The notes under the pieces: model-generated | What the model saw: the letters and a program-made list of their open reading frames with translations, nothing else | What the model was told of the DNA's origin: nothing | The model's database searches: none | Origin: an uncultured Candidatus Saccharibacteria bacterium | GTDB lineage: Bacteria > Patescibacteriota > Saccharimonadia > Saccharimonadales > CAYLGV01 | Length of the DNA stretch: 64,000 bases | NCBI GenBank assembly: GCA_964394925.1 | Contig: CAYMZG010000002.1 | Coordinates: 109,738-173,737 of the forward strand | Reading direction: 5' to 3' | Position numbers and translations under genes: made by a program | Shown here: piece after piece, positions 1-64,000 of the stretch | Numbering within the stretch: the first letter of the stretch is position 1 | Layout: every line of letters starts with the position of its first letter

Positions 1-870
1 GTCGAGATGGTCGGCTTCGACGAGACCGTGATGGCACCGGCCCGCCGGCGACGTCGGCGCCGCTTCGTCACCGCGGTGGTCGACGTGACCGGCGGGCAGA
101 TCCTCGACATCTTCGAAGGGCGCGACGCCAAGGACCTGCGGGCCTGGATGGCCTCGATGCCGGCCGCCTGGCTCGCTGGGGTGCAGGTTGTCTCCGTCGA
201 CCCCCACGAGGGCTACCGCTCCGCGGTCGTCGGGCTCGACCCGGCCACCGGGGCGCAGAGCCCGCTGGCGGGGGCGACGGTGGTCGTGGACCCGTTCCAC
301 ATCGTGCGGCTCGCCAACCAGGCCGTCACCGGTGCCCGCCAGCGGATCCAACGCGAGACCCTCGAGCGGCGCGGCTGGAAGGGCGACCCGCTCTATGACA
401 TCCGCAAGCTGTTGCTGTTGGGCGCCGAACGCCTCGACGACACCGGCTGGGACCGGCTGCGCCAGGCGCTCAACGACGGCGACCCCGACGACACCGTGGT
501 CGACTGCTGGGTCGCGAAGGAGAAGGTCCGCGACGTGTACCTCACCGACGACCCCGCCGTCGCCGCCGAACACCTCGACGACGCCATCGCCTGGTGCACC
601 GCCCCCGAAGCCGGACCCGAGCTCGCCCGCCTCGCCAAGACCCTCCGCCGGTGGCGCACCGAGATCCTCGCCCACCACCACACCGGCGCGTCCAACGGCC
701 CGGTCGAAGCCGCGAACCTGCTCATCAAGCAGGTCAAGCGATCCGGACGCGGGTTCCGCAACCTCGCCAACTACCGACTCCGCATCCTCCTCGCCGGCGG
801 CGCCAACCCCGCCTGCAAGACTCAACCCATCACGAGCATCCGACCCCGCCGTCCCAGGTCAGTCGCGTAG
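1..870 (+). CDS. ISL3-family transposase, C-terminal ~290 aa (5' end lies outside the window)
   Basis: ORF 7..870 stays open in frame back to base 1. DPFHIVRLAN and NGPVEAANLLIKQVKRSGRGFRNLANYRLRILL resemble ISL3 (DDE_Tnp_ISL3) C-terminal motifs. Third codon positions are strongly GC-biased. Confidence 0.8.
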   Translation, partial: VEMVGFDETVMAPARRRRRRRFVTAVVDVTGGQILDIFEGRDAKDLRAWMASMPAAWLAGVQVVSVDPHEGYRSAVVGLDPATGAQSPLAGATVVVDPFHIVRLANQAVTGARQRIQRETLERRGWKGDPLYDIRKLLLLGAERLDDTGWDRLRQALNDGDPDDTVVDCWVAKEKVRDVYLTDDPAVAAEHLDDAIAWCTAPEAGPELARLAKTLRRWRTEILAHHHTGASNGPVEAANLLIKQVKRSGRGFRNLANYRLRILLAGGANPACKTQPITSIRPRRPRSVA

Positions 871-1157
871 GGCCAGTAAGAGACAGAGGTCATCGTCCCT
901 GGGACCGGCGCTCCGGCTCTCGCCGTGCCGCGGATGATTCGCGACCTAGAGCTCTTCTCAACTCAACCTGGCAGACCGGGCATTCGGTAGGGTGCTTCGG
1001 GACCGGGGCGCCTTCAAGACTGGGCGCCACGGGTTGGTGGGGTTCGCCCTACTCGGCACATGGCGTACAATACTGAAAGTGAATCAAGAGCACCAACACA
1101 CCATGAGACTCAATCGGAGCCGTCATCAAACCCCATCTAGCAGAGGCTACGCCGTAA

Positions 1158-2576
1158 ATGACTGAACACTCGCGCATCGAACTCATGGACTTCAGTCGGT
1201 CTGACGACGCGCTCTTCTTCCACTACCGGGTAGGTCCGTTCCGGTTCAACAATACGTTCTGGTACCGAGACTGCCACTTTCCGAGCCTCGAGGAATCCTA
1301 CGGTACCGAGTTTATGCATCGCATCTACTTCCATGTGGGTGCTTTCGAGATCAACAAGCTGGTAAGTCTCAACGCTCCAGAGATTTCTTTCGGCCCCTTC
1401 GATCGGTTCGTAACTCCGGCGTTCGTGGAACTTTGGACACAGATCGTTCACGGAGTGTGGGCGCAGTGGAGGTATGAAAATAACCTCCCGCAGTGGACAC
1501 CACCTTCTATTGTCTCGTCTCAACAGGCAGTTGATGAAGCTCTGCCGGCCACTGTCAAGGCGGGTGAGTCTCCCTTTCTCGCATTCTGTGGCGGTGGCAA
1601 GGACAGTGCGCTTGTTCAATGCCTGTTGGCAGGAAGCGGTGCGAACTACGAGACCTTTGTATATGCAAACAGTGTTTATGGGCGAGCGCAGAAGCAATTC
1701 GAAATCATTGAGCGCCTCCTTGCGGCTCTGCCGTCACGGCCAACTACGTACTTACAGGTATCTGATGACTTCCTCGAAGCACCACTTCAGCCGCTGCGCG
1801 AAGCCTTCCATATCAGTAGCGTCACGGCGGCCGAGACACCTTCGTCGATCTTCGAGGCGATCCCGCTTGCTCTCCAGCGCGGTTACACCCATATCGTGCT
1901 CGGCCACGAAAAGAGTGCTGACGTCGGGAATCTGATCTGGAATGAGACCGGCGAGGACGTGAACCACCAGTGGGGCAAGTCCAGTGAGGCAGAAGAACTC
2001 CTCAGCTCCTACCTGAAGAGCCAACTGGTCTCGAACCTAGACTTCTTTAGCATTCTCAAGCCGATTCACGATGTGGTTATCTTCGGTTCATTGCGTGACC
2101 TTCCAAGGGACGCAATCCTCGCCACGCACTCGTGCAATATTGACAAGCCGTGGTGCAAGCGTTGCGCCAAGTGCGTTTACGTGTGGCTCAACTATCTTGC
2201 CTATCTCGACGCGGACATTGTTTCTGAGATCTTCGACGAGAATCTGTTCGATGTCGAAGATAACTTCGGTCTTCTGACACAATTGATCGGTCTCACCGAC
2301 GCGACACCCTTCGAATGCATCGGCGAAGCGGACGAGTCGATGTTAGCGCTCGCCCTGTGCAAGGCTCGTGGCTACGAGGGCGCGTTCTTGGACAACGCTC
2401 AAATCCCCGCCGACCTCTCAAAGACCGTTATGAAGTACACCAAGGTGGACTCCTCCTACTCGGGGATGCCACAGGAGCTGGCTAGTGTGATAGGCGAGCT
2501 CGAGCGAAGCGCGGCAAGTACCCGGTCGTGGATCATTCGCACGCTGCAACAAGCGGGCGACCAGTCGGAGAGCTAA
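1158..2576 (+). CDS. QueC-like PP-loop ATP pyrophosphatase family protein with ~140-aa N-terminal extension (QatC/Cap9-like architecture)
   Basis: PP-loop CGGGKDS at aa 144-150 (variant of SGGxDS). C-terminal Cys cluster C326-x6-C-x2-C-x2-C resembles the QueC zinc site. GC is visibly lower than in the flanking DNA. Confidence 0.6.
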   Translation: MTEHSRIELMDFSRSDDALFFHYRVGPFRFNNTFWYRDCHFPSLEESYGTEFMHRIYFHVGAFEINKLVSLNAPEISFGPFDRFVTPAFVELWTQIVHGVWAQWRYENNLPQWTPPSIVSSQQAVDEALPATVKAGESPFLAFCGGGKDSALVQCLLAGSGANYETFVYANSVYGRAQKQFEIIERLLAALPSRPTTYLQVSDDFLEAPLQPLREAFHISSVTAAETPSSIFEAIPLALQRGYTHIVLGHEKSADVGNLIWNETGEDVNHQWGKSSEAEELLSSYLKSQLVSNLDFFSILKPIHDVVIFGSLRDLPRDAILATHSCNIDKPWCKRCAKCVYVWLNYLAYLDADIVSEIFDENLFDVEDNFGLLTQLIGLTDATPFECIGEADESMLALALCKARGYEGAFLDNAQIPADLSKTVMKYTKVDSSYSGMPQELASVIGELERSAASTRSWIIRTLQQAGDQSES

Positions 2577-2582
2577 GGGACT

Positions 2583-3902
2583 TTGAATTCAATCCGTTGT
2601 CATATGCAGGTCGTCCTCGAGACGGGCCTTGATCTTGATTCACAGGGCCTGATTCTTGCGGGCTACCAAAACGTTGCCTCACGGGTGGGGGCCGCTCTGA
2701 CGACACCGGCATGGGACGACCAGTCCGACTCCCAGGGGTCGGGCTTGGCGATAAGCGCTAAGGGCCGCCGAGGGTCACCGCTAATGCCAGCGTGGTTCCT
2801 CGAACTGCCGATGGATTGCACCAGCTTAGATCGTTCAGAAGCAGACAACGACCGGATCCGATTTCAGCCAGACCGCTGTGTCCTGAGGTTCTTCGACTAC
2901 GGCATCGCCATCCTCATGATTGACGGCCATGTGTCGACTTCTGCGGACTCCGACCTCCCGCCAAGCATCTTTGTTCGCGAAATTGAGCTACTCAGCGATA
3001 CGATTCCGTCGCTATTCCTTTCGGCAACCAGTTCCAGTGTCAGCTCGTTAAGGGCGGCGATCGAGAGCCAAGACTCCCAATTCGTGATTTCTGATCACAT
3101 CGCTCGCGAGATGAATACGGCTCTCGGTCGGCACTCGCAGGGTGCAGAGCAGGTACGACCGCTGTGGGTCCATCGCCTTCTTGCCTTCGACAAATCCTAC
3201 AGTGACCTCGATTTATCGCACTTGGTTGCGCTTCAGCGTCACCAAGAGGTTCGCATCGAGTCGGATAGTGATGAGTCCTACCGATTCATCCCCGGCCAAG
3301 GAACCTCGGTTGTTCTCTCCGAGGCTGGTGATTTGCCCGCCGAAATCGTTGAACCACTCGCGCTACTGAATGCGTACTACGCGGGCTCGAGCAAATACGA
3401 CGAGGCTGTGTTCTGGGGTATTTCCCAATTGCAAGCGATATCGCACGGCAAGGGTCGATACGGCGTCAAGTCGAAAGCGGACGAGATTCTTGCGTTGCAG
3501 GAGCGCGTCCTGCTATTCCGAGCCGCGGTCGATCACCAAGCGCATAACCTGTCACCGCAGGAACAGGTCGTGTGGCAGAAGATCTCCGCCGCATGGAACC
3601 TGCAACCTCTCATCGACGGTGTCGCCTCAAATGTTGCGACCTTAGACGGAATATTCCAGCATGTTGCAGAAAGCCGAAGGTCAGAGCAAGCTGATCGGCT
3701 TGCACTTCTTGTGCTGATCTTCACCGCCGCAAGCATTATGGGGGTCGGAGCAACACTGTTTCCTATTGTGGACGATGCGCCTGCCACGCTTCCAGTACTT
3801 GAGCGAGTACTGGTACTCGCTGGCCTTGTAATTGCGCCGTTGGTCGTGATCGGTGTCGTTGCTTTAATTGTGTGGCAGACAACACGTAGACGTGGTAGGT
3901 AG
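2583..3902 (+). CDS. membrane protein: ~370-aa soluble domain plus C-terminal two-TM hairpin (CorA / DUF155-like topology)
   Basis: It starts 7 nt after the stop of the upstream gene (TTG at 2583; alternative ATG at 2604). The C-terminus has two hydrophobic helices (LALLVLIFTAASIMGVGATLF, LVLAGLVIAPLVVIGVVALIVW) followed by RRRGR. The helical region before TM1 resembles a CorA/RMD1 stalk. Confidence 0.55.
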   Translation: MNSIRCHMQVVLETGLDLDSQGLILAGYQNVASRVGAALTTPAWDDQSDSQGSGLAISAKGRRGSPLMPAWFLELPMDCTSLDRSEADNDRIRFQPDRCVLRFFDYGIAILMIDGHVSTSADSDLPPSIFVREIELLSDTIPSLFLSATSSSVSSLRAAIESQDSQFVISDHIAREMNTALGRHSQGAEQVRPLWVHRLLAFDKSYSDLDLSHLVALQRHQEVRIESDSDESYRFIPGQGTSVVLSEAGDLPAEIVEPLALLNAYYAGSSKYDEAVFWGISQLQAISHGKGRYGVKSKADEILALQERVLLFRAAVDHQAHNLSPQEQVVWQKISAAWNLQPLIDGVASNVATLDGIFQHVAESRRSEQADRLALLVLIFTAASIMGVGATLFPIVDDAPATLPVLERVLVLAGLVIAPLVVIGVVALIVWQTTRRRGR

Positions 3903-4452
3903 CTGCGCAATGGTATTTCTGCAGGCCGTCCGAGTCTATTCGGGCGGCGGACTTCAAGTAAGCAGGTTTGTTGAGGCACCTTCACCGGATATGGCTCAGG
4001 CGCGGACCCTCGAAACAGCGGCAGACGGTGGCCTGTGGAACATCTACCTTGACCGTCCAGTTGGTCCCGTAGACGATCCCGAAGGCGTGACGGTGCTCCG
4101 TCTGGGGGACGGAACGTTCGCTTCTGCAGCCTACTCCACGGTCGGCTGGAACCACCGAACGGTGTTCAGCCCATGGTGTTCAGCGCCGACCTTTCGCGAT
4201 GCACTGCAAATCGTTTCGAAACGACGGCCGCGGTCTCGGTGTCCGCGTAGCTCCGAGCCCAGCGTAGGGTTGATTTTGTACGACGGGGTCCACCGGAGCG
4301 GAGCGTTGATGTACCCATGTGATCCGCGGTGCCTCGGGGAGCCAGGGCGATGGTGGCAGGGCGCGAAAGTGCCTGGTTTCTGCCGAACTAGAACTTGACC
4401 GGCCGGGGCCTACTTCTACGAAAAACAGCCCAATGGGGGGCCGGTCAGGCAC

Positions 4453-5217
4453 TCATGCGTCCTCGTTGATACGGCGCTGCAGGTCATCGAGGAAGAAGGC
4501 TCGCGCCTCGAAGCACGTGATGGCGCCACGGGTTAGTGCCGCTACCTTTCCGGGGTCATCGAGCCACTCCCTGATCGGCATGATGATGCTCTGCCCGTGA
4601 CGAGGGTCAATCTCAACATGGCGATTGAAGAACGTGTGATCGATTTCCAAGTCACTCGTTTCGCAGAACTTCTCGATCCCCGCCGTGACCCGTTCGTGCC
4701 TATACGGTGTCGAAGCTTCCATGCCGAAGATGATTGCTCCCATGACCTCAAGTTCTCGGTCCCCGCGGAACAAGTCGTAGATCACTGAGTGGTAGTAGCG
4801 GATTCCGGGAATCGGTAGCTCATCGTGCCAGTCTTCCGGATTCATTCCGATCGACCGCATGAACCTTCGGTAGAGTTCCGGGTGGGAAGGTCCGAAATCA
4901 CCAAGCTTTGGGTCGAAGCGTCGACCATATTCCTCGGCCAGAATCTCCGCGAGCGCTTCCTGTAGCGGCTCGACGCTGGACACAGTTATGGCGCCTGCCA
5001 GGTACTTACGGAACTGGCGCACGTGGCCGTAATACATTCCCGCGAATGCCCGCAGTTGGTCCAGGTCGAACGAGCCAGTGGCGATCCATTCCCATAGCGG
5101 GTGCTTCAACCCAACGTGGCTCTCGACTGCTTTTTCGATAGACCGCACGGCGTCAAGCTGAGAGTCCGTGAGTTGGTCGTTGTTCGCGTCGGGCAGATGC
5201 CAGTTCGTTGCTACCAT
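4453..5217 (-). CDS. heme-oxygenase-like / iron-containing redox enzyme family protein (PqqC/CADD-like fold)
   Basis: Start chosen at ATG 5217, with AAGGA 5 nt upstream. The longer ORF to 5508 has a nonsense-like N-terminus. LAEILAEEYG...SHPELYRRFMRSIG is typical of Haem_oxygenas_2-type proteins. Confidence 0.6.
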   Translation of the reverse strand: MVATNWHLPDANNDQLTDSQLDAVRSIEKAVESHVGLKHPLWEWIATGSFDLDQLRAFAGMYYGHVRQFRKYLAGAITVSSVEPLQEALAEILAEEYGRRFDPKLGDFGPSHPELYRRFMRSIGMNPEDWHDELPIPGIRYYHSVIYDLFRGDRELEVMGAIIFGMEASTPYRHERVTAGIEKFCETSDLEIDHTFFNRHVEIDPRHGQSIIMPIREWLDDPGKVAALTRGAITCFEARAFFLDDLQRRINEDA

Positions 5218-5428
5218 TGTCGTCCTTGCAGGAGGCTGGGGTGTGGGGGGCAACGGACGATAGCACGCGTCCCAATCTGAGGTCCGTGTGCACGTTCGGA
5301 CCACGGGCGGTACATGGCTCGGCCGAGACGGCCCTGAAAGCTCCCGCGACACGACGATGCGCTGCCGCAACTCCGCCAGCCTCGTATCGTCCTGCGGTCG
5401 CACAGACGCCACGTTCGAGGAGTACGAG

Positions 5429-5872
5429 ATGGCTACGAAGCAGTCCACGCAGAAGAACGGGCAACGACCTGGCCGCAAGCCAGGTACGAAGATGACCGAT
5501 GAGCACAAGGCGGCGCTTGCCGCCGGTCGGGAGTCAGGCCGAGCTGTGAGGGCGTACCTCCAGGCACTTGAGGATCACCGGCCAAGACGCGGCCGGAAGC
5601 GCACACCAGAGAGCATCCAGGCCCGGCTGGCCAAGATCGACGACCAGCTTGCCGGAGCCGATCCTGTCAAGCGGCTGAACCTGGTCCAAGAACGTCTCGA
5701 CCTCATCGCCGAGCAGGATGCGCTCAGCCAGACGACAGATCTGGCGGCGCTTGAGCAGGACTTCCGGAAGCACGCCAAGGCGTACAGCCAGAACAAGGGC
5801 ATTACCTACGCCGCTTGGCGAGAGGTCGGCGTACCGGCAGACATCCTGAAGGCTGCCGGCATCACGAGGTAG
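5429..5872 (+). CDS. hypothetical basic/coiled-coil protein, possible DNA-binding tail
   Basis: ATG 5429 has GAGGAG 6 nt upstream. The N-terminus is Lys/Arg-rich. The C-terminal ITYAAWREVGVPADILKAAGI resembles actinobacterial conserved hypotheticals. Confidence 0.5.
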   Translation: MATKQSTQKNGQRPGRKPGTKMTDEHKAALAAGRESGRAVRAYLQALEDHRPRRGRKRTPESIQARLAKIDDQLAGADPVKRLNLVQERLDLIAEQDALSQTTDLAALEQDFRKHAKAYSQNKGITYAAWREVGVPADILKAAGITR

Positions 5873-6036
5873 CTTGAGCGTCGGGTGACCGGACGCTCCA
5901 CGACGGTGGCCCCGGTGGCGCCTGATCCCACCCCTTTCTTAACGTCAGGCGTACATCGTTTGCGGGAACGGCGACCTTCGGCCCCTCCACCACCCGGAGG
6001 TCGCTGCTCCTGCGGGGCCCAGGATTGGTTGAGAGG

Positions 6037-6927
6037 CTACGGATGATCCGCCAGTCGCCGCTTGGTGATCTCGGCGTACTCGGCGTTCAGCTCGATGCCA
6101 ACGGCTCTCCGCCCAAGGCTTGCAGCGACTACTGCCGTCGTCCCGGACCCAAGGAACGGATCGAGCACGATGTCACCAGGCTTCGTACTGAGGAGGAGGC
6201 ACTGCTCCACTAGCTCGGTCGGGTAGGTGGCGAAGTGCGCGTCGGGCACCCCGACGGTGTTGATCTGCCAGACGTCTCGGATGCGTCGACCGTTCGGTCC
6301 GCTGAGCGCATCGACGAAGTATGTGTAGCGCTCGGACTTCGAGAACAGGAAGACATGCTCGTGGCTTCGCGTCGGGCGATCCCCGACGCTCTCTGGCTGA
6401 CAGTTCGGCTTGTACCAGATGACGTCTGACCTCAGGTACCAACCGGCGTCCTGCAGGGCGAAGGCCAGCCGCCACGGGATTCCGATGAGGTCCTTCGGCT
6501 TCAAGCCGTCCGGGGTCGCCGGCCTCCACTGAGCGGCACGTGCCGGGTTCTTCTTGTCGGGTGCCCGCCAGGTGCGACCTCCGGACGTGTAGCTGTCACC
6601 GATGTTGAGCCACACCACTCCGTCGTCTCTCAACACCCGGTGGACTTCGTCGAACAGGCTGGCGAGCGTCTTGATGTAGACGGGTAGCGGCTCGTCTCGG
6701 CCGAGATGCCCGTCGATGTCGTAGTCCCTCAGCGACCAGTAGGGCGGCGACGTCACGACGCACTGCACTGACTGATCCGGCAGCGCCGCTAGGACGTCCA
6801 CGGCGTTGCCGATGATGACCAAGGGTTGCTTGGCCTCGAGTTTGTCGAACCGGTAGATAGATCGATCGGTATGGCGACGGATCACTGCGCGCACGGCTGT
6901 TGCCTCCTGGCTCAGATTCTGGCGCAC
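6037..6927 (-). CDS. beta-class N4/N6 DNA methyltransferase (SPPY catalytic motif, likely m4C)
   Basis: Catalytic motif VVTSPPYW precedes the AdoMet motif VLDPFLGSGTT, which is the permuted beta-class order. GTG start at 6927. Confidence 0.85.
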   Translation of the reverse strand: MRQNLSQEATAVRAVIRRHTDRSIYRFDKLEAKQPLVIIGNAVDVLAALPDQSVQCVVTSPPYWSLRDYDIDGHLGRDEPLPVYIKTLASLFDEVHRVLRDDGVVWLNIGDSYTSGGRTWRAPDKKNPARAAQWRPATPDGLKPKDLIGIPWRLAFALQDAGWYLRSDVIWYKPNCQPESVGDRPTRSHEHVFLFSKSERYTYFVDALSGPNGRRIRDVWQINTVGVPDAHFATYPTELVEQCLLLSTKPGDIVLDPFLGSGTTAVVAASLGRRAVGIELNAEYAEITKRRLADHP

Positions 6928-7073
6928 GCCACAACCTGTGCCGCGAACGCCGGATGCTTGCTTGGCTGAGGGAGGCCTGCTACGCCTCCGATGAGGGCGA
7001 GCCTTGAGGCAGGCTCACGAGCCGGACGCTGGTGAACCGTCACTCAGCGTGATGCCCGTCCTATGCTTCAGCA

Positions 7074-7883
7074 GTGGACGGGAGCCTTGAGAACATCGCC
7101 GATGTCCTTGAGCAAGCCTCGCCGCAGCGTCGAGCGCTGCTTGAGGCGGTGGCTGCCTTGTCTGAGGTGCATGTTCCGCGAGTGCTGCAGCTCGTCGAGC
7201 GACTGCAGCAGGCAGTCGCTGTCGAGTCGCTGACGCCCGACCATCCGATCTTCACGAACGAGTGGGTCGACCGGTTCGCCATCCGGCTGCAGGTCCATCA
7301 CGCCACGAACCTCGCACCCCTGAACCGTACTGGTTTCGAGGACGCCTTCACGGAGTGCTGCGAGGCAGCGGGCATCCCGGTCGAACCTGCCACCAGTGCG
7401 ACCAACCGGTTTTGGGACGTGAAGGTCGGTGATCTTCACGCGTCGCTCAAGACCGAAGGCTCGCAGGCGATCGCACCGGACTTCATCCACATCTCCAAGC
7501 TGTCGGAAGCGGCATGGATTCAGGACGTGCGTACGGCGACGGCCCGCCGCGACAAGACCTTGGAGCTTTTCTCGACGTACCGAAGCCTCGTCGACGTCAT
7601 CTACATGCTCAGGATCTTCAAGGCGCTCAACCCGATCAGGTACGAACTGGTCGAGATCCCCGTCGACCTGTTCGACCCGATCCAACAGCTCAGTCGCAAC
7701 GATTTCACCGCCGACGCCCCGAGCATTCTCATTCCCCCTGGAAGCAACCCTCCCGACTACCGCCTTCGTCTCGACCGGTCGGACGCCAAGATTACGATTG
7801 CCCGGCTTCGGAAGGATCGGTGCCATGTCCATGCGGTGTGGCTGGTCCACACGTCCTCAAGCGGCACTCTGGCCGAGGACTAG
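7074..7883 (+). CDS. putative type II restriction endonuclease partner of the methyltransferase
   Basis: It is divergent from the MTase across 146 bp. GC3 bias supports the + frame over the antisense ORF 7068..7850. FWDVKVGDLHASLKTEG could be a PD-(D/E)xK-like D...SxK core. No family was recognised. Confidence 0.45.
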   Translation: MDGSLENIADVLEQASPQRRALLEAVAALSEVHVPRVLQLVERLQQAVAVESLTPDHPIFTNEWVDRFAIRLQVHHATNLAPLNRTGFEDAFTECCEAAGIPVEPATSATNRFWDVKVGDLHASLKTEGSQAIAPDFIHISKLSEAAWIQDVRTATARRDKTLELFSTYRSLVDVIYMLRIFKALNPIRYELVEIPVDLFDPIQQLSRNDFTADAPSILIPPGSNPPDYRLRLDRSDAKITIARLRKDRCHVHAVWLVHTSSSGTLAED

Positions 7884-8495
7884 CTGATCCCAGCCGGCAA
7901 CGAAGGCCGCCGCTTGCATGTGCAGCACCGGCTCGATGTCACGACCGTCGGTGCGCTGCTGCCAGAGCTTGCCTCGGTGAACATCGAGCAGTGCGATCGC
8001 CGGACCGCCGATTGACGGCCCGAAGTGCCGGTCAAGGAGGTACAGCAACGGGTTGGCGACCCGTTGCGTCAACGTGAGCTTCTCCTTCAGGTGCAACTTC
8101 ACGATGGTGTCAACGCCGTTGATCCGCAGCAGCCACTCAGGGTTCACCCTGACCTGCAGCCGGTCGTGCGTCCATGTCGCGGGCTTTGGCAGCCCGACGA
8201 ACTCGATCGTCTTGCGGCCCCAGAAGCGCTCGTAGCCCTTGCAGGCCGACTGGTACTGCTCGGCGCGGTTGTCCTTGGCGCCTGCGCTCACTTGACGAAG
8301 CAGCTCTCGACCGCCGCCTCGACGGTGGTTCTTCTCGACGTCCTCACGCCAGCGTGACCAGAAGTCAGCCGACGGCGAGTAACCCTGTTCATACTGGCGT
8401 CGGATCTCGCGGACCTTGGCGAGTTGGCCGAGGGGATCGCTGACGACGAAGTCGCCGAAGCGGGTCATGCTGATCACGATGGGCTTGTTCGCCAC
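7857..8495 (-). CDS. hypothetical protein (orphan, no motif recognised)
   Basis: 212-aa ORF with balanced, protein-like composition. Its 3' end overlaps the 3' end of 7074..7883 by 27 bp. Confidence 0.5.
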   Translation of the reverse strand: MANKPIVISMTRFGDFVVSDPLGQLAKVREIRRQYEQGYSPSADFWSRWREDVEKNHRRGGGRELLRQVSAGAKDNRAEQYQSACKGYERFWGRKTIEFVGLPKPATWTHDRLQVRVNPEWLLRINGVDTIVKLHLKEKLTLTQRVANPLLYLLDRHFGPSIGGPAIALLDVHRGKLWQQRTDGRDIEPVLHMQAAAFVAGWDQLVLGQSAA

Positions 8496-8651
8496 GATGA
8501 GCCTCCAAACGGAGCTGCGGGCTGGCCCGCAGTGAGAGCCGATCTGACTCCTGAGCCGATCCTAAGCAGGGGGTGTGACACGGAAGCCGGGAGGAGAGGC
8601 TTGGACGGTGCGCTCTACCCGTCCTGACCAGGACGGACGTAGGATCAACCC

Positions 8652-8939
8652 GTGCCGGAGAATCCTCGGAAAGACGCCTTCAAGGTCCTGATCATGGAGC
8701 GGATGCGGGCCAGCAAGAACCAAGCGGTCGCGAAAGATGACCTGATCGCTCACGGCCGCGCTGAGCGGCCCGAGCTGTTCGATGACGGCGAAGCGTGCTT
8801 CCCCGGTTGCAAGGGCCGGCACCCGAAGTGGCGCCACGAGTTCGATCGGGCAATCTACGACCTCACACAGACGAGACCGCCGAAGATGGAGACTGTCGAG
8901 GGCCGTCGGGGCTTCTACTGGCTGGGGAGAGGTGGCTAG
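8652..8939 (+). CDS. small winged-helix-like protein (Mrr_N-like)
   Basis: GTG 8652 has AGGA 7 nt upstream (alternative ATG at 8694). HPKWRHEFDRAIYDLTQ...GRRGFYWL resembles the N-terminal wHTH of restriction-system proteins. Confidence 0.4.
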   Translation: MPENPRKDAFKVLIMERMRASKNQAVAKDDLIAHGRAERPELFDDGEACFPGCKGRHPKWRHEFDRAIYDLTQTRPPKMETVEGRRGFYWLGRGG

Positions 8940-9361
8940 CGACGGCGCCCACGTCGAGCCGGTCTGATTGCGATCCCGGCGTCAGCCAGGTACTTCCGCA
9001 CGGTCTTGCTGTCGAAGCCGAGCTTGGCCCCCACCTGCTTCAGGCTCAGGCCGCTCTCGTACAGACGGGTTGCTTCCTTGACCTCATCAGGCGACAGCCC
9101 GATTGGCTGTCGACGCGAGACCCCGTGCCGATCAAGGTGTGCCAAGACCGTGCTCTTGCTGATGCCGAACAGCGCCACGAGTTCCTTCACGGTGGCACCC
9201 TCCTGGTACGTCAGGGCCAGTTGGGCGCTCTCATCGTCAGTGAGGCGGCGGTACGGCAGCAGCTTCGGATTGGTACGTGTCGGCCGGTCTGGCATGTTCT
9301 TGGGCACCGGCACGGCCACGAGCGCTTGCAGGGTGTCGAGGTGTTCGCGAAGCTGGCCCAT
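8936..9361 (-). CDS. DNA-binding protein with two resolvase-type HTH repeats (start uncertain: 9361 or 9295)
   Basis: The two HTH units are ATVKELVALFGISKSTVLAHL and LSLKQVGAKLGFDSKTVRKYL. The track ORF start at 9406 runs into low-GC DNA and is unlikely. No catalytic recombinase domain is present. Confidence 0.6.
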   Translation of the reverse strand: MGQLREHLDTLQALVAVPVPKNMPDRPTRTNPKLLPYRRLTDDESAQLALTYQEGATVKELVALFGISKSTVLAHLDRHGVSRRQPIGLSPDEVKEATRLYESGLSLKQVGAKLGFDSKTVRKYLADAGIAIRPARRGRRR

Positions 9362-9493
9362 CAGGAGTACCAATGAAAATGCCTCACAGTAGTGGGGCTT
9401 TTTCATTGATTGAATCGATAAAACCTACAATTGTTACATTCCTCACAGCAATAACTCATATTGTTGTCATACTGTAGTAGTGGAAGGAGTCTT

Positions 9494-9586
9494 ATGAATC
9501 AACTTTCCATCCCCCGCTACTATATTCGGGATGCTGAAACCAACGAGTTATGGTGCTTCGACGCCAAAGCTCTCGCATCTGCGTAG
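9494..9586 (+). CDS. possible 30-aa small ORF
   Basis: ATG 9494 is preceded by GGAAGGAG 5 nt upstream. It encodes MNQLSIPRYYIRDAETNELWCFDAKALASA. It is too short for the ORF track and no homology was recognised. Confidence 0.2.
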   Translation: MNQLSIPRYYIRDAETNELWCFDAKALASA

Positions 9587-9675
9587 CGACATAACATACC
9601 GTTACATACAAGCGCATAGTATTTATGCGTGATAGCCGTGTTTTCCCTGCCCCCATCTGTTAAAATAGCTCGGTT

Positions 9676-9765
9676 GGAAGGGTGCAGGAGTGGTTGAACT
9701 GGACGGTCTCGAAAACCGTTGTGCGGGCAACCGTACCGAGGGTTCGAATCCCTCCCCTTCCGCCA
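9676..9765 (+). tRNA. tRNA-Ser (anticodon CGA), CCA encoded
   Basis: Hand-folded cloverleaf. Acceptor GGAAGGG/CCCTTCC, D stem CAG/CTG, anticodon stem ACGGT/ACCGT with loop CTCGAAA. It has a long variable arm, T arm GAGGG-TTCGAAT-CCCTC, discriminator G and CCA. Confidence 0.93.
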
Positions 9766-9918
9766 ATGTTTGTAGCTCAGCCGAAGGCTGGGATATAAAC
9801 ATTGCTGTATGAGGAGGGATGAAGAACCCATGGCACGAAGTGGCAGGGTTCGGCGCAGCGAGGACGCACACAGGTGTTTACACCGAGTACGCCGCAGCAA
9901 AGGAGGCCAAAGGCTGAT

Positions 9919-9937
9919 ATCCCTCCCCTTCCGCCAA
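9919..9937 (+). repeat. 19-bp exact direct repeat of the tRNA-Ser 3' end (att-like)
   Basis: ATCCCTCCCCTTCCGCCAA occurs at 9748-9766 (T arm/acceptor/CCA of the tRNA) and again at 9919-9937. Confidence 0.9.
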
Positions 9938-9992
9938 ACGTGGCAGACTTAGTTTACTGATTGTTACACCTGTACTATAGTAAGCCGTAATT

Positions 9993-10961
9993 ATGCTTGT
10001 GCTTATTTCAATTGCCCTCTTTGTACTCTCAAGCGTTTTTCTTGTTTGGTACCTTCTAGCACACGATCATGGCCCTAAAGAGCCCAAGAGTGGCCTGTTG
10101 GCGGCTGTTGGCTTTGGGGTTCTGGCTGTAATGGCCGCTGCTTGGGCGGAATATGTCTTTATGCGCATGGATCCGTCAGAAACCACTGTTCCAATCGTAT
10201 TGTTTGGATTGGCGATGCTTGTTGGCATTATTGAGGAGCTTTCGAAGTTTGGACCACTTGCCCTGTTCATTCGGAACAAGCCATATTTTAACGAGCACAC
10301 CGATGGCATAATCTATTTTGGTATTGTAGGTCTCACCTTTGGGTTGTTAGAAAATATTGTCTATGCTGTCGTTTATAGTAAAAGTCTTGAGGGTGGACAG
10401 CTGACCGGCATAACCAGGCTATTCGTGTTGCTATTCTTCCATGCCGCCACAACAGGCATTGTGGGCTACTACTATGCCAAGGCGAAAATTCAAAAACAGT
10501 CCATCATAAAGCCACTTATTGCGCTGTTCATATTCGCCACTATTCACGGTGTATATGACTTCATGTTTTTCTTCTCGGCTAGCAGTTATTCTGCCAGCTC
10601 GGGAGAAATAGATGACAACAAAGCAGTATTAATTATTCTGGCAATCGTGAGTGGCTTTATTATCTCGGCGCTGCTCAACACCTTCCTGTTTTTGTATTAT
10701 CGGCGCGCGCAACAGTGGGACGCCAGCATTGGTTTAGCTATAGATCCCAAACTAACCCCCCAAACAACCTATAGCCAGCCGCTGACCGCACAGACCACGG
10801 TGAATTCTGCCCTGCCCGCACAACCGATGGCACCAGCACCCACTCCACTTCAAGCACCAGTTACACCAGCAGCTACAACTGCGACCCCAACCCCTGTTGC
10901 TGCACCGACTCCAACTCAATCTGTTCCGTTTGTTGTGCAGCCACCACAGCCAAGAGCCTAG
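9993..10961 (+). CDS. PrsW-family intramembrane protease with Pro/Thr-rich C-terminal tail
   Basis: Multi-TM protein with EELSKF, FHAATTGIVGYY and HGVYDF motifs typical of PrsW. Confidence 0.7.
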   Translation: MLVLISIALFVLSSVFLVWYLLAHDHGPKEPKSGLLAAVGFGVLAVMAAAWAEYVFMRMDPSETTVPIVLFGLAMLVGIIEELSKFGPLALFIRNKPYFNEHTDGIIYFGIVGLTFGLLENIVYAVVYSKSLEGGQLTGITRLFVLLFFHAATTGIVGYYYAKAKIQKQSIIKPLIALFIFATIHGVYDFMFFFSASSYSASSGEIDDNKAVLIILAIVSGFIISALLNTFLFLYYRRAQQWDASIGLAIDPKLTPQTTYSQPLTAQTTVNSALPAQPMAPAPTPLQAPVTPAATTATPTPVAAPTPTQSVPFVVQPPQPRA

Positions 10962-11035
10962 TTGTTTCGATGTATCAAAGAACGATAGTGTATAGTTAAG
11001 CATAAGTATATTAGTAATAAGTACTCGAGAATCCA

Positions 11036-11974
11036 ATGCCACCAGAAAATCAATCACCAGTGCCGTCGGTGCCACCACAGCAACCTATCACACCACAACC
11101 CCAACCTGCCTACGCGCAGCCTGCGTCGGTTCCGCCACAGGCGCCCATTGCACCACAGGCGCCTGTTGGGCCGACCGCAACACCAATACAGCCTCCATCA
11201 GTTCCAGGTCAGCCACAAATGCAACTAAACCCGGCCTACGGCCACGACAAGCTGGCGGTCGCCAGCTTAGTATTGGGTATTGTTTCCCTGCCTGCTTCTA
11301 TTTTGACCATCTTCACCCTACCTATCCCTATTACAGGCATCGTTCTCGGTATTATTAGCCTTAAACGAAATAAGGGCATGGCAATCGCCGGCATGATATT
11401 GTCTACCATTGGTATCATCTTATCGGTCGCTATCATAGTGTTCAGTATGAGGGCAGCAAGCAACAAGAATGCTACAACTTCCAAGAATAATACTTCATCA
11501 ACCACCGAGACTCAGGACGAGGCCTCGATAGTAAGCTCAAATTGTTACAAATTCTCTTTGCCAAAACCATTCACACAAGCAGACGTCATAAAAAACACAG
11601 ACTGTATCACCGAAGTAATTACTGAAGCAAATGATGACGACATAGTAGTTAACTCATCTACGTCACGCGATGTGCCGGCCAATGAGCTTGATTCGTATCT
11701 CAAGAACGTTGCTGCCACGGCGGAGCGTAAAATGGGAAGTAAGATAAAATTCAATACTCATAGCTTCATAACGCTAGATGGGGTGCGTGCCTACCAGGCA
11801 ACGGCCACAGAAAACAGCGGCCCATACAAGTACGCCGGTTACATAATTGCACTGTCACCAAAGGACTACACTTCGGTTAATGGGTCAAAACTCAGAGCAT
11901 TTATCATTGCCTATGACTCAGCCACCAGCAAGGACAGGCTGGACGAACTTGTTAAATCATGGCATTGGCAGTAA
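11036..11974 (+). CDS. membrane protein: Pro/Gln-rich N-terminus, DUF4190-like TM pair, extracellular domain
   Basis: The TM region LVLGIVSLPASILTIFTLPIPITGIVLGIISLKRNKG...AGMILSTIGIILS is DUF4190-like. Confidence 0.6.
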   Translation: MPPENQSPVPSVPPQQPITPQPQPAYAQPASVPPQAPIAPQAPVGPTATPIQPPSVPGQPQMQLNPAYGHDKLAVASLVLGIVSLPASILTIFTLPIPITGIVLGIISLKRNKGMAIAGMILSTIGIILSVAIIVFSMRAASNKNATTSKNNTSSTTETQDEASIVSSNCYKFSLPKPFTQADVIKNTDCITEVITEANDDDIVVNSSTSRDVPANELDSYLKNVAATAERKMGSKIKFNTHSFITLDGVRAYQATATENSGPYKYAGYIIALSPKDYTSVNGSKLRAFIIAYDSATSKDRLDELVKSWHWQ

Positions 11975-11984
11975 AATAAGTTAC

Positions 11985-12278
11985 ATGGAACAAGCGTATT
12001 CACATCACCACGTTCAGCAAGCTCACCACACCGGTATTGTTATTGGTACGATAATTGGCTCCTGTGCGGTAACCTTCTTGGCGGCTTTGGCTCTTATTAG
12101 CACAAGTCCCAAAGCAGTTCTCCACCCCTTTAACTTGACTTCACAGATCACCATTAAAGACGATACCAAGAACGGCACGCAGCTTGGCGCTACGGGTCAG
12201 TCGTTGTTCTCTGACTTCCGTGGCAGCCAGCGTTCGGCTGGGCCGGCCGGCGCCCCAGCACAAGACTTTACGCGCTAG
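11985..12278 (+). CDS. small single-TM protein
   Basis: ATG 11985 follows the stop of the previous gene. The upstream part of track ORF 11847.. overlaps that gene. Confidence 0.4.
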   Translation: MEQAYSHHHVQQAHHTGIVIGTIIGSCAVTFLAALALISTSPKAVLHPFNLTSQITIKDDTKNGTQLGATGQSLFSDFRGSQRSAGPAGAPAQDFTR

Positions 12279-13392
12279 CCTCTGATTTATCGTCTTTTCG
12301 TTCTTTTGCCTTATCACTCTCGGGTTCGGAGTTGGTTTCGGTGTTTGCTGGTGCTTCAGGTGTGGGTGTGTCTTCCACCTTGGGCCGCGTGAGCCTAACG
12401 AGAAGTAAGATTATGCCACCAGCAGCAAGGAAGATGAGCCCGGTGGTAAGATATATGTTGTTTGTGCTGTTTCCAAGGTTCCGCACCACGTAAATGATAG
12501 TTGTTTGGAAATCGCCCTGGACTTGCTTCACAATGACCCCAGCCGGCGAGCTGACTTGCGAAATCAGGTAACGCACAACAACAGCGCTGACAGTGATAAA
12601 TATGCCCGCACCCAAAAGCGTTCGCCCCACAACAAACACACCTCGTCGTCGTTTATCGTGCAGGAGTATCAGAGAAATGGCTGCGACGAGGGCCAACCCC
12701 GCGAGTATGTAGGGCGCAAGTTTGGTCCATTTGTAGGCTGTCCGTGCCTGGGTGGCGGTTTCGAAAACAGTTTTACCCTGGTTATTTTTTGGGAAATCCT
12801 CTGCCGAGATGGTGGTCTTGTTCAAAAAGTCTTTGTTATTGTTGATTTCGTTCAGTACGGTGCCGCGCAGGCTGTTAATGTCAAAGCCTTGTGGTATACA
12901 ACTAGCCTGAAAAGCATCAATCTTAGAGCCACTAGCCTGCAAGGCGCGCAACTGTGGAATTGTGCAAACTGGCAGCCCTTTTGCGCGCTGAACGGCATAA
13001 TCTCCCAGGGCAGTAGCAACGTTTTGTTTGGTCTGTGCAAGATCTAGCTTAAAGGTTGGATTGGCCTGATTACTATCAAGCCATCCATACATGCCATCAA
13101 TCAGCTGCTCGACCCATAGTTGTATCTGAGCTGGTGGTATTGCCTGTTTGATAGCTGCTCGTATCTCGGGCTGGTCAATTGGTAGGGTGTTGTCTGGGCT
13201 GGCATTTTTCACCGCTGAGTCCAAGGCCTTGTCGACCACCGAGTTATAGATACCACTTCCCTTCAAGGTTGCCTTGATCTTATTGGGAGTCCCAAAGATC
13301 AGCACAATTGGCAGCAGCGCCGCAAACAAAATTATCGATAGCTTAAACACCCCAGATGAGGTTACACGGCCAGCAGTTTTTAATCCATTCAT
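12268..13392 (-). CDS. hypothetical membrane protein (N- and C-terminal TM segments, large external domain)
   Basis: 374-aa ORF with a hydrophobic N-terminus, three C-terminal TM helices and an acidic/Lys-rich tail. Confidence 0.6.
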   Translation of the reverse strand: MNGLKTAGRVTSSGVFKLSIILFAALLPIVLIFGTPNKIKATLKGSGIYNSVVDKALDSAVKNASPDNTLPIDQPEIRAAIKQAIPPAQIQLWVEQLIDGMYGWLDSNQANPTFKLDLAQTKQNVATALGDYAVQRAKGLPVCTIPQLRALQASGSKIDAFQASCIPQGFDINSLRGTVLNEINNNKDFLNKTTISAEDFPKNNQGKTVFETATQARTAYKWTKLAPYILAGLALVAAISLILLHDKRRRGVFVVGRTLLGAGIFITVSAVVVRYLISQVSSPAGVIVKQVQGDFQTTIIYVVRNLGNSTNNIYLTTGLIFLAAGGIILLLVRLTRPKVEDTPTPEAPANTETNSEPESDKAKERKDDKSEASA

Positions 13393-13438
13393 AAGCGTTA
13401 TTGTACGCTACTCGTCCAATCTCGCGTACAATACCAAT

Positions 13439-13831
13439 ATGGAAGATTCAGTTTTTACGAAAATTATCAAAGGTGAGCTACCCTGTCATAAGGTGTACGA
13501 AGACAAGCAGACAATCGCCTTCCTGCCACTGCAAATGAGTGGACAGGGGCATGTTTTGGTTGTACCCAAGCTCCAGGTCGACCAATTTTTTGAGCTACCC
13601 GACGAAGATTATGCCGCCCTCATGCGGTCGGTAAAAAAGGTTGCCCAGCGCATGAATGATGTACTACAAACCAAACGAATAGGCATTCAGGTGGTGGGTC
13701 TCGATGTGCCGCACGTGCATTATCATGTAATTGCATTCGACACCCTCGAAGAATATCTATCACACCCCGACGAAAGTTTAGAGCCAGACCACGCAGCCCT
13801 GGCAGACATGGCCAAACGTCTGGCATTCTAG
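13439..13831 (+). CDS. HIT-family (histidine triad) protein
   Basis: MEDSVFTKIIKGELP N-terminus and the triad motif VPHVHYHVI. Confidence 0.85.
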   Translation: MEDSVFTKIIKGELPCHKVYEDKQTIAFLPLQMSGQGHVLVVPKLQVDQFFELPDEDYAALMRSVKKVAQRMNDVLQTKRIGIQVVGLDVPHVHYHVIAFDTLEEYLSHPDESLEPDHAALADMAKRLAF

Positions 13832-13843
13832 TACACTGAGGAT

Positions 13844-14023
13844 ATGTTTTCTAATCTCACTATTGGGCTTATTGCAGGCATCGGCTGCGGCGGCTGGATT
13901 TACAGCAAGATTTACCGCTCAAGCGGGGGTAATACCCGTAATGCGCTTGTTGTCGCGGCGGCGAGTGGTCTCGGAGTCATGGTTCTCGTGGTGATCATTC
14001 TAGGCATTATTTTTAAGAAGTAA
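13844..14023 (+). CDS. 59-aa two-TM small membrane protein
   Basis: ATG 13844 is preceded by GAGGA. It is just below the track length cutoff. Two hydrophobic segments. Confidence 0.45.
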   Translation: MFSNLTIGLIAGIGCGGWIYSKIYRSSGGNTRNALVVAAASGLGVMVLVVIILGIIFKK

Positions 14024-14096
14024 TCCCAACACTTGGTGGTATCAAACGGCTAGTTTGGCCTTGGATTTTGTGCCAAAAACAGGTAGTATAAGGCTA

Positions 14097-14957
14097 ATGG
14101 ATGAGGTGGGATTAGGCCAACGCCTACAGGCGGCCCGTAAAGATGCAGGTTTAACGCAGCAAGAGCTGTGTCATAAAGCCGGCCTCAGTTATTCGACGCT
14201 TGCCAAAATAGAGCGTGGGGCTATTAAGGCACCCTCGATTTTCACTATTCAGGCTATTGCCGCCGCACTCAACACCTCACTAAGTGCCCTCATGGGCGAA
14301 GCAGTCGCTGTTTCACCACTAAAGAAGCGTTATATTTCTAAGAGTGGTGTGAGCTTTGTGTACTTCGATATTAACGGTTGTTTGGTGCGCTTTTTCCACC
14401 GTGCCTTCACTAAATTGGCTCACGACACGGGTGCTTCGGCCGATGTTATCGAAACGACCTTTTGGCACTATAACGACGCCGTATGTCGCGGTGAGATGAG
14501 TCTCGATGAGTTCAACCAGGCCATGAGCAAGCAGCTTGGTGTGCCCTACCTCAACTGGATGGACTATTACCTGGATGCTGTTGATCCGATTCAAGAGATG
14601 CACGAACTGGCCAACTGGGCCAGCGAGTACTACGCTGTTGGGCTGTTAAGTAACATTATGCCCGGTTTTATTGATGCTATGCTCGAGCGTGAGCTACTGC
14701 CTCGCATTCCTTACACAGCAATTATCGATTCATCTAAAACAGGGGCAATAAAGCCCGAGAGTGAGATTTACGAAGCAGCGCAACACTACACCGACTGCCC
14801 TCCCGAGGAGATCTTGCTGGTAGACGATTCTCGCTCCAACATCATGGCCGCCGAGCGCATGGGCTGGCACGTGTTGTGGTTCGACGATTTTCGCCCCGAG
14901 GAATCAGCAGCTCGTGTTAAAGACTCACTTGAGCCAGATCACGAACGCCAGTCGTAA
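14097..14957 (+). CDS. XRE-type HTH domain fused to a HAD-like hydrolase domain
   Basis: N-terminal LGQRLQAARKDAGLTQQELCHKAGLSYSTLAKIERG. C-terminal HAD-like LLSN...KPE...LLVDDS. Confidence 0.65.
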   Translation: MDEVGLGQRLQAARKDAGLTQQELCHKAGLSYSTLAKIERGAIKAPSIFTIQAIAAALNTSLSALMGEAVAVSPLKKRYISKSGVSFVYFDINGCLVRFFHRAFTKLAHDTGASADVIETTFWHYNDAVCRGEMSLDEFNQAMSKQLGVPYLNWMDYYLDAVDPIQEMHELANWASEYYAVGLLSNIMPGFIDAMLERELLPRIPYTAIIDSSKTGAIKPESEIYEAAQHYTDCPPEEILLVDDSRSNIMAAERMGWHVLWFDDFRPEESAARVKDSLEPDHERQS

Positions 14958-14960
14958 ACA

Positions 14961-14989
14961 TTGACCAATCAAGCACAAGCTGTTAATAT
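14961..14989 (+). promoter_or_regulatory. near-consensus sigma-70-type promoter (TTGACC-17 nt-TAATAT)
   Basis: TTGACC at 14961-14966, a 17-nt spacer, and TAATAT at 14984-14989. The predicted transcription start is about 14996, at the ATG of the leader ORF. Confidence 0.45.
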
Positions 14990-14996
14990 ACGCCGC

Positions 14997-15068
14997 ATGT
15001 CACACATAAACACAGTTCAGACCTATCTAGTCCCCTACTATTCGGCGGACTATTTCACTGTGTCATAA
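14997..15068 (+). CDS. candidate leaderless 23-aa Tyr/Phe-rich leader peptide upstream of phhA
   Basis: MSHINTVQTYLVPYYSADYFTVS has 4 Tyr and 1 Phe codons. It lies between the promoter and the terminator, directly upstream of the aromatic amino acid hydroxylase gene. Confidence 0.3.
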   Translation: MSHINTVQTYLVPYYSADYFTVS

Positions 15069-15091
15069 AAATACACAACAAGACGAAGCGT

Positions 15092-15117
15092 AAACCGCCG
15101 AAACGGCGGTTTTTTTA
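15092..15117 (+). terminator. intrinsic terminator / attenuator hairpin
   Basis: Stem AACCGCCG / CGGCGGTT with loop AAA, followed by seven T residues. It sits 20 nt upstream of the phhA ATG. Confidence 0.75.
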
Positions 15118-15136
15118 ATTCTACAAGGAGAAAACT

Positions 15137-15937
15137 ATGAAAGTTTCATTACGACAAGCAGAAATAATTGCTATGGCGGCTGGCCCGGATAGTGAGCCGG
15201 CGCACATAGAATACACCCTCGAGGAGAACCAAACATGGCAAACCATTACAGGGGCGTTATCGCCAATGTGGCAAGAACACGCGGCCGAAAGAGTGCTCGA
15301 GGCAAGCGCAACTCTGTCACTGCCCACCGATCACATCCCACAGCTTACCGATGTTACTGAGGTACTCAAACAACACACAGGATTCATATTTCGTGCGGTT
15401 GGTGGTCTTGCCCCGCGCCAAGCCTTCTTCAGTGGTTTAGCGGAGCAACAATTCTTATCGACGCAATTTATTCGTGGCGCGAGCAGTCCCTTTTACACCG
15501 AGCAACCCGATGTAGTACACGAGCTTCTTGGTCATGCTACCCTGTTGGCTGATCGTGACTTTGCTGAACTGCATAGACAGGCCGGCGCAGCACTAACAAG
15601 GGTCGAGACGGAAGCGGCCAAACAGTTCATTGCCAACGTATGGTGGTTTTCGGGTGAATTTGGCGTCACGCGTAACGGCGGTCGTGTTAAGGCGGTTGGA
15701 GCGGGCATACTATCTTCGCTCAATGAGCTTGAACACGCCAGCGTAGCGGAATTGGCGCCACTCGACCCCGTGGCCATGGGCGTACAGGCTTACCGAATCG
15801 ATCACCTACAACCAAAGCTGTTCGCGGCCGAGTCATGCGAACACCTGATCAACGAAGTTGGTAGTTTTTTTGATGCCGTTTCTGATGGCGCAGTGCTGAA
15901 CATAATGAAGGAGAAATTCAATGGAACCACTAGCTAA
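15137..15937 (+). CDS. phhA: aromatic amino acid hydroxylase (phenylalanine 4-monooxygenase-like)
   Basis: VHELLGHATLLADRDFAELHRQAG and WFSGEFGV motifs. RBS AAGGAG upstream. Confidence 0.8.
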   Translation: MKVSLRQAEIIAMAAGPDSEPAHIEYTLEENQTWQTITGALSPMWQEHAAERVLEASATLSLPTDHIPQLTDVTEVLKQHTGFIFRAVGGLAPRQAFFSGLAEQQFLSTQFIRGASSPFYTEQPDVVHELLGHATLLADRDFAELHRQAGAALTRVETEAAKQFIANVWWFSGEFGVTRNGGRVKAVGAGILSSLNELEHASVAELAPLDPVAMGVQAYRIDHLQPKLFAAESCEHLINEVGSFFDAVSDGAVLNIMKEKFNGTTS

Positions 15938-16004
15938 TATCAGTGCCAAGCAGCAACCGGCGGTAATTGCCGAACGAATTGGGCACTTACTCGCCAAGCT
16001 ATAA
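15921..16004 (+). CDS. possible 27-aa small ORF overlapping the phhA 3' end
   Basis: ATG 15921 is preceded by GAAGGAG. It encodes MEPLANISAKQQPAVIAERIGHLLAKL. No homology recognised. Confidence 0.2.
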   Translation: MEPLANISAKQQPAVIAERIGHLLAKL

Positions 16005-16012
16005 TCCGCTTG

Positions 16013-18565
16013 CTACGAAAACCGCTTGTACTCAGACTGTTGCTTTTCTAACAACTCTTTGGCATCTGTTAACTGTTGTTTTGTTTGATCTACAAGCTTC
16101 TTCGGAGCCTTGTCAACGTAAGCCTTGTTGGCCAGCCGGCCTTCGAGTTGGGCAATGGATTTTTGGGTCTGCTCAATCTTTGCTGACAGCTCGTTAGTGA
16201 ACTGCTTAACAGTCTCTTGGCCAAGGTCTAACCAGGCATTATGACGCGGGTTGGTGAGCTGAAGGCCCTCTCCCCTTGACGGCTGCCTGGTTACTGCCGA
16301 GAGATTTGCCAAGACCTGTATGAGGTCGGCATGCTCGCTGATGAACGCGTCATCTTCATATTGTAGCTGTGGTTTGCCCACCTTAAGGCTCGATGAGATA
16401 AAGCGTATCTCAGTCACGAGTTCACGAATCTCTTCAAAAATTGCCGCTGAAGAGTCCTTTGTCTCGGCGGCTTGAGGCCACGAACTAATTGCCAAGAGAG
16501 TGTCACTTTCCCATTGCAGGGTTTGCCATATCGTTTCACTCACAAATGGTGCGAAGGGATGTGCGAGTTTAAGTATTGTTTCAAGGCCATAAGCCAACAG
16601 TCCCTTGTTAAGGCTTACCTTGCTGGCCTCGATGTACCAGTCGGCAAAATCATCCCATACGAAGTGATACAACATCTCGTAGGCTTCGCTGAAGCGAAAG
16701 CCGTCAAGCATGCTTGTCATTTCCTTAATGGTGGCGTTCAGTCGGCTAACAAGCCAGAAGTCTGCTGCAGACTCAGGGTTTGGTGTTGCCTTTTTGCCCA
16801 CGTCATCACCAACCTTGTCTTCAACATAGCGTGCAATATTCCATAACTTGTTACAGAAGTTTCGGGCGGCTACGAGGCGATTCTCGTCGTACGACTGGTT
16901 GTTGCCCGCTGATTGCCCCTGGAGTATGCCCATGCGGAAAGCGTCCGAGCCATACTGCTCAACTTTCTCCATAGGGTTAATAACATTTCCCTTACTCTTG
17001 CTCATCTTGGCGCCATGTTCGTCGAGGACGAGTCCATGCAGGTATACGTTTTCAAAGGGCACATCCCCTGTTATATACAAGCCGAGCATGATCATGCGTG
17101 ACACCCACGGATACAATATGTCCGCCCCCGTTTCCATAACACTCAAGGGGTAGAAATCGGCAAAATCTTCACCGTCAGGGTAGTCGAGTGTGGCGTATGG
17201 CCAACTACTGCTACTGAACCAGGTATCAAAAACGTCTGGATCGCGGTGATATGTCTTGCCGTCAACCTCTAGTATCTCTTGGTCAACCCGCGTATCGAAA
17301 ATCCAGTCGTCTTTGTCGTCAACATTTTGAAAGGCTGGAATCGGTATGCCCCACGCGATCTGCCGGCTAATATTCCAGTCACGCAACCCCTGTAAATACG
17401 TGATGAGCTGTTTCTTCTTAGAGGCCGGGTGAAAAGTGATCTTCCCTGCCTCCAGTACCTTGATTGCCTCTTGGGCAAGCGGCTGCATATCAATAAACCA
17501 CTGATCCATCAACATCGGTTCAATAACCGTGCCACACTTATAGCAGGTGCCAACACGGTTGTGGTACTTCTCGTCGACTTTAATGAGCAGTCCCTTCTCT
17601 TTCAGAGCTGCAACAACGGCCTTGCGAGCTTCCATGATCGTCATGCCCCTGAAGCTGCCGGCTTTTTCATTCATGGTACCACCGTGATTTATCACGCGTA
17701 CAGCGGGTAGGTTGTGCCGTTGCGCGGCGTCCCAGTCGTCGAATGAGTGCCCCGGAGTGATCTTTACCACCCCTGTTCCAAACGCAGGATCAACCATTTC
17801 ATCAGCAATAACTTCAACGTCAAATGATCCATCTGGACCATCTATAGTCACGACCTTATTCACCCATTCGGTATATCGCTTATCATCTGGATGAACCGCC
17901 ACTGCAACATCCCCCAAAATTGTTTCAGGGCGGGTCGTAGCCAGCTCAAACGGTCCATACTTTAGGTAGTACAAAGGCGTTTGAGCATCTTCGTACGCCA
18001 CTTCGATATCGGCGAAGCCGGTCCGGTGAAACGTACAGTAGTTTACTAAGCGTTCGCCTCTGTAAATGAGCTTTTCATCCCACATTTTTTTAAATGTGGC
18101 ATAGGCTCGCTTAACGATCTTTTCATCAAGGGTATATACATAGCGCGACCAGTCGAGGCTGGCGCCGAGCTTTCGGAATTGCGACTCGTAGTTATCGCGG
18201 TTCTCGGCCACAAAATCCCAGATTTGGCTATACAACTCTTCTCGGGAGTAGTCGAAGCGGCTCTTGCCTGCTTTGGCAAGCTGTTTTTCGTAAACTACTT
18301 GTGTTTCAAAGCCGGCGTGATCTGCCCCGGGCAAGAACAATGTCTTGTTCCCAAGCATACGGTTGTATCTGATCATGACATCTTCAATGCCGAGTGTTAA
18401 GCCGTGTCCGAGATGCAAATTACCATTGGCATTTGGTGGCGGTATGACAATACTAAAAGTGTCCTTTCCGCCCCTGTTCTCAGGCTTAAAGGCGCCCTGC
18501 TTTTCCCAGAGCGCGTAGATATCTGATTCATAGTTTTGAGGTTCGTAAACCTTCGGTAGTTTCAT
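16013..18565 (-). CDS. valS: valine--tRNA ligase
   Basis: HIGH motif PPPNANGNLHLGHG, KMSKS motif KMSKSKGN, 850 aa with a C-terminal coiled coil. Confidence 0.95.
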   Translation of the reverse strand: MKLPKVYEPQNYESDIYALWEKQGAFKPENRGGKDTFSIVIPPPNANGNLHLGHGLTLGIEDVMIRYNRMLGNKTLFLPGADHAGFETQVVYEKQLAKAGKSRFDYSREELYSQIWDFVAENRDNYESQFRKLGASLDWSRYVYTLDEKIVKRAYATFKKMWDEKLIYRGERLVNYCTFHRTGFADIEVAYEDAQTPLYYLKYGPFELATTRPETILGDVAVAVHPDDKRYTEWVNKVVTIDGPDGSFDVEVIADEMVDPAFGTGVVKITPGHSFDDWDAAQRHNLPAVRVINHGGTMNEKAGSFRGMTIMEARKAVVAALKEKGLLIKVDEKYHNRVGTCYKCGTVIEPMLMDQWFIDMQPLAQEAIKVLEAGKITFHPASKKKQLITYLQGLRDWNISRQIAWGIPIPAFQNVDDKDDWIFDTRVDQEILEVDGKTYHRDPDVFDTWFSSSSWPYATLDYPDGEDFADFYPLSVMETGADILYPWVSRMIMLGLYITGDVPFENVYLHGLVLDEHGAKMSKSKGNVINPMEKVEQYGSDAFRMGILQGQSAGNNQSYDENRLVAARNFCNKLWNIARYVEDKVGDDVGKKATPNPESAADFWLVSRLNATIKEMTSMLDGFRFSEAYEMLYHFVWDDFADWYIEASKVSLNKGLLAYGLETILKLAHPFAPFVSETIWQTLQWESDTLLAISSWPQAAETKDSSAAIFEEIRELVTEIRFISSSLKVGKPQLQYEDDAFISEHADLIQVLANLSAVTRQPSRGEGLQLTNPRHNAWLDLGQETVKQFTNELSAKIEQTQKSIAQLEGRLANKAYVDKAPKKLVDQTKQQLTDAKELLEKQQSEYKRFS

Positions 18566-18880
18566 AAGAGTTCCTTGTGGTTAGAGATATGTCGTTGGTG
18601 CAAAGAAAATTAGGCCCCCAAGGGGACGTTGCCGCGAACAGTACCAACTACCTGTAGTCTCAACATATGCAACAGTATACCACCCCTAGAGTTTCAGATA
18701 AATGCGAATAGGCCACGTGCCCTTTTCACGTGAAAATAAACAGCAAACAACCAAGGTTTTGCCAAACCCCGTTGTTATTCTCACAACCAATACTGCCTGT
18801 GCCAACTATGTGGAAATGATACGGTCCAAACTATGTGGACAATGGCAGAAAGCTATGTTCTCCAAGAACAAGCATAACAA
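18566..18880 (-). promoter_or_regulatory. candidate T-box-like leader of valS (antiterminator/terminator)
   Basis: On the minus strand: GGGG-UGGUAUAC-UGUUGC...GCAACG-UCCCC, followed by the hairpin GUCCC-CUUG-GGGGC and UAAUUUUCUUUG. UGGU would pair with an ACCA 3' end. The intergenic region is 375 bp, unusually long for this genome. Confidence 0.35.
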
Positions 18881-18941
18881 ATATCAACACCACGTACAAA
18901 TTATGAACTCAACAGGGGTGAAAGATTTAATGATTAGTTCA

Positions 18942-20021
18942 TTACATGGAAAGATTTGGGGCGATCTCAAGCGAGTAGGGATCGGCTTCTGGCCGACCAG
19001 CGGCCGCCATAAAGCAGCCGAGTGTAGCGATCATAGCACCGTTGTCGGTGCACAGCTTTGGGTCGGTGTAGGCAATTGAAATAGGCAAGCGTTCGGCTAG
19101 TTGACGGCGTAACTCTGGGCTCGCAGCCACACCACCACCAATAACCACAGAGGTGGGGTTGAATTCCTCAAATGCTAGTAACGTCTTATCGACTACGGTC
19201 TCAACGGCTGTGCGTTGGAAACTGGCAGCAATGTTGGCTTTCTGGGCTTCAGAGAGGCGCTCAGAAAGCTTAAAGCTAGGAAAATCGTGACCTTCCCCAA
19301 TTTCTTGCTGTGCCGCCCGTAGAACGGCTGTTTTCGGCCCAGAAAAGCTGTAATCGTATTTTCCGGGCATCTTGGCCTTGGGAAAATTGAACGCATAAGG
19401 ATCGCCATTCAGGGCACATTGCGCAATGCTCGGGCCACCAGGGTAGGGAAGTCCCAAAATTTTGGCTACCTTATCAAACGCTTCGCCAATAGCATCGTCA
19501 CCCGTTTGGCCAAGCAGGGTGTAGTCGAAATGATCTCGCCACACTACCAGTTGGCTGTGACCACCCGAAACGATCAGGCCAAGCATGGGAAAGGTCGGTT
19601 GTTCGGCGGGCAGCGCGTAGCCGGGCAGGGAAGTGCTGGTCAAAAAGTTCGCATAAATGTGTCCCTCCACATGATTAACGGCGTACAAGGGTTTGTTCTT
19701 GGTGATGGCCAGCGTGCGAGCTGTCATTACGCCCACTAGCAGGCAGCCACCTAGGCCAGCCCCGTAGGTTACGGCGATGCCGTCAATGTCGTCCCAGGTG
19801 CAATCAGCCTGATCAAGGGCTTGTTCGATAACAGGAATAACGGCCTCGATATGACTGCGCGCGGCAATCTCGGGGACTACGCCGCCGTAGGCCCTGTGCA
19901 GGTCCATACTCGAGAGTGTTACAACTGACAGCAAACTGCGGCCATCTTCAACAATGCCGGCAGACGTCTCGTCGCAACTGGTTTCAATCCCAAGAATTTT
20001 CACGCTTAAAGTGTACCGCAC
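18942..20021 (-). CDS. tsaD: tRNA N6-adenosine threonylcarbamoyltransferase
   Basis: ILGIETSCDETS N-terminus and Kae1/TsaD-like length and motifs. Confidence 0.9.
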   Translation of the reverse strand: MRYTLSVKILGIETSCDETSAGIVEDGRSLLSVVTLSSMDLHRAYGGVVPEIAARSHIEAVIPVIEQALDQADCTWDDIDGIAVTYGAGLGGCLLVGVMTARTLAITKNKPLYAVNHVEGHIYANFLTSTSLPGYALPAEQPTFPMLGLIVSGGHSQLVVWRDHFDYTLLGQTGDDAIGEAFDKVAKILGLPYPGGPSIAQCALNGDPYAFNFPKAKMPGKYDYSFSGPKTAVLRAAQQEIGEGHDFPSFKLSERLSEAQKANIAASFQRTAVETVVDKTLLAFEEFNPTSVVIGGGVAASPELRRQLAERLPISIAYTDPKLCTDNGAMIATLGCFMAAAGRPEADPYSLEIAPNLSM

Positions 20022-20050
20022 AATGGCGCAGCGTGCGCTATCATAGGGGT

Positions 20051-21337
20051 ATGAATCCGAAAAGACTCGCTCGCAAGGTTATCCCTAAACAGGGTATTAA
20101 GGTTGCCGAGGAAACGTACCGCAAGGGGCGCGTATATGGGTTGCAGGCGCGCCATGGTTTCCCAGCCCGTGGTTTGCGCGTTATTGCTACTACTGGCACG
20201 AATGGCAAAACCACCACCTCGATGTACATGAATGAAATCCTCAAGGCGGCTGGGCACAAAACGGCCATGTTCACGACGGCTGTCATTGAAATTAACGGTA
20301 AGGCCGAACCAAACCGCACACACCGTACTGTACCCGTTACGGCCGAGCTCATGAAATTCTTCAAACAGGCCAAGCAAACAGGGGCGGAATTCGTGATTTT
20401 AGAAGCCAGTAGCCAGGCGTTGCACCAACACAAGTTCAAAGGTGTGCCGATAGAGGTGGGGATTATGACCAATCTCACACAAGATCACCTTGACTACCAT
20501 GGCACCATGGAGCGCTACGCCGAAGCCAAGGCACGGCTTTTTAACCGTTACACCAACCCTGCATATTGTGTGCTGAATGCCGACGACGAATGGTACGACT
20601 ATTACCTCATGCAATCGGCGGGGCAGGTGGTAAGTTACGGCGAATCTGGCGATGCCGCGGAGCGGATTCAATCTGTTAAGCAAGGTGTTGATGGCTCAAG
20701 CTGGACGCTAAGAAGCGGCCAGCACAAATTGAGCCTCAAAACATCGTTGCCCGGACTCTTCAATGTGTATAACGCCTCGGCTGCTGCTTCAGCAGCCCAG
20801 GCTCTTGGCTTGGCTGACGACGCCATTGCTAAAGGTGTAGCTGGTTTGAAACTGGTGCCAGGCCGCATGGAGCGTATCGATGCGGGGCAGCCCTTTGAAG
20901 TCTTGGTTGATTTTGCGATCACCCCAGATGCTCTCGAAAAAGCGCTCATAGCGGCACGTGCTACGACAGGTACAGGTGGCAAGGTGCGCATCGTCTTTGG
21001 CGCCACGGGCGACCGAGACAAGGGTAAGCGCCCTATCATGGGGCAGGTTGCCGCCGAACACGCCGACGTAATCTACCTCACCGACGACGAAACCTACACC
21101 GAAGATCCTGACGCAATCCGACATGCCGTCTACGAAGGTATCAAAAGCGAACAGGCCGAAAAACGCACCAAGGTCATCGCTGATCGGCGCGAAGCGATCC
21201 AACAAGCCTTTACTGATGCCAAGAAGGGCGATGTTGTTATTCTGGCCGGCCTCGGCCACGAGGATAGTCGCAATATGGGCGGCCGGTTGGTTCCTTGGGA
21301 TGACCGAGACGTTGCGCGAGACCTATTGACAAAATAG
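20051..21337 (+). CDS. murE: UDP-N-acetylmuramoyl-tripeptide synthetase (MurE-type Mur ligase)
   Basis: GTNGKTTT P-loop, TNLTQDHLDYHG and GATGDRDKGKRP motifs. Start at ATG 20051; the upstream part of the track ORF overlaps tsaD. Confidence 0.8.
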   Translation: MNPKRLARKVIPKQGIKVAEETYRKGRVYGLQARHGFPARGLRVIATTGTNGKTTTSMYMNEILKAAGHKTAMFTTAVIEINGKAEPNRTHRTVPVTAELMKFFKQAKQTGAEFVILEASSQALHQHKFKGVPIEVGIMTNLTQDHLDYHGTMERYAEAKARLFNRYTNPAYCVLNADDEWYDYYLMQSAGQVVSYGESGDAAERIQSVKQGVDGSSWTLRSGQHKLSLKTSLPGLFNVYNASAAASAAQALGLADDAIAKGVAGLKLVPGRMERIDAGQPFEVLVDFAITPDALEKALIAARATTGTGGKVRIVFGATGDRDKGKRPIMGQVAAEHADVIYLTDDETYTEDPDAIRHAVYEGIKSEQAEKRTKVIADRREAIQQAFTDAKKGDVVILAGLGHEDSRNMGGRLVPWDDRDVARDLLTK

Positions 21338-21362
21338 AAAAATAAAGTATAATTCGGCGCCT

Positions 21363-21560
21363 ATGAGTAATGTTATTAACCTCTCTGGCGATTATATTGA
21401 CCCCTCGAAAGAATTAGATCGCCTTATTGCTGAAAATTCGAAATTTGTAGATGACATAGCCGATATCTATGCCACCACGGACACGCTGCCGAGCCCTGCA
21501 GATGTACGTACGGCAGAGTGGCTTATGGAAATAGTCAGTAAGCACACCAGTCAAGATTAG
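21363..21560 (+). CDS. hypothetical small acidic protein
   Basis: 65-aa ORF, AT-richer than its neighbours, no motif recognised. Confidence 0.4.
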   Translation: MSNVINLSGDYIDPSKELDRLIAENSKFVDDIADIYATTDTLPSPADVRTAEWLMEIVSKHTSQD

Positions 21561-21606
21561 TCGACTAAGAGACCCCACACAATAGAAAACTGAACACAAC
21601 TACATA

Positions 21607-22260
21607 TTGAAAAAAACACAAAAATATGCTAATATAATACATAAGATGACAGAAAGTTACCGTCCTCCACATCAACCAGGCGAGCGTGATACAACACCAC
21701 GTTATAGCTTGGCATATGAGCTAATTGGCTCGGACGATACTATCGTACGACACCCCGGTGGGGGTTCGGCACGAATCGTGTCGTATCCACAGGCAAGAGG
21801 GCGTAAGAGTGTAATACGTGAAGTACTTCTCGGCAAGGGTTTAATCCTGGGCCGTGTGCGTAGTGAAATTGATGATAAAGAACAACAGTTTATCGTACCT
21901 ACTTCAGCTCGGCCAATTGCATATGATGCCCGTGTGGATGCCCCGGGTGCATTCTCGTACAACGACGAACAGTTGTTCTTCGACCTTGGTAACTTATTGG
22001 GTGAACTTTACTTGAGTGATCAAGAAGAGCCTGTGGTTGTCGGAAATATTGGTCGGGCGGTAGCACTGGTTGAGTTCACACGGCCGAATGAACGACAATT
22101 GTATTTTGTGCCAGGTATCGAACGCATTATTGAAACGTTGCCAGTGGGCTTTGAGCCCTCAGAATACTACACAGACAGTCTCATGCAGACATTTGGGCAC
22201 CGATTTGATCTTGCTGCAGTCAGCTTTAGGATGGGCTTCTCGGAGGCCGTCGCCCAATAA
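21607..22260 (+). CDS. hypothetical protein (start uncertain: TTG 21607 or ATG 21646)
   Basis: 217-aa ORF, no recognisable RBS or motif. Confidence 0.45.
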   Translation: MKKTQKYANIIHKMTESYRPPHQPGERDTTPRYSLAYELIGSDDTIVRHPGGGSARIVSYPQARGRKSVIREVLLGKGLILGRVRSEIDDKEQQFIVPTSARPIAYDARVDAPGAFSYNDEQLFFDLGNLLGELYLSDQEEPVVVGNIGRAVALVEFTRPNERQLYFVPGIERIIETLPVGFEPSEYYTDSLMQTFGHRFDLAAVSFRMGFSEAVAQ

Positions 22261-22270
22261 AGGAAGCTAC

Positions 22271-23374
22271 ATGGTAATTGCTATGCATGAGATAAGCGGC
22301 CAGAGTGAACGTCTCATTGATAATGAAGCAAGGCGCCTAGTTGAGTTCATGGATATACTCTCGGATGTTTCGCGGGTCGACCTGATCGTGCCAGATATTG
22401 ATATGACCGACGAATATCCAGTCGAGTTTGCTAAACGCAGATTCCTCGCGTATAGCTATGAACAAGAACCCACATTATTCTTGAATCCCTCCCTAGTTGG
22501 TCCTCAGCTCAAGGAGGATACCAGCTTGGCATTCGAGCCACTTGTCGCCCGTGCGGGTAAGCGTTCAGCCCACGGTGTGTTTTTTGGTAGACTCCACATT
22601 GGCGAACAAAGCATTGATGTTGCAGTAAAGCCACACATGGCCAATGCTTTTACATCTGGCCCAGATGACTATTTCAAAACAGCTGCGATGCAAGACGAAG
22701 GTTTCTATTCGCTTACTCCCGCCGCATTACTACTAACAGGCAAAGATCAAGACATCGCTTACTCAATGAGTGTACTTGAAGAGGGGCTTACAACTCTCGA
22801 CAGTATTGACTGGCAAGATTACTTCCCTGATATGACAGCGAACCCTGGTATGCAAGATCTGTGGCGCGAGGTAAGTGGTCAGGCGGCAGTTTTACATGCC
22901 ATGGGTAACACGAGCCACGGTGACTTAGCCGCCCGCAACATTGCCATTCATCCGGATGGAGCAGCTTTTTTCATCGACTGGGAATATGCCTACATTGCCA
23001 GTGGCGAACCACGTGATGCGGAGGCAAGATACAATCGGAGCTATGGTGATCTATCGACCCTTCTGGAGTCGATGTGTCTACCACCACATGCCAATATTGG
23101 CGGTGTTGAGGGAATTGGCGGTAAATCGGGCATTGGCATTTTCTATGGAAAGAATGAAGATTGGTGGCAGGGTTTTTGTGACATATTCTGGGATGAGTAT
23201 GTTCTCATCCGCCTTGAACTTGCCAAAGAGGGAAACCATAAAGGCAAGGTGCTACTAGAGGTACAAGAAGAACTAGAGCAACTCGAGATAAGCCTAAAGT
23301 CTGACATGGAGATGATGCAAGCAATTTGCGCATCAATTCCACCGGTCCAAAACCAACAGTTGACGCAAAATTAG
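22271..23374 (+). CDS. protein-kinase-like fold protein (APH/RIO-like catalytic loop)
   Basis: ATG 22271 with AAGGAAG upstream. Catalytic-loop-like HGDLAARNIAIHPDG followed by FIDWEYA. Confidence 0.55.
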   Translation: MVIAMHEISGQSERLIDNEARRLVEFMDILSDVSRVDLIVPDIDMTDEYPVEFAKRRFLAYSYEQEPTLFLNPSLVGPQLKEDTSLAFEPLVARAGKRSAHGVFFGRLHIGEQSIDVAVKPHMANAFTSGPDDYFKTAAMQDEGFYSLTPAALLLTGKDQDIAYSMSVLEEGLTTLDSIDWQDYFPDMTANPGMQDLWREVSGQAAVLHAMGNTSHGDLAARNIAIHPDGAAFFIDWEYAYIASGEPRDAEARYNRSYGDLSTLLESMCLPPHANIGGVEGIGGKSGIGIFYGKNEDWWQGFCDIFWDEYVLIRLELAKEGNHKGKVLLEVQEELEQLEISLKSDMEMMQAICASIPPVQNQQLTQN

Positions 23375-23457
23375 CAGTCGAGTATAGTGAGTGCTAACGA
23401 GCGGCACTCGCTATTTTTTTGTCCGCTCATGTTTATACAACAATAAAGGAGGTTTAC

Positions 23458-23724
23458 ATGAGTGTCCCTATTCAACCACTGGCCGACTATGTGGTGGCCC
23501 AACAAGAAGAGGCTAGCAACAAGACTGCGAGCGGTCTGTATTTACCAGATAACGCCCAGGAAAAACCCAAGGTTGCCAAGATTTTGGCAGTCGGTGCTGA
23601 CGTTCGCCAACTCAAGGTGGGCGACAAGATTATTTATAAGAGTTACAGCACCACCGAGGTTAAGCTCGGTGCCGACGATTACATTTTAGTTAAAGAAGAA
23701 GACGTCTTAGCGACGGTTAAATAG
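23458..23724 (+). CDS. groES: co-chaperonin GroES
   Basis: MSVPIQPLADYVV..., AAGGAGG RBS, adjacent to groEL. Confidence 0.95.
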   Translation: MSVPIQPLADYVVAQQEEASNKTASGLYLPDNAQEKPKVAKILAVGADVRQLKVGDKIIYKSYSTTEVKLGADDYILVKEEDVLATVK

Positions 23725-23738
23725 GAGGTATCTTACAT

Positions 23739-25382
23739 ATGGCCAAGAAAGTATTTTATGACGATGATGCCCGCCGCCGCGTGCTGGGCGGAGCACAAAT
23801 TTTGTACGATGCCGTAAAGACTACCATGGGTCCGAAGGGTCGCAACGTGGTAATAAGTAAGTCTTACGGTAATCCATCTGTAACACACGACGGCGTTACG
23901 GTAGCCAAAGGCGTAGAGATTGCTGATGTTGACGATGAAACTCTCGGCTACAAGGTTGGCGCTGAACTTATTAAACAAGCTGCAAATAAGATGAACGACG
24001 TAGCTGGTGATGGCACTACGACCGTAACGGTTCTGACGTATCACATCTTGAACGAAGCTAATAAGCTGATTGCTGCGGGTCACAACCCTATGCTGCTTCG
24101 CAAAGGTCTCGAGGCGGCGGCGAGTGACGTGATCGCCAAGCTTGGCGGTATGGCCGAAGACATTAAGGGCAAGAAGTCACGTGTGGCCGAAGTGGCTACC
24201 ATTAGTGCGGGCGACCAGGAGATTGGTAACCTTATCGCTGATGTGATCGATAAGGTTGGCAAAGAAGGTGTGGTTACGGTTGAAGAAGGCCAAGGCTTAG
24301 CACTCGAGAGCGAGGTGGTCGAGGGCTTTACGTTTGACCGCGGCTTTGTGAGCCCCTACATGGTGACCGACACGGCTCGCATGGAAGCTATTTATGACAA
24401 GCCAGCCATTGTTATCACCGATAAGAAGATTAGCTCGATCCAAGAGTTCTTGCCACTGCTCGAAAAGCTGGCGCAAGCAGGAAAGAAAGACCTCGTACTG
24501 ATCGCTGACGATGTTGAAGGCGAAGCCCTCGGCACGCTCATTTTGAACCGCCTGAAGGGTGTATTTAATACGATTGCTATTAAAGCACCGGCCTTTGGCG
24601 ACCGTCGCAAAGATGTACTGAATGACATTGCAATCTTGACTGGCGCCGAGGTGATTACCGAAGACCGCGGCATGACATTCGAGAACGTTGAGCTCGATGT
24701 GGTTGGTACAGCGCGCAAAGTTATTGTTACGAAAGACGAGACCACCATCATTGAAGGCGCTGGTACTAACGCGGCCGTGAAGGCACGCATTGATCAGATC
24801 AACGCCCAAATTAAAGCTGCAACGAGTGAGTATGACAAAGAGAATCTCGAGAAGCGTCGTGCAGCTCTCCAGGGCAAAGTGGCCGTGATAAAAGTCGGTG
24901 GTGCCACCGAAACCGAGATTGAAGAGAAGAAGTATCGCGTTGATGACGCTGTTGCAGCGGTAAAAGCTGCCCTCGATGAAGGTATTGTGCCTGGTGGCGG
25001 CGTTACGCTTGTGAACCTGGCTACCGGCATTACCGTTACAGGCGCTGACTCAGATGCTGCTGGAGCACAGCTACTCAAAAATGCTCTCGAGAAGCCGTTT
25101 AGAATTTTGCTCGACAATGCTGGTCTTAACCCCGACGAGTGGTTGCCACAGGTAAAAGCTGGCAAGGCTGGCTATGGTGTGAACGTGAACGATGCCACCA
25201 AGTTGGTTGACCTTAAGGCTAAGGGTGTTATTGACCCTGCTAGGGTTACCAAAGAGGCTATCCAGAACGCCGTTTCAATCGCAGGCACCGCCATGACCAT
25301 GGGCGCACTTGTGGTAGATATCCCGGAACCGAAAGGCTCCGCTCCAGCTGCTCCAGATATGGGCGGCATGGGAATGATGTAA
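23739..25382 (+). CDS. groEL: chaperonin GroEL
   Basis: MAKKVFYDDDARRRVLGGA..., AGDGTTTVTVL motif, C-terminal GGMGMM. Confidence 0.98.
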   Translation: MAKKVFYDDDARRRVLGGAQILYDAVKTTMGPKGRNVVISKSYGNPSVTHDGVTVAKGVEIADVDDETLGYKVGAELIKQAANKMNDVAGDGTTTVTVLTYHILNEANKLIAAGHNPMLLRKGLEAAASDVIAKLGGMAEDIKGKKSRVAEVATISAGDQEIGNLIADVIDKVGKEGVVTVEEGQGLALESEVVEGFTFDRGFVSPYMVTDTARMEAIYDKPAIVITDKKISSIQEFLPLLEKLAQAGKKDLVLIADDVEGEALGTLILNRLKGVFNTIAIKAPAFGDRRKDVLNDIAILTGAEVITEDRGMTFENVELDVVGTARKVIVTKDETTIIEGAGTNAAVKARIDQINAQIKAATSEYDKENLEKRRAALQGKVAVIKVGGATETEIEEKKYRVDDAVAAVKAALDEGIVPGGGVTLVNLATGITVTGADSDAAGAQLLKNALEKPFRILLDNAGLNPDEWLPQVKAGKAGYGVNVNDATKLVDLKAKGVIDPARVTKEAIQNAVSIAGTAMTMGALVVDIPEPKGSAPAAPDMGGMGMM

Positions 25383-25410
25383 CAAATCGCCCCAACGTAG
25401 CGTCACACAA

Positions 25411-25448
25411 TTTAAAAGCCCCGCTGCTATGCAGGGCTTTTAAATTGC
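25411..25448 (+). terminator. hairpin terminator after groEL
   Basis: 11-bp stem TTTAAAAGCCC / GGGCTTTTAAA with a 12-nt loop. Both flanks are A/T-rich. Confidence 0.6.
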
Positions 25449-25499
25449 GAAAAGTGCCATTTTGTATTATGGTAGTTACATATCTCTGGGAGAGTTATT

Positions 25500-26045
25500 A
25501 TGAAGTTACCATTCCAAAAGAAGTCGGTGCAGACACCTCAAATACCGCCAATGCCACCGGAAATTCAGCAGTATTATCAAGCTGAAAGACGTGAGCGCAC
25601 TGGTGTTGCCTGGTTGCTGGCCATTGGCACCCTTCTTGTGACAATCGCAGTTATTGTGCTGCTTTTCTTTGGTGGTCGCTGGGTGTATCGCAAGATCGCT
25701 CATCGAAGTAGCTCGACCACAACCTCACAAAAGGGCTCTGGCTCTGGTAACGGGTCTAGTAATACATCGCAGTCCAAGAACACCGACAACAAGCCGTCAC
25801 AAGGCTCGGGCAGTAGCCCATCAACCCCAAGCAACACCACGAACAGTGGTAGTACAACGAGCGGAGGCTCTGGTTCATCTAATACGGCGCCAACTACCAC
25901 TACGCCACCGTCAACTGGTGTAGTACCTCCAACGGCAGCTCGCACCAACATCCCGAACACCGGGCCTGGTGACACGGTTGCTATATTCTTTGCTGTTAGT
26001 TTGGCCGGCTACTTATTGCACCGCTACGTACTTGCAAAAAAATAA
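25500..26045 (+). CDS. Ser/Thr/Gly-rich surface protein with sortase-type sorting signal (IPNTG)
   Basis: N-terminal TM, low-complexity S/T/N/G region, and C-terminal IPNTG followed by a hydrophobic helix and a basic tail (LAKK). Confidence 0.6.
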   Translation: MKLPFQKKSVQTPQIPPMPPEIQQYYQAERRERTGVAWLLAIGTLLVTIAVIVLLFFGGRWVYRKIAHRSSSTTTSQKGSGSGNGSSNTSQSKNTDNKPSQGSGSSPSTPSNTTNSGSTTSGGSGSSNTAPTTTTPPSTGVVPPTAARTNIPNTGPGDTVAIFFAVSLAGYLLHRYVLAKK

Positions 26046-26081
26046 CAGCAAAAAAGCCACGGCACTATAAGTGTTGGGGGG

Positions 26082-26660
26082 CTATTTAACTTGGGCGTGT
26101 TGAGTGAAGTAGTTAATTTCGTTGATTACATCAAGCAATGCTTGAGCGCGCTCTTTCTCATCGGCAATTGCCTGAGCAGCATCGTAGGCTGTTTTGAGAA
26201 GACTTTGGTCATCTGAAGCCTGGATCATCATCATGGTGGTGCGGAACTTTTCCTCTGGCGTTTGATCAAGCTGATCCACTAGGGGGGTAAGCTGTTGCAG
26301 GGCCTGTTGCTTGAGGCTGAGCAGTTCGTCATCGTTGGCTGGAAGCGGGTTATCTGTCGGCGCATCATCTAACGGTGCATTGAGAATACCATCTGGCAAG
26401 GGCGTGTCAGATGCTGCTACTGGATCGGGTGTGCCACTCGAAGGCAACTCGGGCGTATCAAGGGGGTTGGCAGATGCGGGCACGCTTGGTGCGGTGCTAG
26501 CCATATTATCTGTTGTGCTTGCCATTGCCGGTGCAGGATTGGCCACTGGCGTATCACTTAGTGGAGCATTGGTCAGGGCTGCTGGCGGCGTAAAGTTATC
26601 AGAGCTAAACCCACTTACCGGGTTAGTTGTCTGTGTCTGTTGATCGTCATTACCGTACAT
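26082..26660 (-). CDS. hypothetical protein, Pro/Ala/Asp-rich N-half, helical C-half
   Basis: 192-aa ORF with GGTGG RBS upstream. No motif recognised. Confidence 0.5.
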   Translation of the reverse strand: MYGNDDQQTQTTNPVSGFSSDNFTPPAALTNAPLSDTPVANPAPAMASTTDNMASTAPSVPASANPLDTPELPSSGTPDPVAASDTPLPDGILNAPLDDAPTDNPLPANDDELLSLKQQALQQLTPLVDQLDQTPEEKFRTTMMMIQASDDQSLLKTAYDAAQAIADEKERAQALLDVINEINYFTQHAQVK

Positions 26661-26767
26661 GATCCCACCTTTTTGCCGCGCCTGCGGTCATGTTCAATTA
26701 AGCATTTGCAGTTTACAATGTATATCGTACCAGAGTGACTAATTAAACAAAAGCCTTGGAGGGTTGG

Positions 26768-27799
26768 ATGCTAGATGATGTGAAAATGATTCATGAGCGG
26801 GATGCCCAGGATGCCCTTGGAATTGCCGAAAAACAATGGCAACAACTGCAAATTTCCTTCGACTTACCTGTCATAGAAGGGCCATTTAACAATGTGGTTC
26901 ACGCAGGCATGGGTGGTTCGGCGCTCTGGGGACTGGTGAGTCAAAGCTGGCCGAGCTACAGCGTACCCTTTGAGCTGTGCCGCGATTACGACATCCCAGG
27001 CTATGTTAATAATCAGACACTATTTATTGCATCATCATATTCGGGTAACACCGAAGAAACGTTGGCTGCTCTTGAGCAAGCCGAGGCGAAAGGCGCCAAA
27101 ATAGCTGTAATAACAGGTGGCGGTAAGTTGGCTGAAATTGCCCAAGCCAAAGGCTACCCACTGGCGTTGTTACCAAAATTTGAACAGCCTCGTTTTGCAC
27201 TACTAGCGGGCTTCAGAGCACTCGTGACTCTCCTTGAACGAGCTGGTTTAGTGCCTGTCGATGATGCCGAGATAAATATACACAATGCTGGCGAATTTCT
27301 TAGGTCGGCCATTGAGGCTTGGAAGCCGACTGTTGCCACCAAAGATAACCCCGCCAAGCAACTTGCCCAGGAGCTTATGGGTAAAGCGCCGGTGGTGTAT
27401 GCTGGGCCAAAGCTCTTCCCAGCCGCCTACAAGTGGAAGATTAGCTTCAATGAAAACGCCAAAAACGTAGCCTGGTGCAACCAGCTTCCCGAGTTCAACC
27501 ACAATGAATTTAACGGCTGGGTCAGTCACCCCATCGATAAACCCTACGCTGTTGTTGACCTGCGTAGTAACCTTGAGCACCCACGTGTTCAAAAACGTTT
27601 TGAAGTTACTGAGCGACTCCTTTCTGGAAAACGGCCACGCACGCATATGGTGCAGGCGCAAGGCGAGACTTTGCTTGAGCAACTGGTGTGGACGATCGCT
27701 CTCGGCGACTTCGTCAGTCTTTACCTCGCACTGCTGAACGGTATCAATCCAACACCCGTTGAATATGTCGAAAAGTTTAAAAAAGCCCTCAATGAGTAA
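26768..27799 (+). CDS. bifunctional phosphoglucose/phosphomannose isomerase-type SIS protein
   Basis: GMGGSA and SYSGNTEET SIS motifs. ATG 26768 with GGAGGG upstream. Confidence 0.75.
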   Translation: MLDDVKMIHERDAQDALGIAEKQWQQLQISFDLPVIEGPFNNVVHAGMGGSALWGLVSQSWPSYSVPFELCRDYDIPGYVNNQTLFIASSYSGNTEETLAALEQAEAKGAKIAVITGGGKLAEIAQAKGYPLALLPKFEQPRFALLAGFRALVTLLERAGLVPVDDAEINIHNAGEFLRSAIEAWKPTVATKDNPAKQLAQELMGKAPVVYAGPKLFPAAYKWKISFNENAKNVAWCNQLPEFNHNEFNGWVSHPIDKPYAVVDLRSNLEHPRVQKRFEVTERLLSGKRPRTHMVQAQGETLLEQLVWTIALGDFVSLYLALLNGINPTPVEYVEKFKKALNE

Positions 27800-28325
27800 G
27801 TATATTCGCAACTTCTGCTATATCTGTGGAAATCGTGTGCAAGCATCATCTTCTAAGAGCTGGTATTGCAAGACGTGTGAAATGACGTTCTATGACAGCC
27901 CGCGCGCTTGTGCTGAAGTCGCCTTGTTTAACGACGAGGGTAAGGTACTGCTAGTGAAGCGTGCCTATGAGCCTTGGAAGGGTAAGTTTGATCTGCCCGG
28001 TGGCTTTGTTGAAGATGATGAAACTGCTGAACAGGCTATGCTCAGAGAATTACAAGAGGAACTAGGCCTTAGCAAAACCGAAATTCGCGGCAGCCAATAC
28101 GTCACCTCATGGCCTTGCAATTACCCGTGGGGACAAGAAGCCTACAGTTTGCTAACAACTACTTTCGCTGCAAAACTACAACCAAACGCTGTGCCGCAGC
28201 CCAAAGATGATGTAGAAGATTATATCTTTGTGCGCGTAGACGACATCACTCCAGATATGCTTTCACTCGTAGATTGCCTGACAGTTATGAAGGAAGCTGA
28301 AAAACTGATTAACAAGCACCCTTAG
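27792..28325 (+). CDS. NUDIX hydrolase with N-terminal zinc ribbon
   Basis: Nudix box GGFVEDDETAEQAMLRELQEELGL, plus CYICGN...CKTCE. Its ATG overlaps the upstream stop codon. Confidence 0.85.
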   Translation: MSKYIRNFCYICGNRVQASSSKSWYCKTCEMTFYDSPRACAEVALFNDEGKVLLVKRAYEPWKGKFDLPGGFVEDDETAEQAMLRELQEELGLSKTEIRGSQYVTSWPCNYPWGQEAYSLLTTTFAAKLQPNAVPQPKDDVEDYIFVRVDDITPDMLSLVDCLTVMKEAEKLINKHP

Positions 28326-28359
28326 CTGGCGTATAGTCATACTTCAAGGAGATCTTGCG

Positions 28360-29070
28360 GTGTCTAAGCATATCAACGAATATATCAAGCAGCTCGGAAC
28401 TATTATGTCGGTATGGGCCCACCCAGACGACGAAACATTTAGTTGTGCTGGGATCATGTGTGCTGCTCGAGCGAACGGTCAAAATGTCGTTTGTATTACT
28501 GCTACCAAGGGCGAAGCGGGCGTGCAAGACGCCGCGCGGTGGCCGGCCGATCAACTGGCCGACATTCGTGCTGAAGAAATGGCCGAAGCGCTGCAAATAC
28601 TCGGAGTAAACCAACATTACTGGCTTGGTTACCAAGATGGTCACGTAGCGGAAGTTCCCGAACACGATGCCATTGAACGCTTACGAGCCATGATTAGGCT
28701 GTATCGACCAAACACAATTCTCACTTTCGGGCCAGAAGGGATGACTGGGCACCCGGATCACTGCGCTATCTCCAACCTCGTTGCGCAAGCATCTATCGAG
28801 TCTGGCGCTCGGGTGCTCCACGCTGTCCAGCTCAGGTCTCGGTTTGAATACCTGAAAGCGGCCGACGAACAGTTCAATATTTTCTATAATATTGAACAGC
28901 CACCACTAGTCGAGGACAGTCAGGCTGCCATTTTGTTTCAGCTCCCCGAAGACTGCCTCCAAAAGAAGTTAGATGCTCTAAAAGCTATGCCATCACAGAC
29001 TGAAGCCATGCTCACAGCAATGGGCGAGGACGTGGTGCGTGAAATGATACGGTTTGAAGTTTTTGTGTAG
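28360..29070 (+). CDS. PIG-L / LmbE-family deacetylase
   Basis: AHPDDETF and HPDH motifs. Confidence 0.8.
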   Translation: MSKHINEYIKQLGTIMSVWAHPDDETFSCAGIMCAARANGQNVVCITATKGEAGVQDAARWPADQLADIRAEEMAEALQILGVNQHYWLGYQDGHVAEVPEHDAIERLRAMIRLYRPNTILTFGPEGMTGHPDHCAISNLVAQASIESGARVLHAVQLRSRFEYLKAADEQFNIFYNIEQPPLVEDSQAAILFQLPEDCLQKKLDALKAMPSQTEAMLTAMGEDVVREMIRFEVFV

Positions 29071-29083
29071 GTGTAGGCCAGTG

Positions 29084-29605
29084 CTAGATGGGAGTCTTTT
29101 TGAATCCCAACAGGTAGCCGATGTAGGCCAATAACAGATGAAGACCAAAATAAACCACAAAAATAGTAAGCATCACCCACAGCTGTGGCTGCATGAATAT
29201 ATAAATGGCGAGTAGGCCACCAATAATATAATCGATTTGATCGAATGGGAACCAGGGCTTGCCAGGCTGAACACCGCGCTGGCGTTTGAAGAAGCTCTCG
29301 ATGGCATCGCCCAGGAGCGCGCCCGCGCCCAATACACAACCAGCCCAGAAGGGATGTAGTACGCCGACGGTATTATGATTCAGCGCACCTATAGCAAGCC
29401 CAGTGAGGCCACCAAACAGCGTACCCATAACTAAGCCGCGCCAGGTTTTATTGTCACCGAAGATACGCTTGCCTCGGTAACTCTTACCGAGGTCGAGGGG
29501 TGTCTTCCATTGGTTTATGTACGGTATCTTGTTAATGATAACTGGGCTCATGTTAGCGATGCCGGCGGGCAAGAAGAATAGCAGGGCCGCAAGATAGTCG
29601 TTCAC
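29084..29605 (-). CDS. CDP-archaeol synthase-like (CarS/DUF46) membrane protein
   Basis: Multi-TM protein with GDNKTWRG and GDAIESFFKRQRG motifs, characteristic of the CarS/DUF46 family. Confidence 0.65.
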   Translation of the reverse strand: MNDYLAALLFFLPAGIANMSPVIINKIPYINQWKTPLDLGKSYRGKRIFGDNKTWRGLVMGTLFGGLTGLAIGALNHNTVGVLHPFWAGCVLGAGALLGDAIESFFKRQRGVQPGKPWFPFDQIDYIIGGLLAIYIFMQPQLWVMLTIFVVYFGLHLLLAYIGYLLGFKKTPI

Positions 29606-30252
29606 GTGCGTTTTACCTTTCGGCGCAGATGATGGTACTTGGGATACAGTAAGGCACGCATGCTCGGCCGAGACGTTACTGGCACACCCTTGCTGAGTAA
29701 GTTAACAAGTGTCGCTTTGTTTGGTAACTCCGGCACATCGGTATATGTACGACCCAGGCCTCGCACACCGTGGGCATCACTGCTGGCGGCGCCAACCACA
29801 TGATTCAGCTTAGCCCAAACTACAGCTTGAGCGCTGCGGTTCTGCAAGAATGCACGACCATTACAGACCTCGACAATATCCAACTGATCAACCAGCTCCT
29901 CCATAACACCAGGGTGTAGACCTTTGCGAATACTCTCAAAAGGATGCGGAATGTACACAATGCCGCCTTGGTCTTTAATATGTTTAATCGTTTCGAGCGG
30001 AGATAGGCGAGGTGGCACACGTTTCGTGAGGTACAAACCTATGATTTCACCACCAGTGCTCATAATCTCCTCGCCAACAATCACACGATCACCAAAACGT
30101 TCTTGCAAATGCAAGGCAAAGTCGATGTGGTTATGATCTGTTATGGCAATCATATCCAGTAGGTTGGTGCTTAACGCATGGGCGTACTGATCAGCCGTAA
30201 TACCACCGTCTTTTGAGGCACTCGAATGCGTATGAAGGTCAATCTTGAACAT
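29602..30252 (-). CDS. PHP-domain phosphoesterase
   Basis: IDLHTHSSASKDG N-terminal PHP motif. It overlaps both neighbours by 4 and 14 nt, suggesting an operon. Confidence 0.75.
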   Translation of the reverse strand: MFKIDLHTHSSASKDGGITADQYAHALSTNLLDMIAITDHNHIDFALHLQERFGDRVIVGEEIMSTGGEIIGLYLTKRVPPRLSPLETIKHIKDQGGIVYIPHPFESIRKGLHPGVMEELVDQLDIVEVCNGRAFLQNRSAQAVVWAKLNHVVGAASSDAHGVRGLGRTYTDVPELPNKATLVNLLSKGVPVTSRPSMRALLYPKYHHLRRKVKRT

Positions 30253-30919
30253 TAGACAAAGTCTCTATTACACGGTACATGCGACCAAGCGCAGTATACC
30301 AAGCCAAGATCGCAATGATCGGAACAATAATTGCTTCCCAACCAAACAGCAACATAATGACCAAAAGGAACATGCGCACCTCAAAGCTCGCAATGCCGCC
30401 CCGGAAGGTTTTATTAAGCTGAGATTTAGCAACTTTACTGCCGCGTAGCACGGCTTCACCCCAGGCATTAATGTAGCTAGTGAGCAACGATCCGCCCAGG
30501 GCCACAACGAGCAATACCATGTACGTGGCATTACTGTACCAACATGTCTGACCAATACCGGTGCAGGTGGCCGTTGTGCTAGCCGCCGCACCAATTAGTC
30601 CAATGTAAACCAATACTTCTTTAATGCGATCACTAACCGAGTCAAGGAACATGCCACTATGGCTGGTGCGACCTTGCAGTCTTGCTAGTTCGCCGTCGAG
30701 GGTATCGAATAAGCCGAATATAAGAAGTAAACCACCTGCCCAAATAGGGTGATGAGTGGCAATCAGCCAGGCAATCGGTGCGTGGGCAAGCAGACCAATC
30801 ACCGTGACCATGTTGGGCGTAAGGGCGCCACCACTAACCTTATTCAGAACTTTGGCCACTCGTCGCATGAAGGCACGAACGCCATTACGTACTACATCTA
30901 ACAGTTTCATTGCTACCAT
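30239..30919 (-). CDS. CDP-alcohol phosphatidyltransferase
   Basis: DTLDGELARLQGRTSHSGMFLDSVSDR matches D-G-x2-A-R-x8-G-x3-D-x3-D. Confidence 0.8.
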   Translation of the reverse strand: MVAMKLLDVVRNGVRAFMRRVAKVLNKVSGGALTPNMVTVIGLLAHAPIAWLIATHHPIWAGGLLLIFGLFDTLDGELARLQGRTSHSGMFLDSVSDRIKEVLVYIGLIGAAASTTATCTGIGQTCWYSNATYMVLLVVALGGSLLTSYINAWGEAVLRGSKVAKSQLNKTFRGGIASFEVRMFLLVIMLLFGWEAIIVPIIAILAWYTALGRMYRVIETLSNVQD

Positions 30920-30942
30920 TATAGCCTACCGAGCGTTATCCC

Positions 30943-31065
30943 TGTCACGCCCTCGTCCACTACCTTGAGTAGGGGGTTTGCTATAGCCAATCAGGAAAGC
31001 CAAGAACGAATGTTCTTTTGGCGGCTTTCCGTACCCTACGAAGGGTAGTGGACGAGGGTGTGACA
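30943..31065 (+). repeat. hairpin-tip repeat element, copy 1 (core sense on + strand)
   Basis: Conserved core GGGGGTTTGCTATAGCCAATCAGGAAAGCCAAGAACGAATGTTCTTTTGGCGGCTTTCCGTACCCT. It is enclosed by 32-nt locus-specific arms (30943-30974 / 31034-31065) containing 2 G.U pairs and a tandem GA/AG internal loop. Confidence 0.9.
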
Positions 31066-31089
31066 AAACGTGTGAGCTATAATGTGGCT

Positions 31090-31764
31090 ATGGCGCGAAA
31101 AACGGTGAACCGTGAGGTGCTCGTTGCATTACTGGTTTCTAACCTGGTGACAGTGGTGCTGTTTTTGCTGCGCGTCATCGTTACGAAAGATACGCGTTAC
31201 TGGTTCTTATTCTGGAATTTATTACTGGCGTGGGTGCCGGTATTGCTTGCCGGGCTACTGGTGAAGCAACTGGCCAAACGTCGCTGGTCAGACCCCGTAC
31301 CGCTTTTACTGACAGTCCTTTGGTTAGCTTTTCTGCCAAACAGTTTTTACCTTATGAGTGATCTTATTCATTTGCAAAACACTGGTGAAATAGGCTTGTT
31401 GTATGATGCTGTGCTGTTTTTGTCATGCATTTGGAATGGGGTGGTGGCAGGCATGCTCAGCATTTACTGGGTACACATCGCATTATTGAAACGCCGAACG
31501 GCGCGTTTTGCGTGGGGCATTATTAGCGCCATATTTTTGCTTACCAGCATTGCCATTTACTTAGGGCGTAATTTACGATGGAATACTTGGGATATTCTGG
31601 CTAACCCAGCAGGGCTTTTGTTTGATGTCTCAGAACGCATCATAAATCCACTGGCTCACCCCCAAATTTTTGTTACATCATTGACCTTTTTTATCTTACT
31701 TACGAGCATGTATTACGTGATCTGGACGTTTGTCCGTGCCTTGCAGGTTAAACCCCGTCGCTAA
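31090..31764 (+). CDS. DUF1361-like integral membrane protein
   Basis: Start at ATG 31090; the track start at 31018 lies inside the repeat element. FLPNSFYLMSDLIHL motif. Confidence 0.65.
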   Translation: MARKTVNREVLVALLVSNLVTVVLFLLRVIVTKDTRYWFLFWNLLLAWVPVLLAGLLVKQLAKRRWSDPVPLLLTVLWLAFLPNSFYLMSDLIHLQNTGEIGLLYDAVLFLSCIWNGVVAGMLSIYWVHIALLKRRTARFAWGIISAIFLLTSIAIYLGRNLRWNTWDILANPAGLLFDVSERIINPLAHPQIFVTSLTFFILLTSMYYVIWTFVRALQVKPRR

Positions 31765-31782
31765 TCTGTTATTATTAGACGC

Positions 31783-33429
31783 ATGAAGGAGCAATTAATT
31801 GCTGCAATCACGACAGCAGGCAAGAGCCTATACGATGTCGAAGTTGACGTTAATTTAACGCGCCCCGAAGAGCAGTTCGGTGACTTTGCAACTAACGTTG
31901 CTCTACAACTTAGTAAACCAGTCGGTAAAAATCCTCGCGAGATAGCTGAGGCGATTGCGGCTGAGCTCAAAAAAACGTTGACCACACAAGTTAAAGACGT
32001 AACGGTGGCTGGCCCTGGATTTATCAACATTACGCTGATTGACGAAGCACTTGCCAATACAGCTTCTAACCGAACGCAGCCGTATAGTGGCAAAACCGTT
32101 GTTATTGAGACTAACAATCCTAACCCATTTAAGGCCATGCACATTGGGCACGCCTACAACGCTATTATGGCGGACACCCTAGCTAACCTGATTGAAGCAG
32201 GCGGTGCAACCACAAATCGTGTGAGTTATCACGGTGATGTGGGCTTGCATGTTGGGAAGAGTATGTACAGTTTGCTTCGGTATGTGGATGGTGACATATC
32301 CAAGCTAGAGGCCATACCTACTGAAGAGCGCAATAGCTTTATGTCGAAAATGTACGCGGAAGGTTCCAAGGCGTACAAAGAAGATGAGCAGGCCAAAACA
32401 GAGATTGATGCGCTTACCAAAGCATCGTTCACGCGTGAAGATCCGCTCTATGCGGCCGTGTACGACATATGTAAAGACTGGAGTTTTGCTGAACTCGATG
32501 CCATTGTGGCGCGCCTTAACAATAAGCCGACCGTCAAGCGTTTCTTGGAGAGTGAAGCCGATGGTCGTGGCGTGGCGATTGTTAAAAAGAATGTCCCCGA
32601 GGTGTTTTACGAAAGCGACGGTGCGTTGGTGTTTCCAGGCAGCAAGCATGGCAGCTTCGATAATGTGTTTGTCACCTCGAGAGGCTTAGGGCTATATGGT
32701 GCACGCGACCTTGGTCTCATGCAACTGAAGGACGAAGCGTTTCACGCTGAAAAAAGCTACATTGTGACTGCCGAAGAGCAGCGTGACTATTTTAAGGGTG
32801 TGATTGCCGCTGCCGAACTGTGTTTGCCTGAACTTCGCGGTGTAACAGTTAACATTTCGCACGGCACGGTTAAATTATCGACAGGCAAAATGAGTTCTCG
32901 TTCAGGTGATGTTATTGAAATTGCCTGGCTGTTTGACAGAATTGGCGAAGCAATCGCTGAGCGTGGTAGTACTCCCAACGATGAGTTAATTGCTGGCGCC
33001 CTGCGTTACCAATTCCTCAAAGTTCGCATCGGTGGTGATGTGGTGTTCGACATAGGTGAGTCGGTAAGTATTCAAGGTAATAGCGGTTCTTATTTGCAGT
33101 ATGCCCATGCTCGGGCGTGCTCGATTCTTGCCAAGGCAACAAACAGTAATGATGGTGCATTAAACGAACTTCAGCCAGATGAGCGTAGTTTGCTGCGAAA
33201 AATGAGTGAATATACCGAGGTGGTAGACCTGGCGATGGGTGAGCTCATGCCACATCATATTTGCACCTACCTCTATGAGTTAGCCCAGGTGTTTAATCGG
33301 TTCTATGAGCATAATCGGGTGCTCGAAGATGAGCGAGAGGCGATTCGGCTTGAACTTGTGCGCCGTTATGCGGCTATCCTGCGTGATGGCCTTGCGTTAT
33401 TAAACATTCCGACACCGGAGCGTTTGTAA
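31783..33429 (+). CDS. argS: arginine--tRNA ligase
   Basis: AMHIGHAYN (HIGH) motif, 548 aa, ArgRS-like anticodon-binding C-terminus. Confidence 0.9.
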   Translation: MKEQLIAAITTAGKSLYDVEVDVNLTRPEEQFGDFATNVALQLSKPVGKNPREIAEAIAAELKKTLTTQVKDVTVAGPGFINITLIDEALANTASNRTQPYSGKTVVIETNNPNPFKAMHIGHAYNAIMADTLANLIEAGGATTNRVSYHGDVGLHVGKSMYSLLRYVDGDISKLEAIPTEERNSFMSKMYAEGSKAYKEDEQAKTEIDALTKASFTREDPLYAAVYDICKDWSFAELDAIVARLNNKPTVKRFLESEADGRGVAIVKKNVPEVFYESDGALVFPGSKHGSFDNVFVTSRGLGLYGARDLGLMQLKDEAFHAEKSYIVTAEEQRDYFKGVIAAAELCLPELRGVTVNISHGTVKLSTGKMSSRSGDVIEIAWLFDRIGEAIAERGSTPNDELIAGALRYQFLKVRIGGDVVFDIGESVSIQGNSGSYLQYAHARACSILAKATNSNDGALNELQPDERSLLRKMSEYTEVVDLAMGELMPHHICTYLYELAQVFNRFYEHNRVLEDEREAIRLELVRRYAAILRDGLALLNIPTPERL

Positions 33430-33431
33430 CC

Positions 33432-34049
33432 GTGACGATTGTGTTTGACTTTGATGGCACCCTTGCCAACACCTACGGTATTGTATTGTCGTTATATAAC
33501 GCCGAGGCGGCTAACTATGGTTTACGAACTATTAGCGCTGAAGACTGGGAAGCAATCAGGCGCATGCGCTTTAGTGAAATGTTAAAGTTCGCCGGTATCA
33601 AACCGCACCAGGTGCCCAAGTACCTCACCATTGGTAAACAAATTTTAAAAGGGCACATTGAACAGATTGAACTCTTTGACGGCGTGGTTGATATGATCAA
33701 GCGTCTGAAAACAGCCGGTCATGACTTGTTCGTGTTGAGTAGTAATGCCGAGGATACCATTCAGGCAGTACTGGAACGGTACGGCTTGAGTGAGCTGAGT
33801 GTTATGAAGAGCTCAAAACTATTTGGCAAAGCCACTTCTCTAAAACGACTCGTGCGGGTTAATAAGTTGCAGCCAGATCAGGTATGGATGGTGGGCGATG
33901 AAGTGCGCGATGTGGTTGCTGCCAAAAAAGCCGGCATTCACGCCATGGCGGTCACCTGGGGTTTTCACCTAAAAGAGATGCTAGCTCCGGCCAAACCCGA
34001 TGCATATGCCGAAACGCCCGAACAGCTCACCGATTTTTTTGAGAAGTAA
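33432..34049 (+). CDS. HAD-superfamily hydrolase
   Basis: IVFDFDGTL motif I, VLSSN, GDEVRDVVAAKKAG. Confidence 0.8.
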   Translation: MTIVFDFDGTLANTYGIVLSLYNAEAANYGLRTISAEDWEAIRRMRFSEMLKFAGIKPHQVPKYLTIGKQILKGHIEQIELFDGVVDMIKRLKTAGHDLFVLSSNAEDTIQAVLERYGLSELSVMKSSKLFGKATSLKRLVRVNKLQPDQVWMVGDEVRDVVAAKKAGIHAMAVTWGFHLKEMLAPAKPDAYAETPEQLTDFFEK

Positions 34050-34050
34050 C

Positions 34051-34761
34051 ATGGTTGAAGAAATTCAAGACGCCTTAAAGCAAGTCTCCACTCCCGAGAA
34101 AGCTGCTAATTCAACACGTTTTTTTAAGTGTGGCCCAGGCCAATACGGTGAAGGCGATATGTTTATTGGTGTTACGGTGCCTGATCAGCGCAAGATTGCT
34201 CGAGCATATTTTCGCCCGATCCTTTTTAAAGATCTGAAGCGCCTGCTAAAAAGCCCGTGGCACGAAGGGCGTTTAACGGCGCTCCTCATGATGGTGATGA
34301 AGTTTCAAAGGGGCAATGAGGTGACGCGCCGAGCGCTGTTTGATCTGTATATGGACGAAATTGAACATATTAACAACTGGGACCTCGTAGATAGCTCAGC
34401 GCCGTACATTGTTGGACCGTGGCTGGAAGGGAACCCGTATAAAATGAAAGTGCTCAAGCGGCTAGCTCGCTCTGAGGTGTTGTGGGAGCGACGTATTGCC
34501 ATGCTGTCTACGTTTTACTACATCAACAAATGCAATCGTGCCGACGAAGCGCTGCAGATTATTACAATTTTGTTACACGATGAACATGATCTGATTCAAA
34601 AAGCCGTTGGTTGGATGCTCCGTGAAATTGGTAAACGGGTTGACGAGGCTGTTCTGTGCAACTTTCTAAACGAGCATGCGCACAACATGCCACGCACGGC
34701 TCTTCGGTACGCTATTGAACGTCTCACCCCCGAACAAAAAACATTGTATATGCATCAGTAG
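34051..34761 (+). CDS. DNA alkylation repair protein (AlkD-like HEAT-repeat family)
   Basis: FFKCGPGQYGEGDMFIGV and NNWDLVDSSAP motifs. Start at ATG 34051. Confidence 0.75.
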   Translation: MVEEIQDALKQVSTPEKAANSTRFFKCGPGQYGEGDMFIGVTVPDQRKIARAYFRPILFKDLKRLLKSPWHEGRLTALLMMVMKFQRGNEVTRRALFDLYMDEIEHINNWDLVDSSAPYIVGPWLEGNPYKMKVLKRLARSEVLWERRIAMLSTFYYINKCNRADEALQIITILLHDEHDLIQKAVGWMLREIGKRVDEAVLCNFLNEHAHNMPRTALRYAIERLTPEQKTLYMHQ

Positions 34762-34868
34762 TGTCCGTAAGCAGGGGGGTTTGCTATAGCCAATCAGGAA
34801 AGCCAAGAACGAATGTTCCTTTGGCGGCTTTTAAGTACCCTGCGTCGGATGCTGCTGATGCATATACA
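34745..34868 (+). repeat. hairpin-tip repeat element, copy 2 (core sense on + strand)
   Basis: Same core, with TTAA in place of TCC near the 3' end. The 23-bp arms are 34745-34767 / 34846-34868. The left arm covers the last five codons and the TAG stop of the upstream CDS. All three non-WC pairs are G.U on the + strand. Confidence 0.9.
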
Positions 34869-34903
34869 TTTGGCGAGAGTGCGCTACAATATGCGTAAGC
34901 ATT

Positions 34904-36391
34904 ATGAAAACAGCGTTACTCTTGTATCCTCACCAGCTTTATCCTGTGCATGAACTTCCCAAAGTCGACACGGTGGTCGTTATGGAAGATCCACTGTATT
35001 TTGGGCGCGACCAGCAATTTCCACTGCAGCTTCATAAACAAAAGCTCATCTTACATCGTGCGTCATTAAGGCGTTACGTTGAGGAAGTGCTCTGGCCGGC
35101 CGATCTGAAAGTTGAATACATCGACCTGGATGTCTTTATGCAAACAGGGGAAGTGCTCGACCGTGTTAAGGGCGCTGAGCAAATCTTTGTTATTGATCCA
35201 ACTGATGAAGTGTTGACGCGTCGTTTGCTACAGGCACGCCGTGAGCGCACCGACTTACCAAATCTGACCTTCCTGCCAAGCCCTAATTTCTATCTCAAGG
35301 AATCTGAGCTTCGCCAGTTCTTTAAAGAGAGTCACAAGCAACCGTTCGCGGACTTTTATCAGTGGCAGCGCGAGCGTTTCAATGTGCTAATTAGTGAAGA
35401 CTATAAGCCAATTGGTGGCAAGTGGTGTCTGGAGAGCGGCGCACCGCGAAAATTGCCTGCCGAGTTACAATTGCCGAGTTTTCCAGTCTTTGGCGATAAC
35501 TCCTTCGTGACTGATGCCACAAAATGGGTGAACGAACATTTTCCGGATAATCCCGGTAGTACCGATTTTATCTGGCCAACCAACCATGCCGAAGCAGTCG
35601 AGTGGCTTAATGATTTCGTAACAAATCGCCTCGATAGTTATGCTGACTATGCTGCCACGATTGATCCTCGTTCGCCGTGGCTATTCCACAGCCTACTCGC
35701 TAGTAGCGTGAACATTGGCTTACTAACACCTCAACAGATTGTCCAGGCTGCTATTGATCAACATAACAAACAAGCAGTACCACTCGAGAGTCTTGAACTG
35801 TTTATTCGCCAGGTGCTTGGCTGGCGCGAATTTACGCGTGGCCAGTACCTCACTGACGCCCACGAGCTACGAAGCCACAATCCATATGGCCATAAACGCA
35901 AGTTAACTGCCAAGTGGTACCAGGGGACAACGGGGATCCCGCCGTTCGACGACCTTGTTAAAAAACTGCTCGCCCACAGTTATGCCTACCAAGCCGAGCA
36001 ACGCAATGTAGCCGCCAATCTTATGCTGCTGTGTGAAATTCATCCAGATGAGATACAGCGTTGGTTTAGCGAATTATGCCTCGACAGTTACGACTGGACG
36101 GTTGTACCGGCAGTCTATGGGGAGCAGCTGTTCGCTGGCGGGAGCACAGATGGCGTACCGCCCATTAGCCCCAGCGCTGACCTAATGGAAATGAGCCCCT
36201 ACACGCATGATATTTGGGCCGATGTATGGGATGGTCTCTTTTGGCGCTTCGTCGAGAAGCACCAAACAGCCCTCGGTAAAAATCCGCACACTCGACACTG
36301 GGTAGGGCAGCTAAAGAGACTTGATGACAACTACCGACGCATTGTGCATTACCGTGCCGAAGATTTCCTGAATCAGTACACGACGTTATAG
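34904..36391 (+). CDS. cryptochrome/photolyase-family protein (photolyase-related, COG3046-like)
   Basis: 495 aa with LGWREF and C-terminal photolyase-like helices. Confidence 0.7.
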   Translation: MKTALLLYPHQLYPVHELPKVDTVVVMEDPLYFGRDQQFPLQLHKQKLILHRASLRRYVEEVLWPADLKVEYIDLDVFMQTGEVLDRVKGAEQIFVIDPTDEVLTRRLLQARRERTDLPNLTFLPSPNFYLKESELRQFFKESHKQPFADFYQWQRERFNVLISEDYKPIGGKWCLESGAPRKLPAELQLPSFPVFGDNSFVTDATKWVNEHFPDNPGSTDFIWPTNHAEAVEWLNDFVTNRLDSYADYAATIDPRSPWLFHSLLASSVNIGLLTPQQIVQAAIDQHNKQAVPLESLELFIRQVLGWREFTRGQYLTDAHELRSHNPYGHKRKLTAKWYQGTTGIPPFDDLVKKLLAHSYAYQAEQRNVAANLMLLCEIHPDEIQRWFSELCLDSYDWTVVPAVYGEQLFAGGSTDGVPPISPSADLMEMSPYTHDIWADVWDGLFWRFVEKHQTALGKNPHTRHWVGQLKRLDDNYRRIVHYRAEDFLNQYTTL

Positions 36392-36464
36392 CGTACCACG
36401 CAGATATTGACAATTGGCAAGAAATGATACAATAGTAGCCTACGTAATGGAGTAGGACTGGTTC

Positions 36465-36893
36465 ATGGCAGAAGCTAAGAAGACAACCAAGAAGAAACGT
36501 ATTCAGAAGAGTGATGACGGCATGATCGTAACACTGCCGACAGTTAAAGTACCTGGCTGGCTGGAAGGGTTCGTGAGTTTTGTACGCGAACAGGGTGTTG
36601 TCGGCCTCGCCGTTGGTCTTATCCTGGGTGTAGCCGCAAAGTCGGTGATCGACTCACTTGTTAATAACATTTTTAATCCGATCATCGGCTTATTGTACGG
36701 TGGTGGTGACTTCAGTACGAAATACATCTGTTTAAAGCAAGAAATGCAGAATGGCAGCTTGGCTTGCACCAGCAAGCTTGGCTACGGCAGTTTCATTAAC
36801 ACGCTCATCAGCTTCATGATTGTGGCAGCTGTTGTGTATTTTGTGGTGAAAATCTTACGTCTCGACAAGCTTGATAAGAAAAAAGACTCTTAG
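36465..36893 (+). CDS. mscL: large-conductance mechanosensitive channel
   Basis: FVREQGVVGLAVGLILGVAAKSVIDSLVNNIFNPIIG is typical of MscL TM1. 142 aa. Confidence 0.85.
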   Translation: MAEAKKTTKKKRIQKSDDGMIVTLPTVKVPGWLEGFVSFVREQGVVGLAVGLILGVAAKSVIDSLVNNIFNPIIGLLYGGGDFSTKYICLKQEMQNGSLACTSKLGYGSFINTLISFMIVAAVVYFVVKILRLDKLDKKKDS

Positions 36894-36922
36894 ACCCCCT
36901 GAATTTTCGGTATAATAAAGGT

Positions 36923-37021
36923 ATGCAACTAAGTGATGAGGAGTGGCGTCATAAACTCACGCCCGAGCAGTATCGTGTGCTTTGTGAACAGGGAACTGAA
37001 GCCAGGGAGACCAAGGCTTGA
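36923..37021 (+). pseudogene. msrB: N-terminal remnant of methionine sulfoxide reductase B (32 codons)
   Basis: MQLSDEEWRHKLTPEQYRVLCEQGTE matches the conserved MsrB N-terminus, then diverges and stops. TATAAT at 36911-36916. Its TGA overlaps the next ATG (TGATG). Confidence 0.55.
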
Positions 37022-38520
37022 TGGACGACGATCTACGTAATCGATTCCGATCCACGCGCTCGTCTCGCCCCGAACCATATGGTTACGGAAGGCCAACTCG
37101 ACCCGCGCCAAGGCGGACTCCCCCCAAGGCACCGCAACAGCCTGCTCCTAAACCAGTGAAGCCAGTACAAGCACCGCCTCCCAAGCCTAGCCCCGTTGCT
37201 CCTGTGCTCGCCCCTAAGCCCGCCGTAAGTCTCCCATCATACACCCCTGACACTTCTGAAAAATTTGACCTAAAACCAGCGCCCACTAAGAAAATACACC
37301 AAAAAAAGAAGCGTAGTAAAAAGAAGATTCTTATTATTTCATTAATTATCTTACTCATTGGCTTGGCAGGTGCAGGTGGTTATTGGTTCTATGCCAAATC
37401 AAAGAATAAACAGCCCGTTGCGAGCAATCAGCAATCTACTACCCCAACAGACTCCAGCCCACAGCGTAGTGGCACCATAAAGATGGTGGCCGTTGGTGAT
37501 AGCCTCGCGTTCGACTCACTCACTAACGCTGCAAAAAAACCAGACGGCTCATACGATTACGCGCCAATGATGTCTAACTTTACGCCGTACTTCCAAAAGG
37601 CTGATGTTCGGGTATGTAATGAGTCTTCGCCTGGTGGTGGTGAAGCCGATGGCCTCTCCCTCAGCGGTTACCCAACGTTTAACGCTCCACTGGGCTGGAA
37701 CACGAGCTTTGCTACGGCTGGATGTAATGTTATGAATCTGGCCAGTGAACACACTAATGACAAGGGTCAAACAGCTATCAATAACATGTTAAAAAGCTGG
37801 AGCGAGCAGAAGAATATTTTGGCAACAGCTGGGGCAAACAGCAGCACCGACGAGCAAAGCAAAGTCCGCTACTTTACTGTTAAAGATGTTACGTTTGCCT
37901 ATCTGGCATACACTACCACGAGTGCTAACAAAGACGGGCAGCCATACGGCGTAAACATCTATAGCGATAACTTGGCAGACCAACAGATTGGTGAGGCACG
38001 CAAGAAGGCTAACCTAGTAATTGTGAGCATAAACTGGGGATCAGAGAATGGCGTCGATATTTCACCCGAACAGGATAAGATTGCTCAACATTTGGCCGAC
38101 CAAAATGCAGATGTAGTCTTGGGTGGCGGCCCCCGTGTATTGCAACCGGTCAAGGTTTTGAGTGGCAAAAGTGGCCATCAATCACTTGTGTGGTTCTCAC
38201 TCGGCAACTTCCTTAACTCCATGACTGGCGCAAATAATCTGGTAGGCGGCATGGCAATCATGGAATTTGATGCCAATTCATTAAAACTTAATGATCCAAA
38301 ACTTATGCCGGTCTACATGCACTACGAATGGACGGCGCAACAAAAGGCCTCAAATAATGTGGCTGCCCGAACAAACTTCAAGCTGTACCCACTCGATCAG
38401 GCAGAGCCACTGTTACCAAAGTCACAGCTTAATACTTCTGTTGCAGCTCTAACAAGCCAAGCTTCGGCTACAATCACGAAATTTGCCCCCATCAAAATAA
38501 TCACCAGCTCAGAATATTAA
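37021..38520 (+). CDS. CapA/PGA_cap-family metallophosphatase-like protein with Pro-rich N-terminus and TM anchor
   Basis: MVAVGDSL, NLASEHTND and SINWGSEN motifs after a TM helix. Confidence 0.65.
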   Translation: MDDDLRNRFRSTRSSRPEPYGYGRPTRPAPRRTPPKAPQQPAPKPVKPVQAPPPKPSPVAPVLAPKPAVSLPSYTPDTSEKFDLKPAPTKKIHQKKKRSKKKILIISLIILLIGLAGAGGYWFYAKSKNKQPVASNQQSTTPTDSSPQRSGTIKMVAVGDSLAFDSLTNAAKKPDGSYDYAPMMSNFTPYFQKADVRVCNESSPGGGEADGLSLSGYPTFNAPLGWNTSFATAGCNVMNLASEHTNDKGQTAINNMLKSWSEQKNILATAGANSSTDEQSKVRYFTVKDVTFAYLAYTTTSANKDGQPYGVNIYSDNLADQQIGEARKKANLVIVSINWGSENGVDISPEQDKIAQHLADQNADVVLGGGPRVLQPVKVLSGKSGHQSLVWFSLGNFLNSMTGANNLVGGMAIMEFDANSLKLNDPKLMPVYMHYEWTAQQKASNNVAARTNFKLYPLDQAEPLLPKSQLNTSVAALTSQASATITKFAPIKIITSSEY

Positions 38521-38629
38521 CCCCAGCTTATTTATCCCAGGGTACGGAAAGCCGCCAAAGGAACATTCGTTCTTGGCTTTCCTGATTGGCTATAGCAAAC
38601 CCCCTGGGATAAATAAGCTGGGGTTAATA
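38515..38629 (-). repeat. hairpin-tip repeat element, copy 3 (core sense on - strand)
   Basis: The core is in reverse orientation. It is enclosed by a perfect 28-bp inverted repeat (38515-38542 / 38602-38629) that includes the last codon TAT and the TAA stop of the upstream CDS. Confidence 0.9.
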
Positions 38630-38657
38630 CAGAACATGTGGGGTATAATCGGGGCAT

Positions 38658-39221
38658 ATGAGTGACAAACAATACGTTCCAAAGAAGCTACTCTGGGTTG
38701 ACCTAGAGATGACCGGCCTTGACCCAAAAGAAGATGTTATTTTAGAGGTTGCCGCCGAGATTACCGACATAAACTTTCAGACCCTGGCGAGTTATGAGGC
38801 ACGCCTCAAACAAGATCATGACACTGTTGTAAAGCGCATGCAGGCGAACATCTGGTGGAAGGAATTTCCAGCAAACCGTGACCAGTTTATTGAGAAGCTC
38901 GATGAAGGCAAAGCTCCTGAGGTGGTGGAGCAGGAATTAGTTGCGCTTGTTAAGGAGCAATTTGGCGACGACTTGGCCGTTCTGGCAGGCAACTCTATTC
39001 ATAATGACCGAAGTTTTATCTCGCAGTGGATGCCAAATCTTGATTTGCTGCTGCACTACCGCATGCTTGATGTGTCGAGCTGGAAGCTGGTTATGCAAAG
39101 TCGCTATCAAGTACAGTTTGAAAAGCCCGATGTCCACCGTGCCTTCGATGATATTCAAGCCAGCATCGCCGAACTTGATTTTTACCTCGATTGGTTCAAG
39201 AAGCACCAGGATAGTAATTGA
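38658..39221 (+). CDS. orn: oligoribonuclease
   Basis: LLWVDLEMTGLDP, GNSIHNDRSFI and HYRMLDVSS motifs. Confidence 0.9.
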   Translation: MSDKQYVPKKLLWVDLEMTGLDPKEDVILEVAAEITDINFQTLASYEARLKQDHDTVVKRMQANIWWKEFPANRDQFIEKLDEGKAPEVVEQELVALVKEQFGDDLAVLAGNSIHNDRSFISQWMPNLDLLLHYRMLDVSSWKLVMQSRYQVQFEKPDVHRAFDDIQASIAELDFYLDWFKKHQDSN

Positions 39222-39566
39222 ATGGATCATAAAACAGTTGAGACATATGTGCTCAGTATGCCCAATGCCCAGCTGACATATCCATTTGGTGAAGGGGTTG
39301 CTGTGTATAAGGTGAACGATAAAATGTTTGCGCTCATTCAGGAGGGGCGCGAGCCAGTTCGCATCAGTCTTAAGTGCGACCCACAGCTTTCAAAACTACT
39401 TCGAGAACGGTACGAGACGGTTATGGAGGGCTATCATCTAAATAAAAAACACTGGAATACTGTGTTGTTGAGTGGCCAACTCCCCTGGGAGGATATCCAG
39501 GGGCTCATTCGGCACAGCTATGATTTAGTGGCGGGCATAGACGAGGCAGTACCAACTATTGACTAG
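39222..39566 (+). CDS. MmcQ/YjbR-family DNA-binding protein
   Basis: YPFGEGVAVYKVNDKMFALI ... KHWNTV. Confidence 0.75.
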   Translation: MDHKTVETYVLSMPNAQLTYPFGEGVAVYKVNDKMFALIQEGREPVRISLKCDPQLSKLLRERYETVMEGYHLNKKHWNTVLLSGQLPWEDIQGLIRHSYDLVAGIDEAVPTID

Positions 39567-40215
39567 TCGGTGCATTACCGTCTGGCACCAACAGGGCAAT
39601 TTGTTGGTCGTAAGCTTTCAATGTATCACGAGATTTCTTGCTACTTACCTCTGTGCGTAGTCGTTCGAGGGTGCGACGATACGTTAAGAGTTGCGTCTTA
39701 TAAACGAGACTAAACGTTTGATCAAATTGATTAGTTTGATCCGCGGCGGTTAGGGTTGCATCGGTTTTTGTATTCTTGCCAAGTTGTAATTGTTTTTGTG
39801 AGACCTTAACCCCAGCTTTCTTGGCCATCGATTGGATTGGCCCTTGCTGTGAAATGATGGTGTATTTTGCTGTCACGGCATAGTTCTTGGTATCTGACTG
39901 CTTGGCCTTATTGATACCAATATCGGCAATGCGAATCAGTTCGGCTTGTTGTTGCTCGAGGCTGGTGAAGTCTTCTTTGGTACCACCACTTGAACCGGTT
40001 AGTAGCGAGAAGACAATAACGCCCACAATTAGCAAGAGAGCTAGCCCCGCTACAAAGATCAGTATTCGTTGCTTTTTGGAATTGCCACTTGGTAGCATAG
40101 AGCGTTTCTGTTTGGGTGCATCGTTCAAAAAGTCATACGGATTATGAGGGCTCCCGCCAGGTGCTATTGGTGGTGGTGCGGGTGGTGCGTTGTGCGCGTG
40201 CATAAGCATTATCAT
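39556..40215 (-). CDS. hypothetical single-TM protein (start 40215, 40209 or 40203)
   Basis: Pro-rich N-terminus, TM helix ILIFVAGLALLLIVGVIVFSLL, external domain. No RBS visible. Confidence 0.5.
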   Translation of the reverse strand: MIMLMHAHNAPPAPPPIAPGGSPHNPYDFLNDAPKQKRSMLPSGNSKKQRILIFVAGLALLLIVGVIVFSLLTGSSGGTKEDFTSLEQQQAELIRIADIGINKAKQSDTKNYAVTAKYTIISQQGPIQSMAKKAGVKVSQKQLQLGKNTKTDATLTAADQTNQFDQTFSLVYKTQLLTYRRTLERLRTEVSSKKSRDTLKAYDQQIALLVPDGNAPTSQ

Positions 40216-40307
40216 ATAGGTGAACGGGGGTCTGGTAAAGTGGCTTATGCTGATCAAACAGATAAGAATAGCTGGACAGAGGCGTTACCACCTGCCAAAC
40301 TTGTGGT

Positions 40308-42065
40308 ATGGATGCGGTAGAGGACATAAAAGCACGGTTGGCAATCGAGGATGTCGTGAGTGAATATGTGCAGTTAAAACGGGCTGGCCGAAACTTTAAA
40401 GGCCTCAGTCCATTTAATGAAGAGAAGACGCCAAGCTTTGTGGTGAGCCCCGAAAAACAGATATGGCATGACTTTAGCTCGGGCAAGGGTGGCAACATGT
40501 TTAGCTTTGTTATGGAGATGGAGGGTGTTGATTTTCGGGGTGCTATGGAGCTGCTGGCACGTAAGGCGGGCATTGACCTCGACCAATACCAAGGGCGAAC
40601 TCGCAGTAACACGAAACTCAAAGCACGCCTACACGATGCGCTTGAGGCGGCTGCTCATTTTTACCAGGTGCAATTTAGCAAGAACAAGACAGCCCTCGAA
40701 TATGTGCTGGGCAAACGGCAGTTTGCTAAAGACACCGCATTATTGTTCCGATTAGGCTATGCTCCGAATAACGGTACTGCCTTAATCGACTTTCTGAAGA
40801 AAAAAGGCTTTACCGAGAAAGAACTACAGCAAGCGGGTCTAACTGCCAGGCGCTATAACGGTATAGGAGACATGTTCCGTGGTCGTTTGATGATTCCCCT
40901 ACAAGACCCGCAGGGGCAGGTGATTGGTTTTACGGCGCGCCTGCTCGACGACGACCCAAACGCCCCAAAATACATCAATACGCCCCAAACGGTGTTGTAC
41001 GACAAGTCGCGCCATGTATACGGACTGCATTTGGCGAAAGATAAGATTCGTCGTGAAGGTTTTGCAGTTTTGACCGAAGGAAACCTGGATGTGATTGCCA
41101 GTCACCAAACGGGCGTGACCAACGTGGTGGCAACGGCAGGCACGGCACTCACTGAGCCACATTTGAAAAGCATTGGGCGCTTCGCGGGTGACATTCGCTT
41201 GGCCTTTGATGCTGATAAGGCTGGACTGGCTGCTACCGAGCGTGCCATTCCAATTGCCAGTAAAGTTAACGTTTCATTAAGTATTATTAGTATTCCCGAG
41301 GGCAAAGACCCCGATGAGTTAATTCGCAATAACCCCGTTTTATGGGAAGAGGCGATTAGCCAACCGCAATATGCTTTGGACTGGCTGATTGATCGTTATC
41401 AGGCTCAGCTCGATCTCTCCACCGGGCAGGGTAAACGACGATTCAGTGACGTCTTACTCCCAACAGTACGAGGTTTGCAAGACCCGGTTGAGCAGGATCA
41501 TTATCTTCAGCAGATCGCTCGGTTAACAGGGGTGCGCGTTGAAGCGCTCGAAACCAAACTTGGTACCGAAGATGCACCCAAACGATTGCGTAAGCGCGTG
41601 CCAGCTAATAACATACAGCTCGATCAGCAGCAACTAGAGTGGGCTAAGGCACAAGATCATTTGCTGGCTATCACGCTTATGCGGCCGGCCACGCGTGATT
41701 TACTCGATATTGTAGATCCGGAGATGCTGCCGCAAGAAACAGGTCGCATACTGTTAAATTACCTCGAGGCTCACCCAGATTTTGATGGTAACCTACAGCA
41801 CGCCCCACTTTTGCGTGAAATTGCCGACTATGTTAAAATAATCGCATTACAGTACGAGGCGTTATTTATAGATTTAGATGAGCACGAAGCGCGCTACGAA
41901 GGCAATCGGCTCAGGATCCGCCTAATTGATACATATGTAAAAATCAAAAAAGCTCAAATAGCAGAGGCCCTCCAGACGAGTGATGACGACCTGTCACGGC
42001 AGTTACTTGCCCAAGTCAAAGCGCTCGATATGCTTCTCAAAAAAGGCCAAGAACAGCTAAGTTAA
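40308..42065 (+). CDS. dnaG: DNA primase
   Basis: EEKTPSFVV zinc-binding-domain scaffold, TOPRIM region (EGNLDV, DADKAGLAAT), 585 aa. Confidence 0.9.
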   Translation: MDAVEDIKARLAIEDVVSEYVQLKRAGRNFKGLSPFNEEKTPSFVVSPEKQIWHDFSSGKGGNMFSFVMEMEGVDFRGAMELLARKAGIDLDQYQGRTRSNTKLKARLHDALEAAAHFYQVQFSKNKTALEYVLGKRQFAKDTALLFRLGYAPNNGTALIDFLKKKGFTEKELQQAGLTARRYNGIGDMFRGRLMIPLQDPQGQVIGFTARLLDDDPNAPKYINTPQTVLYDKSRHVYGLHLAKDKIRREGFAVLTEGNLDVIASHQTGVTNVVATAGTALTEPHLKSIGRFAGDIRLAFDADKAGLAATERAIPIASKVNVSLSIISIPEGKDPDELIRNNPVLWEEAISQPQYALDWLIDRYQAQLDLSTGQGKRRFSDVLLPTVRGLQDPVEQDHYLQQIARLTGVRVEALETKLGTEDAPKRLRKRVPANNIQLDQQQLEWAKAQDHLLAITLMRPATRDLLDIVDPEMLPQETGRILLNYLEAHPDFDGNLQHAPLLREIADYVKIIALQYEALFIDLDEHEARYEGNRLRIRLIDTYVKIKKAQIAEALQTSDDDLSRQLLAQVKALDMLLKKGQEQLS

Positions 42066-42085
42066 TCTCTTTATAAGGAGTACGA

Positions 42086-43222
42086 ATGGTAGCAAAAGCA
42101 AAGACCAAAGCAGCGCCAGCTGCGCCAGCGCCCGATGAAGGCATGGTAGCTATAAAAGACGAGTTGGTTACCAAGGCCAAGGCGGCCGCCAAGATTGATC
42201 AAAAAGTAATAAATGCTGCGATTCCCGATGTGCCAGAAAACGCCGAGATTCTTGATCAGCTATACACAGAGCTTGCCGATGGTAACATCGAGATTACTGG
42301 CGCTCCTGAACCGACTGTTGATTTTACCGATGAATGGGCTGCCGAAGACGACGAGGAAATCGTTATTGACGAAAAAATGTATCTCGACGATATTGCCGAC
42401 GACTCTGTTCGTTTGTACCTGCGTGAAATTGGTAAAATACCTCTGTTAACCGCAGAAGAAGAGCTTGAACTTGCGCAGCGCGTGGTAGCGGGTGACAAGC
42501 GTGCCAAAGACCAAATGGCCGAGGCTAACATGCGTTTGGTGGTATCGATTGCCAAGCGTTACGTTGGTCGTGGACTTGATCTTCTCGACCTCATTCAAGA
42601 GGGCAACACGGGTCTACTTCGTGCGGTTGAGAAGTTCGACCCTGACAAAGGCTTTAAGTTTTCGACCTATGCTACCTGGTGGATTCGCCAGGCCATTACA
42701 CGTGCTATCGCTGACCAAGCCCGTACCATCCGTATTCCGGTGCACATGGTGGAAACCATCAACAAGTTGCTGCGTACGCAGCGCCGCTTAACCCAGGAAC
42801 TCAACCGCGAACCAACCAACGAAGAAATTGCCAAAGCGATGGAAATCGACGTTGAAAAAGTTGAACACATCATGAAGATCAAACAGGATATTTCCTCGCT
42901 CGATGCTTCAGTGCGTGATGACGAAGAAGACTCAGTGCTGGCTGACTTTATTGAAGACGAAGATACTATTAGCCCTGAAGAATCGGCGACCAACCAGCTT
43001 TTGAAAGAGCATGTTAAAGATATGCTCGGTGCGCTTACCGAACGAGAACAAAAAATACTCAAACTGCGTTTTGGTCTAGAAGACGGCAAAAGCCACACGC
43101 TCGAAGAAGTAGGTCAGGAGTTCAGTGTGACACGTGAGCGCATTCGTCAAATCGAAGCCAAGGCCCTTGCTAAGCTTCGCAAGCACAAAGACGCAAAGAA
43201 ACTCCACGACTATATTAAGTAG
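42086..43222 (+). CDS. rpoD: primary RNA polymerase sigma factor
   Basis: YLREIG, region 2 ([26 protein letters not shown]) and region 4 ([24 protein letters not shown]). Confidence 0.95.
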
Positions 43223-43258
43223 TGCAGTGAACGGTTACTTCGAGGTACAATACAATTG

Positions 43259-43864
43259 ATGAGAATTATTGGAATTGGCGGATTACCACGTAGCGGCAAG
43301 GATGCACTTGCCGAGTTGTTTATGAAAGACGGCTACTTTGGTATCTCATTCGGCGACGTAGTACGTGGTTTTTCATATGAGCGCCATAAAGATAAGCCGG
43401 ATCCTATCTCTGTTGAGAACATGACTGAAACCTCTAACTGGCTCCGTGAGACTCGTGGGTCAGACGTTATTCTGCAAGAGGCTTTGAAGGCGTTTGAAAA
43501 GGCACAAGCCGAAGGCGGTAATTATAAGGGGCTGTTACTTTGGAGCGTGCGTGCACCCGTTGAAGTCGACTGGATACTGGCTCACCATGGTGGCTTGGTT
43601 TGGATTGAAGCTGATCCTGAGGTGCGTCACGAACGCTGGCTGAAGCATCTGCGCGAAGGTGAGATGCCAGTTTCACTCGAAGATTTTACCCAACAGGAAA
43701 TGCTCCAATGGAAACCACAACCAGGCATACCTGAGGCGGTGCAAATGAACATCGCATACGTAAAAGAAAAAGCCACCTTCACGCTCGTTAATAATGAGGA
43801 TGGTTACGAGACTTTCCTGGATAAAGCCAAGGCTCTGGCTAAAACAATCGAGGCCCAGAAGTAG
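43259..43864 (+). CDS. P-loop nucleoside/nucleotide kinase-like protein
   Basis: IGIGGLPRSGKD Walker A-like motif. About 200 aa. Confidence 0.5.
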   Translation: MRIIGIGGLPRSGKDALAELFMKDGYFGISFGDVVRGFSYERHKDKPDPISVENMTETSNWLRETRGSDVILQEALKAFEKAQAEGGNYKGLLLWSVRAPVEVDWILAHHGGLVWIEADPEVRHERWLKHLREGEMPVSLEDFTQQEMLQWKPQPGIPEAVQMNIAYVKEKATFTLVNNEDGYETFLDKAKALAKTIEAQK

Positions 43865-43867
43865 CTT

Positions 43868-44968
43868 ATGGATAAGGCTGTAAGTAACATTGGTGCATTC
43901 AGCACACAATTAGATCAATACAAGCGGCTCATCGACAATGACCTCAAAACCTACAGCAAACATGTGCAAAAAAGCACCCTGCAAAAATACGGTGCAAACG
44001 CTCGTTTAGAAACTGACATTTTCTTAAGCATCCTTGATCGTGGCGGCAAGCGTATCCGTGGCGCGTTGGTATTACTTGGTTATGAAATGTCCGGTGGCAA
44101 GAACCAGGCAATGGCTTTGCAAGCAGCTCGAGCAATTGAAATGCTGCACGCTTATATTTTGATGATTGATGACATTCAAGACCGCTCAGTGCTGCGACGC
44201 GGCGGCCCCACTGCTCACATTATGCTGGCTGATTATCACCGCAAGCATCAGCTGGCTGATGATCCGGACCATTTTGGTATTGCCATGACCATGAACTCAG
44301 CTCTCGCAGGCGCCCATGCTGCACAAGTTATTCTGGCAAACCTCGATACGTCTGAAGAAATCCGATTAAAGGTCATTTCAATTACCAATCAAACGATGAT
44401 GATCACCGCTCACGGCCAAACCGACGACATTATGAATGAAGTTGTTGCCGAAGTAACTGATGACGACATTCGCCGTGTACTAGAATGGAAAACAGCACAC
44501 TATACGTTTTTGAACCCGTTGCATGTGGGGATGGTGCTGGCTGGTGCTGATTGCCATGCCACCGATGCTATTACTGAATATGCTATGCAAGCTGGTATGG
44601 CCTTTCAGATTACCGACGACATTGTTGGTGTGTTTGGCAGCGAAGAAGAGACAGGTAAATCATCAATGGACGATATTCGCGAAGGTAAGCGAACCATGCT
44701 CATGGCCTATGCCCTTGATCATGCTGAGGCAGCCGACAAAAACTTCTTGATTCAAATGCTTGGCAACCAGCAGTTAACACCAGCAGAATTTGACCGCTGC
44801 AAAGCCATTTTGGTTGATACGGGTGCGTTGGCATATGCCAAGAAAACAGCCGCTGATCACATTACGCGTGCCCAAGCTTCGTTGAGCAAAGAAGCTGACC
44901 GTTGGTCTGAGCAAGGTGTGCAGTTCCTGAACGGCTTGGCCGAGTACCTGTTAGAGCGGACCAAGTAA
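43868..44968 (+). CDS. polyprenyl diphosphate synthase
   Basis: First and second Asp-rich motifs, MIDDIQD and ITDDIVG. Confidence 0.85.
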   Translation: MDKAVSNIGAFSTQLDQYKRLIDNDLKTYSKHVQKSTLQKYGANARLETDIFLSILDRGGKRIRGALVLLGYEMSGGKNQAMALQAARAIEMLHAYILMIDDIQDRSVLRRGGPTAHIMLADYHRKHQLADDPDHFGIAMTMNSALAGAHAAQVILANLDTSEEIRLKVISITNQTMMITAHGQTDDIMNEVVAEVTDDDIRRVLEWKTAHYTFLNPLHVGMVLAGADCHATDAITEYAMQAGMAFQITDDIVGVFGSEEETGKSSMDDIREGKRTMLMAYALDHAEAADKNFLIQMLGNQQLTPAEFDRCKAILVDTGALAYAKKTAADHITRAQASLSKEADRWSEQGVQFLNGLAEYLLERTK

Positions 44969-47788
44969 GTCTGAGTTGTTCGTTGCTTGAGCCTTGAGCA
45001 TGGTTAGAACGTGTTCACGAGTATGATGATTATTGGCATAGCGCTGTATCTCACGGATGAGTACAAACAAGATGGCTGCGCCAAACGCATAGGCCCAGTC
45101 GACTGCGCTTAACGGGCCTGCCCCAAAGTAGGTGTTAATTATCGGGTTGTAGATAATGTTTAGAACGCAGAACATTGATGCTGCCATGGCAACTGCCAGT
45201 GCGCGGTTATGAAGTTGGTAACGTGTGAATAAACCGCGCCGCGAGCGTCGCTGCAAAATATTCAGTAATTGGCAAAGCACAATGGTGAGGTAGGTAAGGG
45301 CTGTTGCTTTGGCGTACAGGGCAGGGTTGTTGATGTTTACATTTGCCGCCTCAACACCGTTACGGCTGAAGAACAACATAAAGTTTATGAAGGCAAAACC
45401 ACCGATTAAAATACCGCACCAGAGCAGGTCGGTGATGCTGAAACGATTCAAAATATGATCATGCTGATCGCGTGGTTTGTCGCCCATCAGTTCGCCGTCG
45501 GCTTGATCCCAGCCCAAGGCTGCAATCGGGAAGAGCTCGGCTATCATGTCGATGGCCAAGATTTCCATAACCGTTAGGCTCAGTGGCACATGGAACGCTG
45601 CCAGAACCACGAAACTAACCAGGTTAACCACAAGTTCTGCCGAGTTACTCGTAAAGCAACTCAGCGTTGCTTTTTTGATGTTTTGGAAGATTACACGACC
45701 TTGCTGAATCGCTCCAACCAGGGTAGAGAAGCTGTCGTCGAGTAGCACAATCTCGGCCGATTGTTTAGCTACATCGGTACCCGTGCGGCCCATGGCTACA
45801 CCTATGTCAGCGCGCTTGAGAGCCGGCGCATCGTTAATGCCGTCACCCGTTACAGCTACGACTTTTTCGTTGGCTTTTACCAGACCAACAATACGAAGCT
45901 TGTCTTCTGGGCTCACGCGACTAAAGATCACACCACCCCTGGTAGCGAGGCGTAATACTCTGGCATCATCGAGTTGTCGGAGTTCCTCGCCACTTACCAC
46001 AATGATGTCCTGACCGGGTTTTGCCAGGCCGGCTCGTTTAGCAATAGCTTCTGCAGTAAGGGCAAAATCTCCAGTTACAATCGAAATGTTAATGTGTGCA
46101 TCATGAGCTGCTTTCATGGCTGCTGGTACTTCGTCGCGTAGCGGATCAACCATGCCAACCATGCCTAGCCAGGTGAGCCCCGTCTCGGCTTCTTCCATAG
46201 TGAGTTTCTTAAGATTAGTGCCTTTCGGAAGAACCTTATAAGCATAGCCAAGGTTTCGCGAAGCTTGTTTAGCCCACTTGTGGTTCAGGCGATCGATCAT
46301 GTCTCGGTCGGTTTGCGTCATTTTGCGGTCGCGCTGGCTGAGCCAGAGCTTATTACAGCGGTGCAAAATGCTTTCGGGTGCGCCTTTTACAAAGATATAA
46401 TGCTCGCCATTCTTGCCAAATGAACGCACAGAGCTCATGCGTTTTCGAGCAGAGTCAAAAGCAAACTCCTTGAGCTCAGGCGATTGTTCGTCTAGGATCT
46501 TAGGATCAAGACCAGCTTTTTGCGTGAGTGTCAGTAGCGCTCCCTCAGTTGGATCGCCAACCACATACCACACGGCGTGTTCATCATCTGGGGGGCTCAC
46601 GGTAGCATTACTAGCAAAAGCGCCCGCCGAGAAGAACAACGAGAAATTCTCCAGTTCTTTGGCGCTCAGACTCTTGCCGTGTCGGTTGGTAATGGTTCCG
46701 TTTGGTTCGTAACCAGTGCCGTTTACGCCAAAAACCGAATTGCCAATTAATAGGCGTTCAACAGTCATTTGGTTTTTGGTTAAGGTGCCGGTTTTATCGG
46801 TACAAATAACTTTGGTGGCCCCAAGTGTTTCTACGGCCGATAGTTTTTTAACCAAAGCACGGGCTTTGGCAAGTTTGCTGGCGGCTCGGGCCAGGGCAGT
46901 GTTAATTTCGGCTGGCAAGCCTTGTGGAATGAGTGAACTGGCAATTGCAATAGCGTAGAGGAAGGCGTTCTTAATGCCAAGCCCGAGGTAAATGCTGGCA
47001 GGGAGCAGGAACAAACAGAGAAAAACGGTGCCTTGTGTTACACGCCCGGCAATATGATTCAACTCGCGCTGCAAGGGGCTAACGTCTGCCGTGGTGTCGG
47101 CGCTCAGCGAGGCAATGCGCCCAAGTTCGGTCTGCATGCCAGTGGCCATGGCAACACCAAAGCCGTGACCGGTTGCCACTGTGGTGCCCATAAATACCAA
47201 GTTGTGACGGTTGGCGAGCTCCACATTACCGCTCATGGGATGCGTAAATTTTCGCGTGGGGTTTGATTCGCCGGTTAACGCAAAGTCATTGGTAGAAAGT
47301 TCCGACTCTGTGAGCAAGCGCAAGTCAGTTGGAACACTGTCACCCTCTTCTATATATACTATGTCACCCGGCACTAGTTCGCTGGCGGCTACCGTTACGA
47401 TAGTGCCATTGCGGCGTACTTTGGCTTCGGCAACCACTAATCGCTCGAGGCTTTCCATCAGCTTCTCGGCTTTATATTCCTGCGAAAAGCCAATGATGGT
47501 GTTGAACATGACAAGGGCCAACAGGACCACCGCAGTATGAGAGTCACCGAGTAGCAGACTGATCACCACACTGACAAGCAGCAAAACAATCATTAAATCC
47601 TTAAACTGACGAGCGTATTTATGAAACGCGCTCTCGCGGTTTAGCTCTTGTAACTTATTTGGACCGTATTGCTCGAGTCGTTTATGGGCTTCGGCTGGCG
47701 CCAAGCCATGTTGAAGATCAGACCCTAACTCTTTGAGAACTGTCTTTGTATCTTGTCGGTAATAGGCTAGTTGTTTATCGCCCACCAT
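44951..47788 (-). CDS. cation-transporting P-type ATPase (P2-type-like)
   Basis: CTDKTGTLT phosphorylation motif, TGES, GDGINDAP, 945 aa with about 10 TM helices. Confidence 0.9.
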   Translation of the reverse strand: MVGDKQLAYYRQDTKTVLKELGSDLQHGLAPAEAHKRLEQYGPNKLQELNRESAFHKYARQFKDLMIVLLLVSVVISLLLGDSHTAVVLLALVMFNTIIGFSQEYKAEKLMESLERLVVAEAKVRRNGTIVTVAASELVPGDIVYIEEGDSVPTDLRLLTESELSTNDFALTGESNPTRKFTHPMSGNVELANRHNLVFMGTTVATGHGFGVAMATGMQTELGRIASLSADTTADVSPLQRELNHIAGRVTQGTVFLCLFLLPASIYLGLGIKNAFLYAIAIASSLIPQGLPAEINTALARAASKLAKARALVKKLSAVETLGATKVICTDKTGTLTKNQMTVERLLIGNSVFGVNGTGYEPNGTITNRHGKSLSAKELENFSLFFSAGAFASNATVSPPDDEHAVWYVVGDPTEGALLTLTQKAGLDPKILDEQSPELKEFAFDSARKRMSSVRSFGKNGEHYIFVKGAPESILHRCNKLWLSQRDRKMTQTDRDMIDRLNHKWAKQASRNLGYAYKVLPKGTNLKKLTMEEAETGLTWLGMVGMVDPLRDEVPAAMKAAHDAHINISIVTGDFALTAEAIAKRAGLAKPGQDIIVVSGEELRQLDDARVLRLATRGGVIFSRVSPEDKLRIVGLVKANEKVVAVTGDGINDAPALKRADIGVAMGRTGTDVAKQSAEIVLLDDSFSTLVGAIQQGRVIFQNIKKATLSCFTSNSAELVVNLVSFVVLAAFHVPLSLTVMEILAIDMIAELFPIAALGWDQADGELMGDKPRDQHDHILNRFSITDLLWCGILIGGFAFINFMLFFSRNGVEAANVNINNPALYAKATALTYLTIVLCQLLNILQRRSRRGLFTRYQLHNRALAVAMAASMFCVLNIIYNPIINTYFGAGPLSAVDWAYAFGAAILFVLIREIQRYANNHHTREHVLTMLKAQATNNSDLLGPL

Positions 47789-47816
47789 ATTACGCTTAAG
47801 TATACGCTAAGTTCAT

Positions 47817-47932
47817 GGCTTGAAACACCCCTTGGCTTGGAGGGTACTTATAAGCCGCCAAAGGAACATACGTTCTTGGCTTTCCTGATTGGCAATAGCA
47901 AACCCCCTCCAATCCAAGAGGTGATTCAAGCC
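47817..47932 (-). repeat. hairpin-tip repeat element, copy 4 (core sense on - strand)
   Basis: Reverse-oriented core with three substitutions. The 28-nt arms (47817-47844 / 47905-47932) have 3 mismatches. It lies between the divergent P-type ATPase and polA genes. Confidence 0.9.
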
Positions 47933-47981
47933 AGCCTGTTTACATAAACATAAGAGTAATAGGTAGCGTATACTGTAAATA

Positions 47982-50645
47982 ATGAGTGATACAGAGGTGA
48001 CAACGAAGGCCAAAAAGAAACTAGCCATTATTGATGGCAAGTCAGTGTTTTACCGGGGTTACTATGCTATGCCCAACCTTGCCACCAAAGACGGCACGCC
48101 AACGGGTGGTGTGTTTGGCTTCGCTACTATGGCACTCGAGGTCATTCGTCGTCTCAAACCTGATTATGTGTGCGTAGCTTGGGATAAACCCAAGACGAAT
48201 ATCCGCAAACGACTCGAGTTATATCCCGAATACAAGGCCGGCCGCAAGCCCGCACCACCAGACTTTTATGAACAAGTGCCACTCCTTCATGAACTCCTTG
48301 AGGCATTCGGTTGGCCGCTGTATGAACTCGATGATTATGAAGCCGATGACATTATGGGCACATTGGCTACCCAGGCCGCCAAGCAAGATATTGAGTCCAT
48401 GCTTATTACATCAGATCTCGATATGCTACAGCTGGTTGATCCACATATTCACGTGTATGCTCTCAAGAAGGGCCTCAGTAATATTGAACTGTATAGCCCA
48501 AAGAGTTTTGAGGCCAAGTACGGCATTCGTCCCAACCAGTTCCTTGATTTGAAGGCGTTAAAAGGGGACAGTTCCGACAATATTCCGGGCGTGCCCGGCA
48601 TTGGCGAAAAGGGCGCCACAGAATTATTGCAAGAACATGAAACACTGGATGGCGTATACGATAATCTCGTGCTCATTAAAGACAGCATGCGAAAAAAACT
48701 AGAAGCGGGCAAAGACCTAGCATACCTCAGTAAGCAGTTGGCGAGTATATGGACTGATGCACCTCTGGCGCTTGATCTAAATGCAGTCGATGGTCACCAT
48801 ATCAAGCCAGAAAAAGTACTAGAACTGTTGCAGCGCTTTGAGTTTAGAAGTCTGGCCCGACAACTACCCGAAATCATGCAAGTTGCGATCAGTGATCATC
48901 AGGCTGCCAACGGACGCGCCCAACAACTCAAAGGGGGCAATAACATTGTTATTACAGACACCGTGCAGCTCAAACAGGTATCTTTGGCGGGTGCGGACCA
49001 TGTCTATGTGCACTCGCGCTCTGCTGGCAAGCACGGCCGTGACCCGCAAGTACTAATCTTAACTACAGACAACAAGACGGTTTATACTATTGACCTTACA
49101 AAAGTAGATCACGCGGCTGTCGCAGCACTACTCCAATCAGTAAAAAGTCTTGTTGGCTACGATGTTAAATATTCATTAAAAGTACTGCTCGAACTTGGTG
49201 TAACTGAATTGCCAGCAGTAAAGCACGACGTATTAGTTGGTGCTTTTTTACTCAACTCGCTTATTCGTGAACAATCCCTCACCGATCTGGCTCAGGCTAG
49301 CCTAGACTATGAAGGCTCGCCCCTTGAAGAGGGAGCTCCCGAAGACGTTATGGCACGTGCCACTGAGTACATTGCGGTCATTCGAGCGTTGTATGAACAG
49401 CAAGCCACCGACCTTGCGAAGCTCAAAAAAATGCACACCCTGGCTGAAACAGTAGAGTGGCCAGTTATTGTGGTGTTGGCACGCATGGAATATGTAGGTA
49501 TAAAGCTCGACACCAACTACTTGGGCCTGATGGCTGAACAACTTTCTGATGCAATTTCTGACCTCGAACAACAGATCTATGGCTATGCCGATAAAGAGTT
49601 TAATATCAGTTCGCCCACGCAATTAGCAGACGTATTATTTAATGTTTTACAGCTCCCAACCCAAGGCATTAAGAAGGGTAAAACGGGCTATTCAACAGCC
49701 GCGACCGAGCTGGCCAAGCTGCGCGAAGCTCACCCGATTATTGATTTTATTTCGCAGTACCGCGAAGTTACCAAGCTTAAGAGCACATACGTTGATACAT
49801 TACCCAAGCAGGTCGATGAACAATCACGTGTTCATACCACCTACGCCATGACCGTGGCACAAACAGGGCGCCTCAGCAGCAATGATCCAAACCTCCAAAA
49901 CATTCCGGTGCGGACTGATCTTGGCAAACAGATTCGAACATCTTTTGTTGCGGGTGAGGGCAACGTGTTGGTGAGTGCCGATTACAGTCAGCAGGAACTA
50001 CGTCTCGCAGCCTACTTAAGTGATGACAAAGACCTGATTGAGATGTTCAACAACGATGTTGATGTGCATGTGGCTACAGCCGCCGAAGTGTATGGCCGCG
50101 ATCCCGAAGACGTTACCAAGAATATGCGCCGTGAGGCCAAAGTGGTTAACTTTGGCATCATGTACGGCCTCAGCACACACGGCTTAGTCGAAGCCACCGG
50201 CATGACGTATGAACAAGCGCAAAATTTCATAAAACGCTATTTCGAAGTTCGTCCAAAACTCATTGAGTATCTTGATGGTGTCAAAAAACAGGCCAAAGAG
50301 CAGGGTTACGTGGAAACCATCATGGGCCGTCGTCGACCAACGCCAGATGTAAACTCCTCTAATTTTGCCGTGCGAGAAGCTGCCATGCGGGCTGCCGTAA
50401 ATGTGCCATTCCAGGGGAGCGCAGCCGATATTATGAAGCTGGCAATGGTCAAAATACAGGCCAAGCTGGAGGGCACAACAGCCAAAATGTTATTACAAAT
50501 TCATGATTCGGTCATAGTTGAATGTCCTGAAGCCGATGGCGAAACAATCGCTGCACTACTCAAAGAAACCATGGAAGATGCATTTCCTTTGCCAATCAAG
50601 CAAACCGTCGACACGTCGATAGGTCATAACTGGGGCGAGCTCTAA
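47982..50645 (+). CDS. polA: DNA polymerase I
   Basis: 5'-nuclease N-terminus (LAIIDGKSVFYRGYY) and family A polymerase motifs (DYSQQELR, RREAKVVNFGIMYG, QIHDS). Confidence 0.95.
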   Translation: MSDTEVTTKAKKKLAIIDGKSVFYRGYYAMPNLATKDGTPTGGVFGFATMALEVIRRLKPDYVCVAWDKPKTNIRKRLELYPEYKAGRKPAPPDFYEQVPLLHELLEAFGWPLYELDDYEADDIMGTLATQAAKQDIESMLITSDLDMLQLVDPHIHVYALKKGLSNIELYSPKSFEAKYGIRPNQFLDLKALKGDSSDNIPGVPGIGEKGATELLQEHETLDGVYDNLVLIKDSMRKKLEAGKDLAYLSKQLASIWTDAPLALDLNAVDGHHIKPEKVLELLQRFEFRSLARQLPEIMQVAISDHQAANGRAQQLKGGNNIVITDTVQLKQVSLAGADHVYVHSRSAGKHGRDPQVLILTTDNKTVYTIDLTKVDHAAVAALLQSVKSLVGYDVKYSLKVLLELGVTELPAVKHDVLVGAFLLNSLIREQSLTDLAQASLDYEGSPLEEGAPEDVMARATEYIAVIRALYEQQATDLAKLKKMHTLAETVEWPVIVVLARMEYVGIKLDTNYLGLMAEQLSDAISDLEQQIYGYADKEFNISSPTQLADVLFNVLQLPTQGIKKGKTGYSTAATELAKLREAHPIIDFISQYREVTKLKSTYVDTLPKQVDEQSRVHTTYAMTVAQTGRLSSNDPNLQNIPVRTDLGKQIRTSFVAGEGNVLVSADYSQQELRLAAYLSDDKDLIEMFNNDVDVHVATAAEVYGRDPEDVTKNMRREAKVVNFGIMYGLSTHGLVEATGMTYEQAQNFIKRYFEVRPKLIEYLDGVKKQAKEQGYVETIMGRRRPTPDVNSSNFAVREAAMRAAVNVPFQGSAADIMKLAMVKIQAKLEGTTAKMLLQIHDSVIVECPEADGETIAALLKETMEDAFPLPIKQTVDTSIGHNWGEL

Positions 50646-50717
50646 ATCAAAAAGCATAATGGTATTGCAATTAACAGCAATTTGTGTTATTATTTAGCTT
50701 GGAAGTAAGATTTTTGT

Positions 50718-51287
50718 ATGAGATACGGAATAGCAGTTATTATTATCGCGTTGTTCGCCGTACTGGGCGTCGTTATACTTGTTAACCGCAATAACACCAC
50801 TCCAAGTGGTCAGCCCACTACTAAAACGGTTACCTTAAGTGATTCTGACTCTTCACCAACAGCATCTATTAGCTGGACGCAACAGGGAAGAATCGTTGGT
50901 AACAACCAGTTTAACTCCATTCGAGTTACGGTGACGCCAACCTACAGACGCCTCGAAATTTTGAATGGCTACCAAAACACCGTGGTACGTTCAAACGACT
51001 ACGAAAACAACCAAGATGCCTACAACACCTTCGCCCGGGCCCTTGACCTCCTAAAGTTTGGTCGCTCACGAACGGTGTCGAATCCGAATGTTGAGGGTGT
51101 TTGCCCATTCGGTAACCGTTTCTTGTATAACTTTAATGCCAACAGCCAGCAACTTGTGAACACTTGGTCGGACACCTGTAACGTGTCTAACGGTACGTAT
51201 GCTGGATCAAACGCAGTTTCAACTGGTCAACTTTTCCGAAATCAAATCCCAGACTATAGCCGTCAGACTAACAGCGTCTCATTGTAA
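50718..51287 (+). CDS. hypothetical exported protein
   Basis: N-terminal TM/signal helix. No motif recognised. Confidence 0.5.
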   Translation: MRYGIAVIIIALFAVLGVVILVNRNNTTPSGQPTTKTVTLSDSDSSPTASISWTQQGRIVGNNQFNSIRVTVTPTYRRLEILNGYQNTVVRSNDYENNQDAYNTFARALDLLKFGRSRTVSNPNVEGVCPFGNRFLYNFNANSQQLVNTWSDTCNVSNGTYAGSNAVSTGQLFRNQIPDYSRQTNSVSL

Positions 51288-51306
51288 ACCTTGCTAGAAT
51301 AGCAGG

Positions 51307-51894
51307 GTGATACATGCGATTATTTTTGATTGTTTTGGTGTGCTCACAGCGAGCTCATACTGTGAGATTTACCATATGGCTGGCGGTGACCCCGTCAAAG
51401 ACAACGACTTTCTAACAAATGTACTCGCTGCTGCCAACGCTGGGTACATATCTACCGAGGAGCGAGATGAGCAAGTTGCTAAACAGCTCGGCATTAGCAA
51501 AGCGAAGTGGGCTGGAGCGTTGCAGAAAGGCGATCAGCCAAATGAACGTCTTTTACAGTATATTATTGAGCTTAAGCGGCGGGGCCTCAAGACCGCCATA
51601 CTAAGTAACACGAGCATCGGCACACTACAGCATGTCTTCACGCGCGACCAACTTACACTATTCGATGAGCTGATTGTGTCGGCCGAACTTCATATAACCA
51701 AGCCGGATCCACGGATTTATCAGCTGGCTGTTGAGCGCCTTAATACAGAGACAAACAAATGCTTCTTCACAGATGACAACGCTCAAAATGTGATCGCTGC
51801 TCAGGCTGTTGGCATGCAGGCTATACAGTACAGCACACTGCCTGAATTCAAAACTACCCTTGAGGCAGCTTTGGCTCAAAATAAAGCCGTGTAG
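51307..51894 (+). CDS. HAD-superfamily hydrolase
   Basis: IIFDCFGVL, ILSNTS and FFTDDNAQNV motifs. GTG start. Confidence 0.75.
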   Translation: MIHAIIFDCFGVLTASSYCEIYHMAGGDPVKDNDFLTNVLAAANAGYISTEERDEQVAKQLGISKAKWAGALQKGDQPNERLLQYIIELKRRGLKTAILSNTSIGTLQHVFTRDQLTLFDELIVSAELHITKPDPRIYQLAVERLNTETNKCFFTDDNAQNVIAAQAVGMQAIQYSTLPEFKTTLEAALAQNKAV

Positions 51895-51949
51895 TGGTTG
51901 ACTGGTGGGTGTACAATATAGGTACCTTGCTAAAACAGAAAGGCTTCGC

Positions 51950-52174
51950 ATGACAACAATAGAAACACCATATGGTCTTACGCACGTCGATGATTCATTA
52001 GGAATTCCTGTTTTTGGTTCTGCGAGTGCCTTTGAGGATGAAACCCCACGGTCACAGGTTAATCATGGCCCCGAGACGGTTTCGCCACCAGAGGTAAAGA
52101 GCATAAGCGCACTGTATGAGAAGTGGGGTGCGTTACTTCCGGTTACAATTGAATCTGTTAGCCCTGAATCCTAA
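51950..52174 (+). CDS. hypothetical 74-aa protein
   Basis: ATG 51950 with GAAAGG upstream. Its 3' end overlaps the convergent gene by 17 bp. Confidence 0.35.
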   Translation: MTTIETPYGLTHVDDSLGIPVFGSASAFEDETPRSQVNHGPETVSPPEVKSISALYEKWGALLPVTIESVSPES

Positions 52175-52406
52175 TTATTAAGCGTTTGTCGGTTGACAGT
52201 TTGTCTTGTAGTTCATGAAGCCGCAGACGTAAAGCACCCGCCAAAGATGCACCCTTAACACTTATGATGATTTGCCATTGCTGCATGGTTACCTGACAGT
52301 CCGCACCAAAGTTTTCACGAACAAAGGCCTTAGTTTGGCTAATTTCGGGTGGTTCGGCAAAAGCCTTACTTTTTCCGGCTAGCAGGTCTCCAAGGGAATC
52401 ACTCAT
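52158..52406 (-). CDS. DUF721-like small protein
   Basis: Start chosen at MSDSLGDLL; the longer track ORF overlaps mutM. ~80-aa size and general sequence pattern resemble DUF721 (weak). Confidence 0.4.
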   Translation of the reverse strand: MSDSLGDLLAGKSKAFAEPPEISQTKAFVRENFGADCQVTMQQWQIIISVKGASLAGALRLRLHELQDKLSTDKRLIIRIQG

Positions 52407-52428
52407 ACCCCTATTGTACAATGGTACT

Positions 52429-53304
52429 ATGCCGGAGTTACCAGAAGTCGAGACGGTGCGTCGCGGTTTGCAGCAGTTTTTGCCAGGCAAGCAGGTAGTC
52501 ACCGTTACGTTTGATTGGCCTAAGAGCTTCCCAAACGCGCAGGCCGATGTTGAACAATTTTTTGTCGGGGCCAGTATTACAAGCGTGCGTCGCCGAGCCA
52601 AAGTTTTAATGATCGACCTAAACACAAAGCATACGCTGGTGATTCATCTTAAAATGACTGGGCAGTTGGTGTATCGTGGCGGCCCGGAACGTTTTGGGGC
52701 AGGTCATCCCAATGATAGCCTAATTGGCGCGCTACCAGATAAAAGTACCCGCGTGGTAATTACATTCAAAGACGGCAGCCAGCTATTTTTCAATGATTTC
52801 CGTAAATTTGGTTGGATGAAACTTTTTCCAACCGTCGAGGTGCCAAATATCGATTTCTTTAAGACGGTCGGTCCTGAGCCACTGAGCACGGACTTTACTC
52901 AAACAATCTTTCGTGAGCGGTTGCACCGTCGAGCGAACACAAATATAAAGGCGGTACTCCTTGACCAGACGGTGATTGCCGGTGTGGGGAATATTTATGC
53001 CGACGAATCGCTATGGGGCGCCAAGCTCCACCCCCAAACAGTCGTGAAGAACATCTCAACACGAAAGCTCAACAAGTTATACGAAGAACTTCGCTACGTT
53101 TTGGCTTTGGCTATTGAAAAAGGTGGCTCTACCGATAAAAACTATGTGAATGCCGAGGGTAAACGTGGTAGCTATCTCATGTTTGCTCGTGTTTTTAGGC
53201 GCGAAGGGCAGGCTTGTCCGCGCTGCGGCACAACAATTATCAAAACGCGCGTAGCTGGCCGCGGTACCCATGTGTGTCCAAAGTGCCAAAAGCTTTCGAG
53301 CTGA
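52429..53304 (+). CDS. mutM: formamidopyrimidine-DNA glycosylase
   Basis: MPELPEVETVRRGL N-terminus and C-terminal zinc finger CPRCG...CPKCQ. Confidence 0.93.
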   Translation: MPELPEVETVRRGLQQFLPGKQVVTVTFDWPKSFPNAQADVEQFFVGASITSVRRRAKVLMIDLNTKHTLVIHLKMTGQLVYRGGPERFGAGHPNDSLIGALPDKSTRVVITFKDGSQLFFNDFRKFGWMKLFPTVEVPNIDFFKTVGPEPLSTDFTQTIFRERLHRRANTNIKAVLLDQTVIAGVGNIYADESLWGAKLHPQTVVKNISTRKLNKLYEELRYVLALAIEKGGSTDKNYVNAEGKRGSYLMFARVFRREGQACPRCGTTIIKTRVAGRGTHVCPKCQKLSS

Positions 53305-53324
53305 ACTGATACAATAGCAGGCAC

Positions 53325-54242
53325 ATGATTATTACGTTAACCGGGAGTAACGGATTGATGTTGCAACAACGTTTGCAACAGCTCACTCATGACTTTGTTC
53401 AGACGTATGGCGATATGGGGTTAGAGCGCTTTGACGGGGAAGAGGCCGAATATGACCGCATGCGTGAAGCTTTAGAAAGCCTGCCATTCTTGGCCGATAA
53501 GAAAATGGTGATACTGCGTACACCAAGCGCCAACAAACAGTTTGTGGAGCATGCCGAAAAGTTGCTGTCGGAACTTCCCGAAACAACTGATCTAGTGCTG
53601 ATAGAGCCAAAACTGGATAAGCGCTTGGCTTACTACAAACTACTGAAGAAACTTACTGACTTTACGGATTGCAGTGAGCTTGACGCAGGGCAGTTAGCGC
53701 AATGGTTATCAAAGCAGGCGGCCCAAAAGGGTGGCACGCTCAGCAACGCGGATGCGCGATTTCTTATTGAGCGAGTCGGTGCCAACCAACAACTATTGGC
53801 CAATGAGCTAGAAAAATTACTTATCTACGACAAAGCCATAAACAAAGCCTCAATTAGCCTACTCACCGAACCAACATCTCAGAGCACAGTTTTTCAGTTA
53901 TTGGATGCGGCTTTTGCTGGAAACCAAGAACGCCTCCTGAAGCTATACCAAGAACAGCGTGCCAACAAGGTTGAGCCACAAGCCATTGTTGCCATGCTGG
54001 CCTGGCAGCTGCATGTCATCGCAGTGGTTAAGGTAGCCGGCGAGCGCAGCGATGCCGACGTTAGCCGCGACGCCAAACTCAGCCCCTATGTGGTACAAAA
54101 AAGTCGAGCACTTGCTCGAAAAACGTCTTTGCAACATATCAAACAGCAGGTACGTGATCTGGTAGTGCTCGACACCACATTAAAAAGCAGCGCCATCGAT
54201 GCCGATGACGCTGTACAAGCCTATCTATTAACGCTTGGGTAA
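53325..54242 (+). CDS. holA: DNA polymerase III subunit delta
   Basis: N-terminal pattern LERFDGEEAEYDRMREALESLPFLADKKMVILR and ~305 aa length. Confidence 0.7.
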   Translation: MIITLTGSNGLMLQQRLQQLTHDFVQTYGDMGLERFDGEEAEYDRMREALESLPFLADKKMVILRTPSANKQFVEHAEKLLSELPETTDLVLIEPKLDKRLAYYKLLKKLTDFTDCSELDAGQLAQWLSKQAAQKGGTLSNADARFLIERVGANQQLLANELEKLLIYDKAINKASISLLTEPTSQSTVFQLLDAAFAGNQERLLKLYQEQRANKVEPQAIVAMLAWQLHVIAVVKVAGERSDADVSRDAKLSPYVVQKSRALARKTSLQHIKQQVRDLVVLDTTLKSSAIDADDAVQAYLLTLG

Positions 54243-54617
54243 CTATTTCTTTTTGGCAGGGGCTTTTTTAGCTGCAGGTTTCTTAGCAGGAGCCTTCTTG
54301 GCAGCCGTCTTTTTTGGTGCTGCCTTGGTGGCAGTTGTTTTCTTCGCAGCCGACTTCTTAGCAGGAGCACTTTTCACGCCCGCTGCCTTAGCAGCTTTTG
54401 CAAGTTGACGCTTTTTACGAGCAACCTTGTTCTTGTGCATTACGCCTTTTTTACCGGCTTTGTCGAGGGCACTTTGGGCTTCTGAGTGGCTGGCACCAGT
54501 CAAACTAGACTGAAAAGACTTAAGAGCACTCTTGAGCGAGCGCTTTGTCTTAACGTTTCGAACGGTCGCTTTGCGCGAGACGCGGACGCGTTTTTTAGCT
54601 GATTTAATGATAGGCAT
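54243..54617 (-). CDS. rpsT: 30S ribosomal protein S20 with Lys/Ala/Pro-rich C-terminal extension
   Basis: MPIIKSAKKRVRVSRKATVRN... followed by a ~50-aa AKKPAAKK-type tail. Confidence 0.9.
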   Translation of the reverse strand: MPIIKSAKKRVRVSRKATVRNVKTKRSLKSALKSFQSSLTGASHSEAQSALDKAGKKGVMHKNKVARKKRQLAKAAKAAGVKSAPAKKSAAKKTTATKAAPKKTAAKKAPAKKPAAKKAPAKKK

Positions 54618-54785
54618 GATAGTGAATCCTTTTTGCTTATGCTTGTTTTACCTTCGCACCTGAATGTATCATCTGATGCGTCTCTTGTAAATACCACAGC
54701 GAGTTTTTGCTTGCTATTCGCTTATGATTATGGTACGCTCTACGTCAGAGGTTATTAAAACAAAAACTCTAAAAAACAAATAAAT

Positions 54786-56783
54786 ATGGACGCCCAAAAG
54801 CAACAGGCAATTGAACGGCTACAAACCGCTAACAACATTCTTGTTACCGTAAGTCGTGACCCCTCAGTCGACCAACTGTCGGCTGCGATCGGTATTACAG
54901 TTTTACTAAATAAACTCGGCAAGCATGCCACGGCTGTTTATAGTGGCAAGACACCAAGCACTATTGAGTTCTTGCAGCCCGAGAAGACCATCGAAAAAAA
55001 CACCGATTCTTTGCGCGATTTCATTATTGCTCTTGATAAGTCCAAAGCAGACAAGCTTCGTTATAAAGTCGAAGACCAAATGGTGAAGATCTTCATAACC
55101 CCATACCGCACCTCAATTAGTGATAAAGATCTCGAGTATAGCCAAGGTGATTTCAATGTCGAAGTTGTGCTGGCGCTCGGCGTGGTTCGTCAACAAGATC
55201 TTGACCAAGCCATTACTGCCCACGGTCGAATTCTTCACGACGCGACTGTTATTGGAGTGACCACACAAGCTGGTGAGGAAGCTCTCGGCAGTATTAACTG
55301 GGTAGATACCGCGGCAAGCAGTCTGTCTGAAATGATGACGCATTTGGGCTTGGCGCTCGACAACAACATTTTAGATGAACAAACAGCGACCGCATTACTT
55401 ACAGGAATTGTGGCCGAAACGGAGCGTTTCAGTAACCAAAAGACCACCTCAGAGACGATGCAGGCCAGCGCTAAGCTCATGGAAGCTGGCGCCAACCAAC
55501 AACTTGTAGCCAGTGAGTTAGCAGCACCGGCAAAGCAAAGTCCACCCGCTTCGGATGACACTTCAACAGAGGGCGATGCAACCTCACATGGCGAAGGCGG
55601 CACCGCCCAAGCTGACGGCTCGCTTGTTATTGAACATGAACCAGGTGAATTACCGCCAGAACAGCCAGCTGCTGATGAGATCCAATTACCTGAACCCGAA
55701 GATGCACCAGAAGTGGAGCAAATTAACATCGACTACGACGGTCAAATTAAAACCGATAGCCCACAAGATGCTCCGCAAAATGCATCAGTGGAGCCACCAA
55801 AAGGCGACGATCAAAGCGGCGATGCCTCGCTGAAAGGTAGTTCACGACTTGTTTTACAGCCGCCAACGCTCGGTGGGCAGCTAACAGCTAACAGCAAGCC
55901 CGAAGAGCTTGATCCGGCAATTGATCCAATGGCTCCAGCCTTACCACGGCCACTTTTGCGCCACGACGCATCAAGTAGTGTAGACGCGACCAATGCTGCA
56001 AGTGATCAGCATACGGCGCCGCCAAGTGCTGACACCCCTTCCACTCAAGATGCACCAGATAATAAAGTCACACCAGAACCAAATGATACCCTGACCGATC
56101 TTGAAAAACTGGTCTCGAGCCCGCATATTAGTCCGATTAACAAGCCAGCTGATGAGCCTACGCCAGCTGAGCCGGAGCCACCAAAGAGTCCCGATCCTCT
56201 GATGCCGCCATCCGTCGAAAAACCCGCATCAAGTGAGCCCCAAGTTGATAATCAGCCTCCACAATTTGAAAATCCCGCAGCGCCGCCTGCACCAATCGAA
56301 CCACCCACCAATGTACATTCGGCACGTGACGCAGTTGATCAAGCGGTTAATAGTGCAGATGCACCTTCACGCCCACTCGAGCCCGTCCAGAGTCTAAATG
56401 CCATGCCAGTTGACCTGGATCTAGGTGATATTCCAGCAGTTAATACCTCACCAGCTTCAGCTTTTGCCGATCCATCGGCTAACGTTCCTCCCGAGCCAGC
56501 ACATGAAGACTCAGACAACACAACAACATCGAGTGATTCAACTAGCCAAGGTCAAGATATGGTGCAGGAAATGCACGTTGCTTCAGATCCAGACCTACCC
56601 CCAGGGCTTATTACCAATGAGCCAGTAGATGTGACGGCCGCGCCGAACCCGAATGCAACATCATCACCAACGGTTGCACCACAAGGTCTGCCACCGCAGG
56701 TGCCACCCCCAATGATGCCGCCAAACTTTGGTTCACCGCAGAGTAACGGTGCCCCACAACCAGCATCACCACCCACACCGTAG
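54786..56783 (+). CDS. hypothetical protein: ~240-aa NrnA/DHH-like-looking N-domain (motifs degenerate) plus ~400-aa Pro/Ala/Asp-rich disordered region
   Basis: The N-terminal spacing (ILVTVSRDPSVDQLSAAIG...LNKLGK) recalls DHH motif I but lacks the His/Asp residues. The rest is low complexity. Confidence 0.4.
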   Translation: MDAQKQQAIERLQTANNILVTVSRDPSVDQLSAAIGITVLLNKLGKHATAVYSGKTPSTIEFLQPEKTIEKNTDSLRDFIIALDKSKADKLRYKVEDQMVKIFITPYRTSISDKDLEYSQGDFNVEVVLALGVVRQQDLDQAITAHGRILHDATVIGVTTQAGEEALGSINWVDTAASSLSEMMTHLGLALDNNILDEQTATALLTGIVAETERFSNQKTTSETMQASAKLMEAGANQQLVASELAAPAKQSPPASDDTSTEGDATSHGEGGTAQADGSLVIEHEPGELPPEQPAADEIQLPEPEDAPEVEQINIDYDGQIKTDSPQDAPQNASVEPPKGDDQSGDASLKGSSRLVLQPPTLGGQLTANSKPEELDPAIDPMAPALPRPLLRHDASSSVDATNAASDQHTAPPSADTPSTQDAPDNKVTPEPNDTLTDLEKLVSSPHISPINKPADEPTPAEPEPPKSPDPLMPPSVEKPASSEPQVDNQPPQFENPAAPPAPIEPPTNVHSARDAVDQAVNSADAPSRPLEPVQSLNAMPVDLDLGDIPAVNTSPASAFADPSANVPPEPAHEDSDNTTTSSDSTSQGQDMVQEMHVASDPDLPPGLITNEPVDVTAAPNPNATSSPTVAPQGLPPQVPPPMMPPNFGSPQSNGAPQPASPPTP

Positions 56784-56819
56784 GCCAATTACAGTCCGAA
56801 AAAGGTATAATGGTCCATC

Positions 56820-57488
56820 ATGGACGGATTACTATTAGTTGATAAACCCTCAGGTTGGACGTCATTTGACGTGGTAGCTAAGGTGAGAGGTGTCGTAAAG
56901 CAGCAAACAGGACAAAAAAAGCCTAAAGTTGGCCATACGGGCACGCTTGACCCTTTGGCCACGGGTTTGTTGGTGCTTACTATTGGTGGCTACTGCAAAC
57001 GAGCCCAGGAGTTCTCCAAACTCGACAAAGTGTACGAAGTAACCATGAAGTTAGGTCAAACCAGTACCACGGGCGATGAAGAAGGCGAGAAAAGCCCAGG
57101 CTCGTTGTATGAGCCTTCAACAGAGGAAATAACCGATGTCCTGGCAGCTTTTACGGGTGAGATTATGCAAACGCCGCCGGCTTTTTCAGCTATCAAAGTG
57201 GATGGCAAACGGGCCTATGAACTAGCTAGAGCGGGCAAAGAGGTGAAACTTGAGCCACGACGGGTCCACATTTATGAAATATCCAATGTCTCGTATGAAT
57301 ATCCAGAGGTGAAGTTCACGGCAAAGGTCTCGAGCGGCACCTATATTCGGTCGCTCGTACAAGACATTGGCACTCGTTTGGGGACTGGTGCTTACATGAG
57401 TGCCCTGAAACGCACCGAGGTAGGCGATTTTAAGCTGGCCAACGCCCAGGAGCCAACAGTATTAGATTTCTCAAAACTCCTTGCGTAA
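56820..57488 (+). CDS. truB: tRNA pseudouridine(55) synthase
   Basis: GHTGTLDPLATGLLVL catalytic motif. Confidence 0.93.
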   Translation: MDGLLLVDKPSGWTSFDVVAKVRGVVKQQTGQKKPKVGHTGTLDPLATGLLVLTIGGYCKRAQEFSKLDKVYEVTMKLGQTSTTGDEEGEKSPGSLYEPSTEEITDVLAAFTGEIMQTPPAFSAIKVDGKRAYELARAGKEVKLEPRRVHIYEISNVSYEYPEVKFTAKVSSGTYIRSLVQDIGTRLGTGAYMSALKRTEVGDFKLANAQEPTVLDFSKLLA

Positions 57489-57555
57489 CAGAGGCAGCTG
57501 TGGTACTATGTTGCCAACGCCATCATTCTCTTAACAACAGATTCATAGGAGTTAC

Positions 57556-57822
57556 ATGATTTCAACAGAGAAGAAGCAGAAGATCGTTGCTGATCTTCAA
57601 ACCAACAAGAAGGATACCGGTTCACCTCAAGTGCAGGTTGGTATTCTAACTGAGCGCATCAAGGAATTGACTGAGCACCTAAAAGTTAACAAGCATGACT
57701 TTATGGCTCGTCGCGGTTTGCTACAAGCTGTAGGCAAGCGCAAGCGACTGCTCAAATATTTGGCTAGCCAAGACGCCAAAGCTTACCTGGAATTGACACA
57801 AAAACTTGGCCTGCGCAAATAA
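57556..57822 (+). CDS. rpsO: 30S ribosomal protein S15
   Basis: TGSPQVQVGILTERIKELTEHLKVNKHDFMARRGL. Confidence 0.95.
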   Translation: MISTEKKQKIVADLQTNKKDTGSPQVQVGILTERIKELTEHLKVNKHDFMARRGLLQAVGKRKRLLKYLASQDAKAYLELTQKLGLRK

Positions 57823-57990
57823 TTTGCATAGACTATGACCCCGCTGAACAAAAAGGGGTCCAAGCTTGTGCACATTAACTAAAATTGACGTTTTGCCCGC
57901 AAGGCACAGATATACACCGGTCCGTAATAAGCACAAGAGGCTGTATATTTGAACCCTGCGGGTAACACGGAATAAGGAGATTCGCCCCAA
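57823..57990 (+). promoter_or_regulatory. structured rpsO-pnp intergenic leader
   Basis: Hairpin GACCCC-12 nt-GGGGTC at 57837-57860. A second long-range pairing is CCCGCA...TGCGGG with internal ACAGATATACA/TGTATAT. AAGGAG RBS precedes pnp. The layout parallels the rpsO-pnp leader known in other bacteria. Confidence 0.4.
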
Positions 57991-60123
57991 ATGGCAACTA
58001 TTAATCCTTACGGTAAAGATATTATTAAAGTTGAGACCGAGCTCTGTGGCCGACCGTTGACCATGGAGGTTAACCGCGTTGGTTTTCGTACCAGTGCCAG
58101 CGTTTTGGTTACCTATGGTGACACGGTTGTACTCGGAACAGCCATGGTTGGTAAAACGCCAATCGCCGGCATGGACTACTTTCCACTCAGCATTGATTAT
58201 GAAGAAAAGTTTTATGCAGCTGGTAAAATCAGCGGCTCACGTTTTATTAAGCGCGAAGGTCGCCCATCTGACGACGCTATTCTGATTGGTCGTCTGATTG
58301 ACCGCCCCATTCGCCCACTGTGGCCAAAAGGTTATCGGCATGAAGTACAGGGTGTGGCTACGGTTCTGAGTATGGACCCAACCTTCCGCCCGGATATGAT
58401 CGCCATGATTGCGCTGTCGACAGCCTTTATGCTAACTGGTGCACCATTCGATGGCCCAGTGGCTGGACTACGCATTGGCTTGGTGAACGGCAAGCTCAAG
58501 GCGTTCGCTACACCAGAAGAACTGGCCGAAGGTCCACTTGACCTGGTTGTTGCAGGCACCAAAGACGCTATCATCATGGTTGAAGCTGGCGCTAACGAGG
58601 TGACTGAAGAACAGATTGTTGAAGGTTTGGAATTTGCTCACGCTGCTATGCAGCCTGCAATTAAGGCTCAAGAAGAGTTGGTTGCCAAAATCGGTGTCAC
58701 CAAGCAAGAATACGAACTTACATTACCTGATGAAGACATCCAGAAGCGTGTCGACACCTGGCTGGAAGGCAAGCTTGGCCAAAACATTCGTGCACCATAC
58801 CCAGAACGCAATGTGTTGGTTGAAGAACTGCGTGAGCAGATGCACGAACACTTTGCCGAGGAGCTTGGCGAAGAAGGCTATGCCGAAAACAAGAACGAGT
58901 TTAATGATGCGTTCACCATGTCAGTTCACAAAGACGTACGAAAGGGCATTGTAGAAGACAACTTGCGCCCCGATGGCCGCAAGCTTAATGAAGTTCGGCC
59001 ACTTAGCTCTGAGATTGGCTTCTTGCCAAGAGCTCATGGTTCAAGCATCTTTACCCGTGGCATGACCCAGGCTATGAACATCGTTACGATTGCCCCTGAG
59101 TCATTTGCGCAGCTCCTCGACACCATGGAACGAAACGATGACCAAAAGCGCTACATGCACCACTACAACGCTCCAGGTTGGACCGTTGGTGAGGTTCGTC
59201 GCCTCGGTAGTCCAGGTCGCCGTGAAATCGGTCACAGCGCGCTTGCAGAACGCGCCTTACAAGCCGTTATTCCAGATTCAGACGTGTTTCCATACGCCAT
59301 TCGTTCCGTAACTGAGATCATGAGCCAAAACGGTTCAACCAGTATGGCTGCAACGTGCTCGAGCTGTTTGGCTCTCATGGACGCTGGTGTCCCATTAAAG
59401 GCTCCTGTGAGCGGTATTGCTATGGGACTTATGATGGACGGCGACAAGCCATATGTGCTTACTGACATTGCTGACGCTGAAGACTTCGCTGGCGATATGG
59501 ACTTTAAGGTAGCTGGTACCAGCAAGGGTATTACTGCGCTTCAAATGGACATGAAGGTGCACGGCTTACCAGTTAAGATCTTGAAGCAAGCCCTTGTAGA
59601 AGGTAAGGTTGGCCGCGCGCATATACTCGAGCACATGCTCAGCACCATTAAGGAGCCAAAGGCAGAACTGAGCCCATACGCACCGCGTGTTGAATCTATT
59701 AAGATTAACCCCGACAAGATTCGTGAAATCATTGGCAAGGGTGGTGAAACCATCCAGAAGATTACTGCCGAGACCAACACCCAAATCGACATTAAAGACG
59801 ATGGCACGGTCATGATTGCCAGCCCAGACGGGGACAGCATCAAGGCTGCCATGCAGTGGATTCAATCCATTGTTGAAGAGCCCGAAGTTGGCAAGATCTA
59901 CGTTGATGCACCAGTGGTGAGCGTGATGGACTTTGGGGCGTTCGTACAGATTCTGCCAGGCAAAGATGGCCTTGTACACGTTTCAGAAATGAGCGAAGAG
60001 CGCGTTAACAAACCAAGTGATGTTGTTAAAGAAGGCGACAAAGTTACTGTAAAGCTCGTTGCTATCGATGAACGCGGCCGTTTGCAGCTCAGCATGAAGC
60101 AAGTTGCTCGCGAGAAGAAGTAA
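57991..60123 (+). CDS. pnp: polyribonucleotide nucleotidyltransferase
   Basis: Two RNase PH domains, then KH ([15 protein letters not shown]) and S1 domains. 710 aa. Confidence 0.96.
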
Positions 60124-60141
60124 ATAAGAGAGAATTAGAGC

Positions 60142-60333
60142 ATGACGAGCCTCCATACGCCAGATCAGTTTAAAACCAAACCAGCCCGTATTACTGCAGG
60201 TGTGATTGGTCTGATTTTGGCGTATCTGCTCGGCTCGCGTGGCCTAGACACAGGCAGTTGGTGGCAATACCTTGGCACGTTTTTGCTGCTTGCATTAAGT
60301 ATCCGTTTATTTGTTAAGGCATCACATGAGTAA
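60142..60333 (+). CDS. small two-TM membrane protein
   Basis: 63-aa ORF with two hydrophobic helices. Confidence 0.45.
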   Translation: MTSLHTPDQFKTKPARITAGVIGLILAYLLGSRGLDTGSWWQYLGTFLLLALSIRLFVKASHE

Positions 60334-60730
60334 GATCCTAGATTATCTCAAGGTATTCTTCATGTTCGAAGAACCAGCCGTCTATGAAGCAACAGAGTAC
60401 AAAGATTACGACGGTCTTGGTTTTTCGCGTTATAAGTCTTCTGACTACTTCCTTCGGGGTGGCAAGCTCTCGAGCTCATATACCAAGCGGGAAGTGGCCG
60501 CCTTCTCGGAAATGACAAAGTTGGCACTGCTTACTGGTATGACAATTCTGACATTTATGGTTTTATGGTTTGACTACATTGTCATTGACTACACGATATT
60601 TAGCCGTGACTGGCACGGTGTTGTTGTTCTGGTAGGTTTTATTGGCTTATTACCGCTTAACACTATGGTTGTGTCATTTTGGCCGAGAGTGGTTTTTATT
60701 CTTAAGAATTTCAAGGTCATGAACGGATGA
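60326..60730 (+). CDS. hypothetical membrane protein
   Basis: ATG 60326 overlaps the upstream stop by 8 nt. Two or three TM helices. Confidence 0.45.
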   Translation: MSKILDYLKVFFMFEEPAVYEATEYKDYDGLGFSRYKSSDYFLRGGKLSSSYTKREVAAFSEMTKLALLTGMTILTFMVLWFDYIVIDYTIFSRDWHGVVVLVGFIGLLPLNTMVVSFWPRVVFILKNFKVMNG

Positions 60731-61296
60731 ATTCAACGAGTAAGCAACAGCAACTCAACGACCTGGCGCTGCAGATAAAAGATCAAAAGGTCTGTCCCGA
60801 TCTAGCCGAACAGGCAACCCAACTAGTATTTGGTACAGGCAATCCAGATGCCGACATTGTGCTTATTGGCGAGGCGCCGGGCAAGAACGAGGATCTTACT
60901 GGTGAGCCATTCGTCGGTGCAGCTGGTAAGTTCTTGAATGAGATGCTCGCTACGATCAACCTCAAACGAGAGGACATCTATATTACGAATATCGTGAAGT
61001 ATCGGCCACCTAATAATCGAGACCCATTACCCGAAGAAAAGGAGTCATTTTTACCATTCCTGCAACAGCAACTTAACATTATCGAACCAAAATTAATCGT
61101 GACGCTGGGACGGCACAGCATGGATAGCTTGCTCCCTGGCCTCAAGATTAGCGAGGTGCATGGTAAGCCGAAGCGTTATAACGGGCGCGTGTACTTGCCA
61201 CTGTTTCACCCCGCAGCGGCCTTATATAACGGGGGACTCCGTCAGACCTTACTTGACGACTTTTCAAACATCCCCAACATTTTAGAAAAAATTTAA
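60727..61296 (+). CDS. uracil-DNA glycosylase, family 4
   Basis: GEAPGKNEDLTGEPFVGAAG motif and HPAA near the C-terminus. Confidence 0.85.
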   Translation: MNSTSKQQQLNDLALQIKDQKVCPDLAEQATQLVFGTGNPDADIVLIGEAPGKNEDLTGEPFVGAAGKFLNEMLATINLKREDIYITNIVKYRPPNNRDPLPEEKESFLPFLQQQLNIIEPKLIVTLGRHSMDSLLPGLKISEVHGKPKRYNGRVYLPLFHPAAALYNGGLRQTLLDDFSNIPNILEKI

Positions 61297-61326
61297 TTCT
61301 CTCTTTAAAAGACAGAAAGGATTTAT

Positions 61327-63531
61327 ATGCAACCAAATCAACCAGCTAAGGGCAGAGTCCCGAAAGCTAACAATAAGCCTGCTGGCCAGCCACAGAACCG
61401 TGGCCGTAATGGTCAGGGCAAACCGGGGCAGAAGCCTCAAAACAACAAATCGAACAATAATAACGGTGGCAACGGCAATAGTGGCAACCGCGGTGGCGGT
61501 GTTTCGCGCGGGGCGGCTATCCGTGCCCAAAAACGCGCCCAAGAAGATGCCAACCGTCTACTTAACCAGTACGTTGACACAACACCACAGCCCGAAGCTC
61601 CAAAGCAGCGGGCTAACTTCATTGACGATAGCCCGCGCCTAAAGATTATTGGTCTCGGCGGCATGGACGGCGGTGGTTCAAAGAACATGATCCTCGTGGA
61701 ATACATGAATGACGCTGTGATCATTGATGCTGGTAATGACCTCGGCGTGGACCTGCCAGGTATTAACTACGGCATCTGTGATACGACCTATGTCGAAAGC
61801 ATTCGGCATAAACTTCGTGGCTACATTATTACGCACGGACACCTTGATCACATCGGTGGCTTGCCACATATTGTGCCCAAATTCCCGGCACCAATTTACG
61901 GTTCCAAGTTCACGATTGGCCGTGTCGAAGAAATCTTCGAGAACTTTGGTCTGCCAATGCCCGATGGCTTTGAGCTTCGAACTATTACCATGAACGAAAA
62001 CACACACGAACGTCTTAAGGTTGGTGCATTCTTCGTTGAACTGGTACGCGTAACACACTCTATCCCCGGTAGTACGGTTGTCGTGCTTGACACACCAGTT
62101 GGACGTATCATTAACACTGGTGACTTCCGTCTCGACCCTAACCCACTCGACCACGAGCGAACCGACACTGAGCGCTTAATTGAGCTTGGAAACGAAGGTG
62201 TCCTGGCATTACTTAGCGAAAGCACCACCGTAGAACGCGAAGGCCGCACACCATCAGAGTCAACCATTGAGCAAAGCTTCAAAGACATCATGGACCAGGC
62301 TCCTGGTCGTATCTTTGTTGGTTTGTTCAGTACAAATATGAACCGCGTCCAGATGATTATTAACGCTGCCGTTCACCACGGTAAAAAAGTTGCCATGGAT
62401 GGACGTAGCATGATCAGCACCCTCGAAATGGCTGTGCGCCATGGTTTTGTACGCGTGCCAAAGGGTACATTTGTGCCAATCGCGGCTGTACCAACCATGA
62501 AGGACCAAGACGTAGTGGTGGTCTGTACGGGTTCGCAGGGTGAACCAAACTCAGCTCTTATGAAGATGTCGAGCGGTGACCACCGCCACATTAAGCTCAA
62601 AGAGCAAGACACGGTTATCTTAAGTTCCACACCTATCCCCGAGTCGGGCAATGACATGCTAATCGGTGCTATGGTCGACGACCTAACGCGTAAGCACGTA
62701 CACGTCTTTGAACACCGTAATCACGACCTTGATGGTGTAGGGCCACTACACGTTTCTGGTCACGCTAGCCGCGACGAATACGCCGAGATGATTCAAATGA
62801 CCAAGCCAAAGTACTTTATCCCCGTTTATGGTGCCTTCCGTGTCAAGCAACGCCACGTTGAGCTAGCTGTAGAGCAGGGTATCCCACGCGCCAACACGGT
62901 AAATGCCGAGAACGGCGACGTAATAGCACTTACGGGCGACAAGATTGAAATTGCTGGTAAAGTGCCATTCGGTACTGTCTTGGTTGACCAAACAGGGATG
63001 ATCGTAAGCAACGTGGTTATCAAAGACCGCCTCATGCTCTCCGAGGAAGGCCTTGTAGCTGTAGTACTTACCATCGACAAAAAGACGGGCAACCTTATGA
63101 CCAGCCCCGACATTATTAGCCGTGGCTTCATTTATATGCGCGACCAAGAGGAGCTTATGAACCTCTTCCGCACCGAACTTAAGCGTGCCGTGCAGCAACG
63201 CTTTAAGCGCATTGATCTAGACCGTTTTAAGGCTGAACTTAAGGATCATGTTACACACTTCTTGTTTGAGCACACTGGCGGTAGTCCGATTGTTATACCG
63301 GTTGTAAATGTCATCAGTGGTGGTGCTAAACAAGCAGCCCAAGGTGCCCAGGCTCAGAACGGTCAAAATGGTGCCGGCAAGGGTGCTTCGAATGCAAACA
63401 AGGCCAATGGTAAGGAGAAGCTCCAAGAGGCGGTGCTCGAGCCGACGCCTGAACAAATTGCTGCTGAGCAGCAAAAACGTTTTGAAGAAATGCGTGCCCG
63501 TTTGCTTGGTCAGGATGCCCGAGTCGACTAG
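61327..63531 (+). CDS. rnj: ribonuclease J with basic Asn/Gly-rich N-terminal and Ala/Gln-rich C-terminal extensions
   Basis: Metallo-beta-lactamase motif THGHLDHIGG, beta-CASP region, HVSGHASRDE. Confidence 0.9.
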   Translation: MQPNQPAKGRVPKANNKPAGQPQNRGRNGQGKPGQKPQNNKSNNNNGGNGNSGNRGGGVSRGAAIRAQKRAQEDANRLLNQYVDTTPQPEAPKQRANFIDDSPRLKIIGLGGMDGGGSKNMILVEYMNDAVIIDAGNDLGVDLPGINYGICDTTYVESIRHKLRGYIITHGHLDHIGGLPHIVPKFPAPIYGSKFTIGRVEEIFENFGLPMPDGFELRTITMNENTHERLKVGAFFVELVRVTHSIPGSTVVVLDTPVGRIINTGDFRLDPNPLDHERTDTERLIELGNEGVLALLSESTTVEREGRTPSESTIEQSFKDIMDQAPGRIFVGLFSTNMNRVQMIINAAVHHGKKVAMDGRSMISTLEMAVRHGFVRVPKGTFVPIAAVPTMKDQDVVVVCTGSQGEPNSALMKMSSGDHRHIKLKEQDTVILSSTPIPESGNDMLIGAMVDDLTRKHVHVFEHRNHDLDGVGPLHVSGHASRDEYAEMIQMTKPKYFIPVYGAFRVKQRHVELAVEQGIPRANTVNAENGDVIALTGDKIEIAGKVPFGTVLVDQTGMIVSNVVIKDRLMLSEEGLVAVVLTIDKKTGNLMTSPDIISRGFIYMRDQEELMNLFRTELKRAVQQRFKRIDLDRFKAELKDHVTHFLFEHTGGSPIVIPVVNVISGGAKQAAQGAQAQNGQNGAGKGASNANKANGKEKLQEAVLEPTPEQIAAEQQKRFEEMRARLLGQDARVD

Positions 63532-63658
63532 CTACAAATTATTTCTACAGAATTTAATCTAGAAATTACAAGACTTATTGTAAGCGTATTGACAAATATG
63601 CAAATGTTTGCTGGAATAGTATTACTTTTCAACAAAAAGAAATAACTAGCAAAAAACT

Positions 63659-63817
63659 ATGTCACTACGCAAACAAACTATCAAAGAAAAGATTGTTCAG
63701 AAGTTCAACGATATTATCGGCGAACCTCCACTCGACTCATATAGCCGCAAGCTTGAGGCTAAATACAATGCTGAGGTTGCAGCCGTGGTGGTTCCTACCG
63801 ATTTTGATGAGCTCTAA
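63659..63817 (+). CDS. possible 52-aa small protein
   Basis: ATG 63659 in an AT-rich intergenic region. Composition is protein-like (MSLRKQTIKEKIVQKF...). No RBS seen. Confidence 0.3.
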   Translation: MSLRKQTIKEKIVQKFNDIIGEPPLDSYSRKLEAKYNAEVAAVVVPTDFDEL

Positions 63818-63892
63818 GTTGCCCTAAGACATTATTGTTATGCTATAATAAAGATCTAGTATGAAGTACATGCTAGACACTAAGCAAACAGG

Positions 63893-63922
63893 AAACCTCT
63901 CCCAAGGGAGAGGTTTTTTCTT
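63893..63922 (+). terminator. intrinsic terminator
   Basis: Stem CCTCTCCC / GGGAGAGG with loop AA, followed by TTTTTTCTTT. Confidence 0.7.
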
Positions 63923-63943
63923 TGCAAATAATAAGGAGGGCCC

Positions 63944-64000
63944 ATGTATACAGAAGGTAAGTTGCTACGAGTAGAGCGGCCGCGTGAAGCACAGCTTACA
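63944..64000 (+). CDS. 5' end of an unidentified CDS running off the window
   Basis: ATG 63944 preceded by AAGGAGGG. Only 19 codons are visible. Confidence 0.4.
   Translation, partial: MYTEGKLLRVERPREAQLT

Follow-up and report, generated by a model that had tools for sequence, protein, structure and literature searches.

Does a block of high-GC DNA abutting the chromosome of an uncultured Candidatus Saccharibacteria bacterium represent foreign DNA that has truly entered the genome, or does it belong to another organism altogether? The question is raised by a window of 64,000 nucleotides (the whole stretch of DNA analysed here; GCA_964394925.1, CAYMZG010000002.1:109738-173737), for which a sequence-only reading had left the choice between a host-derived island and a chimeric metagenomic contig. 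Saccharibacteria are obligate epibionts with tiny genomes. The favoured answer is that a Saccharimonadales chromosome has indeed acquired the foreign DNA, as an island, by horizontal transfer, as argued by a tRNA remnant at the junction, by synteny with relatives, and by a second assembly of the same join; an actinobacterial origin finds only partial support.

A compositional step beside a Saccharimonadales chromosome

In bins of 200 bp, GC lies at 0.62–0.67 over positions 5200–9400, falls to 0.415 at 9401–9600, and runs at about 0.45–0.54 over the remaining 54 kb to the right of 9600. Tetranucleotide usage shifts as well, with the left segments correlating with the right side at r = 0.13–0.30, compared with 0.71–0.94 for same-sized windows within the right side. 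Both profiles thus bear out the abrupt compositional junction that had been described at this locus. The left side, with a GC of 0.55–0.71 against about 0.49 for the chromosome, is compositionally foreign and is itself a mosaic of three compositions: positions 1–950 (GC 71%, GC3 0.92), 951–4400 (GC 55–57%, GC3 0.61–0.67), and 4400–9372 (GC 63%, GC3 0.71–0.82). Because GC3 is not uniform, the earlier remark that third codon positions left of the break are overwhelmingly G or C is true of parts of the left side only.

To the right lies a Saccharimonadales chromosome with conserved synteny, in keeping with the Saccharibacteria-type character first ascribed to it. Its ValRS is 58–69% identical to the ValRS of 80 Saccharibacteria-type MAGs, and the gene order ValRS, HTH-HAD, g12268, tRNA-Ser(CGA), tRNA-Arg(GCG) is conserved.

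The junction and the 3′ end of tRNA-Arg(GCG)

Where exactly the two compositions meet is shown by L086, a Logan contig from a run of another project (SRR26348422), which agrees with the window at every base over 5816–9372 but departs from it, starting at 9373, in its final 24 nt. In those 24 nt, the known part of its continuation, CCA is followed by GCAGGGCCCTCCCGTCCTCGAAGG, the start of a GC-rich hairpin. Island DNA that is 100% identical therefore leads, in another project's samples, into a different high-GC sequence from the same base. The boundary between island and chromosome lies at 9372/9373, rather than at about 9,362 as had been proposed, and the edge of the shared block falls exactly after CCA, as expected for an att identity block ending at a tRNA 3′ end. 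The features around the boundary are as follows.

9362..9372, plus strand: CAGGAGTACCA, proposed displaced tRNA fragment (identity block, attR core), from its match to the 3′ end of tRNA-Arg(GCG)
9373..9408, plus strand: predicted intrinsic terminator of the displaced tRNA-Arg(GCG), native (A-run, hairpin, T-run; terminator scan match on the plus strand)
9494..9586, plus strand: 30-aa ORF in the native 41% GC spacer, with a GGAAGGAG Shine-Dalgarno; the annotation of the NCBI source contig includes this exact product
9676..9765, plus strand: tRNA-Ser(CGA) (ARAGORN; Rfam tRNA, 54.6 bits)

Immediately left of the boundary stand 11 bases that resemble the terminus of tRNA-Arg(GCG), with the body of the tRNA missing. 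Specifically, CAGGAGTACCA matches the acceptor strand at the 3′ end, the discriminator base, and the CCA in tRNA-Arg(GCG) of Saccharimonadales, and 10 of its 11 bases agree with CAGGTGTACCA of L017, L036, L046, and L077; six bases of the block (GTACCA) are certain and 11 are the most it can hold. No tRNA similarity was found left of 9362, and ARAGORN and Rfam found no intact tRNA-Arg within the window. A second copy of GGAGTACCA is absent from the window and from the Logan contigs.

To judge by their relatives, the 36 bases after the boundary are the terminator of tRNA-Arg(GCG) itself. They begin with ATGAAAATGCCTCACAGTAGTGGGGC and are predicted to fold into a hairpin with a 16-pair stem (17-nt arms) and a 4-nt loop, followed by a T-run (dG −22.5 kcal/mol, z −4.8). 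By BLAST, the hairpin matches the 3′ flank of tRNA-Arg in the related locus L078 at 87.5% over 40 nt (E 8e-7), with L013 also matching, and a terminator directly follows the CCA of tRNA-Arg(GCG) in L078, L013, L031, L048, and L056. The hairpin that had been noted at the break (9371–9408, with a 9-bp stem) is thus present, but it has the longer stem given above and belongs to the native side. Similarly, the tRNA-Ser(CGA) to which the junction had been related is present, but the tRNA concerned is the missing tRNA-Arg(GCG), of which tRNA-Ser(CGA) is the conserved chromosomal neighbour in Saccharimonadales.

Relatives, of species other than this one, carry the empty, uninterrupted site. Both tRNAs occur within the ValRS flank in 44 related loci, separated by 70–3990 bp, and the gap between them has native GC in 44 of 44. 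Overall, tRNA-Arg(GCG) is intact in 49 related loci, and in most of these the terminator lies directly 3′ (judged by eye, uncounted). CGT and CGC account for 67% of the Arg codons on the right side, so that, with no tRNA-Arg(GCG) in the window, this tRNA must exist elsewhere in the genome. A separate observation concerns the DNA downstream of tRNA-Ser, which holds a covarying, tRNA-linked “tail element”.

Cargo of the foreign block

Positions 1–9372, together with at least 418 bp further left, would form the right-hand part of an island of at least 9.4 kb, with ten ORFs in view.

1..950, plus strand: 3′ part of an ISL3-family IS; the transposase CDS enters from beyond the window start and has its stop at 870
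1158..2576, plus strand: MurL-family protein, 472 aa, in the 55% GC block (Pfam PF26299 MurL_N and PF26298 MurL_epimerase_C, precomputed)
2604..3902, plus strand: 432-aa protein whose C-terminal membrane region is CorA-like (called as a gene in Logan contig L081)
3910..4398, plus strand: 162-aa ORF, no family match (gene call in L081 and L084)
4453..5217, minus strand: putative haem-oxygenase-like di-iron enzyme (CADD/TENA/PqqC-like), 254 aa (Pfam Haem_oxygenas_2, TENA_THI-4)
5429..5872, plus strand: 147-aa basic protein (GAGGAG Shine-Dalgarno upstream; start-codon survey)
6037..6894, minus strand: predicted type II DNA methyltransferase, N4/N6 class (Pfam N6_N4_Mtase, E 1.4e-50; PADLOC MTase_II, 378 bits)
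7074..7883, plus strand: predicted SmaI-like type II restriction endonuclease (Pfam SmaI, E 1.6e-9; PADLOC REase_II, 74 bits)
7857..8495, minus strand: 212-aa protein (exact protein on record)
8936..9361, minus strand: double helix-turn-helix DNA-binding protein, 141 aa (Pfam HTH_38, HTH_23; alternative start at 9373)

The ISL3 transposase (Pfam DDE_Tnp_ISL3, E 8.8e-49) has relatives of 435–445 aa, and Logan contig L082 extends it leftward by 418 bp at 100% identity, all of it transposase. Its best named relative is an “ISL3 family transposase [Actinomycetota bacterium]” at 71% identity, and its best plasmid matches are exclusively from Actinomycetota. No clear right terminal inverted repeat was found for the element, whose left end lies outside the window. 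At the other extreme of the block, the HTH gene, the last of the island, has a sole plasmid relative in Microbacterium (44% identity) and a sole JGI metagenome relative, 39% identical, on a contig of 66% GC. These two genes fit the description of the left-hand content as actinobacterial in style, but the MurL-family gene does not, since its relatives are 44–63% identical and the named ones come from Myxococcota, Chloroflexota, Pseudomonadota, Bacteroidota, and Acidobacteria, with none actinobacterial.

The MurL-family gene is related to the UDP-MurNAc-L-Ala-L-Glu epimerase. MurL proper, the Xanthomonadales equivalog, was considered and rejected, given a score of 91.9 bits against NCBIfam MurL_Xanthmoales (cut-off 700 bits) and a neighbouring gene in which neither Pfam nor NCBIfam finds a Mur ligase domain, leaving no adjacent MurD2-type ligase. 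By its domains, the protein would belong only to the wider MurL Pfam family. The 432-aa protein next to it has a CorA-like match in PADLOC (E 4.6e-6, residues 289–426) and none in Pfam or NCBIfam, while the haem-oxygenase-like enzyme matches Pfam Haem_oxygenas_2 at E 1.7e-18 and the NCBIfam CADD family at 56 bits, below the cut-off. Searches that included NCBIfam and PADLOC gave no family matches for the 162-aa ORF or for the 147-aa basic protein, although the exact sequence of the latter is recorded in NCBI and Logan. The 212-aa protein likewise has no family match in searches that included Pfam, NCBIfam, and PADLOC, and no relatives in IMG/VR.

Two adjacent genes with family-level matches, at 6037..6894 and 7074..7883, are predicted to form a type II restriction-modification (R-M) system. 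The methyltransferase has JGI relatives at 68–83% identity, the close ones named cytosine-N4-specific, and the endonuclease scores 38 bits against Pfam SmaI, where the cut-off is 27.3 bits. The predicted pair resembles SmaI-type systems in combining an N4/N6-class methyltransferase with a SmaI-family endonuclease, but the chromosome side shows no avoidance of CCCGGG (3 sites, against 3.3 expected). The fragment of the ISL3 transposase, the R-M pair, and the HTH ORF that were first read from the sequence are all present.

Searches that included Pfam, NCBIfam, and PADLOC found no recombinase domain in any of the ten ORFs, and the 9.4 kb in view yielded no gene for an integrase, an excisionase, replication, or transfer. 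Relatives of the island were not found in plasmid, phage, or IMG/VR collections.

Routes by which the DNA may have arrived

The most probable route, at roughly 0.6, is site-specific integration of the island at the 3′ end of the tRNA-Arg(GCG) gene. A site-specific recombinase borne by the island would have recombined a short identity block (ending in CAGGAGTACCA) with the 3′ end of the tRNA gene, leaving the displaced 3′ fragment and terminator at the visible, right end of the island, and the intact tRNA-Arg(GCG) with the recombinase gene at its far end, beyond the window start. The integrase of tRNA-integrated islands usually adjoins the intact tRNA. A chance landing on the last 6–11 bases of a tRNA gene is estimated at ~1e-3 to 3e-4, for ~45 tRNAs in ~1 Mb. 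Counting against integration, the tRNA-like block falls short of the length of most tDNA identity blocks described, and the non-actinobacterial named relatives of the MurL-family protein, the failure to find an integrase in the visible 9.4 kb, and the lack of relatives in the collections searched all weigh against the island explanation.

The island would recently have been resident in a high-GC host, probably one of the Actinomycetota, where the ISL3 element may have been picked up, and the second context seen in L086 would be that host's chromosome or an excised circular form. It is conceivable, though on balance doubtful, that a single mobile element uses tRNA 3′ ends as integration sites both in a high-GC (probably actinobacterial) host and in its Saccharibacterial epibiont, with GCAGGGCCCTCCCGTCCTCGAAGG representing either a host tRNA flank or the circular form.

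The tRNA and tmRNA islands collected in Islander are defined by what lies at their two ends, a regenerated tRNA gene at one and a displaced fragment at the other, and their crossover sublocations include the anticodon loop and the T-loop (Hudson, Lau & Williams 2015, PMC4383910). The present locus is like them in that DNA of foreign composition abuts a tRNA 3′-end fragment with the original downstream sequence next to it, the identity block stops where the tRNA gene has its 3′ end, relatives of the chromosome have the site uninterrupted, and the cargo is accessory (an R-M system, an IS, enzymes). Unlike them, it shows one end, with no integrase in that part; its block is 6–11 nt, where crossovers in the anticodon loop or T-loop would leave ~20–45 nt (an estimate); and its host is a reduced-genome Saccharibacterium, with the acquired DNA ~13–22 GC points above the chromosome.

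Actinomycete integrative and conjugative elements (AICEs; PMC3218068), among them pSAM2 and SLP1, are high-GC elements of ~9–24 kb whose integration sites are the 3′ ends of tRNA genes in Actinomycetota. Both the Actinomycetota-type IS and the GC of the island as a whole would fit such an element, while the hallmark int, xis, rep, and FtsK-like tra genes of AICEs were not found in the visible 9.4 kb, and cargo like the MurL-family gene, with its non-actinobacterial named relatives, sets the island apart.

An unlikely alternative to site-specific integration accepts the junction as real and attributes it to illegitimate, microhomology-mediated recombination of host DNA taken up by, for example, natural competence, with no recombinase, with GTACCA as a 6-bp microhomology, and with the body of tRNA-Arg deleted or moved. 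The shortness of the shared block, the failure to find a recombinase gene in 9.4 kb, and the mosaic of three compositions, as expected of random donor DNA, all suit this route, and published work on Southlakia reportedly found Saccharibacteria to be naturally transformable. However, the breakpoint would need to have hit the last bases of a tRNA gene by chance, and that of the donor would also have to equal the base at which L086 diverges. Moreover, loss of the tRNA body would remove the decoder for two-thirds of the Arg codons unless there is a second copy, and in relatives the gene is single within the region examined.

A chimeric contig, in which high-GC DNA of another organism, such as an actinobacterium, was joined in library preparation or assembly, is improbable. 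In its favour, runs SRR26348420 and SRR26348422 of the second project hold island DNA at 100% identity, with a different continuation of the island end and no exact match to any right-side protein checked; island genes were found in more runs than chromosomal genes; and the source species is missing from the GTDB representatives searched. Against it stands Logan contig L088, a separate per-run assembly of SRR13287419, which covers 8297–9753, and hence the junction, without a mismatch; as L088 may share reads with the deposited MAG, this rules out an artefact of the assembler, but not one of the library. Runs SRR13287418 and SRR13287419 both contain exact right-side genes plus pieces of the island. 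The sequence common to both sides at the junction is at most 11 nt, with no k-mer-length repeat, which is far under the length at which a de Bruijn graph is crossed, so neither an unreproduced junction nor a shared repeat marks this contig as an assembly chimera. Random joins, furthermore, would not pick the CCA end of the very tRNA predicted by synteny, and if tRNA-Arg with its terminator were the full-depth state of the true chromosome, a rare path would have to have been taken by each of the two assemblers.

That the left side is native Saccharibacterial DNA with ordinary within-genome GC variation has practically no probability: the 55–57% GC of 951–4400 is near the upper range of the right side, but the tetranucleotide correlations, the Actinomycetota-type IS at 71% GC, and the absence, for all ten left-side genes, of relatives in the DNA flanking 80 Saccharimonadales loci refute it for practical purposes.

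Horizontal transfer into Saccharibacteria has been reported before, for instance of the arginine deiminase system and nrdD (PMC8764695, PMC7427843), and such transfers have been used to guess at hosts (PMC11659515). Here, too, foreign genes have been acquired by an episymbiotic Saccharibacterium, but the earlier cases concern single genes or operons that were inferred phylogenetically and are largely ameliorated, whereas this is an unameliorated multi-gene block whose insertion point is mapped and of which a 100% identical copy occurs in a second context. An unameliorated block, a base-precise insertion, and an identical copy constitute direct evidence of very recent DNA flow into a Saccharibacteria cell. 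For genome curation, it follows that contamination need not be the cause of an abrupt change of GC in a CPR contig, and a tRNA remnant followed by its terminator offers a sequence-only test for telling island from contamination at such a step.

In biological terms, the island brings a predicted restriction system and a peptidoglycan-related MurL-family enzyme to a genome without much biosynthesis. To our knowledge, the host is unknown for nearly all environmental lineages of Saccharibacteria. If the second context is an Actinomycetota chromosome, the island would name the host, and a mobile element would be at work across the phylum boundary between host and parasite. Were one element indeed to move between the two, an active inter-phylum shuttle would physically link an uncultured Saccharimonadales species to its host.

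Composition and gene content on either side of the junction

The high-GC left side of the window (1-9372, here called the island) meets the right side (9373-64000) at an abrupt break. GC in 1-kb bins is 0.55-0.71 in the first 9 kb versus 0.45-0.54 in the other 54 kb, and in 200-bp bins it falls from 0.62 at 9201-9400 to 0.415 at 9401-9600. Tetranucleotide profiles of left segments correlate with the right side at 0.13-0.30, versus 0.71-0.94 for equal-sized right-side windows, and the 55% and 63% GC blocks of the left side correlate with each other at 0.75. GC3 is 0.92 in the transposase fragment, 0.61-0.67 in two ORFs within 1158-3902, and 0.71-0.82 in the ORFs of 4453-8495, versus 0.42-0.62 in 35 right-side ORFs. 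Based on these three measures, the left side is foreign relative to the right side and mosaic in itself, with three or more GC classes. The sharp junction proposed by the sequence-only reading is thus borne out by the GC bins and tetranucleotide profile; its "actinobacterial high-GC" left side is indeed foreign, but is not a uniform block.

Features of the window
Left side: ISL3 transposase fragment (family match)
Left side: MurL-family protein
Left side: 432-aa membrane protein
Left side: 162-aa ORF
Left side: haem-oxygenase-like di-iron enzyme
Left side: 147-aa basic protein
Left side: type II methyltransferase and SmaI-like endonuclease
Left side: 212-aa protein, function unassigned (g7857)
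8936-9361 (-): double-HTH protein, the last island gene
9373-9408 (+): hairpin
9494-9586: 30-aa ORF
9676-9765: tRNA-Ser(CGA)
9766-9937: "tail element", repeat copies at 9749-9765 and 9921-9937
9993-11974: PrsW-like membrane protease and DUF4190/DUF6264 protein
15137-15937: phenylalanine-hydroxylase-like gene (Biopterin_H, E 6e-55)
16013-18565: ValRS

ValRS has 341 relatives in GTDB species genomes, and the window's own species is absent from the representatives searched with it. The best 80 of the 341 share 58-69% identity with it, and almost all bear a Saccharibacteria or Saccharimonadales label. Among the 80 loci that carry them (given L-numbers, such as L006), the HTH-HAD gene recurs in 75, g12268 in 53, g18942 in 73, and the Mur ligase in 71 (the g-numbers are window positions), while none of the ten left-side proteins has a relative in any locus. 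Classified in this way, the right side is Saccharibacteria-type, as had been claimed from sequence. Three loci, L011, L024 and L031, carry a ValRS and tRNA cluster that are clearly Saccharimonadales-like under the MAG labels Burkholderiaceae, Pristimantibacillus and Limnocylindria, which suggests mis-binned or mislabelled contigs in public MAGs.

Some right-side genes are themselves variable. The phenylalanine-hydroxylase-like gene lies between ValRS and the HTH-HAD gene, which are near each other in the 80 loci, and has no relative in the flanks of these loci; its composition is native (GC3 0.51), and it may be an older acquisition. The PrsW-like protease and the DUF4190/DUF6264 protein, located between tRNA-Ser(CGA) and g12268, both lack relatives in the ValRS flanks of those loci; even with the island set aside, gene content beside the tRNA cluster thus varies within the order.

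Hints of an actinobacterial character come from two of the island's proteins, and a third speaks against it. The ISL3 transposase is 71% identical to a named relative in an Actinomycetota MAG and its best plasmid matches are all Actinomycetota (a search with the full-length transposase gave matches only in IS-sized contigs), and the sole plasmid match of the HTH protein is from Microbacterium. The named relatives of the MurL-family protein (44-47%), in contrast, come from Haliangium, Pseudomonadota, Caldilineaceae, Chitinophagales, Deferribacteres, and Acidobacteria; this protein scores far under the equivalog cut-off, and a MurD2 partner is absent. Its epimerase-like gene lies in a 55-60% GC stretch (1158-5217) together with those for the CorA-like membrane protein, the 162-aa ORF, and the di-iron enzyme (CADD/BesC-like), and the four may together constitute a small cluster of enzymes.

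Megablast detected nothing similar to 1-9400 among plasmids and phages. In IMG/VR, neither the HTH protein nor g7857 has relatives, so the island is not recognisably phage. Searched with the HTH protein, the JGI metagenomes yielded a single relative (39%), whose 66% GC contig lacks a neighbouring tRNA and is informative in its composition only. Tn7-like targeting, hinted at by a TnsD match of the HTH protein (19 bits, below cut-off), was rejected, as Tns genes are absent. Avoidance of CCCGGG as a mark of long restriction-modification residence was likewise rejected, none being detected.

The junction and the 3′ end of tRNA-Arg(GCG)

ARAGORN applied to the 80 loci revealed a conserved tRNA cluster downstream of ValRS, consisting of Ser(CGA), Arg(GCG), Ser(GCT), and Ser(TGA). 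The first two share the flank in 44 loci, separated by 70-303 bp in 20 of them and by up to 4 kb in the others, and all 44 gaps have native GC. In the window, Ser(CGA) is present and Arg(GCG) is absent. BLAST of 9362-9992 against the loci matched the hairpin to the sequence directly 3′ of tRNA-Arg(GCG) in L078 and L013 (87.5% over 40 nt, E 8e-7, for L078). It folds at -22.5 kcal/mol (z -4.8) and is called as a plus-strand terminator, an orientation that fits a plus-strand tRNA-Arg to its left; an Arg-to-Ser order on one strand also occurs in relatives such as L014 (gap 157 bp). A role as the island's attachment or recombination hairpin was accordingly rejected, since it is the native tRNA-Arg terminator. 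Between this terminator and tRNA-Ser, the native spacer holds the 30-aa ORF MNQLSIPRYYIRDAETNELWCFDAKALASA, with a strong Shine-Dalgarno sequence GGAAGGAG; it is annotated on the NCBI contig and is the sole member of its own cluster.

For 49 relatives, the final 33 nt of tRNA-Arg(GCG) were then listed with the 58 nt that follow. These relatives provide empty sites: CCA is encoded in all 49, and in most, by eye, it is directly followed by an A-run, a hairpin, and a T-run; in L031, CCA precedes ATGAAAAAGCCGG...CCGGCTTTTTCATTGG. At the window's junction, between 9372 and 9373, CCA is followed by ATGAAAATGCCTCACAGTAGTGGGGCTTTTTCATTG. The 11 bases to the left, CAGGAGTACCA, have one mismatch to CAGGTGTACCA of L017, L036, L046, and L077 and, judged by this comparison, are the 3′ acceptor strand, discriminator base, and CCA of tRNA-Arg(GCG). 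Left of these 11 bases there is no tRNA similarity, and the opposite strand codes for the N-terminal part of the HTH protein. CGT and CGC make up 67% of right-side Arg codons, so tRNA-Arg(GCG) is indispensable and must be encoded elsewhere in the genome. As an integration target, tRNA-Ser was rejected: it is intact and on the wrong side, and its downstream repeat is due to a separate element.

Mechanism, second context, and rival explanations

Site-specific integration into the 3′ end of tRNA-Arg(GCG) is the best supported explanation, with the visible end being the displaced-fragment end (as defined in PMC4383910). The island, acquired from a donor lineage, would then encode a recombinase, carry a direct repeat at both ends, and restore an intact tRNA-Arg(GCG) at its far end; in an empty site of the same species, ATGAAAATGCCTCACAGTAGTGGGGC would directly follow the body of tRNA-Arg(GCG).

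Pieces of the window recur in Logan assemblies of individual runs, and one such piece places the island in a second context. Across 5816-9372 the window is identical to L086 (SRR26348422, 3581 bp), which then continues with 24 nt, GCAGGGCCCTCCCGTCCTCGAAGG, instead of the terminator, the contig end reading ...GGAGTACCAGCAGGGCCCTCCCGTCCTCGAAGG. The two contexts are identical through CCA and different from the next base on, as expected if ...CAGGAGTACCA is an att identity block ending at the tRNA 3′ end. In L086 (1-24), this continuation after CCA resembles the opening arm of a GC-rich hairpin with its loop (CCCTCCCGTCC TCGAA GG...), where the contig stops; a terminator following a tRNA of a high-GC host would have such an appearance. 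This context may represent either another, high-GC genome that carries the element or the excised circle. The SRR263484xx runs contain island pieces at 100% identity, and exact-match checks of right-side proteins gave no hit there, which argues that island DNA also exists outside this Saccharibacterium and that its transfer was very recent.

Site-specific integration has two weak points: the identity block is short (6-11 nt), and the visible left-side genes (9.4 kb) include no recombinase. Replication and transfer genes are likewise absent from them. A repeat search of 1-9800 found no transposon-type terminal inverted or direct repeats, and the 9-11-mer at the junction has no second copy in the window or the Logan contigs. 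As the chief rival explanation, DNA acquired from a host would have been joined by illegitimate recombination at a microhomology. This requires two coincidences and, in addition, that an essential tRNA was lost or that the genome has a second copy of it.

Logan contigs 100% identical to the window
L082, SRR13287419: 1-2604, plus 418 bp further left
L084, SRR13287419: 2595-6225
L083, SRR13287418: 2245-3931
L087, SRR13287418: 5847-8620
L081, SRR26348422: 650-5842
L085, SRR26348420: 4626-5894
L088, SRR13287419 (1457 bp): 8297-9753, zero mismatches

A library chimera joining high-GC DNA to Saccharibacteria DNA, though unlikely, is compatible with these contigs, in that the runs may be the same data as the MAG, but it would have to hit the CCA of the very tRNA expected from synteny and out-compete the true paths in two assemblers. 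Left- and right-side proteins share a single NCBI contig (213,008 bp; exact-sequence look-ups and cluster records), exact right-side genes are found in SRR13287418 and SRR13287419 only, and L088 crosses the junction from island genes to tRNA-Ser. No mention of the four run accessions was found in the literature. An assembler chimera is excluded: the Logan graph, built at k=31, cannot cross between genomes sharing 11 bases or fewer, and the junction k-mers must therefore exist in the reads.

Site-specific integration would make the architecture that of an ordinary tRNA-associated genomic island, one made unusual by its host, a CPR epibiont with a reduced genome, by how far its composition departs from the chromosome's, and by an identical copy in a second context. 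Transfer into Saccharibacteria at the level of genes has been reported before (PMC8764695, PMC7427843), horizontal transfer has been used for guessing hosts (PMC11659515), and Saccharibacteria phages targeted by actinobacterial spacers have been predicted (PMC10746230).

A recurrent element 3′ of tRNA genes

In the tail element of tRNA-Ser(CGA), a terminator is followed by ~115 nt termed X and then by 17 nt that duplicate the 3′ end of the tRNA itself. The general layout is tRNA, terminator, conserved X of ~100-140 nt, and finally 14-22 nt repeated directly from the 3′ end of the adjoining tRNA, T-loop to CCA. It was found downstream of 27 of 186 tRNAs in the window and loci, against 1 in the upstream control, and after all four tRNA species examined. 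Loci with the element are L002, L003, L005, L006, L018, L027, L037, L044, L046, L048, L053, L057, L063, L064, L066, L069, L070, L071, L074, L077, and L080. The X sequences form at least two multi-member families, and in L006 two X cores ~90% identical lie beside different tRNAs, each repeat matching its own tRNA.

A covariance model from seven cores gave 19 matches in 1.47 Mb, 17 of them located 63-114 nt downstream of a same-strand tRNA. In the 9-pair core hairpin, 98.6% of cells are paired, with compensatory changes in eight of the nine pairs, versus 27-52% in slid controls, the alignment having been fitted to the model. Rfam gave no match to the element, which could represent either a miniature mobile element that targets tRNAs or a structured RNA, new in either case. 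On both readings, insertion at tRNA 3′ ends has occurred repeatedly in this order.

Follow-up and report, generated by a model that had tools for sequence, protein, structure and literature searches.

Four Copies of a Conserved Core With Unrelated Arms

What kind of element is conserved in its centre and different at its ends at every locus it occupies? The question is raised by four intergenic hairpins in a 64-kb stretch of a Candidatus Saccharibacteria genome (hereafter the window, analysed as a whole), a syntenic housekeeping region whose nearest matches are Candidatus Saccharibacteria and Saccharimonadales assemblies. The sequence-only reading of this DNA, which had guessed at a small, streamlined genome, was right in this respect, and all four copies that it had claimed were recovered in place and on the expected strands (+, +, -, -; Table 1). 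The 22-mer GCCAATCAGGAAAGCCAAGAAC occurs exactly four times in the window (+, +, -, -) and never in 100 shuffles. A covariance model built on 10 copies, run with filters off over the whole 64 kb, returned exactly four matches (88–107 bits; next best 17 bits) and no further or degenerate copies. The copies lie 3.7–9.2 kb apart with housekeeping genes in between. All are strictly intergenic, placed at the end of a gene or precisely between two divergent promoters.

Table 1. Arms and cores of the four hairpin copies, in window coordinates.
Feature	Coordinates	Strand	Remarks
Copy 1, 5′ arm (29 nt)	30943..30971	+	pairs with 31037-31065 (repeat I2)
Copy 1, core (65 nt)	30972..31036	+	family A; covariance model 103 bits
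Copy 1, 3′ arm (29 nt)	31037..31065	+	repeat I2
Copy 2, 5′ arm (30 nt)	34745..34774	+	
Copy 2, core (66 nt)	34775..34840	+	3′ spacer variant TTTTAAG; covariance model 88 bits
Copy 2, 3′ arm (28 nt)	34841..34868	+	repeat I5
Copy 3, 5′ arm (25 nt)	38605..38629	-	perfect stem; repeat I3
Copy 3, core (65 nt)	38540..38604	-	covariance model 107 bits
Copy 3, 3′ arm (25 nt)	38515..38539	-	repeat I3 partner
Copy 4, 5′ arm (25 nt)	47908..47932	-	repeat I1
Copy 4, core (66 nt)	47842..47907	-	CTATTG, GTAT loop and TTATAAG spacer variants; 88 bits
Copy 4, 3′ arm (25 nt)	47817..47841	-	repeat I1 partner

The inverted repeats that enclose the cores (32, 23, 28 and 25 nt) are unrelated in sequence between loci, and that of copy 4, a hairpin of 116 nt as a whole, can be followed out to 57 nt with 75% complementarity. 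Unrelated arms were found again at other loci and in other genomes, which bears out the initial claim that the termini are not conserved. When the arms at six loci were compared, nothing was shared beyond chance 10–11-mers, and only A|GGG...CCC|T was common to all.

Several arms are partly made of the gene sequence next to them. In copy 2, the outer 17 nt of the 5′ arm are the last codons of alkD (L Y M H Q) and its TAG stop (34759–34761), the Y-M codons being conserved also in relatives without the element. The outer part of the 3′ arm is an inverted copy of this gene end, and the arm closes with TATACA, a hexamer that scores as a -35-like box for the downstream gene. The 3′ arm of copy 3 likewise takes in the final two codons of the PGA_cap gene (+) together with its TAA stop (38518–38520); 14 nt separate the end of the 5′ arm of this copy from the TATAAT box of an RNase T-like gene, and its core is antisense to both flanking genes. 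At both of these sites, sites 2 and 3, the outer arm is an inverted copy of the flank. Copy 1 is placed between two divergent -10 boxes, one belonging to a CDP-alcohol phosphatidyltransferase gene (-) and the other to a DUF1361 gene (+). Its stem has two G:T wobbles plus a tandem G.A mismatch, and its 3′ arm ends 12 nt upstream of the TATAAT box of the DUF1361 gene (31078–31083). The 5′ arm of copy 4 lies between the divergent promoters of a P-type ATPase gene (-) and polA (+). In every case the inner arms (CCG-TAA-GYAG / CTRC-GT-CGG) keep to the orientation of the core. The explanation of local arms does not extend to the inner 12–25 bp of each arm.

Structure and Strand of the Core

The core agrees with its first description: it comprises 65–66 nt, with GGGGGTTTGCTAT(A/T)GCC...GGCTT, a 3–4-nt spacer and GTACCC. 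It is closed by a GGG/CCC stem and contains a 7–8-bp helix, GGAAAGCC/GGCUUUCC, around a GAAC/GUUC hairpin, as well as the invariant motifs CUAUAG and UUUGGCG. Each of the four hairpins folds with a predicted energy of -59 to -80 kcal/mol (z-scores of -7 to -11).

Relatives carry this core (family A) and a divergent one (family B), each of them capping a long locus-specific stem. Both families fit one structure: a compensatory pair of the 8-bp helix changes from G:C to A:U, and single-sided changes all yield G:U on the sense strand, a covariation seen in two family-B sequences under an alignment fitted to the model. The 7–8-bp helix is kept in family B as GGAAAAC/GUUUUCC, and the AGCCAA repeats are lost. 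The earlier proposal that two GCCAA segments compete for one TTGGC is not supported, as the divergent family-B cores do not keep this competition.

These comparisons bear on whether the core acts as double-stranded DNA. The core, or the hairpin once extruded, could be the target of a protein between transcription units and serve, for example, as a nucleoid, topological or insulator site; orientation would therefore be irrelevant. Such a site would fit the conservation of the core in both orientations, even between sister species, the strictly intergenic placement and the nested palindromes of the core (GCTATAGC, GAACAATTGTTC and GGAAAGCC...GGCTTTCC). However, because compensatory change preserves the helix in family B while the AGCCAA repeats are lost, the core appears to behave as a folded strand rather than as a duplex binding site. 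In addition, a 65-nt unpaired centre would disfavour cruciform extrusion and no candidate protein is known. We consider this explanation improbable.

The difference between sense and antisense folding energy varies by copy, from +13 to -4 kcal/mol, with no consistent strand preference. Wobble pairs in the arms of site 2 favour the gene-sense strand regardless of core orientation, for which mutational strand bias could be another explanation.

Evolution of the Hairpin at the alkD 3′ End

Site 2, at the 3′ end of alkD, is occupied in seven lineages. Its outer arms follow the lineage-specific C-terminal codons and stops of the gene (HQ-stop, HR-stop, S-stop, NV-stop and K-stop), and the opposite arm matches every lineage-specific change, including paired 3-nt indels in both arms. 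The tip, consisting of the core and the inner arms, has been inverted at least two to three times, and its orientation differs between sister lineages (sense in L028, antisense in L002). Three reports describe template switching between inverted repeats as a process that homogenises arms, expands arms and inverts the spacer (PMC8604942, PMC13100816, PMC8794818). All three outcomes are visible in the site 2 series of seven lineages, where the arms have expanded into flanking sequence, and the series matches the definition of a template-switch-maintained inverted repeat. The process treated there is a mutational one at single loci, however, and it leaves a 65-nt spacer that is conserved at multiple loci and across species unexplained.

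A tip that lies between inverted repeats and is inverted between species is also what an inverton would present, namely an invertible promoter switch for phase variation of the flanking genes. Yet the core holds no convincing promoter (its TATAGC is without the conserved final T), the flanking genes have their promoters outside it, and an invertase is absent nearby. Moreover, a single orientation was found across six independent assemblies of one lineage (L012–L017) and across three of another lineage (L019–L021), and the arms are locus-specific, unlike the recombinase-recognised repeats of invertons. We regard this possibility as extremely slim.

Core identity across species is 85–98%. At site 2, orthologous copies are 89–97% identical despite saturated neutral sites, the four-fold degenerate sites of the adjacent alkD having an identity of 0.15–0.43. 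Judged from these alignments, the element appears to be under selection. The loop reads GAAT at all four loci of the window (GTAT in copy 4) and AATT at the orthologous site in four other species. Because the window-specific loop is common to all four loci, we infer concerted evolution of the cores within the genome.

Occupied and Empty Sites Among Relatives

A Saccharibacteria MAG and contigs from Logan, ENA and JGI carry the same core with unrelated arms. Occupancy varies among relatives at each of sites 1–4: sites 1–3 are empty in L011, whereas L023, L026 and L025 lack a copy at site 4, their flanks aligning to within 6–7 nt of the hairpin base. With the whole hairpin removed, the spacer of site 4 measures 13 nt, against 10 and 13 nt at the empty sites, a restored length that is ambiguous as insertion of a complete hairpin predicts the same.

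Empty orthologous sites show neither the arms nor long inverted repeats, supporting the original view that the arms are not pre-existing palindromes. This weighs on the suggestion that the core is a parasite inserting in the apical loop of long hairpins already in place, such as terminators. Short or imperfect inverted repeats do pre-exist around three sites; for instance, the divergent promoters of sites 1 and 4 are quasi-palindromic, and in L018 the alkD stop is bracketed by TACATG...CATATA. L022, in turn, carries a family-B core within inner arms that elsewhere hold family-A cores. The 23–32-bp arms, by contrast, are absent from every empty site in relatives; about 100 kb of relatives contained no long inverted repeats with 30–95-nt loops besides the element-bearing hairpins; and the arms are unlike the genome's ordinary terminators (repeats I7, I10 and I15), which have a GC-rich 17–20-bp stem, a 2–6-nt loop and A/T tracts. 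Loop insertion is largely refuted by these observations and is in our judgement very unlikely.

A more serious contender, if still an unlikely one, is purely selfish non-autonomous DNA with a MITE-like lifestyle, in which the core would be the cis-site of a transposase or recombinase encoded elsewhere, and conservation would reflect continuing mobility and gene conversion rather than host function. The distribution of the element suits this explanation. All four sites are filled in the window (4/4) but none (0/4) in the genome of L011/L023, a close relative with a PolA identity of 91%, and the two lineages that have a copy at site 4 carry it with unrelated arms and with the core turned in opposite directions. 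Two subfamilies occur together in one genome (L022), contigs break inside cores (at both ends in L022, and in L029), and the copies show no link to any gene function. Against it, common terminal inverted repeats and direct target-site duplications are missing, and the syntenic region contained no element-linked transposase; the window's one transposase is an ISL3 fragment in an unrelated GC-rich island. The identity of site 2 copies beside saturated neutral sites is a further difficulty, since dead MITEs would need constant conversion to match it.

Comparison With Known Repeats and RNA Families

No Rfam family, hammerhead, twister, SRP, 6S and Y RNA-like ones included, accounts for the core, as had been surmised: it had no match at the gathering threshold. 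At E ≤ 10, copy 1 gave only three sub-threshold chance matches (13–17 bits, against thresholds of 70–100), and tRNA-Ser was the only match in the whole window at the gathering threshold. The core matched nothing in phage, plasmid and IMG/VR collections, and a literature search found no description of this element. The contrast that had been drawn with the architecture of MITEs, IS elements, REP and CRISPR repeats was borne out, because there is no known family, the termini are unconserved and the arms are not pre-existing. Three features lay beyond what the sequence-only reading could see: arms built in part from neighbouring gene sequence, a tip that flips, and gain and loss of the hairpin as a whole.

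One resemblance is to MITE-like palindromic repeats such as Correia/NEMIS of Neisseria, ERIC, RUP and Nezha, which are also multi-copy, intergenic, long hairpins of about 100–150 bp, present or absent among close relatives and often at gene ends or near promoters. Presence/absence polymorphism at orthologous sites is found here as well. However, those repeats have conserved terminal inverted repeats and a direct target duplication (e.g., TA), whereas here the termini are unique to the locus, the centre is conserved and direct duplication is lacking. In particular, the arms do not provide the terminal inverted repeats common to all copies that define MITEs. A comparison of the flanks of the four window copies with empty sites revealed no direct target-site duplication, and 64 kb of the window plus about 130 kb of relatives yielded no candidate for an autonomous parental IS that has a transposase and the same ends.

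REP, BIME and REPIN elements, including BIME-1 or RIP with its central IHF motif, are likewise intergenic hairpins in which a central motif can be conserved; they affect mRNA ends and bind proteins. Their arms are the conserved unit recognised by RAYT, with variable loops and hundreds of copies. We rejected this class, given that here it is the centre that is conserved, while the arms vary and follow no REP-like consensus; Pfam scans detected no RAYT or Y1/HUH transposase domain. An intrinsic (Rho-independent) terminator was also set aside, owing to the 65-nt loop and the lack of a consistent U-tract after the hairpin, and a terminator scan of the copies called only small internal sub-hairpins of copy 4.

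TIGR stem arrays (TIGR-Tas) are CPR/Patescibacteria hairpin units that similarly mix conserved and variable RNA segments (PMC12045711). They form tandem arrays by the tas gene, with variable spacers in the loop and flanking box C/D motifs (PMC12045711), whereas the present copies are dispersed among housekeeping genes, their loop is conserved and their variable parts pair with each other. No Nop-domain gene was found near the copies. A CRISPR or TIGR array was discarded, the copies being non-tandem and their arms without a match in IMG/VR. Purely by analogy, the hairpins resemble the RNase III processing stalks of rRNA precursors, in which variable flanking stems present a conserved mature RNA: in both, a stem longer than 20 bp, with pairing as its only constraint, lies below a conserved structured part.

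A Proposed Model: Conserved Tip on Locally Made Arms

Our preferred explanation, to which we give a probability of about 0.4, is that the hairpins constitute a new lineage-restricted "conserved-tip hairpin" family of one genus-level Candidatus Saccharibacteria clade, in which the core acts as a folded single strand and the arms are local. The repeated unit would be the 65–66-nt core, a structured module that is either selected or actively spreading, while the 23–32-bp arms would lie outside the repeat and be built and maintained locally. At gene 3′ ends, one arm would be formed by the gene's last codons and stop and the other by their inverted copy. Whole hairpins would be gained and lost at intergenic sites, and once established would pass down vertically. 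The arms would be kept paired and extended outward, and the tip occasionally flipped, through recombination between arms or template switching inside the hairpin, and the cores would stay near-constant across species and be homogenised among copies within a genome.

The core would most likely work as an RNA module on any transcript that crosses it, with the long perfect stem as a putative RNase III-type processing or protective stalk. Its occurrence in both orientations relative to flanking genes, and at three divergent-promoter loci, is a poor fit to a cis-acting RNA, and an RNA reading requires transcription of either strand. A bolder and quite doubtful extension is that the core alone is mobile and makes its own arms. 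Once joined to a target, its ends (GGGGG...CCC) would snap back and prime copying of about 25–30 nt of adjacent target, resulting in an inverted target-site duplication, and the core would also represent a new class of CPR small RNA on an RNase III-type stalk. To our knowledge, inverted target-site duplication has not been described as an insertion signature of any IS or MITE.

Significance

Bacterial interspersed repeats have been catalogued by their conserved ends. An element with a conserved centre and locus-made ends would escape MITE and REP finders, and this one is absent from Rfam too. It breaks metagenome assemblies and may cause chimeric joins in this clade. The alkD locus offers a phylogenetic series for the evolution of template-switch hairpins, with arms made of coding sequence and repeated inversion of the tip. 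In Saccharibacteria, as in other CPR bacteria, genomes are very small and few non-coding elements are known. Within such genomes, a 65-nt core that retains 85–98% identity against saturated synonymous sites would be a new functional signal, acting as RNA or DNA, or else a new kind of persistent genomic parasite.

Reality and Distribution of the Element

The sequence-only reading placed four copies of a hairpin element in the window, and all four were confirmed at exactly those positions. The 22-mer GCCAATCAGGAAAGCCAAGAAC occurs four times there (strands +, +, -, -), with zero occurrences expected by chance. When R1, a covariance model derived from ten copies, was run on the whole window with filters off, the four copies scored 88-107 bits and the next match 17 bits, so the 64 kb hold no hidden degenerate copies. 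We adopted boundaries of 25-30 nt for the arms and of 65-66 nt for the core at the hairpin tip, running from GGGGG through GTACCC. The enclosing inverted repeats (23-32 nt) show no mutual relation, bearing out the claim that they differ at each locus. Each 115-124-nt unit has a folding energy of -59 to -80 kcal/mol (z-scores -7 to -11), and in seven of nine hairpins the stem is interrupted, 3-6 bp beneath the core, by a mismatch or internal loop. Strand assignment by folding energies was dropped, as the copies disagree.

The element had not been recognised as a known RNA family, and Rfam agrees: at the gathering threshold it returned tRNA-Ser only, and at E<=10 chance matches only. Phage and plasmid BLAST and an IMG/VR pattern scan with the core gave no match, and on these empty searches, together with Rfam, a known RNA or MITE was rejected. 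No description of such an element was found in the full-text literature. TIGR-Tas stem arrays of CPR bacteria were rejected on architecture: they are tandem, sit beside a tas gene and place the variable segment in the loop (PMC12045711). The architecture is also inverted relative to both MITE and REP, as first proposed. The element represents a genuine repeat family that is undescribed and not due to chance, and it falls within a familiar kind, bacterial interspersed hairpin repeats or small structured RNAs.

A genome scan with the exact core pattern found three more copies in one Saccharibacteria MAG, each with new arms; two loci known from this MAG alone (L001, L003) have no orthologues in the window or its relatives. 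Seven matches to an exact 19-mer core pattern in a metagenome scan were all due to chance. A JGI contig reached by another route (L028) has the core, so the metagenome collection is incomplete and supports no claim of rarity; the true distribution is wider than the scans suggest.

Genomic Setting

The copies lie among housekeeping genes, namely those for a CDP-alcohol phosphatidyltransferase, DUF1361, argS, alkD, a photolyase-related protein, PGA_cap, an RNase T-like exonuclease, dnaG, a P-type ATPase and polA. The closest DNA and protein matches of the window are Candidatus Saccharibacteria / Saccharimonadales assemblies. Two kinds of site are used, between divergent promoters or directly after a gene, and the core takes no consistent direction relative to its neighbours. 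A prophage or island setting, suspected from a GC step at ~10 kb, was excluded, since the copies sit among argS, dnaG, rpoD and polA; the GC-rich part forms an island of its own at 1-9.6 kb, apart from them.

That GC-rich stretch looks like a horizontally acquired island, or possibly a chimeric join. Several of its ORFs lack a Pfam match, and one of its proteins lies in NCBI on the 213-kb source contig of the window and also has a Logan assembly record. At the GC junction, the last ~19 nt of tRNA-Ser(CGA), ATCCCTCCCCTTCCGCCA, are directly repeated ~155 nt downstream, which resembles an att scar left by an integrative element; an imperfect inverted repeat of 35 nt overlaps the tRNA 3' end.

Other features of the region were also observed. 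The -10 boxes TATAAT, TACAAT and TATACT stand 6-13 nt before ATG at several gene starts where no Shine-Dalgarno is visible, which suggests that mRNAs of this clade may be largely leaderless. Divergent promoter pairs are quasi-palindromic, and in one relative (L012) both -10 boxes, with their leaders, make up a perfect inverted repeat of 22 bp, pointing to a general tendency of these genomes toward palindrome formation by template switching. The sites of copies 1 and 4 are centred on promoter symmetry of this kind. Two relatives have an msrB (SelR) gene between mscL and PGA_cap; the window lacks it, with a gap of just 124 nt in its place. The cumulative GC skew reaches its minimum in the window, and gene orientation is mixed or minus before, and almost uniformly plus from, 19.9 kb; both would fit a replication origin close by, although the window shows no dnaA.

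Coordinates and settings of the features (window positions unless a contig is named; L-numbers are contigs or loci of related assemblies)
Feature	Position	Strand	Setting
Copy 1			Between divergent promoters
Copy 4			Between divergent promoters
L001 (related MAG)			Between divergent promoters
Copy 2	alkD stop TAG, 34759-34761		Directly after gene, stop codon inside stem base
Copy 3	PGA_cap stop TAA, 38518-38520		Directly after gene, stop codon inside stem base
L003			After gene, hairpin begins ~10 nt past stop
GC-rich island	1-9600		GC 0.56-0.63 vs 0.47-0.52 elsewhere
ISL3 transposase fragment	7-870		GC-rich island
N4/N6 DNA methylase	6037-6927	-	GC-rich island
SmaI-like restriction endonuclease	7074-7883	+	GC-rich island
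tRNA-Ser(CGA)	9676-9765		GC junction
Imperfect inverted repeat	9748-9782 / 9786-9820		tRNA-Ser 3' end
Direct repeat of tRNA-Ser end	9921-9938
-10 boxes close to ATG	31078-31092; 38644-38660; 47963-47984		Also at other gene starts
Quasi-palindromic promoter pairs	47788-47844 / 47905-47961; L012 6961-7014; L018 about 2800-2845
msrB	L011 12753-13169; L012 13567-13983		Between mscL and PGA_cap gene
Gap, msrB missing	36893-37018
GC skew minimum	about 16000-20000
Joined site-2/site-4 hairpin	L020 1080-1240		ENA scaffold

Occupancy of the Sites in Relatives

We used AlkD and PolA homologues to retrieve syntenic contigs from a panel of genus-level relatives (PolA 82-91% and AlkD 75-89% identical).

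Occupancy of the four window loci (site 2, alkD 3' end; site 3, PGA_cap 3' end; site 4, P-type ATPase/polA)
Site	Occupied (core orientation)	Empty
1	Window (sense); L022 (antisense, contig begins within core)	L011, L012, L018, the MAG
2	Window, L028 (sense); L019/L021, L027, L002 (antisense); L012, L022 (divergent family-B core)	L011, L018
3	Window	L011, L012
4	Window; WANG18 lineage (L020 + L029; unrelated arms, opposite core orientation)	L023, L026, L025

The sequence-only reading had asked whether the arms pre-exist as palindromes at empty sites. They do not: empty sites carry no arms, and ~100 kb of relatives contain no long inverted repeats with a 30-95-nt loop, element-bearing hairpins aside. 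These empty sites speak against the idea that the core colonises loops of pre-existing hairpins, which is very improbable. At site 4, the flanks of empty alleles align up to 6-7 nt from the hairpin base, and removal of the entire 116-nt hairpin would give a spacer of 13 nt; the corresponding spacers of L023 and L026 measure 10 and 13 nt. At the empty site 2 of L018, CATATACA, the outer end of the window/L028-type distal arm, directly follows the stop codon, and this allele is therefore best read as a probable deletion derivative.

Contigs of L022 and L029 start or end within cores. In L020, when set against L019 and L029, the half of the site-2 hairpin on the alkD side is joined via the core to the flank of site 4 on the ATPase side. 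Either dispersed cores recombined homologously, or the 66-nt repeat gave rise to an assembly chimera.

All-or-none occupancy among close relatives, independent hits at site 4 and contigs breaking at cores would fit a purely selfish mobile DNA. Such DNA is a fairly unlikely explanation, though the strongest rival to the folded RNA module considered below; against it, the copies share no termini, show no target duplications and are conserved as orthologues.

Origin of the Arms and Inversion of the Tip

At site 2, the gene-side outer arm consists, in every occupied lineage, of the last alkD codons and the stop, and the opposite arm is its inverted copy. The Y-M codons of alkD are kept in element-free relatives as well, hence the copy must be the arm that is non-coding. 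Substitutions and one 3-nt indel are matched between both arms. Site 3 likewise has a gene-end arm and its inverted copy, TATTAA being mirrored by TTAATA.

Outer arms at site 2
Lineage	Outer arms
Window	TGTATATGCATCAGTAG / CTGCTGATGCATATACA
L028	TATATGCATAGGTAG / CTACCTATGCATATA
L027	ATGAGCTAG / CTAGCTCAT
L002	ATGAATGTCTGA / TCAGACATTCAT
L012	TGAAC / GTTCA

A source for the inner 12-25 bp of each arm was not detected in the window, the relatives or the IMG/VR patterns. The arms matched nothing else in the window or relatives, and three arm patterns found no match in IMG/VR, a weak test, since it needs exact 19-mers and few Saccharibacteria phages have been sampled; on these grounds arms as acquired or guide sequences were rejected. 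Arms common to several loci, as in cut-and-paste of whole hairpins, were also rejected, as only chance-level k-mers are shared, with two exceptions: the 8-nt CACTACCT common to the window and L022 at site 1, and the inner motif GTA|core|TACG in several copies.

The asymmetric inner arms at site 2 always follow core orientation (with a sense core, CCG-TAA-GYAG on the 5' side and CTRC-GT-CGG on the 3' side), and the outer arms stay with the flanks. Window and L028 are oriented opposite to L019, L027 and L002. Because orientation differs among lineages, the sisters L028 and L002 included, these alignments imply that the tip (core plus inner arms) must have inverted at least two or three times, through exchange inside the outer arms. 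Within each of two lineages, represented by six and three assemblies, all assemblies show a single orientation; inversion thus appears evolutionary and does not look like rapid phase variation. That the flips reflect an inverton is extremely improbable.

Abstracts on replication template switching between inverted repeats attribute to it arm homogenisation, arm expansion and spacer inversion (PMC8604942, PMC13100816, PMC8794818), and this pattern is seen in the element. From these three shared consequences, as far as the abstracts describe them, we infer that template switching maintains and extends the arms.

Evolution and Nature of the Core

Ten cores of the window type (family A), from at least five species, are 85-98% identical (mean 92%); four-fold degenerate sites of the adjacent alkD are saturated, at only 15-43% identity. 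Core variation is limited to the GAAC/GUUC hairpin loop, two positions on the 3' side of this hairpin, the 3-4-nt spacer that precedes GTACCC, and infrequent single changes. The loop reads GAAT in the window copies (GTAT in copy 4), whereas it is AATT in every copy from other genomes, orthologous site-2 copies included, so the cores of one genome evolve in concert. Despite unrelated arms, copies 2 and 4 have the TT(T/A)TAAG spacer variant in common.

The divergent family-B cores (L012, L022) were missed by nhmmer with a family-A profile, whereas the covariance model scores them at 24-27 bits and aligns the same structure. The 8-bp helix GGAAAGCC/GGCUUUCC becomes GGAAAAC/GUUUUCC or GGGAAAC/GUUUUCC in family B, through one G:C to A:U double change, and all one-sided changes are G:U on the sense strand. 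Family B keeps CUAUAG, UUUGGCG and (U)UUCCGU(A)CCC and loses the AGCCAA repeats. This comparison, of two family-B sequences in a model-fitted alignment, points thinly to a core that would behave as a folded single strand and not as a duplex binding site; a duplex or cruciform protein site is improbable. In L022, a family-B core occupies the inner arm CTGC-GA-CGG, which holds family-A cores in five other species, and a family-A core is present at site 1. Together these suggest that a core may be replaced inside a persisting hairpin.

Our tentative preference, held at less than even odds, is that the core is a folded RNA module. Compensatory changes and G:U changes on one strand preserve pairing, almost all core nucleotides are constrained, and stems uniformly exceed 22 bp, the length that an RNase III-type stalk would need, going by established knowledge of RNase III substrates. 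The main difficulty is the inconsistent core orientation: an RNA acting in both orientations would require transcription of either strand. This is conceivable, since each of the copies sits either 2-30 nt past a -10 box or downstream of a gene.

A descriptive model is well supported (probability about 0.8); it comprises a conserved structured core, local arms maintained by template switching, vertical inheritance with flips, concerted core evolution and gain or loss of whole hairpins. For the origin of a hairpin there are two models, which the data do not separate because intergenic spacers cannot be aligned at this divergence: either the core would have inserted and one flank then been copied in inverted form, or a complete hairpin would have inserted. 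On a minority reading, the core inserts alone and self-primes an inverted target duplication, which, if true, would be categorically new. Signs of selection or active maintenance are clear, and the repeat family offers an instructive record of hairpin evolution.

Follow-up and report, generated by a model that had tools for sequence, protein, structure and literature searches.

A family of interspersed hairpin elements in Saccharibacteria, with a conserved core and arms that mirror neighbouring gene ends

Four hairpin copies in the 64-kb window

The 64-kb window (the whole stretch of DNA that was analysed) carries on its + strand a gene for an AlkD-like DNA alkylation repair protein (34051-34761; 236 aa; PF08713; 100% identical to P0001), with a DPRP gene downstream, and a PGA_cap (CapA-like) gene (37018-38520), both of which end within the stem of a hairpin. 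The closest relatives of the AlkD-like protein belong to Candidatus Saccharibacteria and Patescibacteria. Using a direct-repeat scan and a 23-nt core probe, four copies of a core of about 66 nt were found in the window, with the aligned sequence GGGGGTTTGCTATAGCCAATCAGGAAAGCCAAGAACGAATGTTCYTTTGGCGGCTTT(CC/TAA)GTACCCT and with flanks that are unrelated between copies. Every core is enclosed by an inverted repeat of 22-29 bp that is unique to its site; the cores are 96-100% identical, whereas the arms show no similarity across sites and are shared in part among copies at one orthologous site. Arm lengths were fairly uniform (17-29 bp) across the copies examined. The termini of the core pair with each other (AGGG...CCCU), and the core, which folds as a pair of small hairpins side by side, forms the tip of the 22-29-bp stem.

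Copy 1 (30943-31065) has arms at 30943-30966 and 31041-31065 around a core at 30971-31037 (sense +), lies between divergent CDP-OH transferase and DUF1361 genes (the c1 site), and contains two arm mismatches, both of which are G.U on the + strand. Copy 2 (34743-34870) consists of a proximal arm (34745-34767), a core (34774-34841, sense +) and a distal arm (34846-34868), with a site-specific inner spacer at 34768-34773 and 34842-34845. In copy 3 (38515-38629) and copy 4 (47816-47933) the core is in the - sense, at 38539-38605 and 47841-47908, respectively, and the arms are located at 38515-38542 and 38602-38629 (copy 3) and at 47816-47844 and 47905-47933 (copy 4). Copy 4 is flanked by divergent P-type ATPase and PolA genes (the c4 site). 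Around it (47788-47961), weaker complementarity extends past the 29-nt arms into both divergent promoter regions (57 nt at 75%), and may represent a decayed older palindrome.

A chance origin of these repeats is excluded, because the core probe occurred four times against an expectation of 0.00 in the window and the hairpins fold as RNA with z-scores of -5 to -12 relative to dinucleotide shuffles (including -7.8 and -10.4). The GGGGGUUUGC strand was the better folder, compared to its complement, in all four window copies. Nor is the element an assembly artefact, because the same sites are filled by the same element in independent NCBI, ENA, JGI and Logan assemblies. It does break and mis-join metagenome contigs of these organisms: contigs break within the core, L011 both starting and ending in one, and contig L013 is a chimera that passes from an AlkD-site copy to a c4-site copy via the shared core.

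No intrinsic terminator was reported at the elements in a terminator scan of positions 30500-39500, the 22-29-bp stems being without a T tail, and no promoter-like site was found inside the core in a promoter scan. Several element-flanking genes have TATAAT-like boxes upstream of their start codons (30905-30935, 31075-31092 and 38640-38660); because these boxes are only 6-9 nt from the start codons, they suggest that the flanking genes have leaderless or very short-leader mRNAs. Among the ORFs scanned in the 64-kb window, no reverse transcriptase, HUH enzyme or recombinase was found near any copy. The remaining scanned genes have housekeeping or unknown functions, several ORFs are without a Pfam match, and none is linked to the element.

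Of transposases, the window has just an ISL3 fragment (7-870), which is truncated at the window edge. The fragment belongs to an unrelated island of high GC content (1-9400; 0.60-0.63 vs approximately 0.49 elsewhere), which also carries an N6/N4 DNA methylase gene (6037-6927, - strand) and a haem-oxygenase-like gene, ends beside a tRNA gene, and was probably acquired horizontally. The 3' end of the tRNA gene at 9676-9762 (ATCCCTCCCCTTCCGCCA) is repeated directly at 9919-9937, with an imperfect inverted copy at 9786-9820, and these repeats (9676-9937) look like a remnant of the att sites of an integrative element. A 45-nt unit (CTTCTTAGCAGGAGC-like, with a period of 15 nt) is also repeated at 54249-54398, in eight copies that overlap one another; this is probably low-complexity sequence within a gene.

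Gene ends and mirrored arms in related lineages

The AlkD-like ORF stops with TAG at 34759-34761, and the last 17 nt of the gene lie within the left (proximal) arm of copy 2, TGTATATGCATCAGTAGTGTCCG, which reads TG TAT ATG CAT CAG TAG plus 6 nt. The right (distal) arm is CGGATGCTGCTGATGCATATACA, and the 23 stem positions comprise 20 Watson-Crick and three G.U pairs. A promoter-like site for the downstream DPRP gene (34863-34890, + strand; TATACA-16-TACAAT), in a region kept in all relatives, begins in the stem: its -35 hexamer (TATACA) is the outer end of the distal arm and may set the limit of distal-arm growth. The arm coordinates and sequences that the original prediction gave for copies 2 and 3 were exact on re-inspection, as was the observation that one arm is built from the end of a gene, namely the AlkD end with its TAG in copy 2 and the TAT TAA of the capA-like gene in copy 3.

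The comparison drew on 10 related Saccharibacteria loci. The AlkD site was examined in ten lineages by taking contigs with AlkD orthologues and extracting the region from the gene end to the start of the next gene. Carrier-clade AlkD proteins are 75-83% identical to that of the window; as no relative exceeds about 83% AlkD identity, the comparison pairs no fresh insertion with an immediate empty site. Relative to AlkD, the core is in + orientation in the window and L017, and in - orientation in L012/L014, L016, L002, L011 (core shortened and strongly diverged, with the contig stopping inside it) and L007 (a diverged 'type B' core, with arms outside the gene). The site is empty in L006 (46-nt spacer, no inverted repeat), in L010, where CATATACA, the outer distal arm, comes straight after the stop codon and the contig ends at the DPRP start, and in L015 (47-nt spacer), where an outer 6-bp stem is left (TATATG ... 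CATATA). An inner spacer, TCCGTAAGCA-GGGGG ... TACCCT-GCGTCGGAT, is common with substitutions to the window, L017, L016, L012, L011 and L002, being most diverged in L002. Because this spacer is shared among them and absent from copies at other sites, the AlkD-site copies of these at least six lineages are orthologous, old and vertically inherited. On a neighbour-joining tree of the single 236-aa AlkD protein, L010 and L015 are nested among filled lineages, and both keep the outer CATATA(CA); since they are so nested, their empty sites are secondary losses that left relics.

Each distal arm mirrors the gene end of its own genome: TGTATATGCATCAGTAG in the window, AAAAGTATATGCATCAGTAA in L012, TATATGCATAGGTAG in L017, ATGAGCTAG in L016 (where the protein is one codon shorter) and ATGAATGTCTGA in L002. 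In a cross-comparison of the five genomes, the longest exact run of every distal arm was with its own gene end (14, 12, 15, 9 and 15 nt), against runs of 3-9 nt with the gene ends of other genomes, or 13 nt in the case of the window and L012, which are closely related. Multi-base and length differences between lineages are found mirrored in both arms. Because the copies are orthologous and the differences are multi-base, including length changes, one arm must have served as template for the other since the lineages diverged, in a process that is ongoing; independent point substitutions are an unlikely route to such mirroring. In the clade, all 11 AlkD proteins, from genomes with and without the element alike, are 235-236 aa long and end in YMxx* or YMx*, and outgroup proteins are 2-3 residues longer (YMxLKNx*). 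The last two residues are hypervariable within the clade, a fast change that mirrored copying may explain.

At the PGA_cap site, the outermost 6 bp in the stem of copy 3 come from the last codon and stop of the gene, the left arm opening with the TAT TAA that ends the ORF. The perfect 28-bp arm described in the original prediction is borne out as regards pairing (28/28 complementary), but its inner AGGG/CCCT is part of the conserved core, leaving a site-specific arm of about 24 bp of which 6 nt are coding. PGA_cap proteins end in Y* in every relative, at filled, relic and empty sites alike. The site is empty in L006, L007, L037 and L039, where ...TAY TRR is followed by a short spacer that holds no hairpin; compared with L006, the extra DNA of the window lies exactly between TATTAA and the following 'cag', and terminates in TTAATA. 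The bulk of the arm (CCCCAGCTTATTTATCC) is without a counterpart in the empty sites.

L035 and L036, which share their sample origin, and presumably their genomes, with L012 and L015 (the closest relatives of the window), carry a core-less hairpin at the copy 3 site, TATTGATCC(C) - 16 nt - (G)GGATCAATA, in which the stop codon covaries with the distal arm (TGA/TCA, vs TAA/TTA in the window). The loop of the L036 hairpin aligns to the last core bases (CCCCC) and a diverged right arm (16/25 identical), and because of this alignment the hairpin is a deletion relic, as would be left by loss of the left arm and core. The copy 3 element therefore predates the split from L035/L036, its arm having drifted by approximately one third (36% divergence). 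Because the window arms are 28/28 complementary despite this drift, the two arms have undergone concerted evolution. A tandem duplication of a 10-mer was also considered for the copy 3 arm (shuffle test, p approximately 0.017), and was dropped in favour of the simpler alignment, which explains the relic.

The orientation of the core differs between genomes at three sites. At the AlkD site at least two flips are required on the AlkD tree; at the c1 site the window is opposite to L011, and at the c4 site it is opposite to the chimeric contig L013, in which this site is filled in another genome. L006, L010 and L002 have an empty c1 site. No palindrome was found in L006 at any of three sites, and the empty sites of L006, L007, L037, L039, L002 and L010 have spacers of 23-60 nt and no palindrome. 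The c1-site orthologue of L007 (2930-3015) has a core-less, perfect palindrome of 22 bp (TACCCTTATTATAGCTCATCTG / CAGATGAGCTATAATAAGGGTA). Through it the part of one promoter that runs from the -10 box up to the start codon is repeated in front of the divergent neighbour, such that both divergent genes have identical mirrored -10 boxes and leaders up to their start codons. A growing palindrome may also replace an adjacent -35 hexamer or, as at this site, an entire promoter. Taken together, the sites indicate that copies were gained and lost over time, and, because of the core-less palindrome in L007, that inverted duplication of a flank takes place in these genomes even where the core no longer remains. 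With distal arms that reverse-complement ancestral gene ends, and true empty sites that are without the palindrome, the original proposal that the arms are inverted copies of the neighbouring flank is upheld.

Core conservation, fold and distribution

Orthologous cores are 89-97% identical, whereas the AlkD gene DNA of the same genomes is 71-80% identical, with an identity at four-fold sites of 0.21-0.39 (saturated). Conservation of this degree, where the four-fold sites of the neighbouring gene are saturated, requires that the core is under purifying selection or continual homogenisation. The predicted consensus fold is a three-way junction, with a P1 helix (AGGG/CCCU), a small hairpin centred on CTATAG, and a longer hairpin (GGAAAGCC...GGCUUUCC) that encloses GAAC-N4-GTTC. 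Core types B and B' (shortened) retain the long helix (P3) through a paired change, GGAAAAC/GUUUUCC instead of GGAAAGCC/GGCUUUCC, which could itself have arisen by template switching. Covariation within the core was otherwise almost nil, type A copies being too invariant to be informative.

In most tail-to-head copies the core is antisense to both neighbouring genes. Because of this, and because the core flips, it is doubtful that the core acts as a strand-specific RNA; that it works as double-stranded or cruciform DNA is as likely. As for the arms, at the AlkD site all eight transition mismatches (from about six independent events) are G.U in the sense of the AlkD mRNA, whatever the orientation of the core. 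Counted relative to core sense, the G.U bias is 8 vs 4. This uniform G.U character with respect to the mRNA makes it probable that selection acts on the stem as a 3' stem-loop in the RNA of the upstream gene.

The motif GAAC-N4-GTTC is present in all four window cores (31004-31015, 34807-34818, 38561-38572 and 47864-47875), with the inter-copy variation falling in N4, and once within an unrelated gene in the window. We take it to resemble the Gram-positive LexA (Cheo) box, and two window copies are upstream of DNA-repair genes (DPRP and PolA). Core types B and B' and the promoters of empty sites are without the motif, and a LexA box was retained as a weak lead only.

In a scan of one genome per species, the core was present in one Saccharibacteria MAG alone, in three copies with different arms each; two Arthrobacter matches from the same scan were chance occurrences inside coding sequence. 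Among JGI metagenome contigs, a 22-mer gave no matches and a 19-mer gave 17 chance matches, none with the full core. No core was found in viral contigs (core pattern scan) or in phage and plasmid records (BLAST). Searching the whole window against Rfam 15 at gathering thresholds returned tRNA only, and at E <= 10 copy 1 gave chance-level matches (best E = 0.09; 16.5 bits vs a gathering score of 75 bits). The family thus seems restricted to a narrow clade, as far as the searched collections show, and, as no published description of such a Saccharibacteria element was found in a literature search, it appears to be undescribed.

Origin and maintenance of the mirrored arms

Template-switch (quasi-palindrome) mutations have been the subject of earlier work in bacteria. 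Such hairpins are expected to invert at the tip and to lose their centre by deletion, in line with the instability of palindromes and with hairpin inversions in chloroplasts. We propose, with moderate confidence, that the arms of this undescribed interspersed family are kept by intrastrand template switching and that its stem probably serves as an RNA 3' stem-loop. The self-complementary core would nucleate a hairpin in single-stranded DNA during replication, and intrastrand template switching (quasi-palindrome correction or expansion) would copy one arm onto the other, thereby keeping the stem perfect and extending it outward until growth halts at constrained sequence, that is, the coding region on one side and the -35 of the next promoter on the other. 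Selection would determine that the gene end serves as template and the spacer as recipient, and inversion of the tip and deletions would follow from the same hairpin geometry.

This proposal rests on what we read as a template-switch signature, because adjacent sequence is copied as its reverse complement, changes are clustered and mirrored, stems stay perfect in spite of drift, and outward growth is halted by constrained sequence. Pre-existing local sequence makes up one arm (at two sites, the final codons of the upstream gene with its stop), and the other arm is its reverse complement, which the empty sites do not have; clustered multi-base changes are found in both arms, as in the AlkD-site arm pairs, the TAA/TTA vs TGA/TCA exchange and the 28/28 pairing of copy 3. 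According to previous reports, template switching can create perfect stems in a single event, and can repair, homogenise and expand inverted-repeat arms (PMC8794818, PMC13100816). The original prediction had coupled the mirroring to insertion, by a mechanism not familiar from any bacterial repeat family; in that form the inference lacks support, as copying at the AlkD site has gone on after insertion and template switching has already been described (PMC8794818, PMC13100816). Compensatory changes under strong pairing selection could mimic part of the signal, and template switching gives no account of the spread of a 66-nt core that has no terminal repeats, nor of the high degree to which the core is conserved.

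Insertion-coupled duplication of the target, in which the core arrives by a mechanism linked to fold-back synthesis, so that some 25 nt of one flank are copied in reverse orientation, and later evolution only maintains the result, is the alternative closest to the original prediction. It would account for distal arms that are reverse complements of the ancestral flank, for the exact fit of the extra copy 3 DNA, which ends in TTAATA, into the gap between TATTAA and the empty-site 'cag', and for the fairly uniform arm lengths (17-29 bp). Yet all datable copies are old, and with arms re-copied long after insertion the present arms are uninformative on the insertion moment; moreover, most of the copy 3 arm (CCCCAGCTTATTTATCC) has no match in empty sites and no candidate enzyme lies near any copy in the 64-kb window, and we therefore hold this explanation to be tentative and rather unlikely. 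A related idea, that the core is an active module which installs itself by fold-back (inverted flank duplication), or recruits a dedicated activity that rewrites the spacer to match the upstream gene end, we regard as distinctly unlikely. The reverse order of events, with the core inserting into loops of pre-existing palindromic terminators and the arms being older than the element, is very unlikely. In its favour are the core-less hairpins at the copy 3 site of L035 and L036, the 6-bp stem at the AlkD site of L015 and the 22-bp palindrome at the c1 site of L007. Core-less hairpins at two sites in relatives correspond to one refuting condition of the original prediction, but phylogeny and leftover core and arm bases mark them as deletion relics rather than older terminators, given that L015 and L010 are nested among orthologous filled sites and that the L036 loop consists of the last core bases and a diverged right arm. 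More distant empty sites (L006, L007, L037, L039, L002, L010) have no palindrome in their 23-60-nt spacers, and the arms do not take the form of a G+C-rich stem with a trailing T run.

Structured non-coding RNA genes, with a long closing stem that evolves under selection by ordinary compensatory substitution and an incidental overlap with gene ends, would fit the better folding of the sense strand in four of four window copies, the conservation of the core where silent sites are saturated, the compensatory change in P3 (GGAAAGCC/GGCUUUCC vs GGAAAAC/GUUUUCC) and the G.U character of arm mismatches. We nevertheless find this improbable, given a core that lies antisense to both neighbours in most tail-to-head copies and flips between orthologues, the lack of space for a promoter of its own, a G.U bias that tracks mRNA sense and not core sense, multi-base and length differences that are mirrored together, no Rfam family match and almost no covariation in the core. 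An alternative raised in the original prediction, that the AlkD and PGA_cap genes owe new C-termini and stop codons to the element, could be read from the longer outgroup AlkD proteins and the hypervariable last two residues in the clade. The short AlkD end is also found in L006, with no trace of the element, and in L007, where the arms are outside the gene, which makes donation unlikely for AlkD, and the invariance of ...Y* across filled, relic and empty sites rejects it for PGA_cap; as a whole the idea is scarcely credible, and the YMxx*/YMx* and Y* ends are taken as ancestral.

The design of the element, a conserved centre with variable arms, is the reverse of that of REP elements, MITEs and attC sites. 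Like REP/BIME/RIP elements and the REPINs of proteobacteria, it is interspersed, extragenic, hairpin-forming and placed between genes, and RIP elements also have a conserved centre flanked by inverted arms. Unlike in REP/REPIN, where the arms are the conserved repeat and the centre is variable or short, the arms here are site-unique and the centre is conserved, and no RAYT gene or HUH protein was present among the ORFs scanned in the 64-kb window. MITEs (Correia/NEMIS, RUP, ERIC) are similarly small, non-coding, multi-copy and intergenic, sometimes overlapping gene ends; the Saccharibacteria element differs in being without conserved terminal inverted repeats above 4-6 bp (AGGG/CCCT being the sole conserved core ends) and without a direct target-site duplication, its flank repeats being inverted, and its arms are not carried between sites. 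Integron attC sites are likewise imperfect palindromes at gene 3' ends that keep structure rather than sequence, but have conserved outer R/L boxes around a variable centre, and no integrase is encoded in the window. Invertible promoter switches (invertons) occur in both orientations within one population and have an internal promoter and conserved inverted repeats that a nearby invertase recognises; in the present element orientation differs between genomes, the arms are not conserved, no recombinase lies nearby in the 64-kb window and the core has no promoter-like site. Small hairpin-associated inversions in chloroplast non-coding DNA also flip the loop between close lineages while the stem is unchanged; those loops are short and single-copy, and not a conserved repeat family. 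With template-switch quasi-palindromes the element shares the reverse-complement copy of adjacent sequence, multi-base 'compensatory' changes, perfect stems and outward arm expansion (PMC8794818, PMC13100816), and it is distinguished from them by being a multi-copy family with a conserved non-palindromic tip, by the use of gene ends as template, and by repeated action. A literature search did not find template switching acting on a multi-copy conserved-tip family that uses gene ends.

If the core did install itself by fold-back or recruit a dedicated rewriting activity, the mechanism of insertion or maintenance would be one undescribed for any bacterial repeat, and long gene-end hairpins would be generated on demand in a minimal genome. 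A function for the 66-nt core is probable, as it is more conserved than the surrounding protein-coding DNA in a very small genome. Under the favoured reading, maintenance by template switching, the family would provide a natural record of this process building and maintaining 25-bp stems from coding sequence at several sites and in several lineages, which would be stronger evidence than isolated cases of template switching.
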